A stretch of DNA of 64,000 nucleotides. Origin: Bispira polyomma. Taxonomy: Eukaryota. How positions within the stretch are numbered: position 1 is the first letter of the stretch; each line of letters opens with the position of its first letter. The notes under the pieces are model-generated. The model was not told the DNA's origin and made no database searches. It worked only from the letters and a program-made list of their open reading frames with translations. The position numbers and the translations under genes are program-made. The stretch is from assembly GCA_965649765.1 (NCBI GenBank), contig OZ287755.1, positions 31,496,001 to 31,560,000 of the forward strand, in the 5' to 3' direction. Shown here one piece after another: positions 1 through 64,000 of this stretch.

Positions 1-1232
1 TTTCGTGACTACAAGTTATTAAAAAATTTACAAACTGTTTTGGGTTTTTCAGAAACTTGAGTAGCGTTGGGGTTAACCAATGCCAGTTGAGATGTACTAA
101 TTTTGGTTAACGCCCACTGTGTGAAATTAGCCCAGTCCAGCCTTCCCTCTTCGACTTCCTGCCTGCTTAGGGCCCATGCAGATCGTACGACCGGCCAGGG
201 AAGAGCTGAAGTGTCCCTTGGTACAACATATTTTTCATGTTATTAACATCAGATACTTAGGCAACATTGATCAATTGCCCAGCCGCCGAATGGGGAAGGA
301 TAAGTTCATTAAATTGTGGCCATTTCTGGTACATGCCTCCCAACCAGCCCTCGTTGGCTCAGCAAGCTTGAGATTCGACAACACAGATGTTGATAGTGTT
401 GAAACGCCCTGACTTATGTCTAACAAGGGACCTTGAGCAAAGTCTCTCCACATCTGTATGTCGTATATTGCCCACCACGTTCACCTCAGGTAGATACTTA
501 AGAACGTCTAGCCGAGGTACGATTCTGTCGCACTGGCAATCTTGGTGTAAGAGTGGGAGAGCAGCATTAACATGGTGGCCTGTGTACCCATGAACCCCGT
601 TGGTGGTAACGGGTGCATTCACAGATGATTGGATGGCTGGTGGAAACACAGCATTAACTTCCACAAAGCCAGGGTGTCCGTTGAGAGTATTGGGTGCATT
701 TGCGGCCGTCCGATGGTCAGGTAGAAACACAGCATCGGCCTGGACAAAGCCAGGATGCCCGTTGAGAGTATTGGATTGATTTGCGGCCGCCTGATGGTCA
801 AGTGGAAACACAGCATCAGCCTGGACATAGCCTGTAAGTCCGTTGAGAGTATTGGGTGCGTACCCAGCCGACGGTCAGGTGTTTGTAGGTCAGATGGAAG
901 CACAGCATTAGCTCAAATGTGACCTGTGTGTAGACCGTTATTGACATTTAGTTCTAAGAAAGTATCATGCCTAGGTAATGTTCTTGGGGTGGAGTTCCAG
1001 GTGAGTTCTACTCTGTCGAGACGCTTGTGTATATTAGCATTGGCCGATTCAAGGTTTCTTAAAATGTACAAAAAAATAAGAAAAAAATAAACTTCAGACA
1101 AACCAGTATGCTCAACAGAACTCTCCCCTGCCTCTGCCAACGGCATCTGTAAATTTGTGATGACTGGGTCTTTGTCCTTGGTTTCTTCCCTACTTGAAGA
1201 ACACTACCTGGTGTTTTTTTCGTTCTACCCAT
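1..1232 (-). pseudogene. E1 gag (frameshifted)
   Basis: ATG at 1232 gives MGRTKKTPGS, as in E4. Coiled-coil LRNLESANANIHKRLDRVE. Zinc-finger start KTVCKFFN lies at the window edge. Confidence 0.8.
643..910. repeat. 81-bp coding tandem repeat (27 aa, about 3.3 copies) inside E1 gag
   Basis: gaaacacagcat recurs at 643, 724 and 805, with a degenerate copy at 897; peptide unit NTLNGHPGFVQADAVF... Confidence 0.85.
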
Positions 1233-2769
1233 GTCTATATGGTGTAAAAAACTGTTTATACAAACTATCTTATGTTAAAAAAATAAATTCCTATATTAAT
1301 CCCAGCGTGTTAAAAAAAAAAAAAATTCGTTTCTGCAGTCTGTTTACTATACACAAGTGTGAACAAGAATAGTTTTAAAAAGAATGGTAAGTGTAGATGT
1401 GTGGAACTGACTAAGCAGGGCCCTGTAGTGCTCTTGTGTGCAAATTCCATCGATGTAAATAATATTAATAGAGTCCATAAAAAGGACATTCAGTAGAGTG
1501 TATATCTCCGCCTAGGTGCCACTGGAGAAGAGAGGTTAGTGTTTGTACCATAATTTCGAACAGAGAACACTAACATGTAGAATACAACAATATGTTTGTG
1601 TCTAAAATCACATTTATTTCATGACTCATGTAAAGTTCTATGCTCTTTCTGTTGCTGTCTTAGAACAGCATTCAGTCCTCCTTGAAGTTTATATGAAGTC
1701 TATATGAACATCCCCTATATGATACGGATTAGGGGTTTCCTTGATGTCAACATTTTAACCAAAATAATACAATCTGCTCATTCAGGTCATCACCCCTTGG
1801 TGATTCCAATCATCTATTTGTTAGCTTCGTATTCGTTTGTAGGCTCTCTGATAGTCAATGATCAAAGAACACTAATATACTTCAAATTATAAAATTATAA
1901 ATGAGCAATAAATTTATCAAGAATAAATCTGTGTGAATTATATCTTTAATATCTGAGCTATTTTAATCAATACTGATGTGTCCGCGCACACATACAGTTA
2001 TTTTGTTTGTAATTTTTCATATAATTTTAGCACAAAATATTAGAATTTATCTTAAACTTGACATTTCCTGTTGTACTTATCTTGATTGAAATATACAATA
2101 TATTTAAATGGAATTACTGAAGTTATTTAGTTTTTGATCCACCTCACGTGTGAAGTAAACAAGCATTGCATTTTAGAAAAGACATCAGTGTACAGTGTGA
2201 CTGATACTCTCAAAAAAGAGTGAAATAATAGATACTCTTTCTACAGTACTGGGACCCAGGTCTTCCACTAGTACATCAGAGACCTTCCTCGTTTCACGCT
2301 TCTCAGCTGTGCCTGATAATTGCCTGATAAATCTGGATGGTGTACTCGTTGAAAACTAATTGAGGAGAGATGGCGGTAAAGCTGGAAGTCAGACTTTTGG
2401 CAAAGCTAGTGTTAAATTTGAAATTTATGTATAATATCTGTTTTTAAGTCTTTAAAAAAACTGACACCAAAATCTCAGCTTTATGACCTGGTTTTGATTT
2501 TGGACAAAAAAACCACAGTGGAACTTGATCCTGTTTCAACAGTGAGACCATTGTGTTTTCTGGTGTGTGATTAATTGTAGATATAAACATATTTTTTTGT
2601 GAAGACTCTCCGTCAAAAATATTCTGTGACTGAATGTTCAATGTCCAAAAGACAAACATAAACAAAGAACAACAACAAACAAAATGTACTTCAAAATATA
2701 CCTAAAACAGTGCAGTTATAAATAGGCAATAAATGTGTCATTTCATCTATGTAAATCATATGTCTAATG

Positions 2770-3107
2770 TAGAAATAAAGTTCAAGGGCGAGTACTTTAT
2801 TGGCGAATCAAGGACTGACTTACGGTGGAATAATGGATGAGGGCTGGTAGGCCCGAGTCCATTATGCCGGAAGGCTGTTCTTGATTCGCCAATAAAGTAC
2901 AAGCCTGTGTACTTTATTTCTATTATAAAGACGAACAACAGTATATTTGTAAGCAAATAATAAGATATTTTCCAACTTACTGTGGACTATTTTTAATAGC
3001 TACTGACGGAACTATTTATCCGTGATCTATTCTCCCAGATAAAGTACGGTTACGAATTGCGCACTGATGGCTTTTGTGTTCTATGCGCACTTCCGGTCTT
3101 TATAATA
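2770..3107. mobile_element. Non-autonomous hairpin element (Crypton-like MITE)
   Basis: About 150-bp imperfect palindrome 2770-2922 (tagaaataaagt...gtactttattggcgaatcaag / cttgattcgccaataaagtac...actttatttcta). Second inverted pair tattataaagac 2921-2932 / gtctttataata 3096-3107. Absent from the paralogous site near 19700. Crypton assignment is by structural resemblance only. Confidence 0.6.
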
Positions 3108-3505
3108 ATCTATAACCAAAGGATGAAAATATACTTAAAAAAAGTAGTAATAAATTTGTCAATACATCTGTGTAAATCACATCTTTAATATATTAACCAT
3201 TTTAATCGATACATGTGTGTCCTTGCACATCTACATGGAGCTTGTTTATATTTTTCCTACACGTTTAGCACAAACCATTGACTAGTTTTCCTTCTTTAAC
3301 TTGACATTTCTGCTCTTGAGAGTTACTGCAAATCAGACGGCATGACCTATCAGTCGCCAAAATACACAACTTTACAGTAATAGTAGCTAAGGAATTTGTT
3401 TACTAGAAAGGAACCAATAGGTGACTTAATAAGTGACTTATAAGGGCAAAGGTTCTCCCGCCTTTTCTAGCAATAATCATTATTGAATTAATACCCAAGG
3501 AGGGT

Positions 3506-3761
3506 GGGGGCCGCGGTGGCCTAGTGGTTAGTAAACATTGCGCTTCACAATCACTGGTCTCTCACCTCTGGGCGGCGTGAGTTCGAATCCCGTCGATGCC
3601 TATGTGGGAAAGGTGGTAGTTCCTTACTGTGGGCTGCTGGTTTCAGTGCAGAACCTTGATCAACTTTATGCAGTGTTTCCTCCAGCGTTTCCAACTACCC
3701 GTCTCAATATAACCTAAACAGGTACTAGAGTGGGCGTTAAATATCCAAATTCAAATGCAAA
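3506..3761 (+). mobile_element. tRNA-derived SINE (family A) inserted in the E2 5' region
   Basis: Pol III A box tggcctagtgg, B box gttcgaatcc; 13-bp TSD acccaaggagggt at 3493-3505 and 3762-3774. Confidence 0.92.
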
Positions 3762-3884
3762 ACCCAAGGAGGGTACATGTAAAAAAGTTTGGCTCAAGCG
3801 ACGCCATATTGGATTTTTAAAAGAAAAATAACTTATATATGTTTTTAAGATATATATTTTACTGTGGTGTGAACATTTTAAAAA

Positions 3885-4944
3885 ATGGGACGAGGAAAAC
3901 GTACAATTTCAGTTATGTTACATGAGTGTTTGCGATGCAAAAAATAAATTTACAACTCTACCACAAGGTTTTGAGGGACAAGGACATCCTATTCCAGCTC
4001 CTCGACGAAAAAATCAGGCAGAAATACAGGCTAACATGTTTCCTCGACAGATACCGTCATATCACGTTTCAGCCGGGACAGTCACACTACCCGATGCATC
4101 AGATGCAAACAACACATCTTAACAGAGGACAACTCATGTTCCAACAGCCACCCAGTGCGTTGCCTTATCCACATCATCAGATGTCATAAGAACTTCAAGG
4201 TAGTCAACATGACATAGTTCCATCGACAGAAGTGCGATGACAGTCGGCTCGAATTCAAAACGAAGTCACAGCACGACTTCATCAACTAAAAGCTATAGCG
4301 ACAGGAGACCTACTACAAGGTAAGTCGCTTGGCAAACGCAAATCTGTCAGGTATAATGTAACAGAAGTGTGCACCTCCAACCCTATGTTTAAATGGCCTA
4401 ACAAAGACAACCTAACAGGAGTTAACAAAAAACGGATTTCGTTTGATGACCTCACACTTGCTCAGTTTACGTCCGGTCAAATACACAATATTCCAGAAGT
4501 AGCAAATCCCACAGTAGTGAAAGCCATGTTAAGGCAGTTAGGTGACACAATTCGTGACGCGTCTTACATCTCTTGGCTGGTAGCCAAAGGAGCCTATGCA
4601 ACTAATGTGCATGATATAGAAGAGGGAAGGTTAACGTGGCTAGACGAGAATAACTAGATAATGAACAGGCTTTCGTATTCACAGGCATTAATGGCATCTT
4701 TAGCGACTTCACTCACGACAAACAACAACTCAAACAAAGTCAAACGACAAAATCGCGCATTCCTTGCCGTCAAAAGGGTCAATGTAACCAGGAGGGGGAC
4801 CACGAAAATGCTACAACAATCTTTAAACATATATGTTGTAATTGTTTTAAGGTTAACAAAAGGGAGAACTCACACCCAGAAAGTAAATGTTTCAAGTTAT
4901 ATGGCAGACCAACAGTGACAACTACTCTGGCACCAGGTCAATAG
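3885..4944 (+). pseudogene. E2 gag
   Basis: Starts MGRGK. LLQGKSLGKRKSVRYNVTEVCTSNPMFKWPN aligns with E4 gag. C-terminal HICCNCFK...HPESKC; TAG at 4942-4944; several frameshifts. Confidence 0.8.
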
Positions 4945-7363
4945 GAAATAGGACTGCAGTACAGGACAGCAGCAGCAATAGGACAGATTAATAAAAAAGT
5001 GTGCAATAGATCACATATGTTTGTATACAGGGGTGACAATAATGAGATTTTAGAGCATAAAATAAGGACGAAATCAAAGTTAAATGTTAATTTTGATAAT
5101 TTAGATAATAAATTTGATAGGTATCAAGTGAACAATGATCTAGAAATTAGAAATAAAAATCTAGTGAAACATGAAAATAATGAAATCTATGAAAAAATAG
5201 AAAATGTAAATGACACTGATATACTGACAGAATGTCAGAAGACACCATATGAGTACAATATAGTAGCAAAAAGTGTAGATATAGAAGACAGTAATACATG
5301 TGTACATAATGATATTGAGATGGACAATAACAGTTGGTACATTAATGTGCAACAGCCTAAGAACAGTAATCACCAGAATGTTCTGGCAGACAATTATGTA
5401 AATAGTGATAGTGATGTAATATTATATTATTTAATGTGTAGAAATGAACCCCAATATACAGGGGTGTATAGAGTAATAGTAAGTAATAACTTACATGTAT
5501 TTTAGCAGGTCAGATGTAAAATAACTACAATCTCGCCACTAAATTATGTGACATCCAAGACACAAGTGAATGTGATGGTGACAGACAACAAAAACAAATA
5601 CAAGAACAAGAATATACAAGTGGGACACAGAGATGGCCTGACTTGAGACAATGATAATATAATTAGAGAAAACAGAAATAACAAACGACAAACGACAAAA
5701 CAGACAGTTGAGTTAAGTCACACACATGAAACAAATGATCACGTGACAGGGGTGATAAACTCGATATTGAATGAAATAGACAACGAAAATTGAAAGTTAG
5801 AATCTTATGACATGACAAAGGACAATAAGGTAAATAACAGGAGTAAGACAGACGGAAATGATAATAGATTTTATGGTTTTATTCCATTGAGCAGTACTGA
5901 TTTTATTTTCAAGGGACCGAGTGTGGAACCAGTAGAGATGAACACTTATGATAAATTGCTGAAGGTATGTGAAATTATTAAAAGCACAGGACAGGAAAAT
6001 TATAAAGAAGCGACAACCCCAATACAATCAGGATTAAGAATAGACAATTGGAAGAAATACCTGGCAAATTATAAAGATCAACAAGTGCTTTAGTATATGG
6101 GATTCTAATTCTTAACTTGTCACACCCAGCTGGTTCTTCAGTAAATGACCACACGTATAAAAACATTTAACTTAAGGTTACCAACAATCGACCAGATAGT
6201 GCATGATATACAGACATTAGATGATGCAATGTTAGCAAAGGTCGACATTGCGCACGCGTTTAGGAACCTAAGGATTGACCCGTATGACAGTCTTAAACTC
6301 GGTTATCAATGGGAAACTCAAAATTATATGGACCTTTGGCTTGACGCACGGAACGGCCGTGTTCATGAGAGTTTTGGATGCAGTGACACACATTATGTGT
6401 CAACATGGTTTTAAAGTGTTTAATTACATTGATGACTTCGTAATTTGTGAAACAAGGGCAAAGGTCACTTAAGCTTATGATTTCTTACAAAAAGTATTGG
6501 GTGAACTAGGTCTACCGATAAACAAGAAAAAACTCGTACCCCCTAACAAAAGAGTGACATGTATGGGAATTACAATCGATATTGACCAAGGGACCTTAAG
6601 TATAAAGGACAAGAAAACTAGAAACGATATATAAAACATGTGAGAGTTTTTGTGACCTTAAAAAAGTCACTAAAACCAAATATCAGTCACTATTGGGAAA
6701 GTTACTGTATATTAGTCTATGTATAAAGCCTTCTCGGATCTTTATGAATCGGATGCTACATCTGCTTATAGAGAACACACAAGTCAAAAAATGATATGGC
6801 TTACAAACGAGTTTAAAAAGGACCTAAACTGGTTTTTACAATTTTTGTTTACATTTAATGGTATGACAAGCTATGTTGATAAAAACACAATGTTTAAAAA
6901 GTTATTACACATAGACGCGTGTTTACAAGGGATTGGCGGAATATCTGATGGAAAAGTGTTTACTGCTCCCATTCCTCCTTGTATAAAACAAGACTTGTCA
7001 ATTGTACATTAAGAAATGCTTAGTATTGTTATAGCATTTAAATTATGGGCCAATGAGTGGAAAAGCAAGACGGTTAAAATTATTAAATGTGACAATGCTG
7101 CTGTTGTGGCTGTAGTGCAGTCTGCCAAAAGTAGGGACATATATTTAAGCACATGCTTAAGGAATCTCTGGCTAATATGTGCAAGACGGGACATTGAAAT
7201 AATTATTGAGCATATACCTGGAAAAAAGAATATATAAGCTGACATACTATCGAGATGGCAGATATTAGGACAAAATGTTAAGATAATCAAGAATATAACA
7301 AGCGAGACTTTTAGCATGGAATTAGTTACTATTGACATGTTTAAATTAAATCCTGACATTTAA
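4945..7363 (+). pseudogene. E2 pol (RT + RNase H), disrupted
   Basis: ORF fragments 5812-7237 carry RT/RH motifs. Ends FKLNPDI*, homologous to E3 LEIDNNI* and E4 FNLDCHI*. Internal RT deletion near 6100. Confidence 0.88.
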
Positions 7364-7369
7364 TTTCAG

Positions 7370-8339
7370 GTACTACAGACAGGATATAACCTCTAGTACG
7401 AAAAACACTCAAGAGATTACGGGACTGTCATCGACCGAGAACGAACAGACAATACCACAGCCACATAAGACTCTACATGGCTTTTATTATTTACTACAAT
7501 ATTATAGAAACTTTTAGCATCGGTAGAGTTCTGGCCTTTCTCGAATTCCTACAACAGAAAGGGTTATCTTATAAAGTAATCAATAACTATCTGGCTTCTA
7601 TAAGATGTTATGCAAAAAAGCTACACATATATATTGTTCAACTATATGATCCAAGGATTGCTTTATATAAAAAATCTGTCATGTTGACATAAGATTTTAA
7701 ACCAACTCCCAAAGGAGTTTTTGACATCAACCAATTACATACAATTTCAAGACAATACCAGTTAACTCACTTCCCAGAACTGTATCAAATGACTTTCTTA
7801 TTTGCATTTTTTGGATTCTTGAGAATCTCCAACCTTACACCATTATCACTCTTGGGATTTGACTCAACACGACACATTACAAGATCTGATATACTATTTG
7901 AATCACCAGGTCTACATCTAGTTCTAAAATGGTCTAAGACTAATCAGTCAAGATCACAACACAACATAATGCAGTTACCAAGTTTAAAAAATCCCTGGCT
8001 ATGCCCAGTTACAGCAGTAAAGGCAGTATTTCAAAAATATCTTTACCTTTACATGCTCCATTACTTGCAAATCTAAAGAATTGGGGTAAATGTACTACTG
8101 ATTCACAATTAAGAATAATACTTAGATATACTTAAAAAGAGTCAAATCCCTCACACTGGTCATTCTGTTCACTGAAGGTCGGGGGCCTTCTTGGCCTTCA
8201 ACAGTAATGTTAAATTGCAAAACATCCAGAAAGACGGATGTTGGAAGTCTGATGCGGTTTGGGCATATCTGGAGTCTACATCTCACGCAGCTTCAATCAT
8301 ACCAGAAACTTTCGCTGCCATCATCCCCCCCCTTTCTAA
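7370..8339 (+). pseudogene. E2 tyrosine recombinase, disrupted
   Basis: FFGFLRISNL (catalytic R), LKWSKTNQ, LCPV, degenerate HxxR box, WKSDAVWAYL (catalytic Y). Confidence 0.88.
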
Positions 8340-8685
8340 TTTTTGGGTTTGGAATTTTTAAATTTTAAGAATTTCTTAAAATTCTTGTACAGTTGTAAAA
8401 ATTAGAAATTGTAAAAATAAATTATCCTAAATAGCATCAGACATTTCCTAACAGTAACACATGTTAACCTGAAACATACTAAAATAACTTCACCAGCATC
8501 TGACCTCAAGGTCAACCAATGTGACCTAAGAGGTCAAACATCTGTATCTTTGGAGACTGTCTAAATATGCAAAATAAAAAAAATTAATGGACGGTACCTA
8601 ATAAACAGCCTTACATATAAAAAAAAACAATGAGACTAACTTGACCACCTCTATAGTTAATATTGTATTTTGCATTTTTAACGAG

Positions 8686-9000
8686 CCTTATTGGTGTGAG
8701 GCATCTTCTAAAGCACAACAACAGAATCAATTATTCAAAAAATTAAAAAAATTATAGTCAATCAATTATTTAAAAAATTAAAAAAATGATAGCCAGGTCA
8801 TAAGGAGGGATGTATGTGTGTACAGGAAGGGAACTAAATGGGCTAAGTAATTTTAAAGAAATAGGTTTTAAATCTTCTTCTAAACTCAGAAAGTGTTTCT
8901 AGTGATCTATGATCAACTGGGATACAATTCCATAACATGGGGTAGCGATTGAGAAAGCTCTAAACCCAGTCATATTGGTAAGTTTTACACAGGATACAGA
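8686..9000 (-). mobile_element. L2/CR1-type LINE 3' fragment
   Basis: Minus strand reads ...LWNCIPVDHRSLETLSEFRRRFKTYFF; 3' tail aggcatcttctaaagc...cagaatca is shared with 20280 and 52577. Confidence 0.6.
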
Positions 9001-10229
9001 AACTCTCTTTCCTCTCACGAGGTTACTGAAAGAAAAGTGAGTAGCCAGGTTACAGGGGTGTTAAGAGACAACAGCTTTGAAAGTGGTGACATGGATTTTA
9101 AACATAATTCGATAATAAATAGGAAGCCAATTAGTTTTGAGGTGTGTGGCCCCTCAAGTGGTCGTGTTTGACAAACTCCAGTTTTACTGAATCTTTGCAA
9201 TCAGGCACCTAAAATATGCTTATTTTCTTTTGCTAAACTGCTCAAAAAAGTTTTGAAGTAAGTATCATACAGTACAAACATATATTGTATAATGGGATAC
9301 CATTAACTAACGTTTCGCCAATAGCACTATAAATGAAGAAATGAGAAACTACATAGATAGAAATCATGGGCTATATCCACTCTAAAAGGGGATCTACCAA
9401 AGCCTTTTGTACTCAATTTGATACATTGTCTAGACTGAGACCTTTTAGTGACTATATCCTTAGGACAAGCTGTATATTCTAATAGGAGTTCATGGTATTT
9501 CTATGTGATATACATATTCATAAGTTCATAGGGTTCGTCATTGATGAAATACAAATGACCATCCCCCACCTTCGCCTCCCCCCCCACCCCCCATTTCCCG
9601 GGCAACAAAATAGACCCTCAAAGATACAGCATGGGATTCGGGCAGTAAAGTAATTCAAATGTATTAACATACAGTCTGTTACACCAAGATAATATGTTAA
9701 ATATGTCAGAACAGTAAAATGTAAATCCTTCATTTCAAAGAAATCATTGAATAACTTCACCAATACTTTTGTTTTGAATTGTGCGGATCTTCTATATTGC
9801 GACATAAACCGTAGGAATTTACAAGAGATCGTTTCCTGCTTACAAAAGTATCTCTGCGACAATTACAACAAACTGCACAATTTACTCATATTTACTGCAT
9901 AAGTGGTGTATTTTTGATTTAAAGCATATACATAGTTTATCAATATACAAAATTATAAATATAATTCCTGAAGGTACTTAGTTTAAGATCCACCTAACGT
10001 TTGAAGTAAACAAGAGTTGTCTTTAAAAAAAGACATCGGCGCACAGTGTAACTGACATCAAAGAAGCGTGAACTATGAGATACTGTTTCTGCTCTCGTGG
10101 GACACGGGTCCCAATAGTACATCAGATACCTTCCACATTTCATGCTTCTCAGTTGTGCCTGATAATCGCCTGTTAATATAAATCTAACAACCCTCAATTT
10201 TCAACCAATCCAGCAAGGCATAACATATC

Positions 10230-10495
10230 TCCATCATTGCAGAGCCCTGAACAGAAACAAATCAACAAAATGCTTCACCTGACAAAAAACATGTATTAGT
10301 GTTTTTATTTATTCCCCTTGAACTCCAACCGTTAAAATCACTTTATTATATAGATCCACAAGTCCTTAATTGTACATGCCCCATCATCTCTTGACTAAAT
10401 TTTATGTAAATTGGTTCAGTATTTGTTTTTGTATTTTCCTGGTTTACTAACAAACTATCCAATGGAAACCGGGTGAAAACAGTACCTTCTTAGAG
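10230..10495. mobile_element. Possible Helentron/HINE-like non-autonomous element
   Basis: aaattggttcagt...actaacaaac...ggtgaaaacagtaccttctt resembles the 3' ends of such elements; degenerate. Confidence 0.3.
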
Positions 10496-10539
10496 ATGAC
10501 TAAATGACACTTATGTAAATAATATCAATAACTCCATAA

Positions 10540-11116
10540 TAGCCCAGTCACACCTACACATGCTGGAGGTACGTGTGTGTGACGTTTTCAATTGTTAGAA
10601 ACCTAGTACAAACGTAGTAAAAGGTAATGCAAAAGTGAGGATCCCTGGTGCGTTCGTTCCTTGATGTTGCGTAAAGAATGATGTTGTTTCGGAAACGTCT
10701 CTGTTTAGTCGGCTGCAACAATTATTTCAAACTGTTTGAAATAAGTGTGACAGAGCTCTCCGTTTCTCGAGGACTTCTCAACTCGTCTGTTGAAGTAGCA
10801 TAATGTAGCAGTAAGTAGTGATTCATCTTTATTCGTCGTGGAATGTTTCACTAAGCATCATAATTCAGCAGAACGCACCAGTAAGTAGCAGTACAGTAGC
10901 ACTACGTAGCTGTAGGTAGTAATATCCTACCAACAAAGTCTTCGTTTTTTCTCCCGCTCCGTGTGTAAAAGTACCAAAATCCTCATAAAACGTCACCAAC
11001 ATCGTCACAAAACGTCACAGTCAACCGCTCCTACATTGATACAAACAACCACGTTTTAGTTTATATTGCTGTGCTACGTTGATGGGCCGTTATCACGTGT
11101 AGGTGTGACTGGGCTA
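10540..11116. mobile_element. PIF/Harbinger-type MITE
   Basis: 20-bp TIRs tagcccagtcacacctacac / gtgtaggtgtgactgggcta with TAA on both sides; homologous copy at 51872-52463. Confidence 0.85.
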
Positions 11117-11423
11117 TAACTTTCATAATATAAAGTATCAACTAAAAAAATGATTTACCCTTTGAACATCATTTAGAGTGATGAAAAAGTGAGAGCTCAT
11201 CATGTTTTTTTGGTAACCGAAGGTTAAATCTAATTACGCCTTATTAAGGTTCAATAAGGCGGGAGGAAATAAATTTGAGCAAAACCTGTTTTTTTTTACA
11301 TATGTCTTTTTTTCATATAAGCAGCGTGGTAGTCAAGAAAACTGTAAAAATGTTCTTAGTGAGTAGCAAATTGATAAGAAATATCTGTACTGGTGTTGTT
11401 GAAGCTGACGTGTGGTTAAATGT

Positions 11424-11870
11424 ATATAGACAGGTATATGCTTGAATTAGGTCCACTTAGAGGTAATCATATACACATATGATGCTTTGACATCAGTATA
11501 CAGACAAGTATATGTTTAGATCAGGTCCACTTAGAGGTGAAACATATACACATGGGATGCTTTGACATAAGTATACAGACAAGTATATGCTTTGATCAGG
11601 TCCACTTAGAGGTTAAACATATACACATGGGATGCTTGACATTAGTATACAGACAGGAATATAATTGGATTAGGTCCACTTAGAGGTAAAACATATGCAC
11701 ATGTGATGCTTGACATCAGTATACAGACAGGAATATACTTGGATTAGGTCCACTTAGAGGTAAAACATATGTACATGGGATGCTTTGACATCAGTATACA
11801 GACAGGTATATGCTTGAGCTAGGTCTACTTAGAGATAAAATATATGCACATGAGATGCTTTGATATCATT
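11424..11870. repeat. Minisatellite, about 74-bp unit x6
   Basis: aggtccacttagagg recurs at about 11449, 11523, 11598, 11672, 11746 and 11821. Confidence 0.92.
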
Positions 11871-12195
11871 CTTTGTCAGTTATATTTTACTAAATTAATA
11901 AAATAATGCTTTCTACTAGCGACTATTCTTTGGAGCTCGAATTAAGCTTGAGTTGTGATAATATGCATTTTAAGAATAAGGTACGTATATTCACAAAATG
12001 TTCTTATTCCTTAAAAATTTAAAGTGTCAAATTTAAGATGTATGTCTAAAAGATTGAACACACTTCCTTGTACTTGTGTCTTAGTGTTAAGATTACAGTT
12101 AACAGTTAAGAGCTCCGTGAACAGTGCAGTAATCAGATATCTGTATTTAAGTCTAAGTGACAAAGTTCAAAATCTTGACATTTTTTGGGGTTAAA

Positions 12196-13850
12196 TGCAC
12201 AGCAGGCCTCTTTATGGGACTGCTAGTTCAGTCCACCAGCCCTACTATTTATTGCCATCTTAAGCCCTAGCGAATGCAATCCCATTATCCCCTCCATCTG
12301 TCTATCCAGTTCCAAACCAATCAAATTAAGTACACTTGTTACTTGTAGCTTCACGTTGCTATTCTCCATTTAATATTTGGATTTTCAACTGTCAACATAT
12401 AGGACAGTATAAGAGGTTTTATTTTTTTCTTTATTTTACATCACTTTTAACCTGAATTGTTTTTAGTACTGCTTATACGTTTGTGCTGCACAGCATGGGG
12501 AGAACAAAGAAGACATCCGTACAGAGTAGCAAGAAACAGTCTGGGAAGAAATCAACAAGAACGGGCAGGTTGTCAAAACGGTGGGGCACTTGGGCTCAAC
12601 TGTTAGTGTACTGGACTATTAATCTCAAGATCCATGACAACACAGGATCCAATCCAAACAGTAGCAACCCTCTTTATAAGTTTACAGCAGAGCCATGGAA
12701 TTTCTGTTGTTTACATGGTGGAGTTCAGTATTCCATATTGCATAGTGGACGTAGTGTACTTAAGTAAACATATGCATGCTTGAGTAAGATGGTCCCTTTA
12801 GGTCCCGTTAAAATGTAAAAGTTTTGTGCTACTCAAAATTTAAGTTTGTTTCGGCTGATTTTATTAAACGGTTGGTGCATTCGACAAACATAATTTGAAA
12901 CGGCTATTAAAATGTGTTAGATGCGTGACAAACATGTACAAATGTGTACAGAACGTGTACAAAACAACCCGTACAATGATTTTTTGTTACTTTTTAGTTA
13001 CCTTTTACACTTTTTTCTTACCATTTGCTTACATTTAAAACAAAGCGAACATAAACACGAACATGCTCAGTGTGACCCCAACATTAATGTGGTAGTGATA
13101 TAAGACCTGAGGTCAGGTCTTCATGAGAGAGAGGCATGTAATATCCCTGTAAATCTGTAAATTTGTACTGGATTATTAATATCAAGATCCCTGTAAATCT
13201 GTAAATTTGTACTGGGCTATTAATATCAAGATCAGTGACAACCTATGTTCTAATCCCAGCAATAGAAAGCTTCTTTATAAGTTTACAGCGGAGCCAAGAA
13301 ATTTCTGTTGTTTACATTAACCTTCATGACCAGTTTAATGAATTTGCTATACCCGGTTCCTGTACTACCAAACCCTCTGACCCTTGGACCATCAATGCTA
13401 AGTACTACAGCCCAGGAGCTGATCCACAGTTCCTCTGAAAACATGGCTAAAATGTTAGCCATTCTACGGGACTTAGAGATGTCCAACGCTAGAATTACAC
13501 AGCGTCTGGACAAATTCTTTTTTATTGAGATATTTAATATCACTCTAGTACCTGTTTTGGTTATATTGGGACGTGTAGTTGGAAACGTTGGAGGAAACAC
13601 TGCATACAGTTGATCAAGGTACTGCACTGAAACCAGCGGCCCACATTAAAGAACTACCACCTTTCCCACATAGGCATCGACGGGAGTTGAACCCATGCCA
13701 GCTGATCTCAGAGGTGAGAAACCAGTGACTGTGAAGCGCAATGCTTGCTAACCACTAGGCCACGGCGGCCCCACGTCTGGACAAAGTTGAGCAGAAACAG
13801 AACAATGCCAGCCCTAGAACGACCCCCTGTTACACCATAAGGGACGGTAT
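12196..13850 (+). mobile_element. E5: truncated YR retrotransposon (5' end and gag remnant) interrupted by insertions; 3' limit approximate
   Basis: 5' motif tgcacagcaggcctctttatgggactgctagttcagt, CCAAT box near 12317, MGRTKKTS at 12495, coiled-coil LAILRDLEMSNARITQRLDK|VEQK split by a SINE. Confidence 0.75.
13515..13772 (-). mobile_element. tRNA-derived SINE (family A, variant head) inserted in E5 gag
   Basis: Reverse complement of the 3506 SINE; TSD cgtctggacaaa at 13503-13514 and 13774-13785. Confidence 0.9.
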
Positions 13851-13989
13851 GGTGATTGAACAAGGTGTACAAGACAGCTATACCCCACCTTGCTCCGCTT
13901 CCAGAACACAATTGTTGCAGGGGCGGGATGTTAAGGCTACCAGAGGGAATTGTACCTAATCTAGATCCTTTTAGGTTCTTTCCTGACAT

Positions 13990-14158
13990 ACAAAAGACTT
14001 TAGTCTATAAATATCTCAAATCAGGTTTCCCTCGATATTTCAGTTCTTACTTGTCTCCCCAATGATTCTTCTCAAATGATGCTCCTAAGCTGTGGAATGA
14101 TATTCGCACTGCCTCCTTACTAGCCAGTTTTTAGAAAAAGCTCGAAGTCTACCTTTGT
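13990..14158 (+). mobile_element. L2-type LINE 3' fragment split by E3 (continues at 19230-19300)
   Basis: FSNDAPKLWNDIRTASLL...KKLEVYLC; removing E3 restores LEVYLCSKDFPH*, matching the typical L2 C-terminus (K-x-YLF-x-KA-F/Y-P). Confidence 0.7.
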
Positions 14159-14433
14159 ACAAGGCAATGCCCTAGTGTTGGTGGGTTCAGTTCGGGGTAC
14201 CAGACTACTTGTCATGCCTGGCTGCGTTTCAATATAAAAGGGAGAGAATTTTGAATCTCCCTCCTTTTCATCAACCGTCAGCAGAAGAACAACTTCAAAA
14301 TAAAATAAACTGGAGGGTTTGGCAGAGAGTTCATGTTTTATGTTTTACATTTTTACTACTTTTACAATTTTAGTTTCTTAATGTAACCTCTCTCATAATG
14401 CCACAAATTAAAGATTATAGTTGTACGAAATGT

Positions 14434-15423
14434 ATGGGAAAGCACGCTAGGCCAGTTGGTAGCAAATGTACTTGGGTGTTACACGAGGAGTCCACTTCCG
14501 AGGATGAGATAGAAGGGGCAGTTTCGGAAGCTCCTGACAGTCTGGCCGCTGTTTCTAGTAAAATACTGTAAAAATTAGAAAGTATGGGCCAGATGATGGA
14601 ACGACTTGATAAACGTGTCTTGCTCACGGAGGCGGCTCTGAGCATGGATTCTCCTAAAACTCAGGCCAGTTCGATTTCCAACACTAGTCCAGTGATTGCT
14701 TCGGTTGAAAAGGTCAATACTGTAAGTGACGATAATGTGGTTCATAGTATCGAGTTCTTGAAGAAAAATACCTGCATACGGACCCAGGTAGAGCAGCGAC
14801 TAGTCAAGCTTAAGGAAATTAATGAAAACCCGAAAAAAGGTAAGATTAAGTCCCAAAGAGGCGGGGGGGGGGGGGGGGGATCGACGTGCTTGTCAAGAGG
14901 GTAGTGAAATGGCTCCCAAAATCATGTCCTGTCGGGCAATTTTAAGACACGTCCGAGTTATGATGATCTGTCCCTTAACCAGTGGGTATCTGGGTTTACC
15001 AGAATAATTCAAGACGAGAAAAAACCAGAAATTAAGGAAATCATGTTAGATTATATAGCAGGCTTAATGGATTTTTCCTAGGAGGCAGCCAAAGCCTGCC
15101 ATGCAGTTGTGTTGACCACAATGGAAATAGACAAACTTCAATGGACGGAAGTCGAAAAATTAGACAGGTTGAGGCGAGCTCATGCCCAGAGACACGTCGT
15201 TAGTAGTAGTAGTAGCTATAATAGCACTTGTAGTGGTAGTAGTAGTAACAAGACTGTGGGGATGGGGAAGCAGGGCTCGGCAAACTGCAAGTTTTATCAA
15301 GAAGGCACATATAAATTTCCTTCCAGCCATAAAAGTGGAAATACTTTCTTCAAACATGTTTGTGAAAATTGTGCTAGGGCCCATAAAAGCAGCAACTGCA
15401 ACAGAAAATTGGCAAAAAACTAG
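14434..15423 (+). pseudogene. E3 gag
   Basis: MGKHARP start is in frame with ORF 14584 (one internal stop). A poly-G run causes a frameshift near 14870. Ser-rich linker, CKFYQEG...HVCENCARAH...C fingers. Confidence 0.8.
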
Positions 15424-15449
15424 GAGCCTACTGCAGCAATGCAGTGGGC
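15414..15449 (+). other. Candidate -1 programmed ribosomal frameshift signal
   Basis: A AAA AAC in the gag frame just before TAG; 5-nt spacer; 10-bp stem gcctactgca/tgcagtgggc with a GCAA loop; the -1 frame is the 15444-16523 ORF. Confidence 0.65.
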
Positions 15450-17795
15450 GACCAAAAAAGTTCTAGTAGAGAATTCTACAGGACAGGATTTAAAAATTTC
15501 GAATTGTTAGACATAAATGTTGCTACAAAAATGTGTCAGTACAACAGAGGTGTACTTAGAAACCAAAGTTATAGTGAAATGGTTAAAAAACCTTGGCAAG
15601 GTATTCCTCGGGATGCAAATCAAGTATGTTCCAATATTGTGTATAACACAGGTAAGCAGTCAGTACATATTGGCAAAAGTCGTACCTTTTATAGGAACAA
15701 ATGCAAAAACCCTATTGTCAATCTCAGGCTAGGGGGAAGCACTGCTGAGGGCAAAGCTGGGTATAGGCAGAAAGGGGGAGTAAAAAGTTGTGCCAAATTT
15801 AAAATGTGTGAAGCCAGTCCAGTATTTGTACACAATAGGTTTAATTTGTTAGCTTTCTCAGATTCGACTGACTCTGTCGACAGAAATACTGCTATGCAAA
15901 CAGATCAGATGAAAGAAAAACACAGTAGCCCAGTGCGACACAGCACTGTTGGTACACGTGCTAGTACCTCGCATAAAAAGAAACCTGTGAATACCGATGA
16001 CACTGTAGTCAGTGATAAGTATGCCTTAGAATTAAAGCAAAAAATCAACAAAAAAGAGCTTTTAAACAGGGCTAAAAATAACCCCACATATTGTGAATGG
16101 CGCAGCCGAAATAAAGTTCAGTATGGCTTTACCCCAGTATCGGACTTGGGTTATAGAGTGTGGGATAGACAAGCCAGTGATGATAGTTCTGATATTTTAC
16201 AAATGCATAAGGTATTGAGAGCTGATGGTAGACAAAATTTTAAGGGCTTGCAGATACCTGTTAAGTCACAATTAAATCATGAAAAATGGTCGCATTATTT
16301 GAAGTCATATTGGGATTGGCAATTGCCAATATTAATTAAATATGGTTTTCCGCTTGATGTGATTCGCGAAAACATCAGCCAATTGGATGGCTCCAACCAC
16401 AGCTCAGCCAATGACTTTCCAGAACACATAGACATTTATTTAAATGAAGAATGTAAACATGGTGCTAAATTTTGCCCCATTTCGAAACCCACCAATAGAA
16501 AAAAATGCATTTTTCCCCTATGATGACGCGTAATAAGTCCAGCTCCAATAATAGGCGGGTCACTGTCGACCTTAGCTGGCCAATTGGTGAGTTGGTTAAT
16601 TCGGGAGCCTTTTCAAATAAATATCTTGGTACAGAATTTATACTATCTTACCTTTCAGTTGACAATCTTACCAATGAAGTCCAAAAATTAGGCAGAGGTT
16701 GCCAGATATTCAAGGTTGACATAAGTCGCGTATTCAGGCACGTGCCTATTGATCCAGGGGACGTGAATTTATTGGGTTTAAAGTGGGATTCCTATTATCT
16801 GAATAGATCTCTCCCTTTCGGCTTTCAGAACGGATCCACTATTTTTCAGAGAATTTCGGACTCGGTTCGATTTATTATGCTGCAGGAGGGATTTCATATC
16901 CATGCCTACATCGACGATTTTTTATGTGTCGCTCTTCCAAGTAAAATCACTGCTATATATGACAGACTCCAAGTTCTTCTGAGAGAATTAGGTGTTACTG
17001 TCAGCCCCAAAAAGCTAGTTCCCCCTGACACAAGTGTAGTATGTTTAGGCATTTTAATTAATACAGCGGATTTTACCACTTCAATTCCTGTTGAAAAAAT
17101 GGACGAAATAAAAAATTTATGTCAAATGTGGGAAAATAAGCAAAGTTGTACTAAAAAAGAAATGTATCAAGTATGCCCGGGTGTACCTTAACAGAAGGCT
17201 CCAGTTGTTAAGAGATAGCCATAGCAAAAAAAAAGGTTCTTAAATACTACTGAATTCAAAAGGGATCTGGTTTAGTACATTCATGCAGCAGTTCAATGGT
17301 ACTAGTTTTTTGGCCCATAAACCAATTAATGCCCAGGTTAAATTGGACGCTTGTCTGACTGGCATGGGGGGGGGGGGGGTTATATATGATGGGTAAGTAT
17401 ACAAGTTAACTGTCCCCCAGCATATGTCTCAACATAATATTGTATATTTGGAAATGATTAATATTCTTGTGGCTATAAAATTATGGGCTAGTAACTGGCA
17501 AGGTAAAAGAGTACTATTTAAGTGCGACAATCAGGGTGTGGTCAGCGTTTTGACCAGTGGTCACACCCAGGACCCGGTTCTTGCAACTTACACTAGAAAC
17601 ATATATATGTGGGTCAGTCAGTTCGACATAGATATTAAAGTCATTCATATACTTGGTGCCAAAAATAAGGTCGCCGACCTCATGTCCACGTGGGATAAGA
17701 CAAAAAACAATGTGCAATTGTTGCATAAATGGGTAGGCCCTGTAAAATGGCTTCAGACTGATGAAACGTTGTTGGAAATAGACAATAATATTTAA
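15414..17795 (+). pseudogene. E3 pol (RT + RNase H), entered in the -1 frame
   Basis: IKYGFP, VDLSWP, KVDISRVFRHVP, LPFG, YIDDF, DACLTGMG, CDNQGVV, NKVADLMS. Confidence 0.9.
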
Positions 17796-17819
17796 AAGAA
17801 TTTTATGTTTTATTTTCAG

Positions 17820-18740
17820 GAAGTAATCCTACTGAAAACTTGCTGACAAGTCTGGCTTGTAAGAGAATGCACAGTGCTTTAGCTGCCTCTACCACCTCTG
17901 CTTATGATAGCATGTTCAGGCTCTTTACAGCTTTCAGCATTTTTATGGCTTGGCCAGCCTCTCAGGTGAATGTGTTCCATATTCTTACCTTTCTAGATCC
18001 TAGGATTTCTTACTATACCAGGGCTCTCTAGGTTAATAGACCACCTCAGGTTAAGTTAAAGAGTGTGTTCAATATACCTCTCATGTTGAAATTAGTAGAA
18101 AAATGTGAATCCACCTATGGGTCTTATTTTTAAAGCTATGTATGTGACAAGTTTCTTCAGTTTTCTTTGTCTATCTTATTTGTGCCCCCATTCCAGGGCG
18201 GCGTTCTCACCCCTTAAGCATTTGGCCAGGGGGGATGTTTTGTTTAAACCTGGCTATGTCCTTCTTTTGGTTAAATGGAGCAAGACTTTGCAGACTAATG
18301 ATGCAGTGAGGCTTTTATCATTACCAGCTCTCCCCTCTTCTAAATTGTGCCCAGTTAGGGCCTTAAAAGCTGTATTAGCCTTGTCACCCCCTGGCCAGAA
18401 CGCCTCCTTATTTCAGTATAAAATTAAAAGTTCTTGGGTTCCCATGACGGATAATCGGGTAAAACTCCATCTTAAAAATGTTTTGGCTTTAATGGATTTG
18501 CAGCATTCAAATTTAACCTTTCACACCTTCTGTCGTTTAGGGGCCACGTTCGCGTTCAATAACAATGTTCGTCTACAGGACATACAGCGGCATGGCACCT
18601 GGACGTCGGATTGTGTGTGGCGAAATATTACCGATTCTGCTCAAGTAGGCACTCAGGTGGCTGATTCCTTGCTATGGCCCTACAAACTACCCCCTAGAAA
18701 GATTTGGGCTTGGTGGTTTGGGACATCTCTTCTCACCTGA
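17820..18740 (+). pseudogene. E3 tyrosine recombinase, disrupted
   Basis: SALAASTTSAYDSMF, VKWSKTLQ, LCPVRAL, FHTFCRLGATFAF, HGTWTSDCVWRNI (catalytic Y appears replaced by N). Confidence 0.9.
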
Positions 18741-20263
18741 AACTTTAAACTTTTATCTGTAAATAATAAAGAAATACCAAAGGTCAATAAATAAATAAAG
18801 AATCACAGAACTTGGGGCATAATGTCACCTGATTTTGGGGAGTACATTATGTACTCTTACATATCACTTATAAAAGTTTCAAAATTCTAATCTCTCTTCA
18901 AAATCCTAAATTAATCGACTTTAATTTAAATCTTCAATTCTTAAACTGAACTTTTTAAATTCAAGTTAGGGTGACCTCTTTCCTCTTCAAAATTATGGTC
19001 ACCTTAACTCCAGTTTGAGAACTTAATTTATGGTAACCTTACCTTCTTAACTTATACTCACCTTAGGGTTACCCTAAACTTATCTTAACTTAAGGTCACC
19101 TTATGCCCCTTCACAAAAACTGTATATAGTAGTTGTCTCACATGCTAGTCTACTAATAAACTTGTGAACCGCAGCCTTTTTCTGTGTTACATATTAAACT
19201 CTTATAACTTTGCTCTGGTTCCTGGGACCTGTAGCAAGGATTTTCCACATTAGCCTTCTTAATTTTTCCGGCATCTCCATGGTCCCGACCCCGTCCAATG
19301 GCTATATGAAATTGTTGAATGATTATTACCAGTAAACTGTAACTTTTCACTATATTTATTAACTAAAACATCATATCTGCAAATTTCAAACTTACAACAA
19401 GTGGACTGAAGCTATCACCAAAATCTCAGATTTAACACCGAAACTAGGCCAACTCTGTGTGTGATTTTGGACAAAAAATACACAGTGGAACTTGGTCCTC
19501 TTTTTAACAGTATTTCCTAGTGTGTGATTAAAAGTACAGATATAAACAGATTTCTCAGAACCTCTGTCAAGGATGTTCAACAACCAAAGGACACACTGAA
19601 GATGAACAGAACAAAATGTACTTAAAAAAATAGCTAAACAGTTCAGTTATAAAATTGGTAATAAATTTGTCAATAAATCTGTGTAAATCATGTGCTTAAT
19701 AGTCTATGACCAAAGGACGGAAACATACTTTAGATATCAACTATTAATCAATACACAGGGTTCCTTGCACCACAAAAACATGGAGCTTGATTATATTTTT
19801 GAGTTTAAAAAAGCCAGATTATAGAAAAAACACTAATGAATTGCTCCTACACAATAGGGATATCTTCCATATTTAGGGCTATTGTCCCCACCACTTAAGT
19901 ATGTAAAATAACAGTAAAGATTTGCTACTCTGAGTAGCACAAGTTATGCAGTGCCTCTCCCTTGACATTGCCTCCTAATTTGACCTTGTAAAACATTGAT
20001 GAGAGCATGTGGGGTATATCAGTTTATTTTCAAAGTTAGTTTAAAGTTTTTCTGGACAAACTAGAGATTTAAGGCCTCCATAGCTGAGTTTAAGGTTAAC
20101 CTAAGTTGAATAACATTTACTTTTAACTTTTAATTTAAGTGCTTGCTTTAAGGTGGACTTTAAAGTTTTGCATTAAAGTGAAGTTTTACGTTAAAAATAC
20201 AATACAAAAAAATAGTAATTATTGTACCAGGCTTTATTATTATTATTATAAATTTTTAACATG

Positions 20264-20470
20264 CTTTATTGATGCCAGGCATCTTCTAAAGCGCAACAGC
20301 AGAATCATTGGTCCAATCATTAAGTCCATGGACATTGCAAAGGTTAAAAAGATAGATTTTAAGCTTTTTCCTAAAAAAAGTGTGTCAACTGATCTGAGGT
20401 TGACTAGGAGACTGTTCCATAACCGTGGGGCTGCAGTGGAGAACGAAGTGAATCCCGCCTTCCTGATTCC
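20264..20470 (-). mobile_element. L2-type LINE 3' end
   Basis: Minus strand FSTAAPRLWNSLLVNLRSVDT..RKKLKIYLFNL; near-identical tail at 52563-52780. Confidence 0.7.
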
Positions 20471-21564
20471 TTTACACCCTGCCTTAGTTGTGAGGTTTGA
20501 TATTTTAATGGTATATAATGGTGTGTATATTGTTCATGTATTTAACTAGTGAAAAGAACACAGTTGTAACATGTGTCAGTTTAATGAATTGGCCCCTTCA
20601 ATCAATGACCAGCTGTGCAACTGCTGTGCAACTATAAATAAAAATATTAAAAAAAAAAATCCACAATTTATCTTTATATGTGCCAAAAACAAACCAATAA
20701 AGGTTGACATTCGTGTGACATTGAAACATTATTTTTGATGATTTACTGAAATAAATAAAATGGGTGTGTGTAAAACAAGACAGAAAGAAGATGCTTGTGA
20801 GGCTCCACCAAACCTGATTGCAACGGCCAAAAGGACGTTTAGTAGCGGATATGATTATTTCCTGTAATTTGGACCAAGTTGTGACGTATTATGTACAAAA
20901 AACTGTAGAGAGACAACAAACACCAATAATTAGACTAATCCCAGGCTTTTGAGAAAATGAAGCTGCTTATGTCTGTCTGACAGTGGTGGAGTAATTAACT
21001 CTCTGTAGATTTAATACAGTAGTTTTTTAGTGTTATTGAGCATCAAGGCACTTTTAATATGCAATTTATCCCACTATAATAAAATAAAAAATGGCATCCT
21101 TACAACAGGAAACTCATCACATCCTATGTTAGAATTAATTTTGCATCTAGAAAATATACGAAAAAAACAAAAGTAGGAAGAAGTACACTTAGTAGAAAAC
21201 ATACAACATATGATATCACAAGATGCCAAAAATGTAAAAAAAAGGCCGGACTCCACTCTTCTACCTGGATTTGCTTCACCATATTAAGGGGCTTTTGCCA
21301 CTGCCCAAGTGTCTTATACAAGACCAAAGGTTCATCTCAGATCCGAGTGTGTTAAATATGGTGCAGTTTATCCAAAAGGGTTTGAATATTTTACCCATAG
21401 GCTAGCTTCATGCTCCTATAGGAGTTAGCATTTATATTTCATTCTCTACATTCATCTGATTAATAAGTCAACAAAAGGTTTAATAAAATGAAAGAGTTTT
21501 AATTAAATAATAAGAACGTCTATCTCCTGCTGTTGAAGGATATATACTCTTTCTGTATGTATTG

Positions 21565-21740
21565 TGGGCCGTGATAGACTAGTGGTTAGAAGCACCTACT
21601 TCACAATCATTGGCCTCTCACAAATATGGGATCATATCCTATTCATTCAGTCATGTGGGAAATTTTCTTACTGGTTTCTTACACCACTACATATGGCTGT
21701 GGTGATATGACCTAATGTGTACAGCTGTAAAAAGGATGTC
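21565..21740 (+). mobile_element. Degenerate tRNA-derived SINE (family B)
   Basis: ctagtggttag...cttcacaatcattggcctctcac...gatatgacc; related copies at about 29008, 32623, 54360, 60762 (+) and 35790, 37965/43390, 62565 (-). Confidence 0.6.
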
Positions 21741-22901
21741 AAACTTTGATATGTATAAGGTATATTGTAATAATATGTAGAAATATTATCCATTTTGCAG
21801 AACTATTGCTATTCTATTGTTAGGTCCTATTTTTGGTTTTCTAAAGTAAACTTTTAACATTTGATAATCTGCCATGCAACAGGCATTGATATTTACTGTA
21901 TACTAAATTAATGCAATAGTTAACATAAAAATAAGCTGACTAACTGTTATGCGTTGTATTAGCTAGCAGCAATTTGCCCTGAATTTTAGGTACCGATTGA
22001 TTAAATGTTAAAAATTAATTATCTCCATCAACCAATAAATCAGTATAACAGTAGTAAATAATATTTTACGACTGTACAAGAAGGCAGTGTTTCATGCTAT
22101 TCTTTTATCTCACTCGAGTAACCCAATATTTCATGCTATTGATTGAACACATTCTAAGACGGAGAAAATAGAACCCATAAGTCCCAATTATAAGCAATAA
22201 ATAGTTCGAACCATGTGTGAAGAAATTGCATAAACAACACAATTCAGTAATGCTTCTGAAAGGTCTGGGCTTTTCTGGGAAAAGACAGGCCCAACAAATC
22301 GGGCAAATTTATGGAAATAGTATATCACAGCCGGAGTGGTTTCTAGTATTACAGTGCATTACTTAAAGCCGTATATCTATAACCACTACACTACAAAGAT
22401 ACAGATATCTCAGATAAGTCATGGTGATAAAACACCACAGCAGTACAACTGAACCTTTAACAGTTTAAAATATATATGACAAGGTATTTTACATATGTGA
22501 AACACAATAAAAGACCAGGTTCCATGAAAAAGACAGACAGAAAACTAAAGAACCTCAAGTTGAGACTTAGATTCAACTCAAATAAAGGCTAATATGAGGC
22601 AGTCTTTGTACTTGCACTAAAACCTATACTTGTGACAATTCATTTTAATAGAGCTTTTAGAGCTGAATTCAAATATGCAGTTAGATTTGACTTCATTTCA
22701 CTCTTGCCAGAGATAGGAAGACTTCTGATTTAAGTCTGAGTTTTAGAGCTTGAGATGATTTGAGAACAGTAGCCAGGGTTGTTTAAAACAAGGGAGGGTC
22801 AGGTCAGCTAGCAAACAAGAATTAAGTGAATCCTCTAATATCAGCCACTGCTTGATGGATCTCTAGTGTGTCACTGCGGGGACTTCTGACAAGCTACTGC
22901 C

Positions 22902-22932
22902 TATAAATGACTCTATGTCAGCAGTCTCATTT
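22902..22932 (+). promoter_or_regulatory. Candidate TATA + Inr core promoter upstream of the GPCR
   Basis: TATAAA 22902-22907 and TCATTT with A at 22929; spacing slightly short; AT-rich background. Confidence 0.3.
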
Positions 22933-23296
22933 CCAGAGTGTCCCGAGCACATGTACACTGAAAGGACTCTTTGCAGTTTCTCATGTTATTTCTTTATATA
23001 AGCTGGAACACAGAGAGAAAGAGAGAGAGAGATTTTCATGGGTTTCTGTTTATAAGGATTTTATGTTGTCTATACATTTCTTAGAAAGTTATTTTGAGAG
23101 TATTGCTTTTATGCAGATGTTAAGAGGAGTTTTTTTACACCGATGTTTTGATTTTCATTTATGCTGGGATAGATGTGAACTGTAAACCAAGGAGTAAAGC
23201 CAGACACAGAGATTTGTCGAGTTAGAAAAATAATTTGGTTCTCTTTTTTTAAATTCTGTGAATATTAAGTTTTGCTTCATATTTAAAATACTAAAC

Positions 23297-24709
23297 ATGG
23301 AATATACTGGAAACAGCACAACTAATGTGTCATTATTTTTTAACCAAAGTGATATAAATAATTATACCAATGACAACAGCAGTAATAATGTCTCCCTTGG
23401 ATACCATACGGATGACAGTGAGAACGAACAAGGGAGTACCTTCTACGACAACAACTTCACAGATATATCTAATATCATATTAAAGTATATCTCTACCCCG
23501 GTGTCAGTGTTTGGAATCCTAGGCAACCTGTTGACATTGACCGTACTGACCAGAAAAAGCCTTAAGATCACCATGATGACCATGGAGAGGAGTTCCCATG
23601 AGGGACTCACAGCTTTGTCTGTGTCTGATCTTTTTTACTGCATCACCATCTTACCAGTGGTCACCATGGGCAAGAGCAAGAACAACCCTTACTTCCCCAT
23701 CTACCTGGAGAAGAACTTTGACATCATCTACAACGTCTACCATAATGCAGTGGTGAACGTCTTCCTTGCGACCAGTACCTGGCTCACCGTCATGATGGCA
23801 GCACAGAGGTACCTTGCCATCTGCCATCCAATCAAAGCTCGACAGCTCATCGATTACAAGTACACTCGACTCATCATTATATTCATCTTCTTCTGCGCGC
23901 TGTTCCTGAACATCCCCAGGTTTTGGGAATGCGAAATTATTAGCGCGCCGTGCATGAGACTAGGGAAAGAGAAGTATTGCGCTAAAGGACCATATATTTA
24001 TGCGGCTATTGCAGGACCATTGAAGCGCCACAAAGCTCAGGATATTTACAATATGGTCTTCTTCATTCTGTCTATATTCCTGCCACTCATGGTCTTAACG
24101 TTTTGCAATGTGAACCTCATCAGAACTTTACGGAAATCTACACGACTGCGAAGAAATTCGAGTAGCATTGGGTTCCGTTCAGATTTGAGCGATGGCACAC
24201 ATCGCATTACATTAACACTGATTATCATAGTAATGATGTTTAGTTTGCTGGTAGCTCCAGGAGAAATCTCAAACTTTGTCTGGTCTGCTTTGGACGACAA
24301 CTCACAAGCTACTGCTGTAAGAGTAAATTTCAGTGCCGCGGTCCTGGACCTTCTTCAGCGGATAAATTTCTCGTTCAATTTCATCCTGTACTGTGCTATA
24401 AACACTCACTTTCGCAGGACATTGTATCACCTGTTTTTCTGCAAGTGTAAATCTTCAAACAGCCGTAGCAGCAGTGCGACAAAGAGGTCATTCCTGAACC
24501 TTCCCACAGTTGTCCAGAATAATAGGTCCCATAGCATGGATGCCATGTTTATGACAAGTGATAACAGAAACTCCATCAAGGGAAGCAGCAGTTCTGGTAA
24601 CAGCAATGTCATAACACAGGGTGACTACAGAATGGTGTTGTTAAAAACCAAAAGCTGTGACCAAATGGAGAGAATACACACTGGAATTGTACTAGACAAA
24701 CATTATTGA
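23297..24709 (+). CDS. Class A (rhodopsin-like) neuropeptide GPCR, FMRFamide/sex-peptide/myosuppressin receptor-like, single coding exon, 470 aa
   Basis: N-terminus rich in N-x-S/T. TM1 GILGN, TM2 LSVSDL, TM3 AQRYLAICHP, TM4 LNIPRFWE, TM5 IFLPLMVLTFCN, TM6 FSLLVAP, TM7 NFSFNFILYC; helix 8 FRRTL then FFCKC; Ser-rich tail; AATAAA at 24836. Confidence 0.93.
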   Translation: MEYTGNSTTNVSLFFNQSDINNYTNDNSSNNVSLGYHTDDSENEQGSTFYDNNFTDISNIILKYISTPVSVFGILGNLLTLTVLTRKSLKITMMTMERSSHEGLTALSVSDLFYCITILPVVTMGKSKNNPYFPIYLEKNFDIIYNVYHNAVVNVFLATSTWLTVMMAAQRYLAICHPIKARQLIDYKYTRLIIIFIFFCALFLNIPRFWECEIISAPCMRLGKEKYCAKGPYIYAAIAGPLKRHKAQDIYNMVFFILSIFLPLMVLTFCNVNLIRTLRKSTRLRRNSSSIGFRSDLSDGTHRITLTLIIIVMMFSLLVAPGEISNFVWSALDDNSQATAVRVNFSAAVLDLLQRINFSFNFILYCAINTHFRRTLYHLFFCKCKSSNSRSSSATKRSFLNLPTVVQNNRSHSMDAMFMTSDNRNSIKGSSSSGNSNVITQGDYRMVLLKTKSCDQMERIHTGIVLDKHY

Positions 24710-27436
24710 CCAGATGTAAATATTATATAGATATATATATATATAAAAATGCATTTATGTGGTACTTCTCCAGACTACTTGTATATATAGACTGTAAATA
24801 GGTTGTATCATTTGCTTAACCTAGTCTAAAATAGCAATAAACAGTAAATATTCTTTGGAATTAATACCTAACTGCTACTGCTAAGTATAATTTTTTTACC
24901 AAGAAAACTATATTTGTCCAAGCAATATATTTCCTGGAAATAAAACCGCAAGAGACCAATTTGATTGTGTCTGTTAGACAATATCTTGGGTAAGAGGACT
25001 GAATCAATAAACATAAGCTATCTGCAGATTATCTAGGCTATTATTCTAACTCGAAACAAGTAAGGAAACTGTACTCAGTGAAGGCACATCCACCCGCCTG
25101 AAAATGTTTCTTTCCACTAGGCTACCACTCTAGTTTAGGTTCGCTTTAATGTTGCTTTCAAAACATTTTGTGTCATATCAGGACGGCCAGTATTTGAAGA
25201 ATACAGTATTTGGTCAAGGGTTTCTACTCTACCAACTGCCGGCCTTCAGAAAGTCTACTGCCTGTCAACTTCTTTTCAACATGTCAGTGCCCAGGCCAAA
25301 ATTATAACCAACGACTGCTATGTGAATGTGTTACCACTGTTTCATTGAGGCACCTGGTTACCACTACCAAAAGAAAACATTTGTCCTATATTATAAAGTT
25401 GTTTATTATACTTGATTTCATTTTTTTCAGAATGTAAACTAGTCAAAGTTAAAGAAATCATTGGAAGTACTTGGTGATCAAATCACTGGAGTCTATCTCT
25501 CTCCTAGCACCAAAACATACACCATTAGTCTATGTCTTGGTGGATTCTTTCATTTTTTCCAACTACAAATGTTGTTTGCCTGTATCTATCTGTCACTAGC
25601 ATCAAAACAGAAACTACTTAACCTAAATTGCATGGGCTTTGGTTGATGGATAAAACATGTGTTAGACTAGACTCCGCTTAATTCTGGAATGGATTACAGA
25701 ACTAGTTAGTCTAGTTAAAATGGCTGATTGAGAATAGTGGTGCCTGTGAAGACATATCGCCTCTCCCCAAAAAAAGAAAAATTTGCAGATTGCATCATAA
25801 CCGAAATGACCTGCTATATAGATGCCATACTCTAATTAGAAATTTGTTGTATATACTTTACACTGAAGACAAATTCAAACACCTATTTGTAATTTTTTAT
25901 TGATGTTGTCATATTAAAAAGTGTTCATTTCCCTCCAGGGTTCAAACCAAAACACAAAATTGGGTGAATGAAGGGTGAATGAAGCTGCAAACAAAATTGT
26001 ATATGTGATAAATATTACTATATTTAGTATTCTTTTCGATAACCTCTATTAAACCTACAAGTCTAGTAAGCCACTTTTTATGTTCTAGATGTGGTCATGT
26101 GAACCAATGCTATCATGAACCGCCATATACCACAACCATCATTACCAACACAGACCCAATCTATCAAATATAACCTACAAATGAATGTGTTATTGGCAAC
26201 CACATTTTCATAAGGCTGCTTGTGCTGAGGGAGCCAATGTGATAAATGGAAAAATCCCCAAATGTTTCATCCCTGAGTTAATGCACCACGCTAGATATTT
26301 TAAATGTTGACTACGATAATTTGCTTAGGGATATTGATTAACATGTGTCATCTTTTTAAGCTCTTAAATGTTCTAATACCAAAATGTATTTCTAAAAGAC
26401 CATCAGAGTAATATCGGATACTCGTGACAATTAATTTGCAACTGAACTAGAAATTATGTCAAATGGTCCCACTTAAGTATAGGATAGGCTCCAGGTTAGC
26501 ATTTATTCCATGGAAATAGACTACGAGGTCCCTAAATCAAACGTCAACAGATAATTAATGTTTACACAATCTTACATCTTTGTAATGACACAGGCAAGTG
26601 TATACACTTTCAAAATACTCTTTTTCAGATTCCCAATTTAAATTGCGTCCTTGCTCAATTTGTTATCATGTCCATAACAGAGGCTGATAATAAAAGATTA
26701 ATAGAGATGAAAGTTTAATAAGCAAATATCGCATGTAAGTTCCAAAGTAGAACTAAACATGTCTACTTGCCTGACCAAAATAGAAACAACAATCTCCCCC
26801 ATTATCAATCAGTGTAGGGTAAAAATTGTTCCAGACCTACAACCTTTATTAAAAAAGGAAGTAGGCACAGTTGTAAAACATCTATATTATCAGTACAAAC
26901 AAAAATACCCTGAGCTATTCGTACTTGACAGCATAAAATAAGTTTAAAGATTTGATAATTTCGAACCCTAGGTTGTCAACTAGAAGTGGACGGCATTTCT
27001 TACTCCTAGAACCTCTGTCTGTCGGCAAGCAGTCAATATCCCCCAAAATAATATTTCATTTTCTTTCAGTTCCTCGCAAATAGGAAATTATTAGTACGGT
27101 AAAATCAGCCATAAAAAATTATATGGGGGAGGAGTTACTATTGACTGCCCGAAGTAGTCTGTGGTATGTGTTTTAGTGACTCCAACTATCTGTAACCTAT
27201 TACCCGAGAAATTTCCTTAAGTTCTCGGTGATAGTTTTTTCTTCATGTCGCAACGGTTAATTCCATGCATAAGGATCCTCACATACATTGTAAATTGTAT
27301 CCATGTCCAATGTACGTTTGTCTTTCTTAGCCTGGATGATATCCACACATTCCCTGGGGGTTGCAATTGTAGGCAATTAGGACAACATTAGGAGGAGCAT
27401 AATAATGAATATTTCCATCTTACATTGAGCACATGA

Positions 27437-27687
27437 ATTGAATTTGGATATTTAACGTCCACTCTAGTACCTGTTTTAGGTTATATTGGAACGGGTAGTT
27501 GGTAACGCTGGAGGAAACACTGCATACAGTTGATCAAGGTTCTGCAGAGAAACCAGCGGCCCACGGTAAGGAACTACCACCTTTCCCACATAGGCATCAA
27601 CGGGATTCGAACTCACGCTGCCCAGAGGTGAGAGACCAGTGATTGTGAAGCGAAATGCTTGCTAACCACTAGGCCACCGCGGCCCCC
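27437..27687 (-). mobile_element. tRNA-derived SINE (family A)
   Basis: TSD attgagcacatga at 27424-27436 and 27688-27700; empty site in copy B near 31053. Confidence 0.92.
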
Positions 27688-29007
27688 ATTGAGCACATGA
27701 TTAGTGTTATATCTAATCTCTCAATGTGCTCAGCATCCTAATAAAATAAAATATAACAGTAATCAAAACATCATAGGTTGAGCAGAGAAATGATTACACT
27801 GCTGTGAACAAGTGTTGTCTTTTTTAAAAAGACATTGGCGCACAAGTGTGACTGACACCCTTAAGTTTGGCCAGGTCCATTGCTTGCAACCAATCCATGA
27901 AGGCGTTACATATTTTTAAGATGGCCGTACCCTTTTCAGAATAAAATCAGTTTCAGGGCGCTTGATAAAAAAGTGCCCAGTAAATCTGAAGGAACATTTT
28001 GCTTAAGCAGTTTTAGCCCAAAATAGTGGCCAAGCTCAGACCAGTGGTTACATCAGGTTGTAACTCGTCAGGTCTGTTCAGTTAAATATTCTATGTAAAC
28101 CACTGTCTTAACACTGTTTGGACAGCTGCATGTACTTGGGGGATGCCCAACCCTTTCATAGGATTGTCTGGCATCCATTACCAAAAAAATACTATGCAAG
28201 TGGCATGTATATGTCTTATCTAGAGGTGAGCTTGCAACAAATTTTGTCACAGGAATATCACATTTGACACGCGTTAAGAGTTTATCTTCACTTTCAAAAA
28301 ACTTATGTCATAACAATAAAGTCAACATATATTACAAAAGAATGAATAACTTTTAATAAGCAACCAGTTTATTTAAAAATTATTGGTTACATTATTGTTT
28401 TGTGCACTGCATAATAGGCAACACTATGCAAATGACAGCAAAGATAATCTCCACTCAGAGTTGTTTTTGCAGAGTTCATTAACTTTATTTTTAAATGCAT
28501 GAGTCAGCTGAGCTGATATAATGATCTAATTGAAATACACATCCTTGAATATAACTTTGACCTTTACTCTAATGCGTCATTAAAAATACTATAATTTCTT
28601 GTTTTTTTTTGTTTGTTTAATGACTCCTCTCACACAGTAAAGGAGTGACACAATGTTTTACATTGCTTTTCAATATGAAATATGATATTTAATATTTCCT
28701 ATCATTTCTGTGTTACATAAAAACAATATCCTGTATTAAATATATTTGTCATGTCTTAAGGCTAAATTGTGCAAATTGACAAACTCATAAATTTTGATAG
28801 AATATTCATAAGGGAAGTAATACAAATAAATGTAAAACCTCCAAAACACCAAAGCCAAATCTCCATACATTTAAATCTACTTTGTCCTAAATATAATATA
28901 TGTTGCTAAGTGTTCTTGCAACCTATCATTGGGAACATGATTTATGCGAACAAAGAGCTTGTACTGGGAACCTAGCATTGTAGAATGACGGAATTATTTT
29001 CCCCTTA

Positions 29008-29235
29008 AGTGTGCCACAGTGGCCTAGTGGTTAGAAATGTCTGTTTCACAATCCCTGGCCTCTTACCAATGTGCTTTTTGAATCCAGTTCTTTCCTTATT
29101 GTGTCAAAGTTTGTCAGGTACTTGCAGTGGGTTGGTGGTTTACAATGCTTCAGCACTGGTCTCTTCCTCCATTAAATCTGGCCAAAGTGATATGACCCAA
29201 GTTGTTAAAAGTTACATCATAAACCTCAACTAAAT
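29008..29235 (+). mobile_element. SINE family B copy (paralog at 32623-32830)
   Basis: gtggcctagtggttag...tggtggtttaca.tgcttcagcactggt; present in both duplication copies. Confidence 0.7.
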
Positions 29236-30772
29236 ATAATAAAGAAAAGTTATACCTTATCAGTTTAAATCACCTTTTGAGCAATAGATCTTATTCTACC
29301 TTATAGCATAGATGACTTTGACAACCTAAATTTATCAGTACAAAGATCAGGCTAGTAATATGACTTGTACTCAGTAAGTAATCATCATCGTGGTTATATT
29401 CTTATTCTTAAGGTATTTTCACTTTTTGATAGCTATATTTCATATTTGTGAAGAGGTTTAAGGACCTTGACAGATAAGAATAATCATATTGTAAATGGCA
29501 CATGGAAATATATTCCTAATTATGCTTCCCATGATTTTGTTTTCTTCTTGCTCATATTCTGTCACAACGTGCCAGCAATTGCTAATCCATCATCCTGTCT
29601 GAGAAAGCTGTGGGTATCGTTGAGGCTAAGAAAGATGAACATACATTGAACATTGATACAATTTTCAACAATATTAGGGACATCATGCATAGAGATAGAC
29701 CTTTAGTTTGATATTGTACTGGTAAAGTAGATACTGAGATAGCATCTTGCCTTATTTTCCTGTATTATTCTATTATTGAGTTATAGGTTTGATTAATGAT
29801 AGAGGACAGACAGATATGTGTAAGAAGGAAACCAATAATAGTTTTGGTATTATTCTGGCACAAATTCTGTCACATTCTGTAAATTTGAAGTCAGGGTTAC
29901 TGTGTTGAATATATACACCATTTCTATTCAATTTTTAGAAGATGAATGTAACAAAAAATGGGTATATATATTCAACATAATAACCTAAACTAGCATTCCC
30001 GATCTAATTTCGGTTGGAAACTCGGCTTTCAAAACATATGTTGGACGTATGGACACATGTTGTTTGTAACTTGACCTTTCCGGAGTGAGGATTTTCTTGA
30101 TGTTGTATGATCATGTTGATGCTCTATATAAATCTATTGTACACTTTAATAATAGTTTTCCTGATAATGGGTTTGCAATATGGAACAGTCTGCATATGTT
30201 TGCTTAACAGTCTGCTTCATGTTTGACAGAAACTCAGACATATTCAGGGTTTTGATGTTTTTTTATTACCAATAAAATCATTCAATTACTGAGGCAGCTG
30301 AGGATATGTCTTAGAATAAAAAAAGCTATATGTGCAGTAAACATCAACCCAAATTACAGTAATGTAAGAGATCTGTCCATAAAATTGGAAACATATGATG
30401 TCAAGTAATGGTGGCTGAGTTTTGGACAGTTTTGCTAGTGTCAAACCCTGGTTATAGATCTGAGAAATGGTTTAGCTTGCTATAGAATTATAGATTTGGG
30501 ATCATTGATTTTTGTTAATTTATATTAATATTCTTCTTAAATACATAAAATTTACTACTCTGATCAACACATCTGAATTATCACTTAACATTTAAAATTT
30601 TCAAACATTACACAGAAATATAATTCACATTTAATCTCATTTCTCTTTTAAAATATTGGCAAGTAGTAAAGTATCTTAAATTATATACAAATATATTTAA
30701 ACCTATCTTTACACTAAGATTAAGTTTCTAGATAAATTAACCATTTCAGTTGAAGAGACACAGCCACAGAAA

Positions 30773-33700
30773 TCTGTGGTGTGTGTTTTAGTGACTCGAC
30801 CTATCTGTAACCTATTACTCAATTTCCTTCAGTTCCTGGTGATAGTTTTTTCTTCCTGTCGAATAGGGTTAATTCCATGCATAAGGACCGTCCCGCTGTA
30901 GTAAATTGTATCCATTTCCAATGTACATTTGTCTTTCTTAGTCTAGTTGATACCTACAGATCCCCTGGGGATTAATGATGAATGGGCAATTGCAGGCAAG
31001 TTGTGACAAAATTATGAGAAGCATAATTATGTTATGAATATTTCCATCTTACATTGGGGGCATGATTATTGTAATATCTTAATCTCTCAATGTGCTCAAC
31101 CTTGTAATAAAATAAAAAATTACAGCCATTAAAACAACATAGAGCACAGAAATGATCACAATGCTGTAAACAGGTGTGTCTTTTTAAAAAGACATTGGTG
31201 CACAGTGTGACTGACACCCTTGAGTTTGGCCATTGCTTACAACCATTCCATGAAGGCATTACATATTTCTGAGATGGTCGCACACTTTCCAGAATATAAT
31301 CAACTTCAGGGCTCCTTATAAAGAAGTGCCATGTAAATTTCACCTATGGTAAATGCTGTGTAGCATATATATCAATTCCCACCTAACATAGATATGGTAA
31401 AGACACCATTATAACTGAATTTTAAAGGAGCATTGTATAGGAGCAGTGTGAGGCCAAATAGGAACAACCCAAAATAGTGGCCAAGCTCATATTAGTGGTT
31501 GCATTAGGTTGTAGCTCGTCAGGTCTGCTCATTTATATATTCTATGTAAACCACTGTCATTGTCTTGACACCGCATCCAGGGAACACCTGCATGTACATT
31601 GGGGTTTGTCTGTCATAGGATTGTCTGGCAACAATTACCAAAAATAGTCTGAATGAATATGTCTTTAATGGAAGTGATATTGCAAAAATTTTTGTCACAG
31701 CAATATCACATTTGTTAAGAGTTTATCTTCGCTTTCCAAACACTTATGTCATCACAATAAAGTCAAAGGACAGAAAAAACAAATGAATTACTCAAATAGA
31801 ATTGAAAAAAGAAACCAATTAATTTTAAAATTATTGGTTACATTGTTGTTTTGTGCATTGAATCTGAATTTTTAGGCAATACTACACAAAATAGAGCAAA
31901 GTCAAACTCCACACAAATATATTATTGCAGTTTTTTTACTTTATTTTTAAATACCTGAGTCAGCTGAGCTTAACAAAAACATATTAAAGATATAATGATG
32001 TAATTGAAATACACATCCTTAAATATCACTTTGACCTTTACTCTAATACGTCATTAAAAATACTATAATTTCTTGTTTCTTTCTTTAATGACTCTTCTCA
32101 CACAGTAAAGGAGAGACACAATGTTTTCCATTGCTTTTCAATATAAAATATAACATTTAATATTTCCTATCATTTCTGTGTTACATAAAAACAGTATCCT
32201 GTATGGTATCACAATAAGCTAAAAATGAGATAAAAATCATAACTTTGTATTTGATTAAACTATATCTGTCATGTCATAAGGCTAAATTGTGCAATTTGAC
32301 AAACTCATGCATTTTGACAGAATATTCATGAAGGAAGTAATACAAATAAATGTGAAACCTCCAAAACACCAAAGCCAAATCTACATATATTTAAATCTAC
32401 ATTGTCCAAAATATAATATATATTGCTAAGTCTTCTTGTAAACCCATCATTGGGAATATGATTTATGCCAATGAAAAACTTGTACTGGGAACCTAACATT
32501 GTAGAACGATGGAAAAAAGCCCAAATAAAATGGAACAATGTAGTGTTTAAGTGAATTTAATTCAAGAACAATTAAAGGTCTACTCATATAAATACTCACA
32601 GTATATTTTTTTTAAAGTGTAGAGGTGCCATAGTGACCTAGTGGTTAGCTTCACAAGCACTGGCCTCTCATCAATATCGGTTTGAATTCGTTCCTTCATG
32701 TGTCAAAGTTTGTCAGGTACTTGTCATAAATTGGTGGTTTACAGTGCTTCAGCACTGGTTTCTTCCTTAAATCTGGCAAAATTGATAAGACCCAAGTTGT
32801 TGAAAGTTACATTAACCCCAACTAAATAAATTAAAGAAAATCACAAAAACACATCTGCACAGTCTTTATTTTTCTTTTTAGTTATTCCTTAGATATTCCT
32901 TATCAGTTCGAATCACCCTTTAAGCAATAAACCCTATTCTACCTAATAGCATAGATGACCTTAATGACCTAAATTCATCAGTACAAAGATCAGGCTAGTA
33001 ATATGACTTGTAATCACTATGTAATCATCAACTAGGTTTTTGTGGTTATATTCATATTTTGTGAAGGTATTTTCACTTTTGGCTTTATTCCATATTTGTG
33101 AAGATGTTTAAGAACATTGGCAATCATATATTAGATTACACATATGGTCAATATCACATGGAAAAAATATTCCTAATTATGCTTCCCATGGTTTTGTTTT
33201 CTTCTTGCTCATATTCTGTCACACCATGCCAGCAGTTGCCATACCATCTCCCTGTCTGGAAAAGCTGTTGGTATCGTTGAGGCTAACAAAGATGAATATA
33301 CTTTGAACATCGATACAGTTTACAACCATATAAGGGACATTGTGCACAGAGATAGAACTTTAGTTATATATCGTAGTGGTAGTGTAGATACCATCTTGCA
33401 TTATTTTCCTGTATTATTTAAGATTTATGGGTCTGGAGCAATTTTTACCATACAGAGATTAATGATAGAGGAAAGGCAGACAGATATGTGTAGGAAGGAA
33501 ACCCATAATAGTTATTCTGGCAAAAAATCTGTCACAACTTGCCTGTAATTGCCTATCCATCACATCCCCGAGAAAAGCTGTGTGGTATTACTGGGACTAA
33601 AAAAAGACAATCACTATGCACAAGTTGAGCATTAATCACAATTTACAAGAATGTGATGGACATTTTGCAGAAAATTAGGCTTTTAATCTTATCCCATGCT

Positions 33701-35420
33701 GTCAAGTGGGGTGGTGGTTCAATAGTTCTTTCTATACACACTGTAAACACTTGACCTCTTAGATTCATATTCCTGTATCATTAAAAGCGCCTGTTAGATC
33801 AGTTGCTGTGTTTAGTTTTTGCAAAATGTCAAGCTTAACTTAGACTGACTCTCAAATCAAAGATTTCCTTTATCTCTGGCTAGGATGACTGCTATATTAA
33901 TTTACATGGTTACAAGTATTATAGATTATTATCTATATATAGGCCATTCTACATAGTCACCATTTGATTTGAGTTGAGTTTCGTTGGAGAATACATGCAT
34001 TGGAATAGTTTTTAACCTCACGTGGGATTAATCCAGGTTGTCCAGGATTTATTGTTGGCTGTCATGAATTGGATGGCTTGCATGTGCAAGTTCCTTAATT
34101 GACTGGACTAAATCTTAATACCTACTGAACATGTTGTTCACAAATACTTATTCTTAGGGGTTTTTGTATTGTTGCATTCTTAGTTTATAATAAAAAAAAA
34201 GAAACATATTTGAAAACAAGAAGCCATTGCCATTATGCTATATCAATAGAAACAGAAATATATTTGTCTAATATTACAATTATGACCCTATATCTGACTG
34301 GATAACTCTGTGGCTCCATATTACATTGATGACTCTATATCTGACTGTATAACTGTTTCACTTCATATAAACTATATTACTTAATTTTAAAGTGTTTTTT
34401 TTTTTTTTTAAAATATGAAGTTTGTCACTTATAACAATCTAACTAAATGAATATGGTAGTTAGGGGTGCGTATCAGACCAGAAAAACGTATTTCGATATA
34501 TTACGATACGCAGGTCATATACGCGATATGTATTGCGATATATTGCGATTAGGCTTAATATATGGAGTAAGGTGTACATTACTTCAAAATATGAAGTTAT
34601 TGTGTTGAATATACACACCATTTCTATTTAAATTTTAGAAGAAGAATGTAACAAAAAAATGAAAAAAATTCAACATAATAACCTTAACTTCATATTTTAA
34701 AGTAAAGTACACCTTACATGCAATAAAATGAGCCGTTTCTGGCTGATATACTATATATATTAACCCCAATATGACTTCACAAACTAGCACTCCCGATCTA
34801 ATATATGGACTATATCAGCCTCAAAAATGAGGTTTAAACAGGTATTATTTCTTTTATTTCATAAGGTCATCTCATTTTGTCATCTATATTATATACAATA
34901 ACAGTCCCGACTTTGACTTTTCTACGTTCAATCTTTATGGTCGGGGATCTAAATCGGGGATCTAGATCCTATAGGCAACACGTTCGATCCTAGGGCGATA
35001 CATCAGATCCTATCACTAGTAAGTTCGATTCTATCCTGGTTCAAGTAAGAACGGGGTCACTGTCCCTTTCGATTGAAAACGCCGCCAACATTTTTATTTT
35101 GATGCCCAAAAATGGATTTTATTGATTTTTCCGCCCGACCCTTCCGACTTTAAAATGGGGCCCATTTTGCCGATCGACCTTAAAAATAGAACCCCCCTTT
35201 AAGAAATCTATCTATAAAATTTCTTTTTTGTTTTTAATTTTTTCCAAACATCACACAGAAAGCACAACCATACTTACATTTCATTTTTTCTGTTTATAAT
35301 ATTGGCAAATAGCAAAGTATCTTAAATTATATGCAAATATATTTAAACCTATATTTACACCAAGATTAAGCTTCTAGATAAATTGGCCATTGTAGGGGAA
35401 AGAAAACACAGTCACAGAAA
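30773..35420 (+). repeat. Tandem segmental duplication, copy B (with copy-specific indels)
   Basis: Matching blocks at 28020/31470, 28500/31955, 29100/32700, 29900/34600 and 30650/35300. Confidence 0.85.
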
Positions 35421-38206
35421 TAACATTAGTAGAGAGCCAAGTTTTCTGAGGGATTATATCATGTTGTGTAATGGATATTTAAGCAGAAGAAACCTGACTT
35501 TGTTAGATAAATCACTGTGAATCTCCCCACAGACCCTGCTGCATTTCAAGTACAATATTGATGATCAATGTTAATATAGGGCAATTGACACTTTTTACCC
35601 TTCACCATCTCTGTGAAAGCAGCACTAGTTTTTATTTCTTTTTACATTGAAGCATATGAAGTAATTTTAGCTTATATAAGACTGTTTCTAGTATTGAAAA
35701 ACAATAGTGAATAAACCCATCATTAGATACAGATATGGTTTAGTTTGTCTTTAGCTGCTCTTTTAATATGTCTTATGTTATATGATGGCGAGTAGTTGGT
35801 CAAGGTTTTCTGCTCTGCAAACCGTCTTCAGCAAGTCTATCACCAAGTTTCCCAACATACATGCCAATGCTGAGACTCAAACCCACGGCCACAGAGATGG
35901 GATACCAGTATGTTACCACTACTGTACCACTGAGACCCCGCAGAGACTGATATAACACAGCTGTAATGTTAATAAATGCACATTTATAAAATTTCAAGTT
36001 TGTTTAGTTTACTTTGTCTTCATGCCACTCTTAATATTTCACCTATATTATAGAGGGCTATATAGAAAAGTAAAAGCAACATGTGGACAATTCCTATAAA
36101 GCTGACATCCCACGTAGGTGACAAAATGCACAACAGTGTTCTGCAACAATTTGTTGGTGATTGTTTTCATTGCTTGTGTGCATTTGTCTGAAAACCCCCA
36201 AATAAAAGGGGCCTTTCAACGCCAATGTTGAGATAGTATGACGACACCCAGGAGACAATGGGGAAACCTTTAATATTATGGCTTGTCACCTAGCCAATTC
36301 GGCTATACAGAATGGGGCTTCAATGAATGACTTCAGAGAACTGGACACCGTACGTACGATATATGTATGATAAACTTTGCTTGTTCCTTGCATGTTTCAG
36401 AGTCAATGAAGTTACTGTTATTTGCTAAAAAAAGGGCAAATTTTACATAATTTGGTTCCCAAGAAAGGCAAATTAGTTAAAAATTGTTTCTGTCTCTTAA
36501 CCTAACTTCATAGGGAAATTTTGAAAGACATAGCATCAAATGTAGTACAGGCATATGATATTGTACATAATTAAAGTTCCTCATTAATATCTTTTAGTGT
36601 ATTTTACTAGTGATAATATGTACAGATTGCGTGCAGGCAAAAAATCATTATTTAATTTCTGAGATTATTTACAGATAGAAAGACAATACATTTTTATTAG
36701 TGCTGGAGGTGCTGTCATGTTTATCTTCCTACTATATTATTGGCTCTAGGTTCAGAAAGTTGTAAAAAGTGTCTCCTGAGACAATCTCTCTATCAGGTAC
36801 TTATTGTCATTGTCAATTTGTAATTCTTCAGAAAATCTAATTTTATTTACCATTTCTTACTAGACTGAGTTTTGTGTTATCGAAAATACTTTTACTTTTA
36901 CTGATAGTATGCATGGCAATGGACAGAGCAATTACCATAAGCAAAACTGACACCGCATATAAAACCCAAAAAATATCATCTTTCCATTGAGTCTGTGGTT
37001 GTATGTTGATAAAACAAAAGCCGTACACAATATTACAACTTATGGCCAACCTAAAAGTACTTGAATTATTAAATATCATTATTTGAAAAGATTTCCTTAT
37101 ATTTCTTGTTGAAGAGAACATAACAAACTGCCGTGTCAGATTTGTTGATTTTTGCTTATGGTAAACACCCTGTCTCTCGCCGACAGAAAACTCTGTCTTG
37201 GTCTAAACTAGACAGAATAATCTGTCCCCATTTAGCAAGATTCCTTGCTGTTATTTTACCGACGGACTTATGAAAAGGGACAGAACGGCTAAACATACAT
37301 CCTAATGCAACTGGCATATTCGACAAAGTGTTTCCACAATATTTCTTTTTCTAGGTTTTACTCTTATCTACAGTATTTATAATTAGCACTGCCAAGGTAT
37401 TTGTCAGTGTTAACTTTCTCAACAATGATTATTGCAACAATGTTTTAGTTCCTCATAGGAAAAATGTTTATTAATTAAAGCTACTGAGCAAAAGTCATAT
37501 TAAATGTGCTCCTGTGACATGCCATTCCACTTAAGGTCATTTAATTTGTTTTGAAAAAAATGCAAGATTAATGATTTTGATGTAATTAAGTAAGTTGAGT
37601 CCCTTCTGCCACTTTTTTACTACATTGTAGTTAGCTGTGGTAATGTATTTGAATTGTAATTTCATTTACTTTTTTGCAAATATGTATCAAATGGTAATTA
37701 CTTACTAAATGACATAAAAAGTTTTGGTTGTTTTATGCTCACAGACATATTTATCCTATCTTGATATATATGTGAACACTAATATACTACATGTACTCAC
37801 AATCGAATAGACTGAAAGTACATTATAATTTGGACAATCTATTTCTGATGTCTATATGTGGACAGGATGTACCAATGAAATTTTAATAAACTTCTGTTAC
37901 AGTTATTTTATAGAAACAAACGCTGAATCAACAGCTTGCAACAGGTAACACTTTACAATTTAAATTTTGTTGGGATTTAAGTCGCTTTGAACTGCTTAGG
38001 TCATACCATGACGGCCAGATTCAATGGTAGTAGAAAGCAGTGTGAACAGCACGACCACTTCAGGGGCCTGCTGCCTCAGTTATAAAGCACGACTTTAAAT
38101 CCTTTTAATAAAGTCTTTTCTTGTTTCACCTTCTGTCCATCACACAATACCTCTAAACCAATCAGCTTAGGACACATGGTCAAACTGTGTATTAGGACCC
38201 ACGCTT

Positions 38207-39008
38207 AGGTGCCATATTGGAAACTCAAACCAAGGAGGTAACAAGTGGAAAAAGTTTTAGACATTATTAATGATTGATATATATACGTGCTTTAATTTTA
38301 GTGTAACTTTGTTTTTAATCAGTATACACACTATGGGACGTACAAAGAAGACACCTGGCAGTGCATCACAGCCTAAAATAAAGACAGCTACAAAGAAAGT
38401 GATCAGTCAGGTATCATTATCCGACTCTGTCGCACGTAATTTGCAAGTTCCTTTGTCTGAAGCTACCCCGAGTAATTCTATGTCAGCCGGATCTGAGGGG
38501 CTATCTGAAGTTATGAGCGTTTTGCGCAGGCTTGAAGCTGTGAACACTTCTATTAACAGACGTTTAGACCAAGTTGAAACTAAGGCCACGTCTTCAACGA
38601 GTGCTCAGGTGCCATATTGGAAACTCAAACCAAGGAGGTAACAAGTGGAAAAAGTTTTAGACATTATTAATGATTGATATATATACGTGCTTTAATTTTA
38701 GTGTAACTTTGTTTTTATAATCAGTATACACACTATGGGACGTACAAAGAAGACACCTGGCAGTGCATCACAGCCTAAAATAAAGACAGCTACAAAGAAA
38801 GTGATCAGTCAGGTATCATTATCCGAATCTGTCGCACGTAATTTGCAAGTTCCTTTGTCTGAAGCTACCCCGAGTAATTCTATGTCAGCCGGATCTGAGG
38901 GGCTATCTGAAGTTATGAGCGTTTTGCGCAGGCTTGAAGCTGTGAACACTTCTATTAACAGACGTTTAGACCAAGTTGAAACTAAGGCCACGTCTTCAAC
39001 GAGTGCTC
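38207..39008 (+). repeat. Near-identical 400-bp tandem duplication of the gag start
   Basis: aggtgccatattgg at 38207 and 38607; I see only one substitution and one 2-bp indel between copies. Confidence 0.95.
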
Positions 39009-39807
39009 TGCATAACGGCCACACGTTTGCTACTACCTCTGCTCAGGCCTCGCCGTTACTACAGCCAGCAGTTCCCCCACCACAGGCTACAGCAGTGCAC
39101 ACATCCCATCAAGAATTTCAACGAGATTGCATAGTACCGAAACTCGACATGCTGAAGTCGATGGCTGACGTGAATACAGCTGTTAACCAGAGATTGGCCG
39201 CCTATGACGCCAGACTTACCCATGACCTTACACAAGGTAAGCACCTATCAAAGCATAGATCTGGGCGATTTAATACAACGGACATCTGCATCCCTGAGCC
39301 ACAGCATCGTTGGCCCAATGAAGGATGTGTAGGCGGAACTGCGAAAAAACGTCCTGCTTACGATGAGCTTTCTCTTTCTCAATGGGCGTCGGGTCAGTTA
39401 TTCAACATTTCACACATTTCTGATATCACGCTTATGAAGCAGATGATCATGCAAGTCACCTACTCATTGAGAGATGCGACATCTCTTCCTTGGTCCGCAG
39501 TTAGGTCTGCATGGGCCCACAATATGCAGGAGATTGAGGAGAACCGGATGGAGTGGGCAGACTCAACTCAGTGGGCTATTAACAGGCTTAACATGTCACA
39601 GATGGCGCTAGTCAATTCACACGTCGCACAGGGTACTCAGAAACCGAAAGTCACCTGCAAATATTTTAATGTTGGATCGTGCAGTCACGACAGTGATCAC
39701 AGCCAGTATCGTCATATTTGTTCTCATTGCTTAAGCACCTCAACAAGGAGAGTAATCATCCAGAGTTTAAGTGCGTGAAGGCTAACAGTGCTAAGGCCAC
39801 AAGTTAG
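38735..39807 (+). pseudogene. E4 gag (nearly intact, one frameshift in the last finger)
   Basis: 347-aa ORF MGRTKK...CKYFNVGSCSHDSDHSQYRHICSHC. The shifted frame continues KHLNKESNHPEFKC (matches E2) to TAG at 39805-39807. Confidence 0.9.
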
Positions 39808-42420
39808 GGAGGTGGTCGACTGCCTGGACCACTGCCAAACACTGATGTTGACTCTAGTTGTAAAAAGTATAAGATTGCTAACAGTAATTATAAGTTTGGA
39901 AGAGACGATAGTACTAGAAGTGCTTACAAAATTGATTCTAATTTAGAACTAAGTACTTTTGGAAATTTAAATGATAATATTATTCTCAGACATACAGACT
40001 ATGAATGTAACAATGTGTATAATGATTTCAGGAATCTGTTGATGTTACTAATCAACAGCTGGACAGTGTTGCTTATGGCAAAGTCTCTGGTTTTAATACT
40101 GACACCTCATACCTTTATTATAGTAATCAAGGGCAAACTAGTAACACGGGGATGGGAAGAAATCATATAGAAGGTGATAATTCTCAGAAAGGAAATATGA
40201 TTCATAATGGGCTCTTACAAATTCCGAACCTTAATTGTGTCTGTCGTGTGTCAGTGTTGGAACCACCTAGTTGCTTTGATAAATGCTGTTTTCAGATATT
40301 CAGCTGTAGGGCAAATGCCCATTTTTCCAATCAATATTATGTACACATATAATACTTGGGTTACTATAGATATGAACACTAACAAAATTGGTGGTTATAC
40401 CGCTAACCAGTTGGAGGAAGCCAACTTAGTTTGGTTGAATCACAGTAAAGACACGGCATGCTTCAACGACCACGGATGTGATTATACAGTTCACATCTGC
40501 AACATAATTGATAAGCTTACAACTGTCAATTGTCATAATGACATGCATGCAGAGCATGTTAACAAGGGTGAGATTACCACCAATAAGGTGACCAAGGCTA
40601 GCATCACACGTACTCCCGTTTATGGGTTAATGGACAAGTCGGGCGACTTGCTTATTAACGCATCCTCTTCTTCTGAAAACAATCAGATTAAGGACATTTA
40701 TGATCACAACAAAACAACAGGTTTTATTAATTAAACTTTCTGATACAAGTTTTGAATTCGTGGGTCCTGACAAGGATTCGGTCCACATAAAATCTGTACA
40801 ACATTTATGTGAAATTGCAGAGATCATTAGGAATACAGGCATGCCAAATTATCAACAGGCTCGTATACCGATTAAGTCGGATCTGAATATTTCAGCTTGG
40901 GAAAGAATTACTCATGATCATACTGATAAATTGATTATGCAATATATCAAATTCGGTTTTCCACTGTCTAAACAGGAACCTAGTTTATTGGTCAACACAA
41001 ACATTACTAACCATGTCTCAGCCTTGCAACATCAAGAAGCAGTAGTAGCTTACTTGACTAAGGAGAAACAAAAGGGAGCTTGTTAGGCCCAGTTGCCAAT
41101 GTGCCAGATAAAAACTTTCACTGCTCACCTTTACTAACCAGACGAAAGGACACAAATAAAAGCCGAGTAATCTTGAACCTTTCCTATCCTCCAGGTCGGT
41201 CGGTTAATGATCAAGTGGACAGTTGCTTCGATGGTACTACCTTTTGTCTAATATTGATGATATTACTTATGCTATTCAAAATACATTCAATGCAGTTATG
41301 TTCAAGGTCGATGTCGAGTGGGCATTTCGTAACTTGCGCGTTGACCCTGTCGACGCAGTGAAATTTGGAATTACTTGGAACAATGAGTACTTTTTAGACG
41401 CTGCCGTGGCGTTCGGATGGGCACACGGTAGTGCTTCTTTTCAGCGATGTTCCGACATAATAGTAGACTATATGAGTAGTAAAGGGTATCAACTGTATTG
41501 CTACATCGACGACTACATTTGCATAACCACAGAGACTAAGGCAGACAAGGGTTTTTCAATATTATGTGAACTTATGGACGATTTAGGGCTTCAAATGAAT
41601 CCAGACAAAGTATGCCCCCCAGCAGATCACATGACATATTTGGGTATTGACATTGATATCACAAGCAGTACAATTTGCATTACCAAAGACAAAACTGAAG
41701 AAATACACTTAGTATGTAAGGAAACAAGACAGAAATCTTGGCTATCTCGTTCCAGATTTCAGTTTCTTCTTGGCAGGCTTTTATACATCCACAAATGTGT
41801 AAAGCCTGCCAGGTGTTTTATTAATAGATTATTGGCAGTTTTTAGAGCATCCCCTGGTGCCAAGAGATTTAAGGTCACAGACAATGTGAAACAGGATCTG
41901 GACTGGTTTATTAAATTTTTATACCAATACAATGGAATTACATATATCAACCCTAGATTCATACAAGCAAGCAAAGAATTACACCTCGATGCCTGCTTAA
42001 CAGGCATAGGGGCATTCTGGGGCACTGAAATTTATCATACACCCATATATAACATCTATGGCCAACCTTTACATATCACTCAGCTTGAAATGCTAAATAT
42101 TGTCATTGCACTTAGGGTGTGGGGCCCATCAACAAATTACAATTCATTGTGACAACATGGCAGTGGTCTTGGTGGTTCAGACCGGTAAGACTAAGGACGC
42201 TTTTCTTGCTGCATGCATTAGGAACATTTGGCTTCTAAATTCTATACACGACATTACACTACACGTTAAACACATTAAGGGTAAAGAGTACATATTTGCT
42301 GACGCATTATTGCGGATATATTCTCCACACCCACAGAACCAAGCAGTACTTGATCTCATGGCAAACCATACACTTAGGGAAGTTTTACCACAGTACTTTA
42401 ACCTAGACTGTCATATATAA
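39808..42420 (+). pseudogene. E4 pol (RT + RNase H), frameshifted
   Basis: IKFGFP, ILNLSYP, KVDVEWAFRNL, FGWAHG, YIDDY, DACLTGIG, HCDNMAVV, FADAL. Confidence 0.92.
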
Positions 42421-42426
42421 TTGTAG

Positions 42427-43190
42427 GTGCCACTGCTGCCTCAGCTTCACTGGGCCAGGCTGCTATTCTAAGGCTGGATTCAGCACTACGCCCATCCACA
42501 CAAATGGCCTACAAGAACCAGTTCAAGACATTCCTGGCTTTCTTGCATCATGTGCACATGTAGGACTATACATTCAATTCTAGCGTTTCTAGAATACTTG
42601 GTGCAGAACAATTTGTTAACTAGAGTGGTAAATAACTACATTTCAGCACTTAAATTTATGGCATCTAAGTATGACCTTAATGTGCATTTATTTCATCACA
42701 ATGCAGTGGCACTGTTTACTAGAAGTCTCACACATACCTCCAAATTTAGACCTGTTACAAAAGGGGTGTTCGACATCAAACACATCTCACTTATCTCACA
42801 AGCGTGTTCCATATTAGATAACCCTACACTTTAGAGGGCCATTTTTCTACTGGCTTTTTATGGGTTTTTGAGAATGTCAAACATTGCTCCACACTCAAGG
42901 TCAAAATTTGACTCTTCTAGACATCTGTTACGACAGGACATAATACTAGGCCCACCTGGTGCCCATGTAATAATCAAATGGGCTAAGAACATGCAGGACA
43001 GGTCAAGCTCTCATGTGGTCCAGCTCCCTATTATTTCAGCTCCACACGTTTGTCCAGTAAGAGCTATTTCCACACTTCTTAGGTCAAGAGATCTTTTACC
43101 CTCACAACCTTTGTTTGCTACCTCCTTGTGGTCATATCTTCAGTCTACATCACAAGCCACTTCCTTTTGCCTCCATAATCCCTGCATCTA
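42427..43190 (+). pseudogene. E4 tyrosine recombinase, with internal deletion
   Basis: SALRPSTQMAYKNQF, FYGFLRMSN, IKWAKNMQ, CPVRAI; jumps from QPLFAT to WSYLQST and lacks the HxxR region. Confidence 0.88.
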
Positions 43191-43989
43191 TTTAGCTTGG
43201 GTTTGGGTTCAGTTCAAAAATTCAACCTTACATTTGAATTTTGGTAACCACTTCTATACTTACCACAACTTGTACATATGCTAACCCTGTACAAAAAATA
43301 AATCTCCAAATGGTATCTTGCTTTTATTAAAACTTCAAAACTTCATGGTCATTATTTTCCACATCACTTCTGAAACCTGCATAACTGTCGAAGCACTGTA
43401 AACCACCAACATATTCGAACCTATATCAGTGAGAGGCAAGTGATTGTTATAAAGGTTCTTCTAACAAGCATGTAAAACCCAACTAAATTTTAACCACTAG
43501 GGCACCTGGCAATACTAAAAAGTGTGATTCATGTCATAGTAGAGATGAGCCAAAATGACTTGCTTGCTACGGACCAAGACGTTCCTCTAACTCAGTTCTC
43601 ACAACTAGCAATAACTCATTTGAATGGACTGGAAGAAAACTTATATTGATAAATTATTTAAATTTCTGCCTGATCTATTTTCATTGAAGAAGACAGATGC
43701 CAAATACAGGCATGTGGCATTGGTAATAATGGGATGTAATGCCTTACTGGTTGACTTGGAATTAGACATGCTGAGTGGTACAGTCACCTCTAGACATAGT
43801 CATCTCCATCTGGCTTTGGATGAACTTCTTGCCCTTAGAACTCTCTCTCCTCATTGCAAGCAACTCAGAATTCCGTACAGTGATTCTGCCTCCTCTCTTC
43901 AACCTCATGATGTTTACTAACCAACATCAGTGTCTTTTATTACTTGAACTTCAGGCAAGGGCTTGGTGGCAAGGAAAGAGGTCGGAGTG

Positions 43990-45450
43990 TGTACGAGGGA
44001 ATCTAGGGTAAGTAGCCACAGTTAAAAAGATAGGTTTTAAGCTTTTTCCTAAAATAATGAGTGTATCAACTGATCTAAGGTCAACTGCGAGTTTGTTCCA
44101 TAATAAAGGAGCTGCAATAGAGAATGCTCTGGATCCCGCCTTCCTAATGGGTCTGACTGAAGATATAGAGAGTCTGTTGATTCTCTTACGATTACTGAAG
44201 GAGAGAAGGGAAGCAGTAAGGAGGGCTGTTGAGTGACTATAGCCTTAAAAGTGGCAACGTGAATCTTGAACAAAATACTAGAGTGAATGGGCAGCCAGTG
44301 TAATTTTTTGAGGTAATGAGTGGCATTTGTGTTGGAGCTTTTTGATCTGTGACTTGTTTACTCCGAACAGAAGAGAGTTGCAGTAGTCGAGGTGGCTGCT
44401 AACAAGGGCGTTAGCCACCATTATTGCTTTATCCATTGACAGGTGTTTCGTGTTCTTTTGATGTTGCGTATATGCTAATAGCAGGAGTACCAGATGTTAG
44501 CAACATGAGTGTCAAACGAAAAAGCTGAAAAAGTACATGCCCAAGGATGGATCCCTGGGGTACTCTGTATGATAGGTTTATGGAAGAGGATAGGGTATCA
44601 TCTAATTTAATTCTTTGTGCTCTAAGAGTAAGGTAGGATCTGATCCATTTAATGACACTGCTATTTTTCCAAACCACTGATTAAAAGTTTCTCAGAGCAG
44701 GCCATGATCAATAGTGTCGAATGCAGCTGAAACATCCAGAAGGGTGAGGGCTACTGTTTGATTGCAGTCCAGTGCAAGATTGATATCATTGCTGACAGAA
44801 AAAGGAGTGGGATTTTCTGTAAGCAGATTGATGACAATTTTTAATGTTTTGTCTGTTTAGGTGGTCAGAAATTCCAAAATCCCATTAGCCATCCATGATT
44901 CACTGATGGGATTTGAATTTGGTTTTGCAATTACCAGAAGTATGTGATTATGGAGGTGGGTTGAACTTGAGATGAACTGTGAGAAACCAAAAGTGTTGAG
45001 GAGGTTGTTCAAATCTTTTGTTATGGTTGTTTTATGTATACCTTGATGTTGAAGTCACCAAGGATAATAGCTTTAGATGGAAGGAGGTTGAGGGTCTCAA
45101 GGAATTCGGAAAAATCTTGAGTAACGGTACCTAGAGAAGGGGTGGGTGGACGATAAAAAGAAGAAACCAGGAATGAATGATAGCCATTTGAAATTTTGTA
45201 TGTGATGGATTCAACAGACGAATAGAACTAGGTTTTTTTTATTTTCACAGGAAAGAGCATTTTTTACAAAGATGCCTACTTCTCCATGTTTGTGCAACCT
45301 GGGAAACTGAAAAAATTTGTAACCCTACTGCTAAGCCACATCTCGGAGACGGCAGCAATATCCAGATCCTGGGCTATGATCATATCAATAGCTGCAGGCG
45401 CCTTGTTCCACAAGGAATGGGCGTTAAACGCACCAATTTTAAGCATGAAT
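43990..45450 (-). mobile_element. Internally deleted L2/CR1 LINE (APE endonuclease + RT fragments + 3' end)
   Basis: FNAHSLWNK...DLDIAAVSEMWL (APE), LLDVSAAFDTIDH, WIRSYL..RAQ..VPQGSILG, LHWLPIH. Confidence 0.85.
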
Positions 45451-45869
45451 GCTGGGAAGGATTTATACTGATGTCCTCGCAAAGAGAGGAATCCATACAC
45501 TTTTAACCCGGGAGTTAGGACGCCGGGTAATGTTCATTTGGAAAAATTAAAAAAAAAATGTGTTAACCTTATCCAAGGAGGTAAGGAGGGATGGACTAAG
45601 TACAAATTGGTAAAAAAATGGTGTATTTGGAGGTGAGCAGGTGCCCCACTCTTGACACAGGCCAGAACCATGCGAGACAGGAGTGTGAAACAAAACTTCC
45701 ACATCTCAGAATCATTTTCATTATTTTTGCAAAATATTCTAATCCTGGTAATTATTGGTTTCATTGTTAAAAATTAAATACAACAATACAAATTATTAAT
45801 TTATATTGCACTATTTGAACATTATTAATATGTTTTTATAGGTCGCTGTTATGTTACAGAATTCAAATA

Positions 45870-46250
45870 AACTGTTCATACTTAACAACACACAAAATTA
45901 ATAATGACAAAACATGTGTTTTTAAATTTCCGTTAAACACTTTAAAGTCTGTTATGGCTCTTATATTCTCCAGTGAGGCATACCATAATTTTGGACCACA
46001 GACACTGGTAGCTCTGTCAGCAAAGTTCTTATGTTTTGAAAATGGGACACTTAACATCTTTTACTGCTTATTGGAGCGGAGCCCGGATGTTGTAGACTAC
46101 ATAGGTATTTTGGAGCTAGTTGATGTAGGCTCCTAAAGACCAGGGTAAAAACTTCAGTTTGGTAGCCAGTGTAACACTTTTAGTGCTGTAGTATTACTGT
46201 CATGTTTGATTACAGGTTTAGCAGTCAGGTTTTGAACTCTGTAATTTTTT
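45870..46250 (-). mobile_element. L2/CR1 LINE 3' fragment
   Basis: FADRATSVCGPKLWY...IRAITDFKVFNGNLKTH. Confidence 0.65.
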
Positions 46251-47783
46251 AATTGCAACAACTGGTATGCCTATATAGAGCATTTACATTCTATATTGCA
46301 ATATATTGCATTCACGATGGCTGTTCATATATTTATAGTAATACCAATCTTCATAAATACTTTTCATTTTTGGTTCCTATACATTGACTGTTTTTATGCA
46401 ACTTATACTTTACATGATTCTCTTTTAAAAATCATCTTTTTTATGTCATTTAATATTATGACTCATGGTTTAGTGTTTTACCTGTTTTATATGCTACTTA
46501 TACCATGCATTTCTCTAGCATTTTAGAAATTTTACCCTAAAATTTTATTGTACAGATGTATATAGAGTCAAAAATAAGTTATCCAAACGTAGTCAGACCC
46601 CTTCCTATACATCACTATTACTGATATATAACCTTGGATTAAGGTCACTCACTCACATATTTTTGAAGTGATTGAAGATTAATTGCAATACAAATTTAAC
46701 ATTATTTGCCAAATAACCGTAAAACGCTTTAAGGCATCAAGATCACCAATTTACTTAGTTATAAATGTGTCTACTCTACAAAAGAGTTAACCCAGCTGAT
46801 TTGTAGTACAAAGTGAATTCGATTCTCATAAGGTCAAAACCACATCAATGACCATAAAACAATTCTAAAAATACCTGTACACTTAACTAGGATGTTAATT
46901 AATTGGCATGTGACACACAATAAGTCAATCTTTTGTCATATTAGAGTTTCAGCATGGTCAACTATATATCAAACCACATATCAAAACAGATGCATAGAGC
47001 TTCTATTATTAAGAAACAAAACTAAAGAAATCTCTATTAAGGAAGGATCATATTGTATATAAGCTAGTTACTCTTTCAACCCTAAATTCATCTATTTATT
47101 TTTGTTCCATTTAGGGACATTTTTCTAGGTATATGTTACAACCCCAAGGCAGTTTGCCCCTTGGCATTTGTGTTTTTAACAAACCCTCCTAATATAGAAA
47201 AACGTCCCAATTATTCTCCCAGCACTTTTTTATAACTCAATAAACCACCGCCACAACAACAGGAAATTGCCTGGAATTTGTTCAAGTAGCATCCTGAATC
47301 ATCTACAATCATGCAAACAAGTAAGAAAAAATAGATAACAACCACAAAGTCCAGTAGTTTTTTAGTGCAATGTCAGTAGTCTCTTTGTAATAATGAAGTG
47401 TGCCTTCTTCTGGAAGTGGTTTATCTTATGTAGGAGCCTATTATTAACTGTTACAAATTGCAGGAATAAAATCTACAATTGGCTGTTTATTGCTGTGTCA
47501 CCAAGTACAAGTGTCAAGAAGAAGCTTTTAAGTGTATCAGTTTACTGGCATCATAGAGAATAAAATGTATTCTAGTAAATATACAGTGTACATATGTTAA
47601 TAACATTCTATGGAACATTGTATTTAACTTACACAAGTAATATCCATAAGTAAATATCTGAGTTTTACAAATTTACTATTCAGTTGTTAACATACAAAAT
47701 GACCTTTAACTACAACTTTTGGATAGAGCATCAGCACAAATGTTATTCTTTCCTTTGACATGCTCTATTACATATAAGGACAT

Positions 47784-48624
47784 TGTGGTGTGTTAAAGCA
47801 GAACCGGTCTAGTTTGTACTGATGATTCTTATACTCTCCTAGAATGATCTATTTATAGAATTAGGGAAACCCCTAAGCTTCTAGAAGCTGGTTCTATTTT
47901 GTTTCTGTTGTTATTGAAGTTGTGTTAATATGTTTATATCTCATTCTGGAATGTTCTAGCAATTGTTTACATATTCTAGAACCTTCTCTAGCAGTTGTAT
48001 ATGTAAGGGTTGACAGCCTGGCCACAGACTAGAGTTTATTGAGTAGGTGTGCTATACGAACTGCTATACTGTGAAACATTTCATTTGTTTTCCTGTGGAT
48101 ATAAACCGATATAAATATGTTGAAACATTTTATTTGTTTTCCTGTGGATATAAATATACGTTTTGTGGTGAACTCATTGGAGTGAACTGGATATAAAGTT
48201 GTGGATCTACCAGAGATTGGATTTGCTGCATATCGGATATTTTGGCATCCTGGACTAGATAGCTCAGTTGTGCAGACTCTCTGGATATGTACATTTTGTG
48301 ATCGTGGACACTGGACTGATATCAGGCTACAGGCATTGTGTGTTAGTGGACACCGAACGGATCTCAAGACGGATTGCTGGATACAGTGGACAAACTTGTT
48401 TAATTGTTGTTTACGTGGACAGAACTGTGGTCAGGTCAGATTGGTTTTATTGTTGAATTATTGTATTATTATATAAATTATTAAAAGTATCTTAGTTGAC
48501 TGTAATTGTGTAATTGTTATTTTATTTGTTAAATAAATTTGTTAAGTGAAACTTTTTGTCTTTTCCTGTTACAACCTAAAAGCAACCGGTAATTGCTACC
48601 GCGCTTGCTCCCGTGACTGTAACA
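47784..48624 (+). mobile_element. Probable solo LTR
   Basis: TG...CA ends, heat-shock elements, TATA-like sequence near 47998, AATAAA near 48532; no TSD found. Confidence 0.4.
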
Positions 48625-51600
48625 GTAATACATCTGCATATTCTAGACTTAGTGCAGTATCTTCTTTTATTGTGGGACTACATTTTTTACTGTTCTCTTG
48701 ATTGCAAAGGTATAATCAACCATCACCAGTAGCTGTCATTGCCATAACTCATAACTGAACACACAGGTATTTCAAGATCTCTGAGGTTCTTTGGTTTGTC
48801 TCTGGGGATCATTTCCAATTACAGAGGACAGTCATTTTAAATGGTCATGTGAGCCACTATGTAAAAGCTGTACCTGGGAGCCCCACGATGGCATCAAAGA
48901 GATCCTCCTGAATTCCAACATGTGTTTTACCTACTATGTCACAGGGGCAGGTCATATGTTTAGCCTACTGAAAGTTAACTTCATACAAGAAGTAGAAATA
49001 TAGACTAAATTTGACATGTTGTATTGTATTTGCATTTTGAAACACCCTAATGATGCAAGGTATTTTCCAAAGATCAGAATCAATTAACCAATCGAGAAGT
49101 ACCAAAAACATCTGCAGGTCATGAGAAGGATTTGAGGGTGTACTGTGACGGAAATAAGCCTGTTTTATCCTAAACCCAGACAGTGTTTCTAGTGATCTCC
49201 AAGTTTAAGCTTAGACTATTCCATAACAAAGGGGCAGCGATTGATAAAAGCACTAGATCCAGTTCTCTTGGTGGGCTCAACAGAAGAAACAGCAATACAT
49301 AAAAGTTCTCCCTGGAGCAAAGAACTGTAATGTTATTGTTCATTCACAAAAATAGTGAATTGACAAAAAATGCCAAACCTTAAGACCCATACTCATCTTA
49401 ATTTGAAATGGTAAGTTCCAAAACAAAAAAGGCAAAAAACATTTTTGGGATAGGGGGTACTCTATAGTATAATGTTGGCAGGTCATGTGAGGTGATCCTA
49501 GGATTATAATGAACTTAAATTGAGTAAGTAATTGGAAGTAAAAGGTTGGAGTAAAGTTTACTTGTATCAAGATCATCTTTTGAATTTGAGGTAATCGTAC
49601 ACACAAAGTGCCAACGAAAAACTTGAATAGTTGCTAATATACTATTATAATGTACATTAGAATTTAAGTTTTTAATAGAATAGTAAACTTCGTTTGTCCA
49701 TTTATGGCCTACATGGTGTTTTTTCTATTCATCCAATGTATTTTTTGTTGCCTTTCATTAGGTGTAAAAGAAAAAGTCATATAAAGCATAATTAAAGAAG
49801 AAAAGTGTTGACATCATATCTGTTACTATGGCAAGCCAGATAGAAAGACACAAAGACTACTTATTTACCAGGAGATCCTGATGACATTTCACAGAACATC
49901 AAGTTGATATGAGAGAGGGGGTAGCCTTTGATATACAGTTAATTAGCTTTTATATTGGGTATGAGGAAGATTAGTCTCTAACTTATGTCATGGTTTGGTG
50001 GTCACCTTTGTTCTATTACTTACAATAGAAATACTTCCATTGAAATAACTGTTGTCATTGTATTTCTGGTCTAGTTAATTTTTACAAACGTATTCACAAT
50101 TGGTGACAAAGGTTCTACGTCTTGAATCTTATGTGTAATTTATAAATAAATAACACATAATTAATTAAGGTATGTAAAGACTTACCAAACAAAACCCCTT
50201 ACCAATAGAAGGTATCATTGTTAATAGCATAAGTATATCAATTTTCAAGGCCATGAGCAAACTAATTTAGTTACATATTTTAGAGACTAAACTTTATTGA
50301 TCTTTTTGTATAGTCAGAGTAACCTGTTTTTATTATTACCACGTGAGAAGTTAGGGTTAATTAACACAGAGTTGCAAAAGTAGTATCTCCAATCTAATCG
50401 TTGTTTGTCCCTGTTAAGTTTGAACAATTCCTATTATTATTAGATATGCGGGCGTTTACTAGCAGGTTAACAACAATTTATATGTATTCTAAAATGCTGC
50501 AAATCCAAGTTTGCCGGGCATTAATAAAAAGGCTGAACCATTAACAGCTCACCTCTGACGTCATATTGTATGTACGTCATCGCTGTATGTTGAAATGTAA
50601 CTGGCATATTAATAGGTTTATATAAAAGGAAAACTACCCGAGTGGTGTATATTGAAAAATCATATTACAAAAGAACATAAACAGTACAATACAAGCCTGG
50701 TAGTCATTATATTAGTTTGTATAGTTCAAAGTATAACAAAAACAGTCGGAAAAGGGTCTAAAATATTGAAAATTCACTGCAAAATAAACAAATAGTTCTG
50801 AATTGTTACCTTTAAGAATTAGCTTCAAATTCAAACTTCTGCTACTCTGAAAATCGGGTATTGTATAAAATAGCATTGAATAATGATTATTTTTTATATA
50901 TTTCGAAAGTTTTAAACAATTTATGGATTAATTTGTTTACTATGACCAAATAAAAACAATCCCAAAACTGTATATATTCTTAATTTACGTTTCAGAACCT
51001 TGCATTATGACGTCACAAAGCAAATCTCAATGCAAAGACGCACAGAGTTGGTACCTTATAGAATGAACTTCAAACTCATATTTATGAAGTACTAAAAATC
51101 GAGTTTAATATACCATTATGTTGTTTAAGGTCCATATTTTATGTTAGTCACCCCTTTTTTAAACTTGATACCTTAAATATATTTTTAAACTGAGACTAAA
51201 ACCTTGGGAATCTAGTAAATACTGAAATTTTTACATCCTTTTTCGTGGCACATATCAGCCAATAAAACGTCATATTTACGTCACAGTGGATAATATTTTG
51301 TAAGTGTAACACATTTGTGTGTTTATGTACTATAAACTCAATATTATCGTTTGTAATACCCTTATAATTAATGTGGATCCTGAGCAATGTTATGACAGTT
51401 AATAATTAGTTCAAAGATATGGACATATCATATGAGATGACTTGTTTAGTTTGTTAAGATTTGTTATAATTTCTATATATATCCTGTGATTATCCTCTTT
51501 GTAGCAAAATATGTTAACTTTATTTCCTATTTTAACCCTTTTTTGTGAATTGGTACAGTGAAATGGGACAAGGGGGGCATAAAACAACTTGTCTGGGTGT

Positions 51601-51871
51601 TGAACCTAAATTACAAGTCTGTGACTATGTCCAATGCTGTGTAAATGTTGCTGCAAACCCTGAGATGATGTAAATCTTTTAATGTTTGGTACCCTGGATA
51701 TTTGTCTTTTGTGTGAGTGATATGTTAACTTAGAAACAGTAAGCACATTCTACAGATCCCGCAATACACCAATCTATTATTTAAAGGTAAACCTTTGCTG
51801 CAAACATGCACATCACATTTTGATTTTTAGTACTTTTCTGAGATTTGGTTCCATGTATCCTGCGTTCCTAA

Positions 51872-52463
51872 TGACCTGGTCACACCTACACGTGTTAACA
51901 CCCCCAACATAGCAAGGCAATATAAACTGAAATCGTGGTAGTTTCGTGTCAAAGTGATGTCATTTCCATAAAGGGGTAGTCGATTGTGACGTTTCATGCA
52001 GTTTTGTGATGATGTAAATACTTATACATACGGAGCGGGGGCAAAAAAACGGGCCCTTTACTGGTAGGATATCACTACCTACTACTATGTAAAGCTACTG
52101 TACTGCTACTTACTGGTGCGTTCTAGTTCGTTCTGCTATCCTAGTAAAACAAATACGACGAGTGGAGACAATATCACTAATTACTGGGACTTCCTTGCTG
52201 CCTACTACTATGTAGAGCTACTTACTGGACCGTCTATGCTACTTTCGGAAACGTTGGGGGACGAACAATGAAACGGGAAGAAACAGGAACAATCGTCGCA
52301 GCAGATGAAATGGAGACGTTTCCGGAATGATCCCATCTGTTAATCAACATCATGGAACAAACGCACCAGGGATCCTCACTTCCTACTATGTTTCAAAACG
52401 TTTCCAAAATTGACACAACGTGACACAAACGTAGCTCTAAAACGTGTAGGTGTGACCAGGACA
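51872..52463. mobile_element. PIF/Harbinger-type MITE, inverted relative to the 10540 copy
   Basis: TIRs tgacctggtcacacctacacg / cgtgtaggtgtgaccaggaca with TAA flanks; internal acgcaccagggatcctcac is the reverse complement of sequence near 10636. Confidence 0.85.
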
Positions 52464-52562
52464 TAAGCAACTGTGTTTCCTGCAAGGCCACAGTAGTAGA
52501 TACAAAACACACATACTATTATTATTATTTTATGAATTATTATTATTTTATTATGAATTGAG

Positions 52563-52780
52563 CTTTATTGATGCTAGGCATCTTTTGAAGCGTAACAGCA
52601 GAATCAATGGTCCAATCATTAAGTCCATGGACATTGCAAAGTCGTAAGGAAGGAAGTGGGAGCGTGCACGAAGTAAGCTAAGATGGGTAGGCAAGGTTTA
52701 AAAGAGAGGTTTTAAGCTTTTTCCTAAAACTGATAAGTGTGTCAACTGATCTGAGGTCGACTGGGAGACTGTTCCATAAC
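52563..52780 (-). mobile_element. L2-type LINE 3' end (5'-truncated)
   Basis: LWNSLPVDLRSVDTLISFRKKLKTSLLNLAYPS* followed by the shared tail and an (att)n-like end. Confidence 0.8.
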
Positions 52781-55700
52781 ATACTAAGCACTATACTAAG
52801 CGGCACAAGCCTGTAAAATTTCAACATAATATAATAATATGTGTATTCCATAGATCCAGGTAACATTTTTAGTTTACACCATTTTTAGTTAATTATTGAT
52901 CACTGCAGGTTTAAAATAATAATAATATTATTCACCACCAAAATTCTCAAAGAGTGCCATGTGGTGGACATCCTAATTTGAGTCCATCAAGTGGTTACAA
53001 CTTTTCTTAAAAATAATAAACATAAAATGTTGATATTAATATGACACTGGGACAGGCATATTCAAATTATGGAAGTGAATCACAAATATATGTCTAATCT
53101 AAAGTACAAAATTGTATCAGCTTGTATCTATCTCAATGTTTTCTTTGGTTTAAAAACCCTGTTGTATCGTAAATAAATTTGATTAAACTACAAGAAATTG
53201 AAGTGTGACATTTTTATATATATGTCTAACCTAATGTACGAAGTAGCTTGTATTTATCTCAATGTTTTCTTTGGTTTAAAAACCCCTTTGTATCCTTAAA
53301 TAAATTTGATTAAACTACAAGAAATTGAAGTGTGGCATTCTTCATTATAGACATCATAATTTTTTTTAAATTTATAAAGTATTTCTACTATTCTCAAAAT
53401 CATGACATTGTCTATATAAATATGCATATAATCAGATTTCTCAACAAAAAAAGAAAAGAAAAAAGAATTACATGAAAATACTAGAAACACCAACTTAATT
53501 GTCATTTAAACAATGGAAACTTCTAGTTTTATAATAGTTTTCCGTTATTTACTGTCCATAAAAACGCCTTGGAAAGCTTGGGAGTGTGTAAACCATTCTT
53601 TATTGCGACTTAACAACACATTGACTACTAAATTAACATTTACTGGAGAGCTGACCTACTTCAAGTTCCATTTGTCACCACTGCTAACAAAATTAGATCA
53701 ATTTAAGACTGAATCATAATATTGGCTATTGCAGATATAATCAGCCAGTTCAATCATTTTATAATGTGCTATTAATATAAGTTATTGTCATAAATATTAT
53801 ATTACGCCAGATTTGAGTTTTTCAAGTTATTGGCAATAATACCACCAAGCTCATGGTAAAATGTAATGGGTGTGCCTCTGTAGAATGAAATACATTTTGT
53901 CATTTAAAGCGGTAACTATTTTAAGTAGTCAGAAAAAATAAGTCTTAAAAAATGGGTAAAAGTATGCAATTTCCTTTTTATTTGTGCTTTGGGAATTAAA
54001 ATTTCTAATGCCTCTAGTTCCGTTCTATTTTTGAAAACGAATTACAGTTTTTTTTGGGCGAGATAGTGTCATGAATTCTGTTTCACACACACCTACACAA
54101 TAAAGAAGTGTAAACTTCCTATTTTATCAAAGTCTCACATTTTTGTAAAAACAAAATGGTATGTTTAAACCCTTTATATATTGGTTGAACTTTCACCAAA
54201 GGCGATTATTACCCACACAATTGTTGTTAAAAATATGGTGACAAGAACTCAATAAGGCTCTGCACAAATCTCCTGAATCAATCATATCCTCTTCCCCTTA
54301 TCCAAAAATTTATTTTTTTTACTGAAACAAATTAGAAACATTTTTCCTTCACTATATCTGGGGGTTGCAGTGGCCTAGTTGTTAGAGGAATTCATTTTAT
54401 AATCACTGGTTTACAGTGCTTCACCACGGATTTCCCCCACCAATAAACCAGGGCCTCATGATATGACCTATGCTGTTAAAAGCCGCATAAAACCTAACTA
54501 AATTCAAATTCTGAAGAACAGGTTCATTAAAGACGCACTTGCCAAATCATGCATGTTGGATTTTGACCATCTAACATTGGTTAAAGAGTTTATTAATATA
54601 CTGCTTACATCAATAACCAAACTGATAAATTTATCATTAGCAAAATGTTTTATTCAAAGTCCTTTGTCACTCCTTTTATTAAGTAGGCTTTACCAGCTAA
54701 TACAGAAGTAAATATTGGCCATGTAAATGAAATTGTTGTTTTTGAGATATATATATCCTTATTGAAAAAGGGTAAAATAAAATCTTCTGGATCGTCACCA
54801 GACAAAAGAGATTGGAACATCACTTTGTAATCTGTTTAAATCAGACTTTAGTGTTTTCTAAGGCTCCTTAGTCCAATTAAATTAGACATATATATTATTA
54901 TTACCAAAGATTTTTTCAAGTATTCTAAGGCACTGAAGGGAAAAAATATACTTTTTAGTCATAAAAATAAATGAAGTAGCCTTTGCATGGTAAAGATACT
55001 TAGTTGTTCACCCTTCGGTACAAAAGGTTCAAACGAATACTATCTGACAAACTTAAATTAATCTCTGAGAAGCCAGGGTTTATTTTATCTGGTTCTAAGT
55101 GTCAGCATGAAAAACTTTCTATGACATGAATTAGAATTACTAAGATACACATAAAAACTGTATGACTAGTTCAATCCATTTCTTAATTACTTCTGCTATA
55201 CAAGGTACAGGTAACTAACCACTCTCAACATTAATTCTAACTGTCCATATCTTTGGAAATTTTAAACTCTATTATATGTCTTGTTTTCATAAATACGTTC
55301 AACCCAATAACTTTTGAACCCCAAATCCAAAAAATCATTGGTTCTTTTTTTTCAGAAAGGTGAAGCAGAAATGGTGCCACAAGACACCATCCTGTAATGT
55401 CACCATAAAAGCTTGATTGACTAAATTACTTGAGTCTATTTGAGTAACAGAGGTTACCGTAAATAGTTGTACTAAAACAAACCGTGATGTATTGCCCACC
55501 AAGTAATACACCAACACCATAATCCAATCTGACCTTCATACTTGTGTTTCTGTACACATCTCTGCATGACACCGTTCACACTTCTAAACTTAGGTTTCTT
55601 AAAAAAAATATAGTGCTTGAAAGTTTTGTGTGATATATAATATTAGTTTTACTGTTGGAGTTGAAAAGAGTTTTAATTCTATATTTGAGGCTTTTCTGTG

Positions 55701-56364
55701 CCTAGTTACACAGACTACACAGTTAGGTTAAAACAGCTTTTGTCTTAAGTTTATATTAAAGGCTTTTCTAGTTGTCAATCTTCAGTCTAAATTTGAGGCT
55801 TTTGTAAGCCTAGCTATACAACAAATACCTATCTAGCCCATAAACAATAAATATTTCATGGCATTAACAATAAACTACCACAGTCCTCATATACAATGCT
55901 GGCTTGCGTTTCAGAGGTGTGAGAGATTTTAACAAACTTGAACATGACGAGGGAGAAAGAGTAGAAAATGTGGTGTTTCTAAATGGGTTATTTTGAAAAC
56001 AATCAAGGGTAAAAATTAGGAAGCAATAAACAGCCTATATTATCAAAAATTGGCTTCAATGACAACAGATCATCGGAGAGAACCTCCACTTAATATATTC
56101 TCATTAGCAGTGTAAATGGTAGGTCCTCAAATTTCAAGGTGAAGTAGATGTATAGACCCTATTTTTGGTAAATGGGTATATGTCAACGAACAAGTTGCAA
56201 GTGACCTCATTTTTACAGAATGCTGAACGAGAACTAAAGGGTATCAATGACTGAAGGGAACTCATCTACTGCCCTAAATACTGTTACAGAAAATAATCAA
56301 CTGGAATTCGGTAAATAAACAAATATAATGGTTGACTACCATTTGTGCAGTCTCTACAACAGCC

Positions 56365-56712
56365 GGGGCCGCGGTGGCCTAGTGGTTAGCAAGCATTGCA
56401 CTTCACAATCACTGGTCTCTCACCCCTGGACGGCGTGAGTTCGAATCCCGTCTATGTTAACATTCGCTGATGCCTTCTGTGGAAATATCACAATCACTGG
56501 TCTCTCATCTCTGGGATCGGCTGGCATGGGTTCGACTCCCATCGATGCCTATGTGGGAAAGGTAGTTCCTTAACGTTGGCCGCTGGTTTCAGTGCAGAAC
56601 CTTGATCAACTGTATGCAGTGTTTCCTCCAGCGTTTCCAACTACCAGTCCCAATATAACCTACTAAAAGGTACTAGAGTGGACGTTAAATATCCAAATTA
56701 AAAAAAAAAAAA
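56365..56712 (+). mobile_element. Chimeric family-A SINE with two tRNA-like heads
   Basis: TSD tctacaacagcc at 56353-56364 and 56713-56724; poly-A tail; cacaatcactggtctctca occurs twice. Confidence 0.9.
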
Positions 56713-57282
56713 TCTACAACAGCCAGTGCAAAAGTCGCAAATGCATGTATCTGTCTGATACAGCACTAGTCATAAACTGGTACAACTCCTTTATAACAAT
56801 AGAAAAAAAAAACCGGTATCCCCAAAGCTACAATTATATGTACTGCCAAATGCCTATGATAATGAAAAACTTATAGCACCTATATCTTTGAGTGAGTGAT
56901 TGTCTAATTTGATTACTTCACAAGTGATAACAATATTTAGTAAACACAGTAAGTAGTTTAATAGTTCTGTACATTAACAGACAGGTAAGACTATGTAATA
57001 CTGCTGTGTTATACCATTCGGTTCATGACCTTATCTTGGTTACTGTCCCCTTTTAAGACACTCTGGGTACAGAACTCCTCCTATATACACCTTTAATGTG
57101 CCAGGGATAAACTGTGTTGGCATGTGACATTTTGTCTGGGTTTTTATTCATTGAATAGAAATTAATGCACACCAAAGTACTAAAAGGGGAATTTGTAACA
57201 CTATTTGAAAGTTGGAACAATAAACAGATATAACAGACTCACCTCTACAAACTGTAGTCACACTGTGTTTGACCTTGTATAT

Positions 57283-57597
57283 TATTATTATACAACATTT
57301 ATATAGCGCTTTATATATATTACTCTAAAGCGCTTCTTTATGGGCAGCCACTATGGGCACTGAGGTGCTTAAGGATGACCATTTATCAATGTCCCCAAGG
57401 ATCTTTATTCTGCCACTGGAGATACTACTCAGTAACAGATGACCGCCATTTTAAGTGGTCATCCGAGCCACTAGGCAAACTTGTGTTCACATCTTGCTTA
57501 ATGATGTTATCCCACCAAATGAAACTAGCAGCCGGGCATAAAACCGGAGACCTTCTAATCATCAGACCAACACATTAACCACTAGACCACAGGGCAT
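57283..57597 (-). mobile_element. tRNA-derived SINE (family C) with an L2-like tail
   Basis: Head ctgtggtctagtggtt; tail aagcgctttagag...aaagcgctatataaatg; related fragment near 48780-48900. Confidence 0.7.
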
Positions 57598-57769
57598 CAC
57601 ATATATAGATATTCAATCTTCTTCACGTACTTGTGCTGCTGTACCTTTAATAGTCAATTCTATGTCCAGTGCAATGTGAGAGAAGTAAAATAATTGAAAT
57701 ACAACATTGGGTTTATTTACCTGTTACCTAAATGCCCCAAACCGTAATACATACTACCAAGTCACATTA

Positions 57770-60700
57770 TGGTAACCTTAGATTCAGGTCACCCACAGTG
57801 ACCACAGTAAAATATGAAATTTTTAGTTGATGCTAGACCATAATAGAATTAAGTTACTAAAATTTAAATAGACAATCAATTAGACCATTATTGAATTAAG
57901 TTACTGAAATTTAAATAGACATTGATATGTAAAACCACCTGGTAAATATAAAAAGGTATATATGATAAGTAAAGTGTTACAAAATGCAGGAATAAAAACT
58001 ACAATTGGCTGTTTTTTGCTTAAGTAATGGTGTCCAGAAGAAGCCTGGGATACTATTCCAGATCCAAGGGACAGTCATTGAGGAAGTAGTGGATCCAGCC
58101 CTCTTGCTGCATTTAACAGAGGAAACTTAAATATATGGATGTTCTCCATGGTGCAAAGAACTGCAATGTTATTGTACACTCAATGGTGATTAAGCTAAAA
58201 CTCAAGGCCTGTACCGTCATCTAAATTGAAAGAGTGAGATTCAAAACCAAGAAGACAATGAAATACATTTTTTTTGGAAAAGTTGTACTGTATAGTATCA
58301 TGTTGGCACGCCATGTAACGTGTTCCAAGAATTGCAATTGGTCTCAAATTTAGTTTAAAGATTGAAAATAACAGGTAAGAGTAAAGCCGTGCCAACCAGT
58401 AAAATTAAATTGTTGGTAATGTATTATGAAACACATTAGAACTGAGTTTTCTAACACATTAGTAAACTTCTTTGTTCCCTTTATAGTATATATTTATATA
58501 TATATTTGGTGTTTTTATATTAAATACAATGTATTTTTTGTTTCCTTTCATTAGGTTGTGAAAGAATATGTCATATAAAGGTGTTAAAAAAGTCTTACTG
58601 TAGCACACCAGATAGAAACACACAAAAACTACTTAGTTGCCAGGATATCCTGATGACATTTTACAGAAAATAAAGTTGATATGAGAGAGGAGTTAGCCTT
58701 TGATATACAAATAATTAGTTTTTATAGCTACCCAGGGATCTAGGTAAAAAACCTACGTCGTGGCTACATTGTGAAGTATGTTCTATCACTCACAATATTA
58801 GACTGTTGCCATTGTTTTACTAGTCTAGTTTTTACAAACTAATTTGTAACTGGTGACAAAACTTACATGTGTTAATTCATATATGTAATTTGAAAATAAA
58901 TACCAAATAATTAATTAAGATAGGTAAAATAATCTAAGTAAATCCAATTATCATAGACTTGAATCTTAAATCTTGATTAAAATAATTTAGTAACACTTCC
59001 TAGTGATTGGATTTATTGCTTTTGTTCTATAGGTAGAAGAGACTGTTTCTATTAATACACAAAGTAATAGTTAATAAGCACATGACAGGGTTGCAAAAGT
59101 AGTTAAGAGGGTCATTGAGAGACAATAGCTTTGAAGGTTGTGGTAAGGATTTTAAACAGAATTTAACAATGAATAGGAAGTCAATGAAATTTTGTCAGGT
59201 ATGGAGAGATATCAGTGCTCAGAAAAAAAGCTAGTAGTTTTGTATATTTAGTCAAAACTATTTTTCATATGTCTATAACACTTTCAATATTTCTTACATT
59301 ACCATTTTTCATGTACCAAACCATGTTATATTTCCATGTGAATAAAACTTTAGTATTTAGGTTATCATTTTACGATAAGATTACCGATTGTCTTACAAAT
59401 AAACAATATTTGTATCCAAATTTATAATTAACACACTTAACTTTGTCTGGTATTCAAAGCACTGGAGACAGAGGTTTGTCGATGGCACTATTTGTTAGCA
59501 TATTAAAGGCTCTTAAGCTGGTCACTGAGATAAGACCAAGTGAGACGGCCATAAATTTAAAGTGGACGTTTGAGCCATGCATCTACCTGTACCAAGAAGC
59601 ACCCTAAACAAACACATGTCCTGAGCGGTACAATCCTATTAAATATCAACATACAATAATAATATGTGTATTCCATAGATCCAGGTAAAACTTAAAAGTT
59701 TACATAAAAAGTTATTTATTGATCGCTGTAGGTATATACATAACATCATTCTAAACCAAAACCCTTAAAGTACCATTTGTAAGACATCTTAATTTTGAGT
59801 TTCTCAAGTAGTTACAACTTTCCTTAAAACTAATAAAAATAAAAGACTGATATTAGTGGGACACCTGGACAGGCATACTCAAATTATCGATGTGAATTTT
59901 ATATATATGTCTAACCTAATGTACAAAATAGTATCAGCTTTTACATATCTCAATGTTTTTTTTTGGTTTAAAAACCTCTTTGTATCCTTAAATACATTTG
60001 ATTAAACTACAAGGCATTTAAGTGGGACATTTTGGGTATAGGCAATATAGGCATGGTTATTTATTTATAAATACTACTAACACCGACCTTAGTTGTCATT
60101 TACACAATGGAGACTTGTAGTTTTGTAACAGTTTTCCATTAGGTACTGTCTATAAAAATAACGTCTAGGTGAAAGCTTTGGAGTGTAAAACCAATCTTTA
60201 TTGGGACTTCTCAATAAATTGACTACTAAATTAACATTCACTTGAGAGCTTGGCTGATCTACTTCAAGTTCCATTCGTCACCACAACTAACCAATTGTAA
60301 TTTAAAAGAAAATGAATCTAAGTCTAAAAAATAATGATGGCTATGGCAGATATAATTGGCCAGTTTAATAATTTTATAATGTGCTATAAAACTAAGTTAC
60401 TGTCATAAATATTGTAATATGCCAGATTTGAGTTTTTTCATGTGGACACATTTGTTTGCTGTAGGTCAGTGGTTTACAATGCTCTAACATAAACTGTTAC
60501 AAGCTACGTAAAAATCCAATAAATTCTAAAGCTGTTTTTCAACTGACCATACGTTCCTGGAATGTCCATAGATATCATGGATAGTCCATAAACATCTTTC
60601 ACAAAGTTCGATTTTTACCCCCAAAATTATTGATAAAAATAAAGCTGGCACAATAACTCAATAAAGCTCTACACAGGACCTCTTAAATCAATCTTATCCT

Positions 60701-60810
60701 TCCGCCCTTCTGAGAAGAGTTAAGCCGTAAAAATAGATAAATCTTTTTCTTTCATTATCTGAGGTGTCACAGTGGCCTAGTTAGTAGAGGCATATTTTAA
60801 AATGACTGTG
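57770..60810 (+). repeat. Dispersed old duplication, copy B
   Basis: See copy A; lacks the MITE and L2 insertions present in copy A. Confidence 0.8.
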
Positions 60811-63800
60811 AGGTATAATTTTACTATTATATTTACTCATGCCCATTCTGCTAGTAATTTGTAGAATCTGCCAAATTTAAAAAGAAAGTAATCTAATCGA
60901 GTCTCAGATATTTGAAATAAATTCTTTATATTTTTAACATATATTAGTTTAATAGAACAAATGTGAGCCTTAACTCATGTTACAAGAACTACAGAACATT
61001 GTGGCAGACGTTTGAGCTTGAGTACATCATTTTTAACTGATGACATTATTGCCCCCTGGTCCTGCTGAGTGGATGAATATCCAAACACATGGACCATAGA
61101 ATGTGTGATAATCCGCCATTAGTACCCTGATTACTGATCTAAAAACAAGTAGTTATAATATTAATGGAAACAATAGGACAACAGTTATTGTGAAAAATTA
61201 GCATTTTGATTTCTCAAGTTGAAAAAACCCAGAAAACGAACAAAAAAGAAACAAAACAGAATTCTTTGTTTTTGTTTGCACTGTTACTAAGCATTGCAGT
61301 AGAAAAAACCTGTCAACCATGTTGTACAGCTTCACGATAAACTCTATTTAACTATGTTTACAATAGTGTTTCTCTATTACGTAGGATGATAAACATAGAT
61401 ATCAAAGAATTTGCCTATACCCAAATACCCTTTGACTAAAAAATAGCAGATTGGTGAAAATGATTTAGACAAATTTCTTACAATTCAGTATTATTCATGA
61501 TGCAAGCAAAACAACACAAAACTAACATTGACAAATAAAACCTGTTGAAAGATCGCTTTTTTCTGGAAATATAATTGTTTTTTTTGCCCATCATATCATG
61601 TTTTTTTTGGCGCCAAAGTTATATGCTAAAGCCATTCTCCATTCATCAGCTTCAGTGTGAAAGTTTTATTAATATAGGAAGATAGATAATCTAAATTATT
61701 GTTCATCACAATACGTATTATATTATTAGCAAATCTGCCTACTTGGAAAGGTAAAGAAATGCATAAAGGGAACACAAAAACTCTCCATTATCCCTCCAAA
61801 TGTACCATGCAACATGATAGTTGTTGAGCAAAAGGTGTTTCTAACAAATTCATAGATTTCTATTCTTTATCAAATTCTGATTAAATTCAATGTCACCATA
61901 TAAAGCTGCTTTTTCTGAACAGACCTCCCACCTTGCCACTTGTCTTCCCTTCAGTAACCTCAAGAGAGAAATGACTTATGTGTTTCCTCTAATAAACCCA
62001 CCAAGAGGGCTCGATGTGGAGATTTCTCAATTGCTGCCCATTTGTAAATATGAAATAGTCTCCGGTTGAGATCACTCCTCTTAGATTCCTCTCTGTATAC
62101 ACCCACATCCATCCTTATGACCTGGCTATGTTTTTGGACTTCTCAATTGACGATGCCTCACATAAAAATAATGCCATCAAGTGATTAGTTTTAAAGAACT
62201 CTCCACTAATATTTTAAGGTTGGCTGTACACCATAAGTACAGAAACAGATTTTGGACATGGATTTTTTAAAGTCTTAGTTGCTCGGACAAAATATAATTT
62301 GTTCCATAACTTGTGGTGTTTTAATAGACTCCAAAGGTAGACTGTGTAAACCTGTGCTTTCATTGTGTCAGATGTACAAGATCAAATATCGGCAGATGCT
62401 TTGGAAAAAATCTGATTATCTTGCAGATTTTGTGGTGTTTTTGTGCAATATATAAATTTTAAATGTATTCTAATGATATGTGATATATTTTTATCAGCTG
62501 CGTGAAACCATAAATCAGCCGACGTCTGACAGAAAGTTTTAATATAAATCGGCAGCATAGAAACCAGATTCAATGGTGAAAGAAACCAGTGCTGAAGCCT
62601 TGTAAACCACCGACCAAGTACAAAATTGTTTGGCTACCCTTGCATTAATATGTACATATTTTAGAGTTTCAATAAATGGCAGAACTTCTATACTCTTGAT
62701 ACACAAAATTTCCGAATTTGTCTGTGCACACTAGCACATCACTACATGCAGAAAATATTCACATAAATAGAAAACAAAATGCCATTCTTGAACAATATGT
62801 GAACATGGTATTGCCTTTTGATGACAACCAATTGACGATGTACTAAGGTCATGATTAATGGTTTATCAATTCTGGTGCTCTGGAAGATGCCTGGCATCAG
62901 TGAGGCATGTTAAAAAGTGCACATTACACTACTCTACACACATCAAGCACTTCTCCTTCAATTTAAGTGTTATTTTTTTGTTCACATTGTAATATTATAA
63001 TGCACTATCTATTACACTTACTAACACATATAAATAAAATACATCCCATACCATTTTTTAAAGGTTTTTTATTTATACCTTTCTCAAAATCAATTGATTC
63101 AAATATTATCTTTAACAAATAAATTAATTATATGGCTATGAATAACTGATAACATAATGAATCAGACTCCACAACCAAGATATTCAGTAGTATTCCCTAG
63201 AGATGTGTTGTCCTTACAAACATGTAGGATATCTCTCTTCGGGTCTTTAATCTTTTCATTATTTCTTTGTATCCCCAAGAAAAAGAGCAGTGTAATGTTC
63301 TATATTAATTGTGGCTATTTTTGTACTATATAATCCTTTCTATATATCTTTCAAAAGTGCCACACTTCATGTATCTATTCATGTCATTTTTTGTTGTCTT
63401 GCTGTTGATGGGAGTAAACAAAAATATGTAAAAAAAGCTTTGTGACTTCATATTTCAATGCAGTTTGAAAGTTCTATTAAACCATGAAGTCAAACTATTG
63501 ATTGTTACTGGCATTTCCTTATATCATCACTCTGACATATGGTATTTTCATTTGAGATTTAGTTCTGTGTTTAAGTGTGAGTTATTTTCAACAGGGGTCC
63601 TGGGTGGTATTCTTCAAACATCTCGACCTCAACTCCGACTCAAGCTTTAAACTAAGGTTTCTCTATATCTGGCTAGTGTAAAGATAGGTAACATGAAAAT
63701 ATTGTATATTCGGCTCTGTTACAATTTATTTTGATGTAAAGTAAATAACAGATTGGCTTAATTTGGAAAGGTGTCTGAGTTGAAATTAGAGAAATACAGG

Positions 63801-64000
63801 CCCCAATCTTTTACCCAGGAGTGTCTTATGAGGAATGAAAGATTGAATGGTGATCATCACCCTGGGGGATATAGCGGCTAATTAGGGTTATAGACAAGAA
63901 CATTTGTTCAAGAACAGAGACAAAATGCCAGTTGGGAATAGCACCTTTGATATAATATTAAGGCACAGTTGTAGAATTGACTTTTCCTACAAGTTCTCAG

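Follow-up and report, generated by a model that had tools for sequence, protein, structure and literature searches.

How does a retrotransposon translate a tyrosine recombinase (YR) that is encoded behind pol? The question is raised by three copies in the window, by which we mean the whole 64,000-nucleotide stretch of Bispira polyomma DNA that was analysed. These copies, E2, E3 and E4, are all broken gag-pol-YR retrotransposons whose gag, pol or YR is interrupted by stops or frameshifts. The original prediction for this locus was that pol is removed as an intron of about 3 kb and that the recombinase is made as a fusion to the N-terminal part of Gag (Gag-N). Our analysis points the same way: the recombinase of these elements is very probably translated from a spliced RNA in which Gag-N is joined to YR, without the 3' half of gag and without pol. 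Splicing is to be preferred over frameshifting because the copies share splice signals and because one genomic copy lacks exactly the stretch in between.

Three decayed elements and their family

Judged by their sequences, E2, E3 and E4 are dead Ngaro-like YR retrotransposons and members of a large family in the Bispira polyomma genome, which measures 1.03 Gb and gave 7321–7823 first-look candidates per YR query. We retrieved 100 copies, mainly those with long open YR frames together with the closest relatives of E2–E4. The set used for all counts consists of 99 copies plus the three from the window (L034 was left out) and comprises 42 families at 85% identity; three clades in a quick YR tree hold the family representatives.

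The available portions of PMC4157794, PMC8547959 and PMC3783388 describe Ngaro elements by the order gag, RT-RNase H, YR, by split direct repeats arranged as A1-ORFs-B1A2B2, by the lack of a methyltransferase, and by a YR at the end of RNase H, commonly in the −1 frame. The Bispira elements carry RT and RNase H in ORF2, with Pfam RVT_1 above cut-off, and with RVT_3 above it in E3 and L126 and below it in L063 and L041. Their YR ORF lies 3' of pol on the same strand; in L063 it matches Phage_int_SAM_1 and SAM_4 above cut-off and Phage_integrase weakly, and in E2 and E3 the H-x-x-R and distal Tyr region of YR are recognisable. When 14 copies were compared with themselves, both pairs of split direct repeats were found in seven (L063, L041, L050, L095, L108, L121 and L126) and one pair in L099; A2 and B2 are often separated by a spacer of about 480–500 nt. 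Of the 87 copies whose pol end could be assigned, 63 have YR at −1 relative to it, 20 in the same frame and 4 at +1. No methyltransferase family was detected at E ≤ 0.1 behind RNase H in any of three long pol frames, in which pol ends approximately 35 residues past the RVT_3 match. A PAT-like identity (methyltransferase and split direct repeats) was rejected since the repeats are present and the methyltransferase is absent, and so was a DIRS1-like one (inverted terminal repeats, an internal complementary region and a methyltransferase), since the ends show direct repeats only and the methyltransferase is again missing. By the features given in the accessible text of PMC4157794 and PMC8547959 the elements are Ngaro-like; the YR tree contained no named reference elements.

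All six predicted splice sites are present in E2, E3 and E4, on the plus strand throughout. In E2 the donor GTAAGT (CAAG/GTAAGT, phase 1; 4320..4325) lies in Gly-Lys codons of gag and the acceptor TTTCAG (7364..7369) is 6 nt past the pol stop; the predicted intron of 3050 nt (4320..7369) takes in the 3' half of gag and the whole of pol, and the YR exon behind it (7370..8361) is decayed, with several stops and frameshifts. E3, whose approximate limits (14156..19239) come from matches to the family members L072 and L073, has the donor GTAAGA (AAAG/GTAAGA, phase 1; 14840..14845) and the acceptor TTTCAG (17814..17819), here 24 nt past the pol stop. Its predicted intron of 2980 nt (14840..17819) contains RT and RNase H by RVT_1 and RVT_3 matches, as well as the end of gag (15414..15423), where the heptamer A AAA AAC is followed by a stop and pol continues in the −1 frame, a likely gag-pol frameshift site. 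The YR exon of E3 (17820..18740) is decayed by frameshifting.

E4 is framed by repeat A1 (38041..38255), the 5' split direct repeat, and repeat B1 (43201..43387), the 3' one, identified by matches to A2 and B2 of the sibling copy L034 respectively. Its gag 5' coding exon (38735..39236) consists of an ATG and 167 codons and has a basic N-terminus and predicted helical stretches. The donor GTAAGC (CAAG/GTAAGC, phase 1; 39237..39242) opens a predicted intron of 3190 nt (39237..42426) that holds the 3' half of gag, including a Cys/His finger, and pol with RT and RNase H. The gag/pol boundary within it reads TAG GGA (39805..39810) with pol in frame after the stop, a likely readthrough site. The acceptor TTGTAG (42421..42426) is 6 nt past the pol stop, and the YR exon (42427..43200) is decayed by a frameshift, a stop and an internal deletion. 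A fourth copy, E1, is what remains of a decayed gag, with homology to the donor region (218..547, minus strand). It was said to keep the donor GT, and it does so at 431-430, with the AAG that should follow and the remainder of the donor gone; its YR start was not found within 8 kb past the window edge.

Conservation of the predicted splice sites

The donors of E2, E3 and E4 occupy one column of the gag alignment, at the same Gly-Lys codons as predicted, and their acceptors likewise share a single column of the YR alignment. The two sites agree in phase: each donor comes directly after position 1 of the Gly codon, and the G that ends each acceptor supplies position 1 of a codon in the YR frame. 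To place these sites in the wider family, a gag profile was matched to 90 of the 102 copies, of which 78 aligned at the donor column and 12 were gapped there, mostly near frameshifts. The GT is retained in all 78 aligned copies, as the codon GGT in 77 and as AGT in one; this lone Gly-to-Ser change still leaves the GT in place. Behind this codon stands AAG in 69 copies, AAA in 8 and AGG in 1. By comparison, GGT accounts for only 140 of 542 Gly codons elsewhere in the gag alignment, and two further conserved Gly columns have it in 21 of 76 and 27 of 78 copies. Synonymous sites have thus been scrambled apart from the donor. Synonymous loss of the GT, which would speak against splicing, was not seen in any aligned copy, and the GT is present in 35 of the 35 families that have the column. 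Judged by these codon controls, the conservation of the donor lies far beyond chance, as does that of the acceptor by the control given below.

At the other end, the YR start was matched in 99 of 102 copies, and the acceptor counts omit L109, leaving n = 98. The acceptor is YAG in 97 of these, with T at −5 and a pyrimidine at −6 in all 98; position −4 and the bases of the exon are variable. Counted by family, YAG is found in 39 of 40. In the YR frame the codon before the acceptor encodes Ser, Thr, Val, Ala, Ile, Leu or Pro; its third base is nevertheless A in 97 of 98 copies, against a background of 1255 in 3894 comparable codons. That seven different residues are encoded while the final A is kept indicates a constraint on the bases at the acceptor, not on the residue. 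The binomial p-values treat families as independent and are nominal, since the families share ancestry. The gag end sequence TAG/G was considered as a second acceptor and rejected, because it has no T-rich tract and is in the wrong phase.

Across 77 copies the predicted intron measures 2586–4498 nt, with a median of 3222. Phase 1 is retained at donor and acceptor in every counted family. Joining the two sites was also expected to rebuild a Gly codon; this holds for 72 of 98 copies and is not universal, the remainder giving Asp, Ala, Glu or Val. Together with L109, the conserved sites and matching phases support the removal of pol as a putative intron of about 3 kb.

A copy without the predicted intron, and rival routes to the recombinase

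L109 is a genomic copy (G000:C1, approximately 95,308,297-95,310,504) from which exactly the donor-to-acceptor stretch is missing. It matches the related copy L108 over positions 463-1491 (92%) and then over 4892-6072 (97%), and in L108 the last base of the donor exon is 1491 and the acceptor is at 4893. The 2-nt AG microhomology at the junction is what any AG/GT...AG/ junction would show. An open frame of 426 codons spans the junction and leads from the 5' half of gag directly into YR. The ends of L109 are exact: it opens with the initial bases of repeat A and closes with the final ones of B1. It has no poly(A), and no target-site duplication was evident in the inspected flanks; a processed pseudogene made by a LINE was rejected on these two grounds. 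The simplest reading is that L109 likely stems from a spliced RNA which enzymes of the same family copied and inserted.

L109 is the sole distinct processed copy among 153 YR-start matches, duplicates included. A DNA search that scored 27 places for the L063 family found no second one, and none was seen among 150 scored matches. Frame lengths in five YR searches (best 150 matches each) again singled out L109 only, in a screen that broken processed copies would escape. The long frames of L034 and L104 were rejected as Gag-YR joins because both are pol-YR fusions, and those of L035, L084 and L085 because gag lies far upstream. A search of a 5.8-billion set with the junction region found nothing, and the best 150 of 151 representative matches to the L109 junction cover the YR part only. 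A look for RNA records matching L063 listed none; in three sequencing runs of unrecorded kind (contigs, even cover), the predicted joint was not among the 15 joints inspected out of 19, a result that speaks neither for nor against the splice.

The main competing account is that ribosomes pass from the RNase H end into YR by a −1 frameshift, or by readthrough, and so make a Pol-YR fusion, with the splice-like sites being secondary. A programmed frameshift is called probable for Ngaro YR translation by Poulter and Butler (2015), as quoted in section 17 of the partial text of PMC13003380, and the available part of PMC3783388 describes YR as in frame or shifted and has no mention of splic or intron. 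The −1 position of YR in 63 of 87 copies fits such a device, as do a shared pol and YR frame in the decayed copies L104 and L034 and in the coral model P0390, and a slippery heptamer within the overlap in one family (3 copies). However, YR is in frame behind a stop in 20 of 87 copies and at +1 in 4, and a check for an overlap that could explain YR translation showed that both frame and overlap vary, with none conserved. Specifically, among 60 of the −1 copies, kept after dropping premature pol stops, the overlap is merely 4 nt in 26 and absent in 3, and the canonical heptamer is missing in 57; the 3 copies that have it all belong to one family. Recoding signals are plain at the gag/pol boundary of the same elements, so they would be visible where used: in 40 rows the boundary is TAG G with in-frame pol in 26, A AAA AAC and a stop with pol at −1 in 6, and broken in 8, and L077 has a hairpin 3' of it. 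The one-frame state of L104 and L034 looks like single-copy damage. Frameshifting also leaves the invariant GT, the TTNYAG and L109 unexplained, and we consider it very improbable.

We attach the same low probability to the idea that the splice is real but merely places YR near the 5' end, with translation starting at an internal AUG or with a Gag part that has no function. Some families do have a Met 1–16 codons from the acceptor, and the Gag 5' exon is highly variable in length and sequence. On the other hand, over 74 open YR frames the first Met falls anywhere from codon 1 to 228, bearing out the claim that no positionally conserved ATG opens YR, and in 6 of the 74 it falls at codon 225–228, beyond the N-terminal SAM-like domain (Pfam residues 22–92 in the L063 frame); the phase-1 match at both sites in every counted family and the frame of L109, open across its junction, are also against it. 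Least probable of all is that the conserved bases reflect a protein or RNA-structure constraint and that L109 arose by chance deletion of DNA or is an artefact of assembly. In its favour, the donor falls in a conserved Gly-Lys, copies with internal deletions are frequent in these families and the junction has its 2-nt microhomology, but synonymous positions are fixed at the donor only, the acceptor lies outside pol at variable spacing with amino acids changing freely, none of the deletions listed ends at a predicted splice site, and a random deletion would strike both sites in only about 2 of 10 million cases (3 placements in ~1.6e7 end pairs).

The preferred reading is thus a spliced Gag-YR fusion. 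The unspliced RNA would serve as the genome and as the message for Gag, and for Pol by recoding, probably through readthrough of UAG in the clades of E2 and E4 and by a −1 shift in that of E3. The spliced RNA would encode a predicted fusion protein of ~165–300 Gag-N residues and ~326 YR residues, with the Gag half supplying the start codon. Whether this half also carries YR into the Gag particle by way of its helical stretches, leaving out the Cys/His finger, we judge to be an even call from the sequence. Finally, the spliced RNA would keep the terminal repeats, and its occasional copying in trans would produce L109.

Relatives in corals and known systems

A protein search with L109 led to a soft-coral RefSeq model and from there to further coral models, seven in four corals: P0092 and P0362 (Dendronephthya), P0250 and P0365 (Porites), P0355 and P0366 (Oculina) and P0377 (Montipora). 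All seven, known here as protein models alone, have a Gag-like N-terminus up to one gag motif and then YR. In P0092 the N-terminus has a weak SAP match; an Atlas search gave no family named for this Gag, and folding P0377 as a single sequence gave no usable model (mean pLDDT 37.5). The Montipora model P0390 has RT-RH joined to YR instead. Three ENA proteins with the Gag-N-YR layout of the coral models (P0312, P0370 and P0372) may be processed copies.

To these we add 80 metagenome loci, 51 of them with the gag motif, from which 9 near-duplicates were dropped. At the motif, GTGAGT in phase 1 is found in 7 of 7 lineages of the part of the tree that holds the coral models, a grouping made post hoc. 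The same lineages have TTTCAG, TTCCAG or CTACAG at the SR(F/L)Q codons of RNase H, a position inside pol where codon constraint confounds the comparison. In L197 the donor codon is CGT (Arg), not Gly, and the GT is retained; its tree neighbour P0355 from Oculina has a junction His (C + AT), as the C/GTGAGT donor of L197 predicts. Two sister groups mostly lack the GTGAGT donor (present in 1/6 and 0/29), and no other conserved GTRAG column was found in 19 gag frames of the larger one. Homology between the Gly-Lys donor position of the Bispira clade and the coral Gly/Arg-Glu position was not detected (hhalign probability 0.17%).

The reading as a spliced Gag-YR fusion is supported by base-level conservation of the donor across 35 families and of the acceptor across 40, by L109, by the lack of a conserved ATG or slippery site, and by the independent coral models. 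We lean slightly towards a Gag-N-YR splice that is widespread in animal Ngaro elements, from corals to the Bispira lineage, whether inherited or evolved twice. The −1 overlap that has been read as a frameshift would then be a splice acceptor in these clades, and the spliced RNA would seed non-autonomous copies without pol.

A literature search, with subscription papers, Repbase and supplements outside its reach, found no description of a Gag-YR splice. Splic and intron are not mentioned in the accessible part of PMC9210276, and no such splice appears in the accessible parts of PMC7192593, PMC6681497, PMC4157794, PMC2632668, PMC8547959, PMC12477816, PMC8226300 or the preprint 10.64898/2026.05.21.726589. 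What seems new, and is well supported by the sequence comparisons, is the way in which elements of a known type express their recombinase, contrary to the standing frameshift proposal.

Translation of the recombinase in YR retrotransposons has so far been a guess, namely frameshifting; the splice offers a precise alternative, for which L109 serves as a fossil in the genome. The splice also changes the protein to be expected, from a bare YR or a Pol-YR to a Gag-YR fusion of 490–630 residues, which is relevant to the biochemistry of eukaryotic YR integrases and to the annotation of thousands of copies. A balance of spliced and unspliced RNA would be needed, as in retroviruses, giving the host a control point at the level of splicing. 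Readthrough, frameshifting and splicing would then be three expression devices inside one small element family.

Subgenomic spliced RNAs are used for env in retroviruses and gypsy, for pol in foamy viruses and for gag in copia. As in those systems, a single transcript would here serve unspliced as the genome and spliced as the message for another protein, with coding sequence in the intron; unlike them, the predicted product is the integrating enzyme, a tyrosine recombinase, fused to about half of Gag and not to a short leader. Cryptons, intron-containing YR DNA transposons, also express a YR gene through spliceosomal splicing, but as far as the partial accounts available describe them they are DNA transposons with ordinary introns, have no gag or RT, and have no unspliced genome RNA to keep. 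The Ngaro superfamily (order DIRS), according to the available sources, shares the one-strand order gag, RT-RNase H, YR, the split direct repeats and the lack of a methyltransferase; its YR is often at −1 where RNase H ends, a position found in 63 of 87 Bispira copies. The difference is that YR is here apparently reached by a splice from the middle of gag, whereas a frameshift has been proposed for Ngaro (the available text of PMC13003380, quoting Poulter and Butler, 2015).

Probable recoding at the gag-pol boundary

The tyrosine-recombinase (YR) retrotransposon copies E2, E3 and E4 each belong to a clade of relatives from the same genome. In 26 of the 40 rows of relatives compared (L032-L129), all belonging to the E2 and E4 clades, gag ends at an in-frame TAG followed by G, and pol continues in the same frame, as at window 39805-39810 in E4. 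The gag end of these clades resembles the UAG-G of gammaretroviruses, and stop-codon readthrough is the likely route from gag to pol. The E3 clade differs: gag is closed by A AAA AAC and a stop (window 15414-15450 in E3; also L076-L078, L080, L089 and L119), pol lies in the -1 frame, and a hairpin follows 3' of the gag end (-16.8 kcal/mol over 60 nt in L077). Here a -1 frameshift is the likely route. Thus sister clades that have the predicted mid-gag splice in common would differ in how gag is recoded into pol.

For the WLWD group, metagenome loci related to coral elements (L192-L242), pol and YR overlap by approximately 100-150 nt, and most loci carry a phase-1 YCAG-like site 20-35 nt past the SR motif of RNase H. 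No conserved donor was found in a search of this group.

Coding regions and neighboring sequence

Residues 1-500 of the L063 pol frame place approximately 450-500 residues ahead of the reverse transcriptase; this stretch has no Pfam match and is in part of low complexity and repetitive. The start of E4 gag is repeated by a 400-bp tandem duplication at 99% identity (window 38203-39008), and the E1 gag frame contains an array of 81-nt units (639-881).

A 44-kb part of the window contains four divergent YR elements. Amid them is a host gene, an intact single-exon 7TM receptor frame of 491 codons (23234-24706, plus strand; Pfam 7TM_GPCR_Srw and 7tm_1). The window also contains dispersed copies, 83-94% alike, of a repeat some 250 bp long with a tRNA-like box (GGGATTCGAAC), probably a SINE; they lie at 3505-3760, 13530-13772, 27435-27698 and 56365-56703, and one of them is inside the 5' part of E2. 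A further array, of 74-75-nt units, lies at 11412-11860.

Element ends

The split direct repeats are ordered A1-ORFs-B1A2B2. In several copies the element runs exactly from A1 to B1, and A2 and B2 are missing (L062:713-6033; L109:3865-6072, a copy lacking the predicted intron; and E4, window 38041-43387), which suggests either integration of a one-unit circle or recombination between B1 and B2. The spacer between A2 and B2 measures 66 nt in L126 and approximately 450-520 nt in L063 (6258-6734, oriented), L041, L050 and L121. B1A2B2 is usually drawn as contiguous, but in these last four copies the spacer splits A2 from B2.

Follow-up and report, generated by a model that had tools for sequence, protein, structure and literature searches.

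E4, an element at positions 38043-43387 of a 64,000-nucleotide stretch of the Bispira polyomma genome (the window), is a decayed tyrosine-recombinase retrotransposon with gag, reverse transcriptase (RT)/RNase H and tyrosine recombinase (YR) regions. Both of its ends are exact; no target duplication flanks it, and it has no terminal repeats of its own. We conclude that E4 is probably a dead Ngaro-type YR retrotransposon from a family with split repeats, and that its block A2-X-B2 was likely lost through recombination between B1 and B2 after insertion. These findings describe a new family, apparently of Ngaro type, together with a decay product whose formation parallels that of solo LTRs. Exact-ended B1 x B2 collapses of this kind may often account for Ngaro copies described as repeat-less, with consequences for annotation and copy counts.

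Structure of E4

E4 begins with repeat A (A1, 213 bp, 38043-38255; all features of E4 and its flanks are given on the + strand), which starts TGAACAGC and is 94% identical to A2 of a complete family member, the C5 copy (locus L041, about 6383-6597). Repeat A holds two putative signals, a TATA-like hexamer and an AATAAA hexamer, arranged as in an LTR. The end of A, the leader and the start of gag are tandemly duplicated (402 bp; 38203-39008), the two units, 38203-38606 and 38603-39008, being 99% identical. This duplication, overlooked in the first-pass annotation, is not terminal, and none of the other four copies with ORFs has it. A 205-bp read contig in the duplicated stretch has twice the depth of the flanks, and the exact stretch occurs only once in the assembly.

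The gag-like ORF (38735-39778) has a C-terminal Cys/His cluster; the first ORFs of other YR elements within the window are its homologues, and it gave no Pfam match. The RT and RNase H of pol (40366-42420) were identified by Pfam RVT_1 (E 2.5e-10) and by tblastn of three homologues. pol runs through four frames, with breaks near 41080, 41245 and 42125, and stops directly after RNase H; the YR gene follows at once, leaving no room for a methyltransferase. The YR gene (42421-43196) is interrupted by stops and lacks 189 bp near 43126, and its product is 83% identical to the YR frame of locus L066 over residues 1-157. Thus, of the "two intact ends" reported earlier, the ends are indeed exact, but the element between them is broken. 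A single repeat B (185 bp, 43203-43387), ending ATAACTG, closes E4.

As in the DIRS order, RVT_1 is present in E4, and its relatives match Phage_int_SAM_1/4 above the cut-off and Phage_integrase weakly (E 0.004). No rve match, indicative of a DDE integrase, was obtained in the ORFs and relatives scanned. Likewise, the methyltransferase domain Dam (PF05869) was found neither in the 18 ORFs scanned nor among the domains listed for 86 homologues, all of them unnamed.

Ends and insertion site

E4 splits a single high-copy repeat, as judged by read depth; this repeat is a putative SINE, called family B in the first-pass annotation. The two flanks match its halves, and the window holds unbroken copies at other places. 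The left half (37943-38042) ends in the target dinucleotide TG and is 70-74% identical to unbroken copies at 54516-54425 and 29257-29154. At the right half (43388-43465), E4 lacks the A2-X-B2 block that complete copies carry. In the unbroken copies (54516-54407 and 29257-29131) the halves are 2 nt apart, as at the empty site of E4, and insertion therefore caused neither duplication nor loss. Another copy of the repeat, in a read contig, has 15 letters between the positions corresponding to 38029 and 43390, just as many as the empty site has. Both boundaries quoted in the first-pass annotation are present in the sequence, and since the element's own ends read TGAAC... and ...AACTG, its limits are 38043-43387.

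The absence of a target-site duplication, noted earlier for E4, extends to nine close-family sites with both ends, in line with the DIRS order. The accompanying claim of a 3-nt TGT overlap did not generalize: TGT at both ends (TG^T) occurs in E4 only, that is, at one of these nine sites, which rules out TGT as a 3-bp crossover core. The sole target base fixed throughout the family is a T at position -2 from the insertion point, present at 41 of 43 left ends (45 flank-type left ends, less one deletion junction and one duplicate locus).

When joined, the ends do give CTGT-GA-ACAG, as had been reported. This palindrome is at chance level, however: of 5000 positions drawn at random in E4, 13.4% have a 4-bp-arm inverted repeat nearby, and none of the three sibling-family junctions tested shows the palindrome. 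Background and lack of conservation together rule it out as a recombinase site. The earlier observation that the 5' and 3' non-coding regions share no long repeat was borne out for direct and inverted repeats alike (best terminal match 14 nt, E 0.058); no terminal ITR, ICR or short direct repeat in E4 rose above chance.

Complete copies and the close family

The C5 copy is 93% identical to E4 in RT and 91-93% in the body, and has the layout A1-ORFs-B1-A2-X-B2, with A of 213 bp, B of 185 bp and a spacer X of 540 bp. Its repeats lie at 1252-1423 (A1), 6198-6387 (B1), about 6385-6597 (A2) and 7137-7326 (B2) of L041. Members of the family thus carry standard split direct repeats, and the earlier proposal of a lineage without terminal repeats is refuted by the test suggested with it. 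In complete members the end-to-end junction AACTG/TGAAC is stored internally, between B1 and A2. The sequence aactgtgaacagc, put forward as diagnostic of an excised circle, sits in the chromosome as this internal junction of the C5 copy; searching DNA reads or running PCR for it would therefore mislead.

Among the matches listed, five RT-bearing copies are at least 89% identical to E4: one is complete, one reads A1-ORFs-B1-partial A2, and three (E4 and the C7 and C12 copies) read A-ORFs-B, the commonest ORF-bearing form. The family has also left at least four solo A-X-B remnants and at least one B1-A2-X-B2 fragment. These counts are lower bounds and are biased, as they derive from the best 40 candidates of genome searches seeded with A, B, X and RT. 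A loose search for the B end gave 95 matches, against 44 for the control, with no new member among those examined. Sibling families show the same mix: of 15 distinct RT loci among the matches listed, 5 retain split repeats, 8 finish with a single B at the flank and 2 are unclassifiable. Over close and sibling families, split direct repeats whose internal pair lies downstream of YR are found at L041, L066/L067, L075 and L080, and the single-B form at eleven loci among the matches listed.

In the tree, E4 and the C12 copy are sisters (99/97), while the C7 copy is placed without resolution. The solo A-X-B at L047 carries both bases diagnostic of E4 and C12 (C at 38088, G at 43379), and its B differs from that of E4 at 4 of about 181 sites. 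We conclude that the sub-lineage to which E4 belongs had A2-X-B2.

A conserved hairpin lies in spacer X, and E4 has neither spacer nor hairpin. The hairpin is a candidate priming or packaging signal. An Rfam search of the A-X-B region gave no match in L041 and, at six further loci, one chance miRNA match outside X; a profile of the hairpin had no match in the window.

Origin of the short form

Complete members read A1-gag-pol-YR-B1-A2-X-B2. Following the published DIRS model, reverse transcription would rebuild the ends on the internal B1-A2 junction and yield a circle. YR would then insert this circle, without duplication, after a T-N dinucleotide, here in the high-copy repeat; the site pattern is observed, and the enzyme is its presumed author. 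Subsequently the two 185-bp copies of B, about 940 bp apart, would recombine to leave A1-ORFs-B, and A1 x A2 recombination at other loci would leave solo A-X-B. E4 then decayed by frameshifts and deletions. Collapse of a B-A-B arrangement, the second option of the first-pass annotation, fits all the data and is the best reading, with the collapse event itself inferred: complete and collapsed alleles were seen together at no locus, so the event was not observed. The B of E4 has its 5' edge in B1 context and its 3' end at the B2 (flank) position, and differs from the C5 copy by 4 mismatches to B2 and 9 to B1. B1 and B2 show no fixed differences, however, so a chimeric B1/B2 origin of this B cannot be demonstrated.

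E4 could instead have been born short, a complete master making a one-junction circle (A-ORFs-B) that YR left or inserted. Such a circle could arise by an A1/A2 template switch on a transcript ending at the AATAAA of A2, or by YR recombining two B-A junctions or excising A2-X-B2. The LTR-like order of the hexamers in A, the exact ends of E4, the frequency of A-ORFs-B among the matches listed (3/5 close and 8/15 sibling loci) and the near-equal number of solo A-X-B in the close family (at least four) are all in its favor. All short-circle routes yield a sequence identical to that left by collapse, and the sisterhood of E4 and C12 is also expected of a spreading short form. Yet plain recombination gives the same products with no new step. 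Moreover, free use of the internal junction by YR predicts permuted A-X-B-A-ORFs-B insertions, and these were not seen: none of 17 internal B-A junctions leads into gag (20 pattern matches, less L020 and L079, with no family A head after them, and L063, which is a genuine 5' end lacking B upstream). This count speaks against resolution by YR and leaves the template-switch version untouched. We regard a short birth as rather unlikely. It is also quite unlikely that A-ORFs-B copies are a primary outcome of Ngaro replication, in which complete masters additionally make an X-less one-junction circle inserted by their recombinase as a precise dead-end copy. If they were, the majority of Ngaro copies with ORFs in this genome would have arisen without repeats, and the conserved X hairpin would be the cis signal parting replicating from dead-end copies.

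The read data (three contig-only runs from at most two samples of one study) bear on a possible assembly error in which B1 and B2 were fused and A2-X was lost. The whole element is not spanned by any read contig, and E4 also carries the 402-bp tandem duplication, whose 99%-identical units may be real or an assembly product. A 309-bp contig across the right boundary (43358-43666) is identical to the assembly in all three runs, but a contig joining B to the flank is expected either way. No empty E4 allele was found among 15 of 46 joints listed, nor among 12 of 25 in a second table. Elsewhere this assembly does resolve B1-A2-X-B2, the A copies there being as much as 99.5% identical (L075). Its scaffolds are tens of megabases in size, and the single-B form is common to eleven loci; an artefact is thus very improbable. 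We consider extremely improbable the main idea of the first-pass annotation, a repeat-less lineage that gains terminal redundancy by pararetrovirus-like transcription of an excised circle. Although E4 is exact-ended without repeats and two further copies share its form, the family and sub-lineage also contain complete split-repeat copies and X-bearing solos, the conserved X hairpin is missing from all three A-ORFs-B copies, and pol and YR of E4 are broken. Nor have near-identical repeat-less copies multiplied in a burst: the two closest differ at 76 of about 1770 sites. With split repeats in the family, terminally redundant RNA from an episomal circle is not needed.

Taken together, the data favor B1 x B2 collapse. 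The family suits a clean test of split-repeat replication: presence or absence of X would tell the two possible circles apart, and the target rule, T at -2, can be measured.

Comparison with known elements

The A-ORFs-B form was not found under any name in the literature searched, and the accessible portions of work on TOC1, molluscan Ngaro and ribozymes in DIRS elements hold nothing on such forms or on spacer RNA.

DIRS1-like elements (ITRs plus an ICR, with a 3-bp circle junction; PMC3266345, PMC7192593) share YR insertion without target duplication, and their NTT-like end trinucleotides resemble the T-N-T on the left of most E4-family copies. In contrast, the E4 family lacks ITR, ICR and methyltransferase, and its trinucleotide is unmatched between the ends, with one T fixed only. 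PAT-like elements, as summarized in the available text of PMC4157794, combine split direct repeats with a methyltransferase; the E4 family has the former but no methyltransferase domain, nor space for one between RNase H and YR.

The split-repeat layout and domain content point to a Ngaro-type family. In the available excerpts, the Ngaro superfamily of the DIRS order has the layout A1-ORFs-B1-A2-B2 (PMC9210276, PMC4157794, PMC3783388, PMC8547959). Compared with these accounts, the present family has a 500-640 bp spacer X with a conserved hairpin between A2 and B2, and no SGNH hydrolase ORF was seen in it. E4 itself, with one A and one B and without A2-X-B2, is a reduced derivative and not a complete Ngaro element. 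The solo AB repeats of Cafeteria Ngaro, which the available part of PMC8547959 ascribes to recombination, are of the same kind as the solo A-X-B remnants described here. SIRE of VIPER is an A2-spacer-B2 unit (PMC6681497), also with a unique spacer, of about 30 bp, between A2 and B2. Unlike solo AB and SIRE, the A1-ORFs-B form of E4 is the reciprocal product, in which the ORFs are kept and the internal repeats are lost.

Structure, decay and insertion site of E4

E4, a tyrosine recombinase (YR) retrotransposon copy at 38043-43387 on the + strand, carries a gag-like ORF, an RT/RNase H gene and a YR gene. The copy is dead, since the alignment of its pol to homologues is split over four frames (breaks near 41080, 41245 and 42125), and its YR gene has lost 189 bp near 43126 that two sister copies keep. 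E4 is inserted in a high-copy repeat, whose halves, compared with unbroken copies, rejoin without gain or loss. As the first-pass annotation had stated, no repeat connects the 5′ and 3′ ends: a repeat scan and self-BLAST found no direct or inverted repeat linking them, and the best match in an end-versus-end comparison at sensitive settings was 14 nt long (E 0.058). The sole long repeat within E4, unmentioned in that annotation, is an internal tandem duplication of 402 bp (38203-39008; 99% identical), which is absent in sister copies and may be real or a product of assembly.

Comparison of nine two-ended sites places the element termini at TGAAC... and ...AACTG, with targets such as GCAGTG^T (E4), CAAGTA^A, TCAGTT^A and GGAGTT^A. 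The TGT first noted at both boundaries is thus present at E4, but not at the other eight sites. Among 45 flank-type left ends, T occupies position -2 in 43, G position -3 in 26 and A position -4 in 23; with two rows dropped, T at -2 (41/43) exceeds its background of 0.32 with p 2e-18. This near-fixed T suggests that the recombinase likely requires a two-base core in which a single T matches, the surrounding bases being weakly preferred. The CTGT-GA-ACAG palindrome is indeed formed by the joined E4 ends, but has a background frequency of 13.4%, and three sibling junctions lack it.

Split direct repeats in the E4 family

The genome was searched with each E4 end, with RT and later with the spacer X, and matching loci were fetched; family copy counts are lower bounds, drawn from the best 40 candidates per search and biased by the seeds (A, B, X, RT). 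One locus, L041 on contig C5, is a complete copy, with A (213 bp) at its 5′ end, B1-A2-X-B2 at its 3′ end (B, 185 bp; X, 540 bp), and a body 91-93% identical to E4. Sequence comparison with L041 did not find X anywhere in E4. The B1|A2 junction of L041, ATAACTG|TGAACAGC, is identical to the joined ends of E4, and this 18-mer has a single mismatch-free occurrence genome-wide. That is, the string proposed earlier as a circle junction exists in DNA, but it sits in the chromosome, as the internal B1|A2 of L041.

The RT-bearing copies at least 89% identical number at least five: one complete, three A-ORFs-B copies (one A and one B) with exact ends (E4 and those on contigs C7 and C12), and one consisting of A1-ORFs-B1 and 116 bp of A2, with nothing more within ~12 kb. 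Members without RT comprise at least four solo A-X-B remnants and at least one B1-A2-X-B2 fragment. Further pieces are shorter or internally deleted (L051-L055, L057); in L055:2656-4204 and L057:3003-3325, deletions fuse the first 41-47 bp of A to gag, and L055, 1.5 kb long, still has both exact termini. The ORF-less B1-A2-X-B2 fragment L046:7148-8295 is bounded by the two copies of a perfect 23-bp direct repeat (7148-7170, 8273-8295), and from its sequence looks like a 5′-truncated linear copy that entered at a staggered break, not via YR.

In sibling families (64-80% in RT; 15 distinct loci), split repeats are kept in five loci and a single B stands at the flank in eight (one of these covered without its 5′ end); two are unclassed. 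ACTG|TG is common to the sibling internal junctions. At L090:1372-3988, an 80-bp piece of A2 has expanded into a tandem array of ~30 units that separates B1 from X, and at L071:2309-3386 the 3′ block is duplicated, giving B-A-B-A-X-B. One complete sibling element is present twice on contig C10 (L066, L067), 130 kb apart and inverted, apparently within a segmental duplication.

Origin of E4

Published work indicates that DIRS-1 retrotransposition requires an internal copy of the end junction, and models insertion as a circle recombined into the target by the YR, with no target duplication (PMC7192593, PMC3266345). By extension, B1|A2 would serve as this internal copy does. One account attributes solo AB repeats to recombination of the 5′ repeats with the 3′ ones (PMC8547959), and another identifies SIRE as the A2-spacer-B2 portion of VIPER (PMC6681497). 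A complete copy contains two repeat pairs: recombination of the A pair would yield a solo A-X-B, and that of the B pair, whose copies are 940 bp apart, A-ORFs-B. Each is a stable end state, and both products are present in the E4 family. The leading proposal of the first-pass annotation, a lineage without terminal repeats, is refuted by L041 and the X-bearing solos; its fallback, a B-A-B collapsed by recombination, is supported by the coexistence of complete, solo A-X-B and A-ORFs-B forms. Furthermore, solo L047 has both bases otherwise diagnostic of E4 and the C12 copy, and thus E4's own sub-lineage possessed the X-B2 block. We conclude that E4 was probably formed by recombination between the B copies of a complete element.

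The collapse at E4 is inferred and not seen directly; read contigs from at most two samples showed neither a second E4 allele, among the joints listed, nor a contig across E4, and the family's B copies compared held no fixed B1-versus-B2 differences. Counting against this route, E4 and the C12 copy are sisters in the tree (99/97), though E4 is about as distant from C12 (76 of ~1770 sites) as from the complete copy (80). An origin from a one-junction circle, through a template switch in A or YR action on the internal junction, would yield a sequence identical to the B-pair product, yet we consider it unlikely. Gag follows none of 17 internal B|A junctions: X lies within 900 bp in 13 and after a local duplication or expansion in two, and of the others one is truncated and one reaches the edge of the retrieved DNA. 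One expectation, were the YR to use the junction freely, therefore fails, whereas the template-switch version is unaffected.

A conserved hairpin in the spacer

In X, between A2 and B2, a G+C-rich branched hairpin is present at L041:6630-6810 and at 18 further loci (alignment A3). Conservation between families is higher over the initial 200 bp of X than in RT (77-87% versus 68-80%), and in L041 this stretch folds with z = -4.3. Across the 19 aligned copies 95.8% of cells pair, with both-sided changes in 5 of 42 pairs, one of them in seven sequences. The remaining changes are mostly one-sided, which could reflect neutral decay; because these predominate and the copies are related, covariation support is moderate. 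Rfam gave no match. The modeled hairpin is a candidate for a cis-acting replication signal, with which split-repeat elements might direct priming or packaging. Every A-ORFs-B copy is without it, a further argument against their independent spread.

Three more YR retrotransposon remnants lie in the window, at 18-1445 (-), 4214-8560 (+) and 12190-19100 (+), with 23-54% amino-acid identity to E4; neither split repeats nor the hairpin were found near the two on the + strand. The segments 27158-29991 and 30773-34689 are tandem diverged copies (74-86%) of a ~3 kb host segment with no relation to E4.

Relation to known elements

Ngaro elements are described in several reports as having the order A1-ORFs-B1-A2-B2 and no methyltransferase (PMC9210276, PMC4157794, PMC3783388, PMC13465315). 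The E4 family is Ngaro-type by domain order, lack of methyltransferase and family-level split repeats, a class set by layout. The E4 copy itself lacks the split repeats that define Ngaro and is thus classed as a reduced derivative. Searches of the open literature yielded no account naming the exact A-ORFs-B product; Ngaro copies without 5′ or 3′ split repeats are already described in general terms (PMC9210276). The original observation is real, and E4 represents an additional family of a known type.
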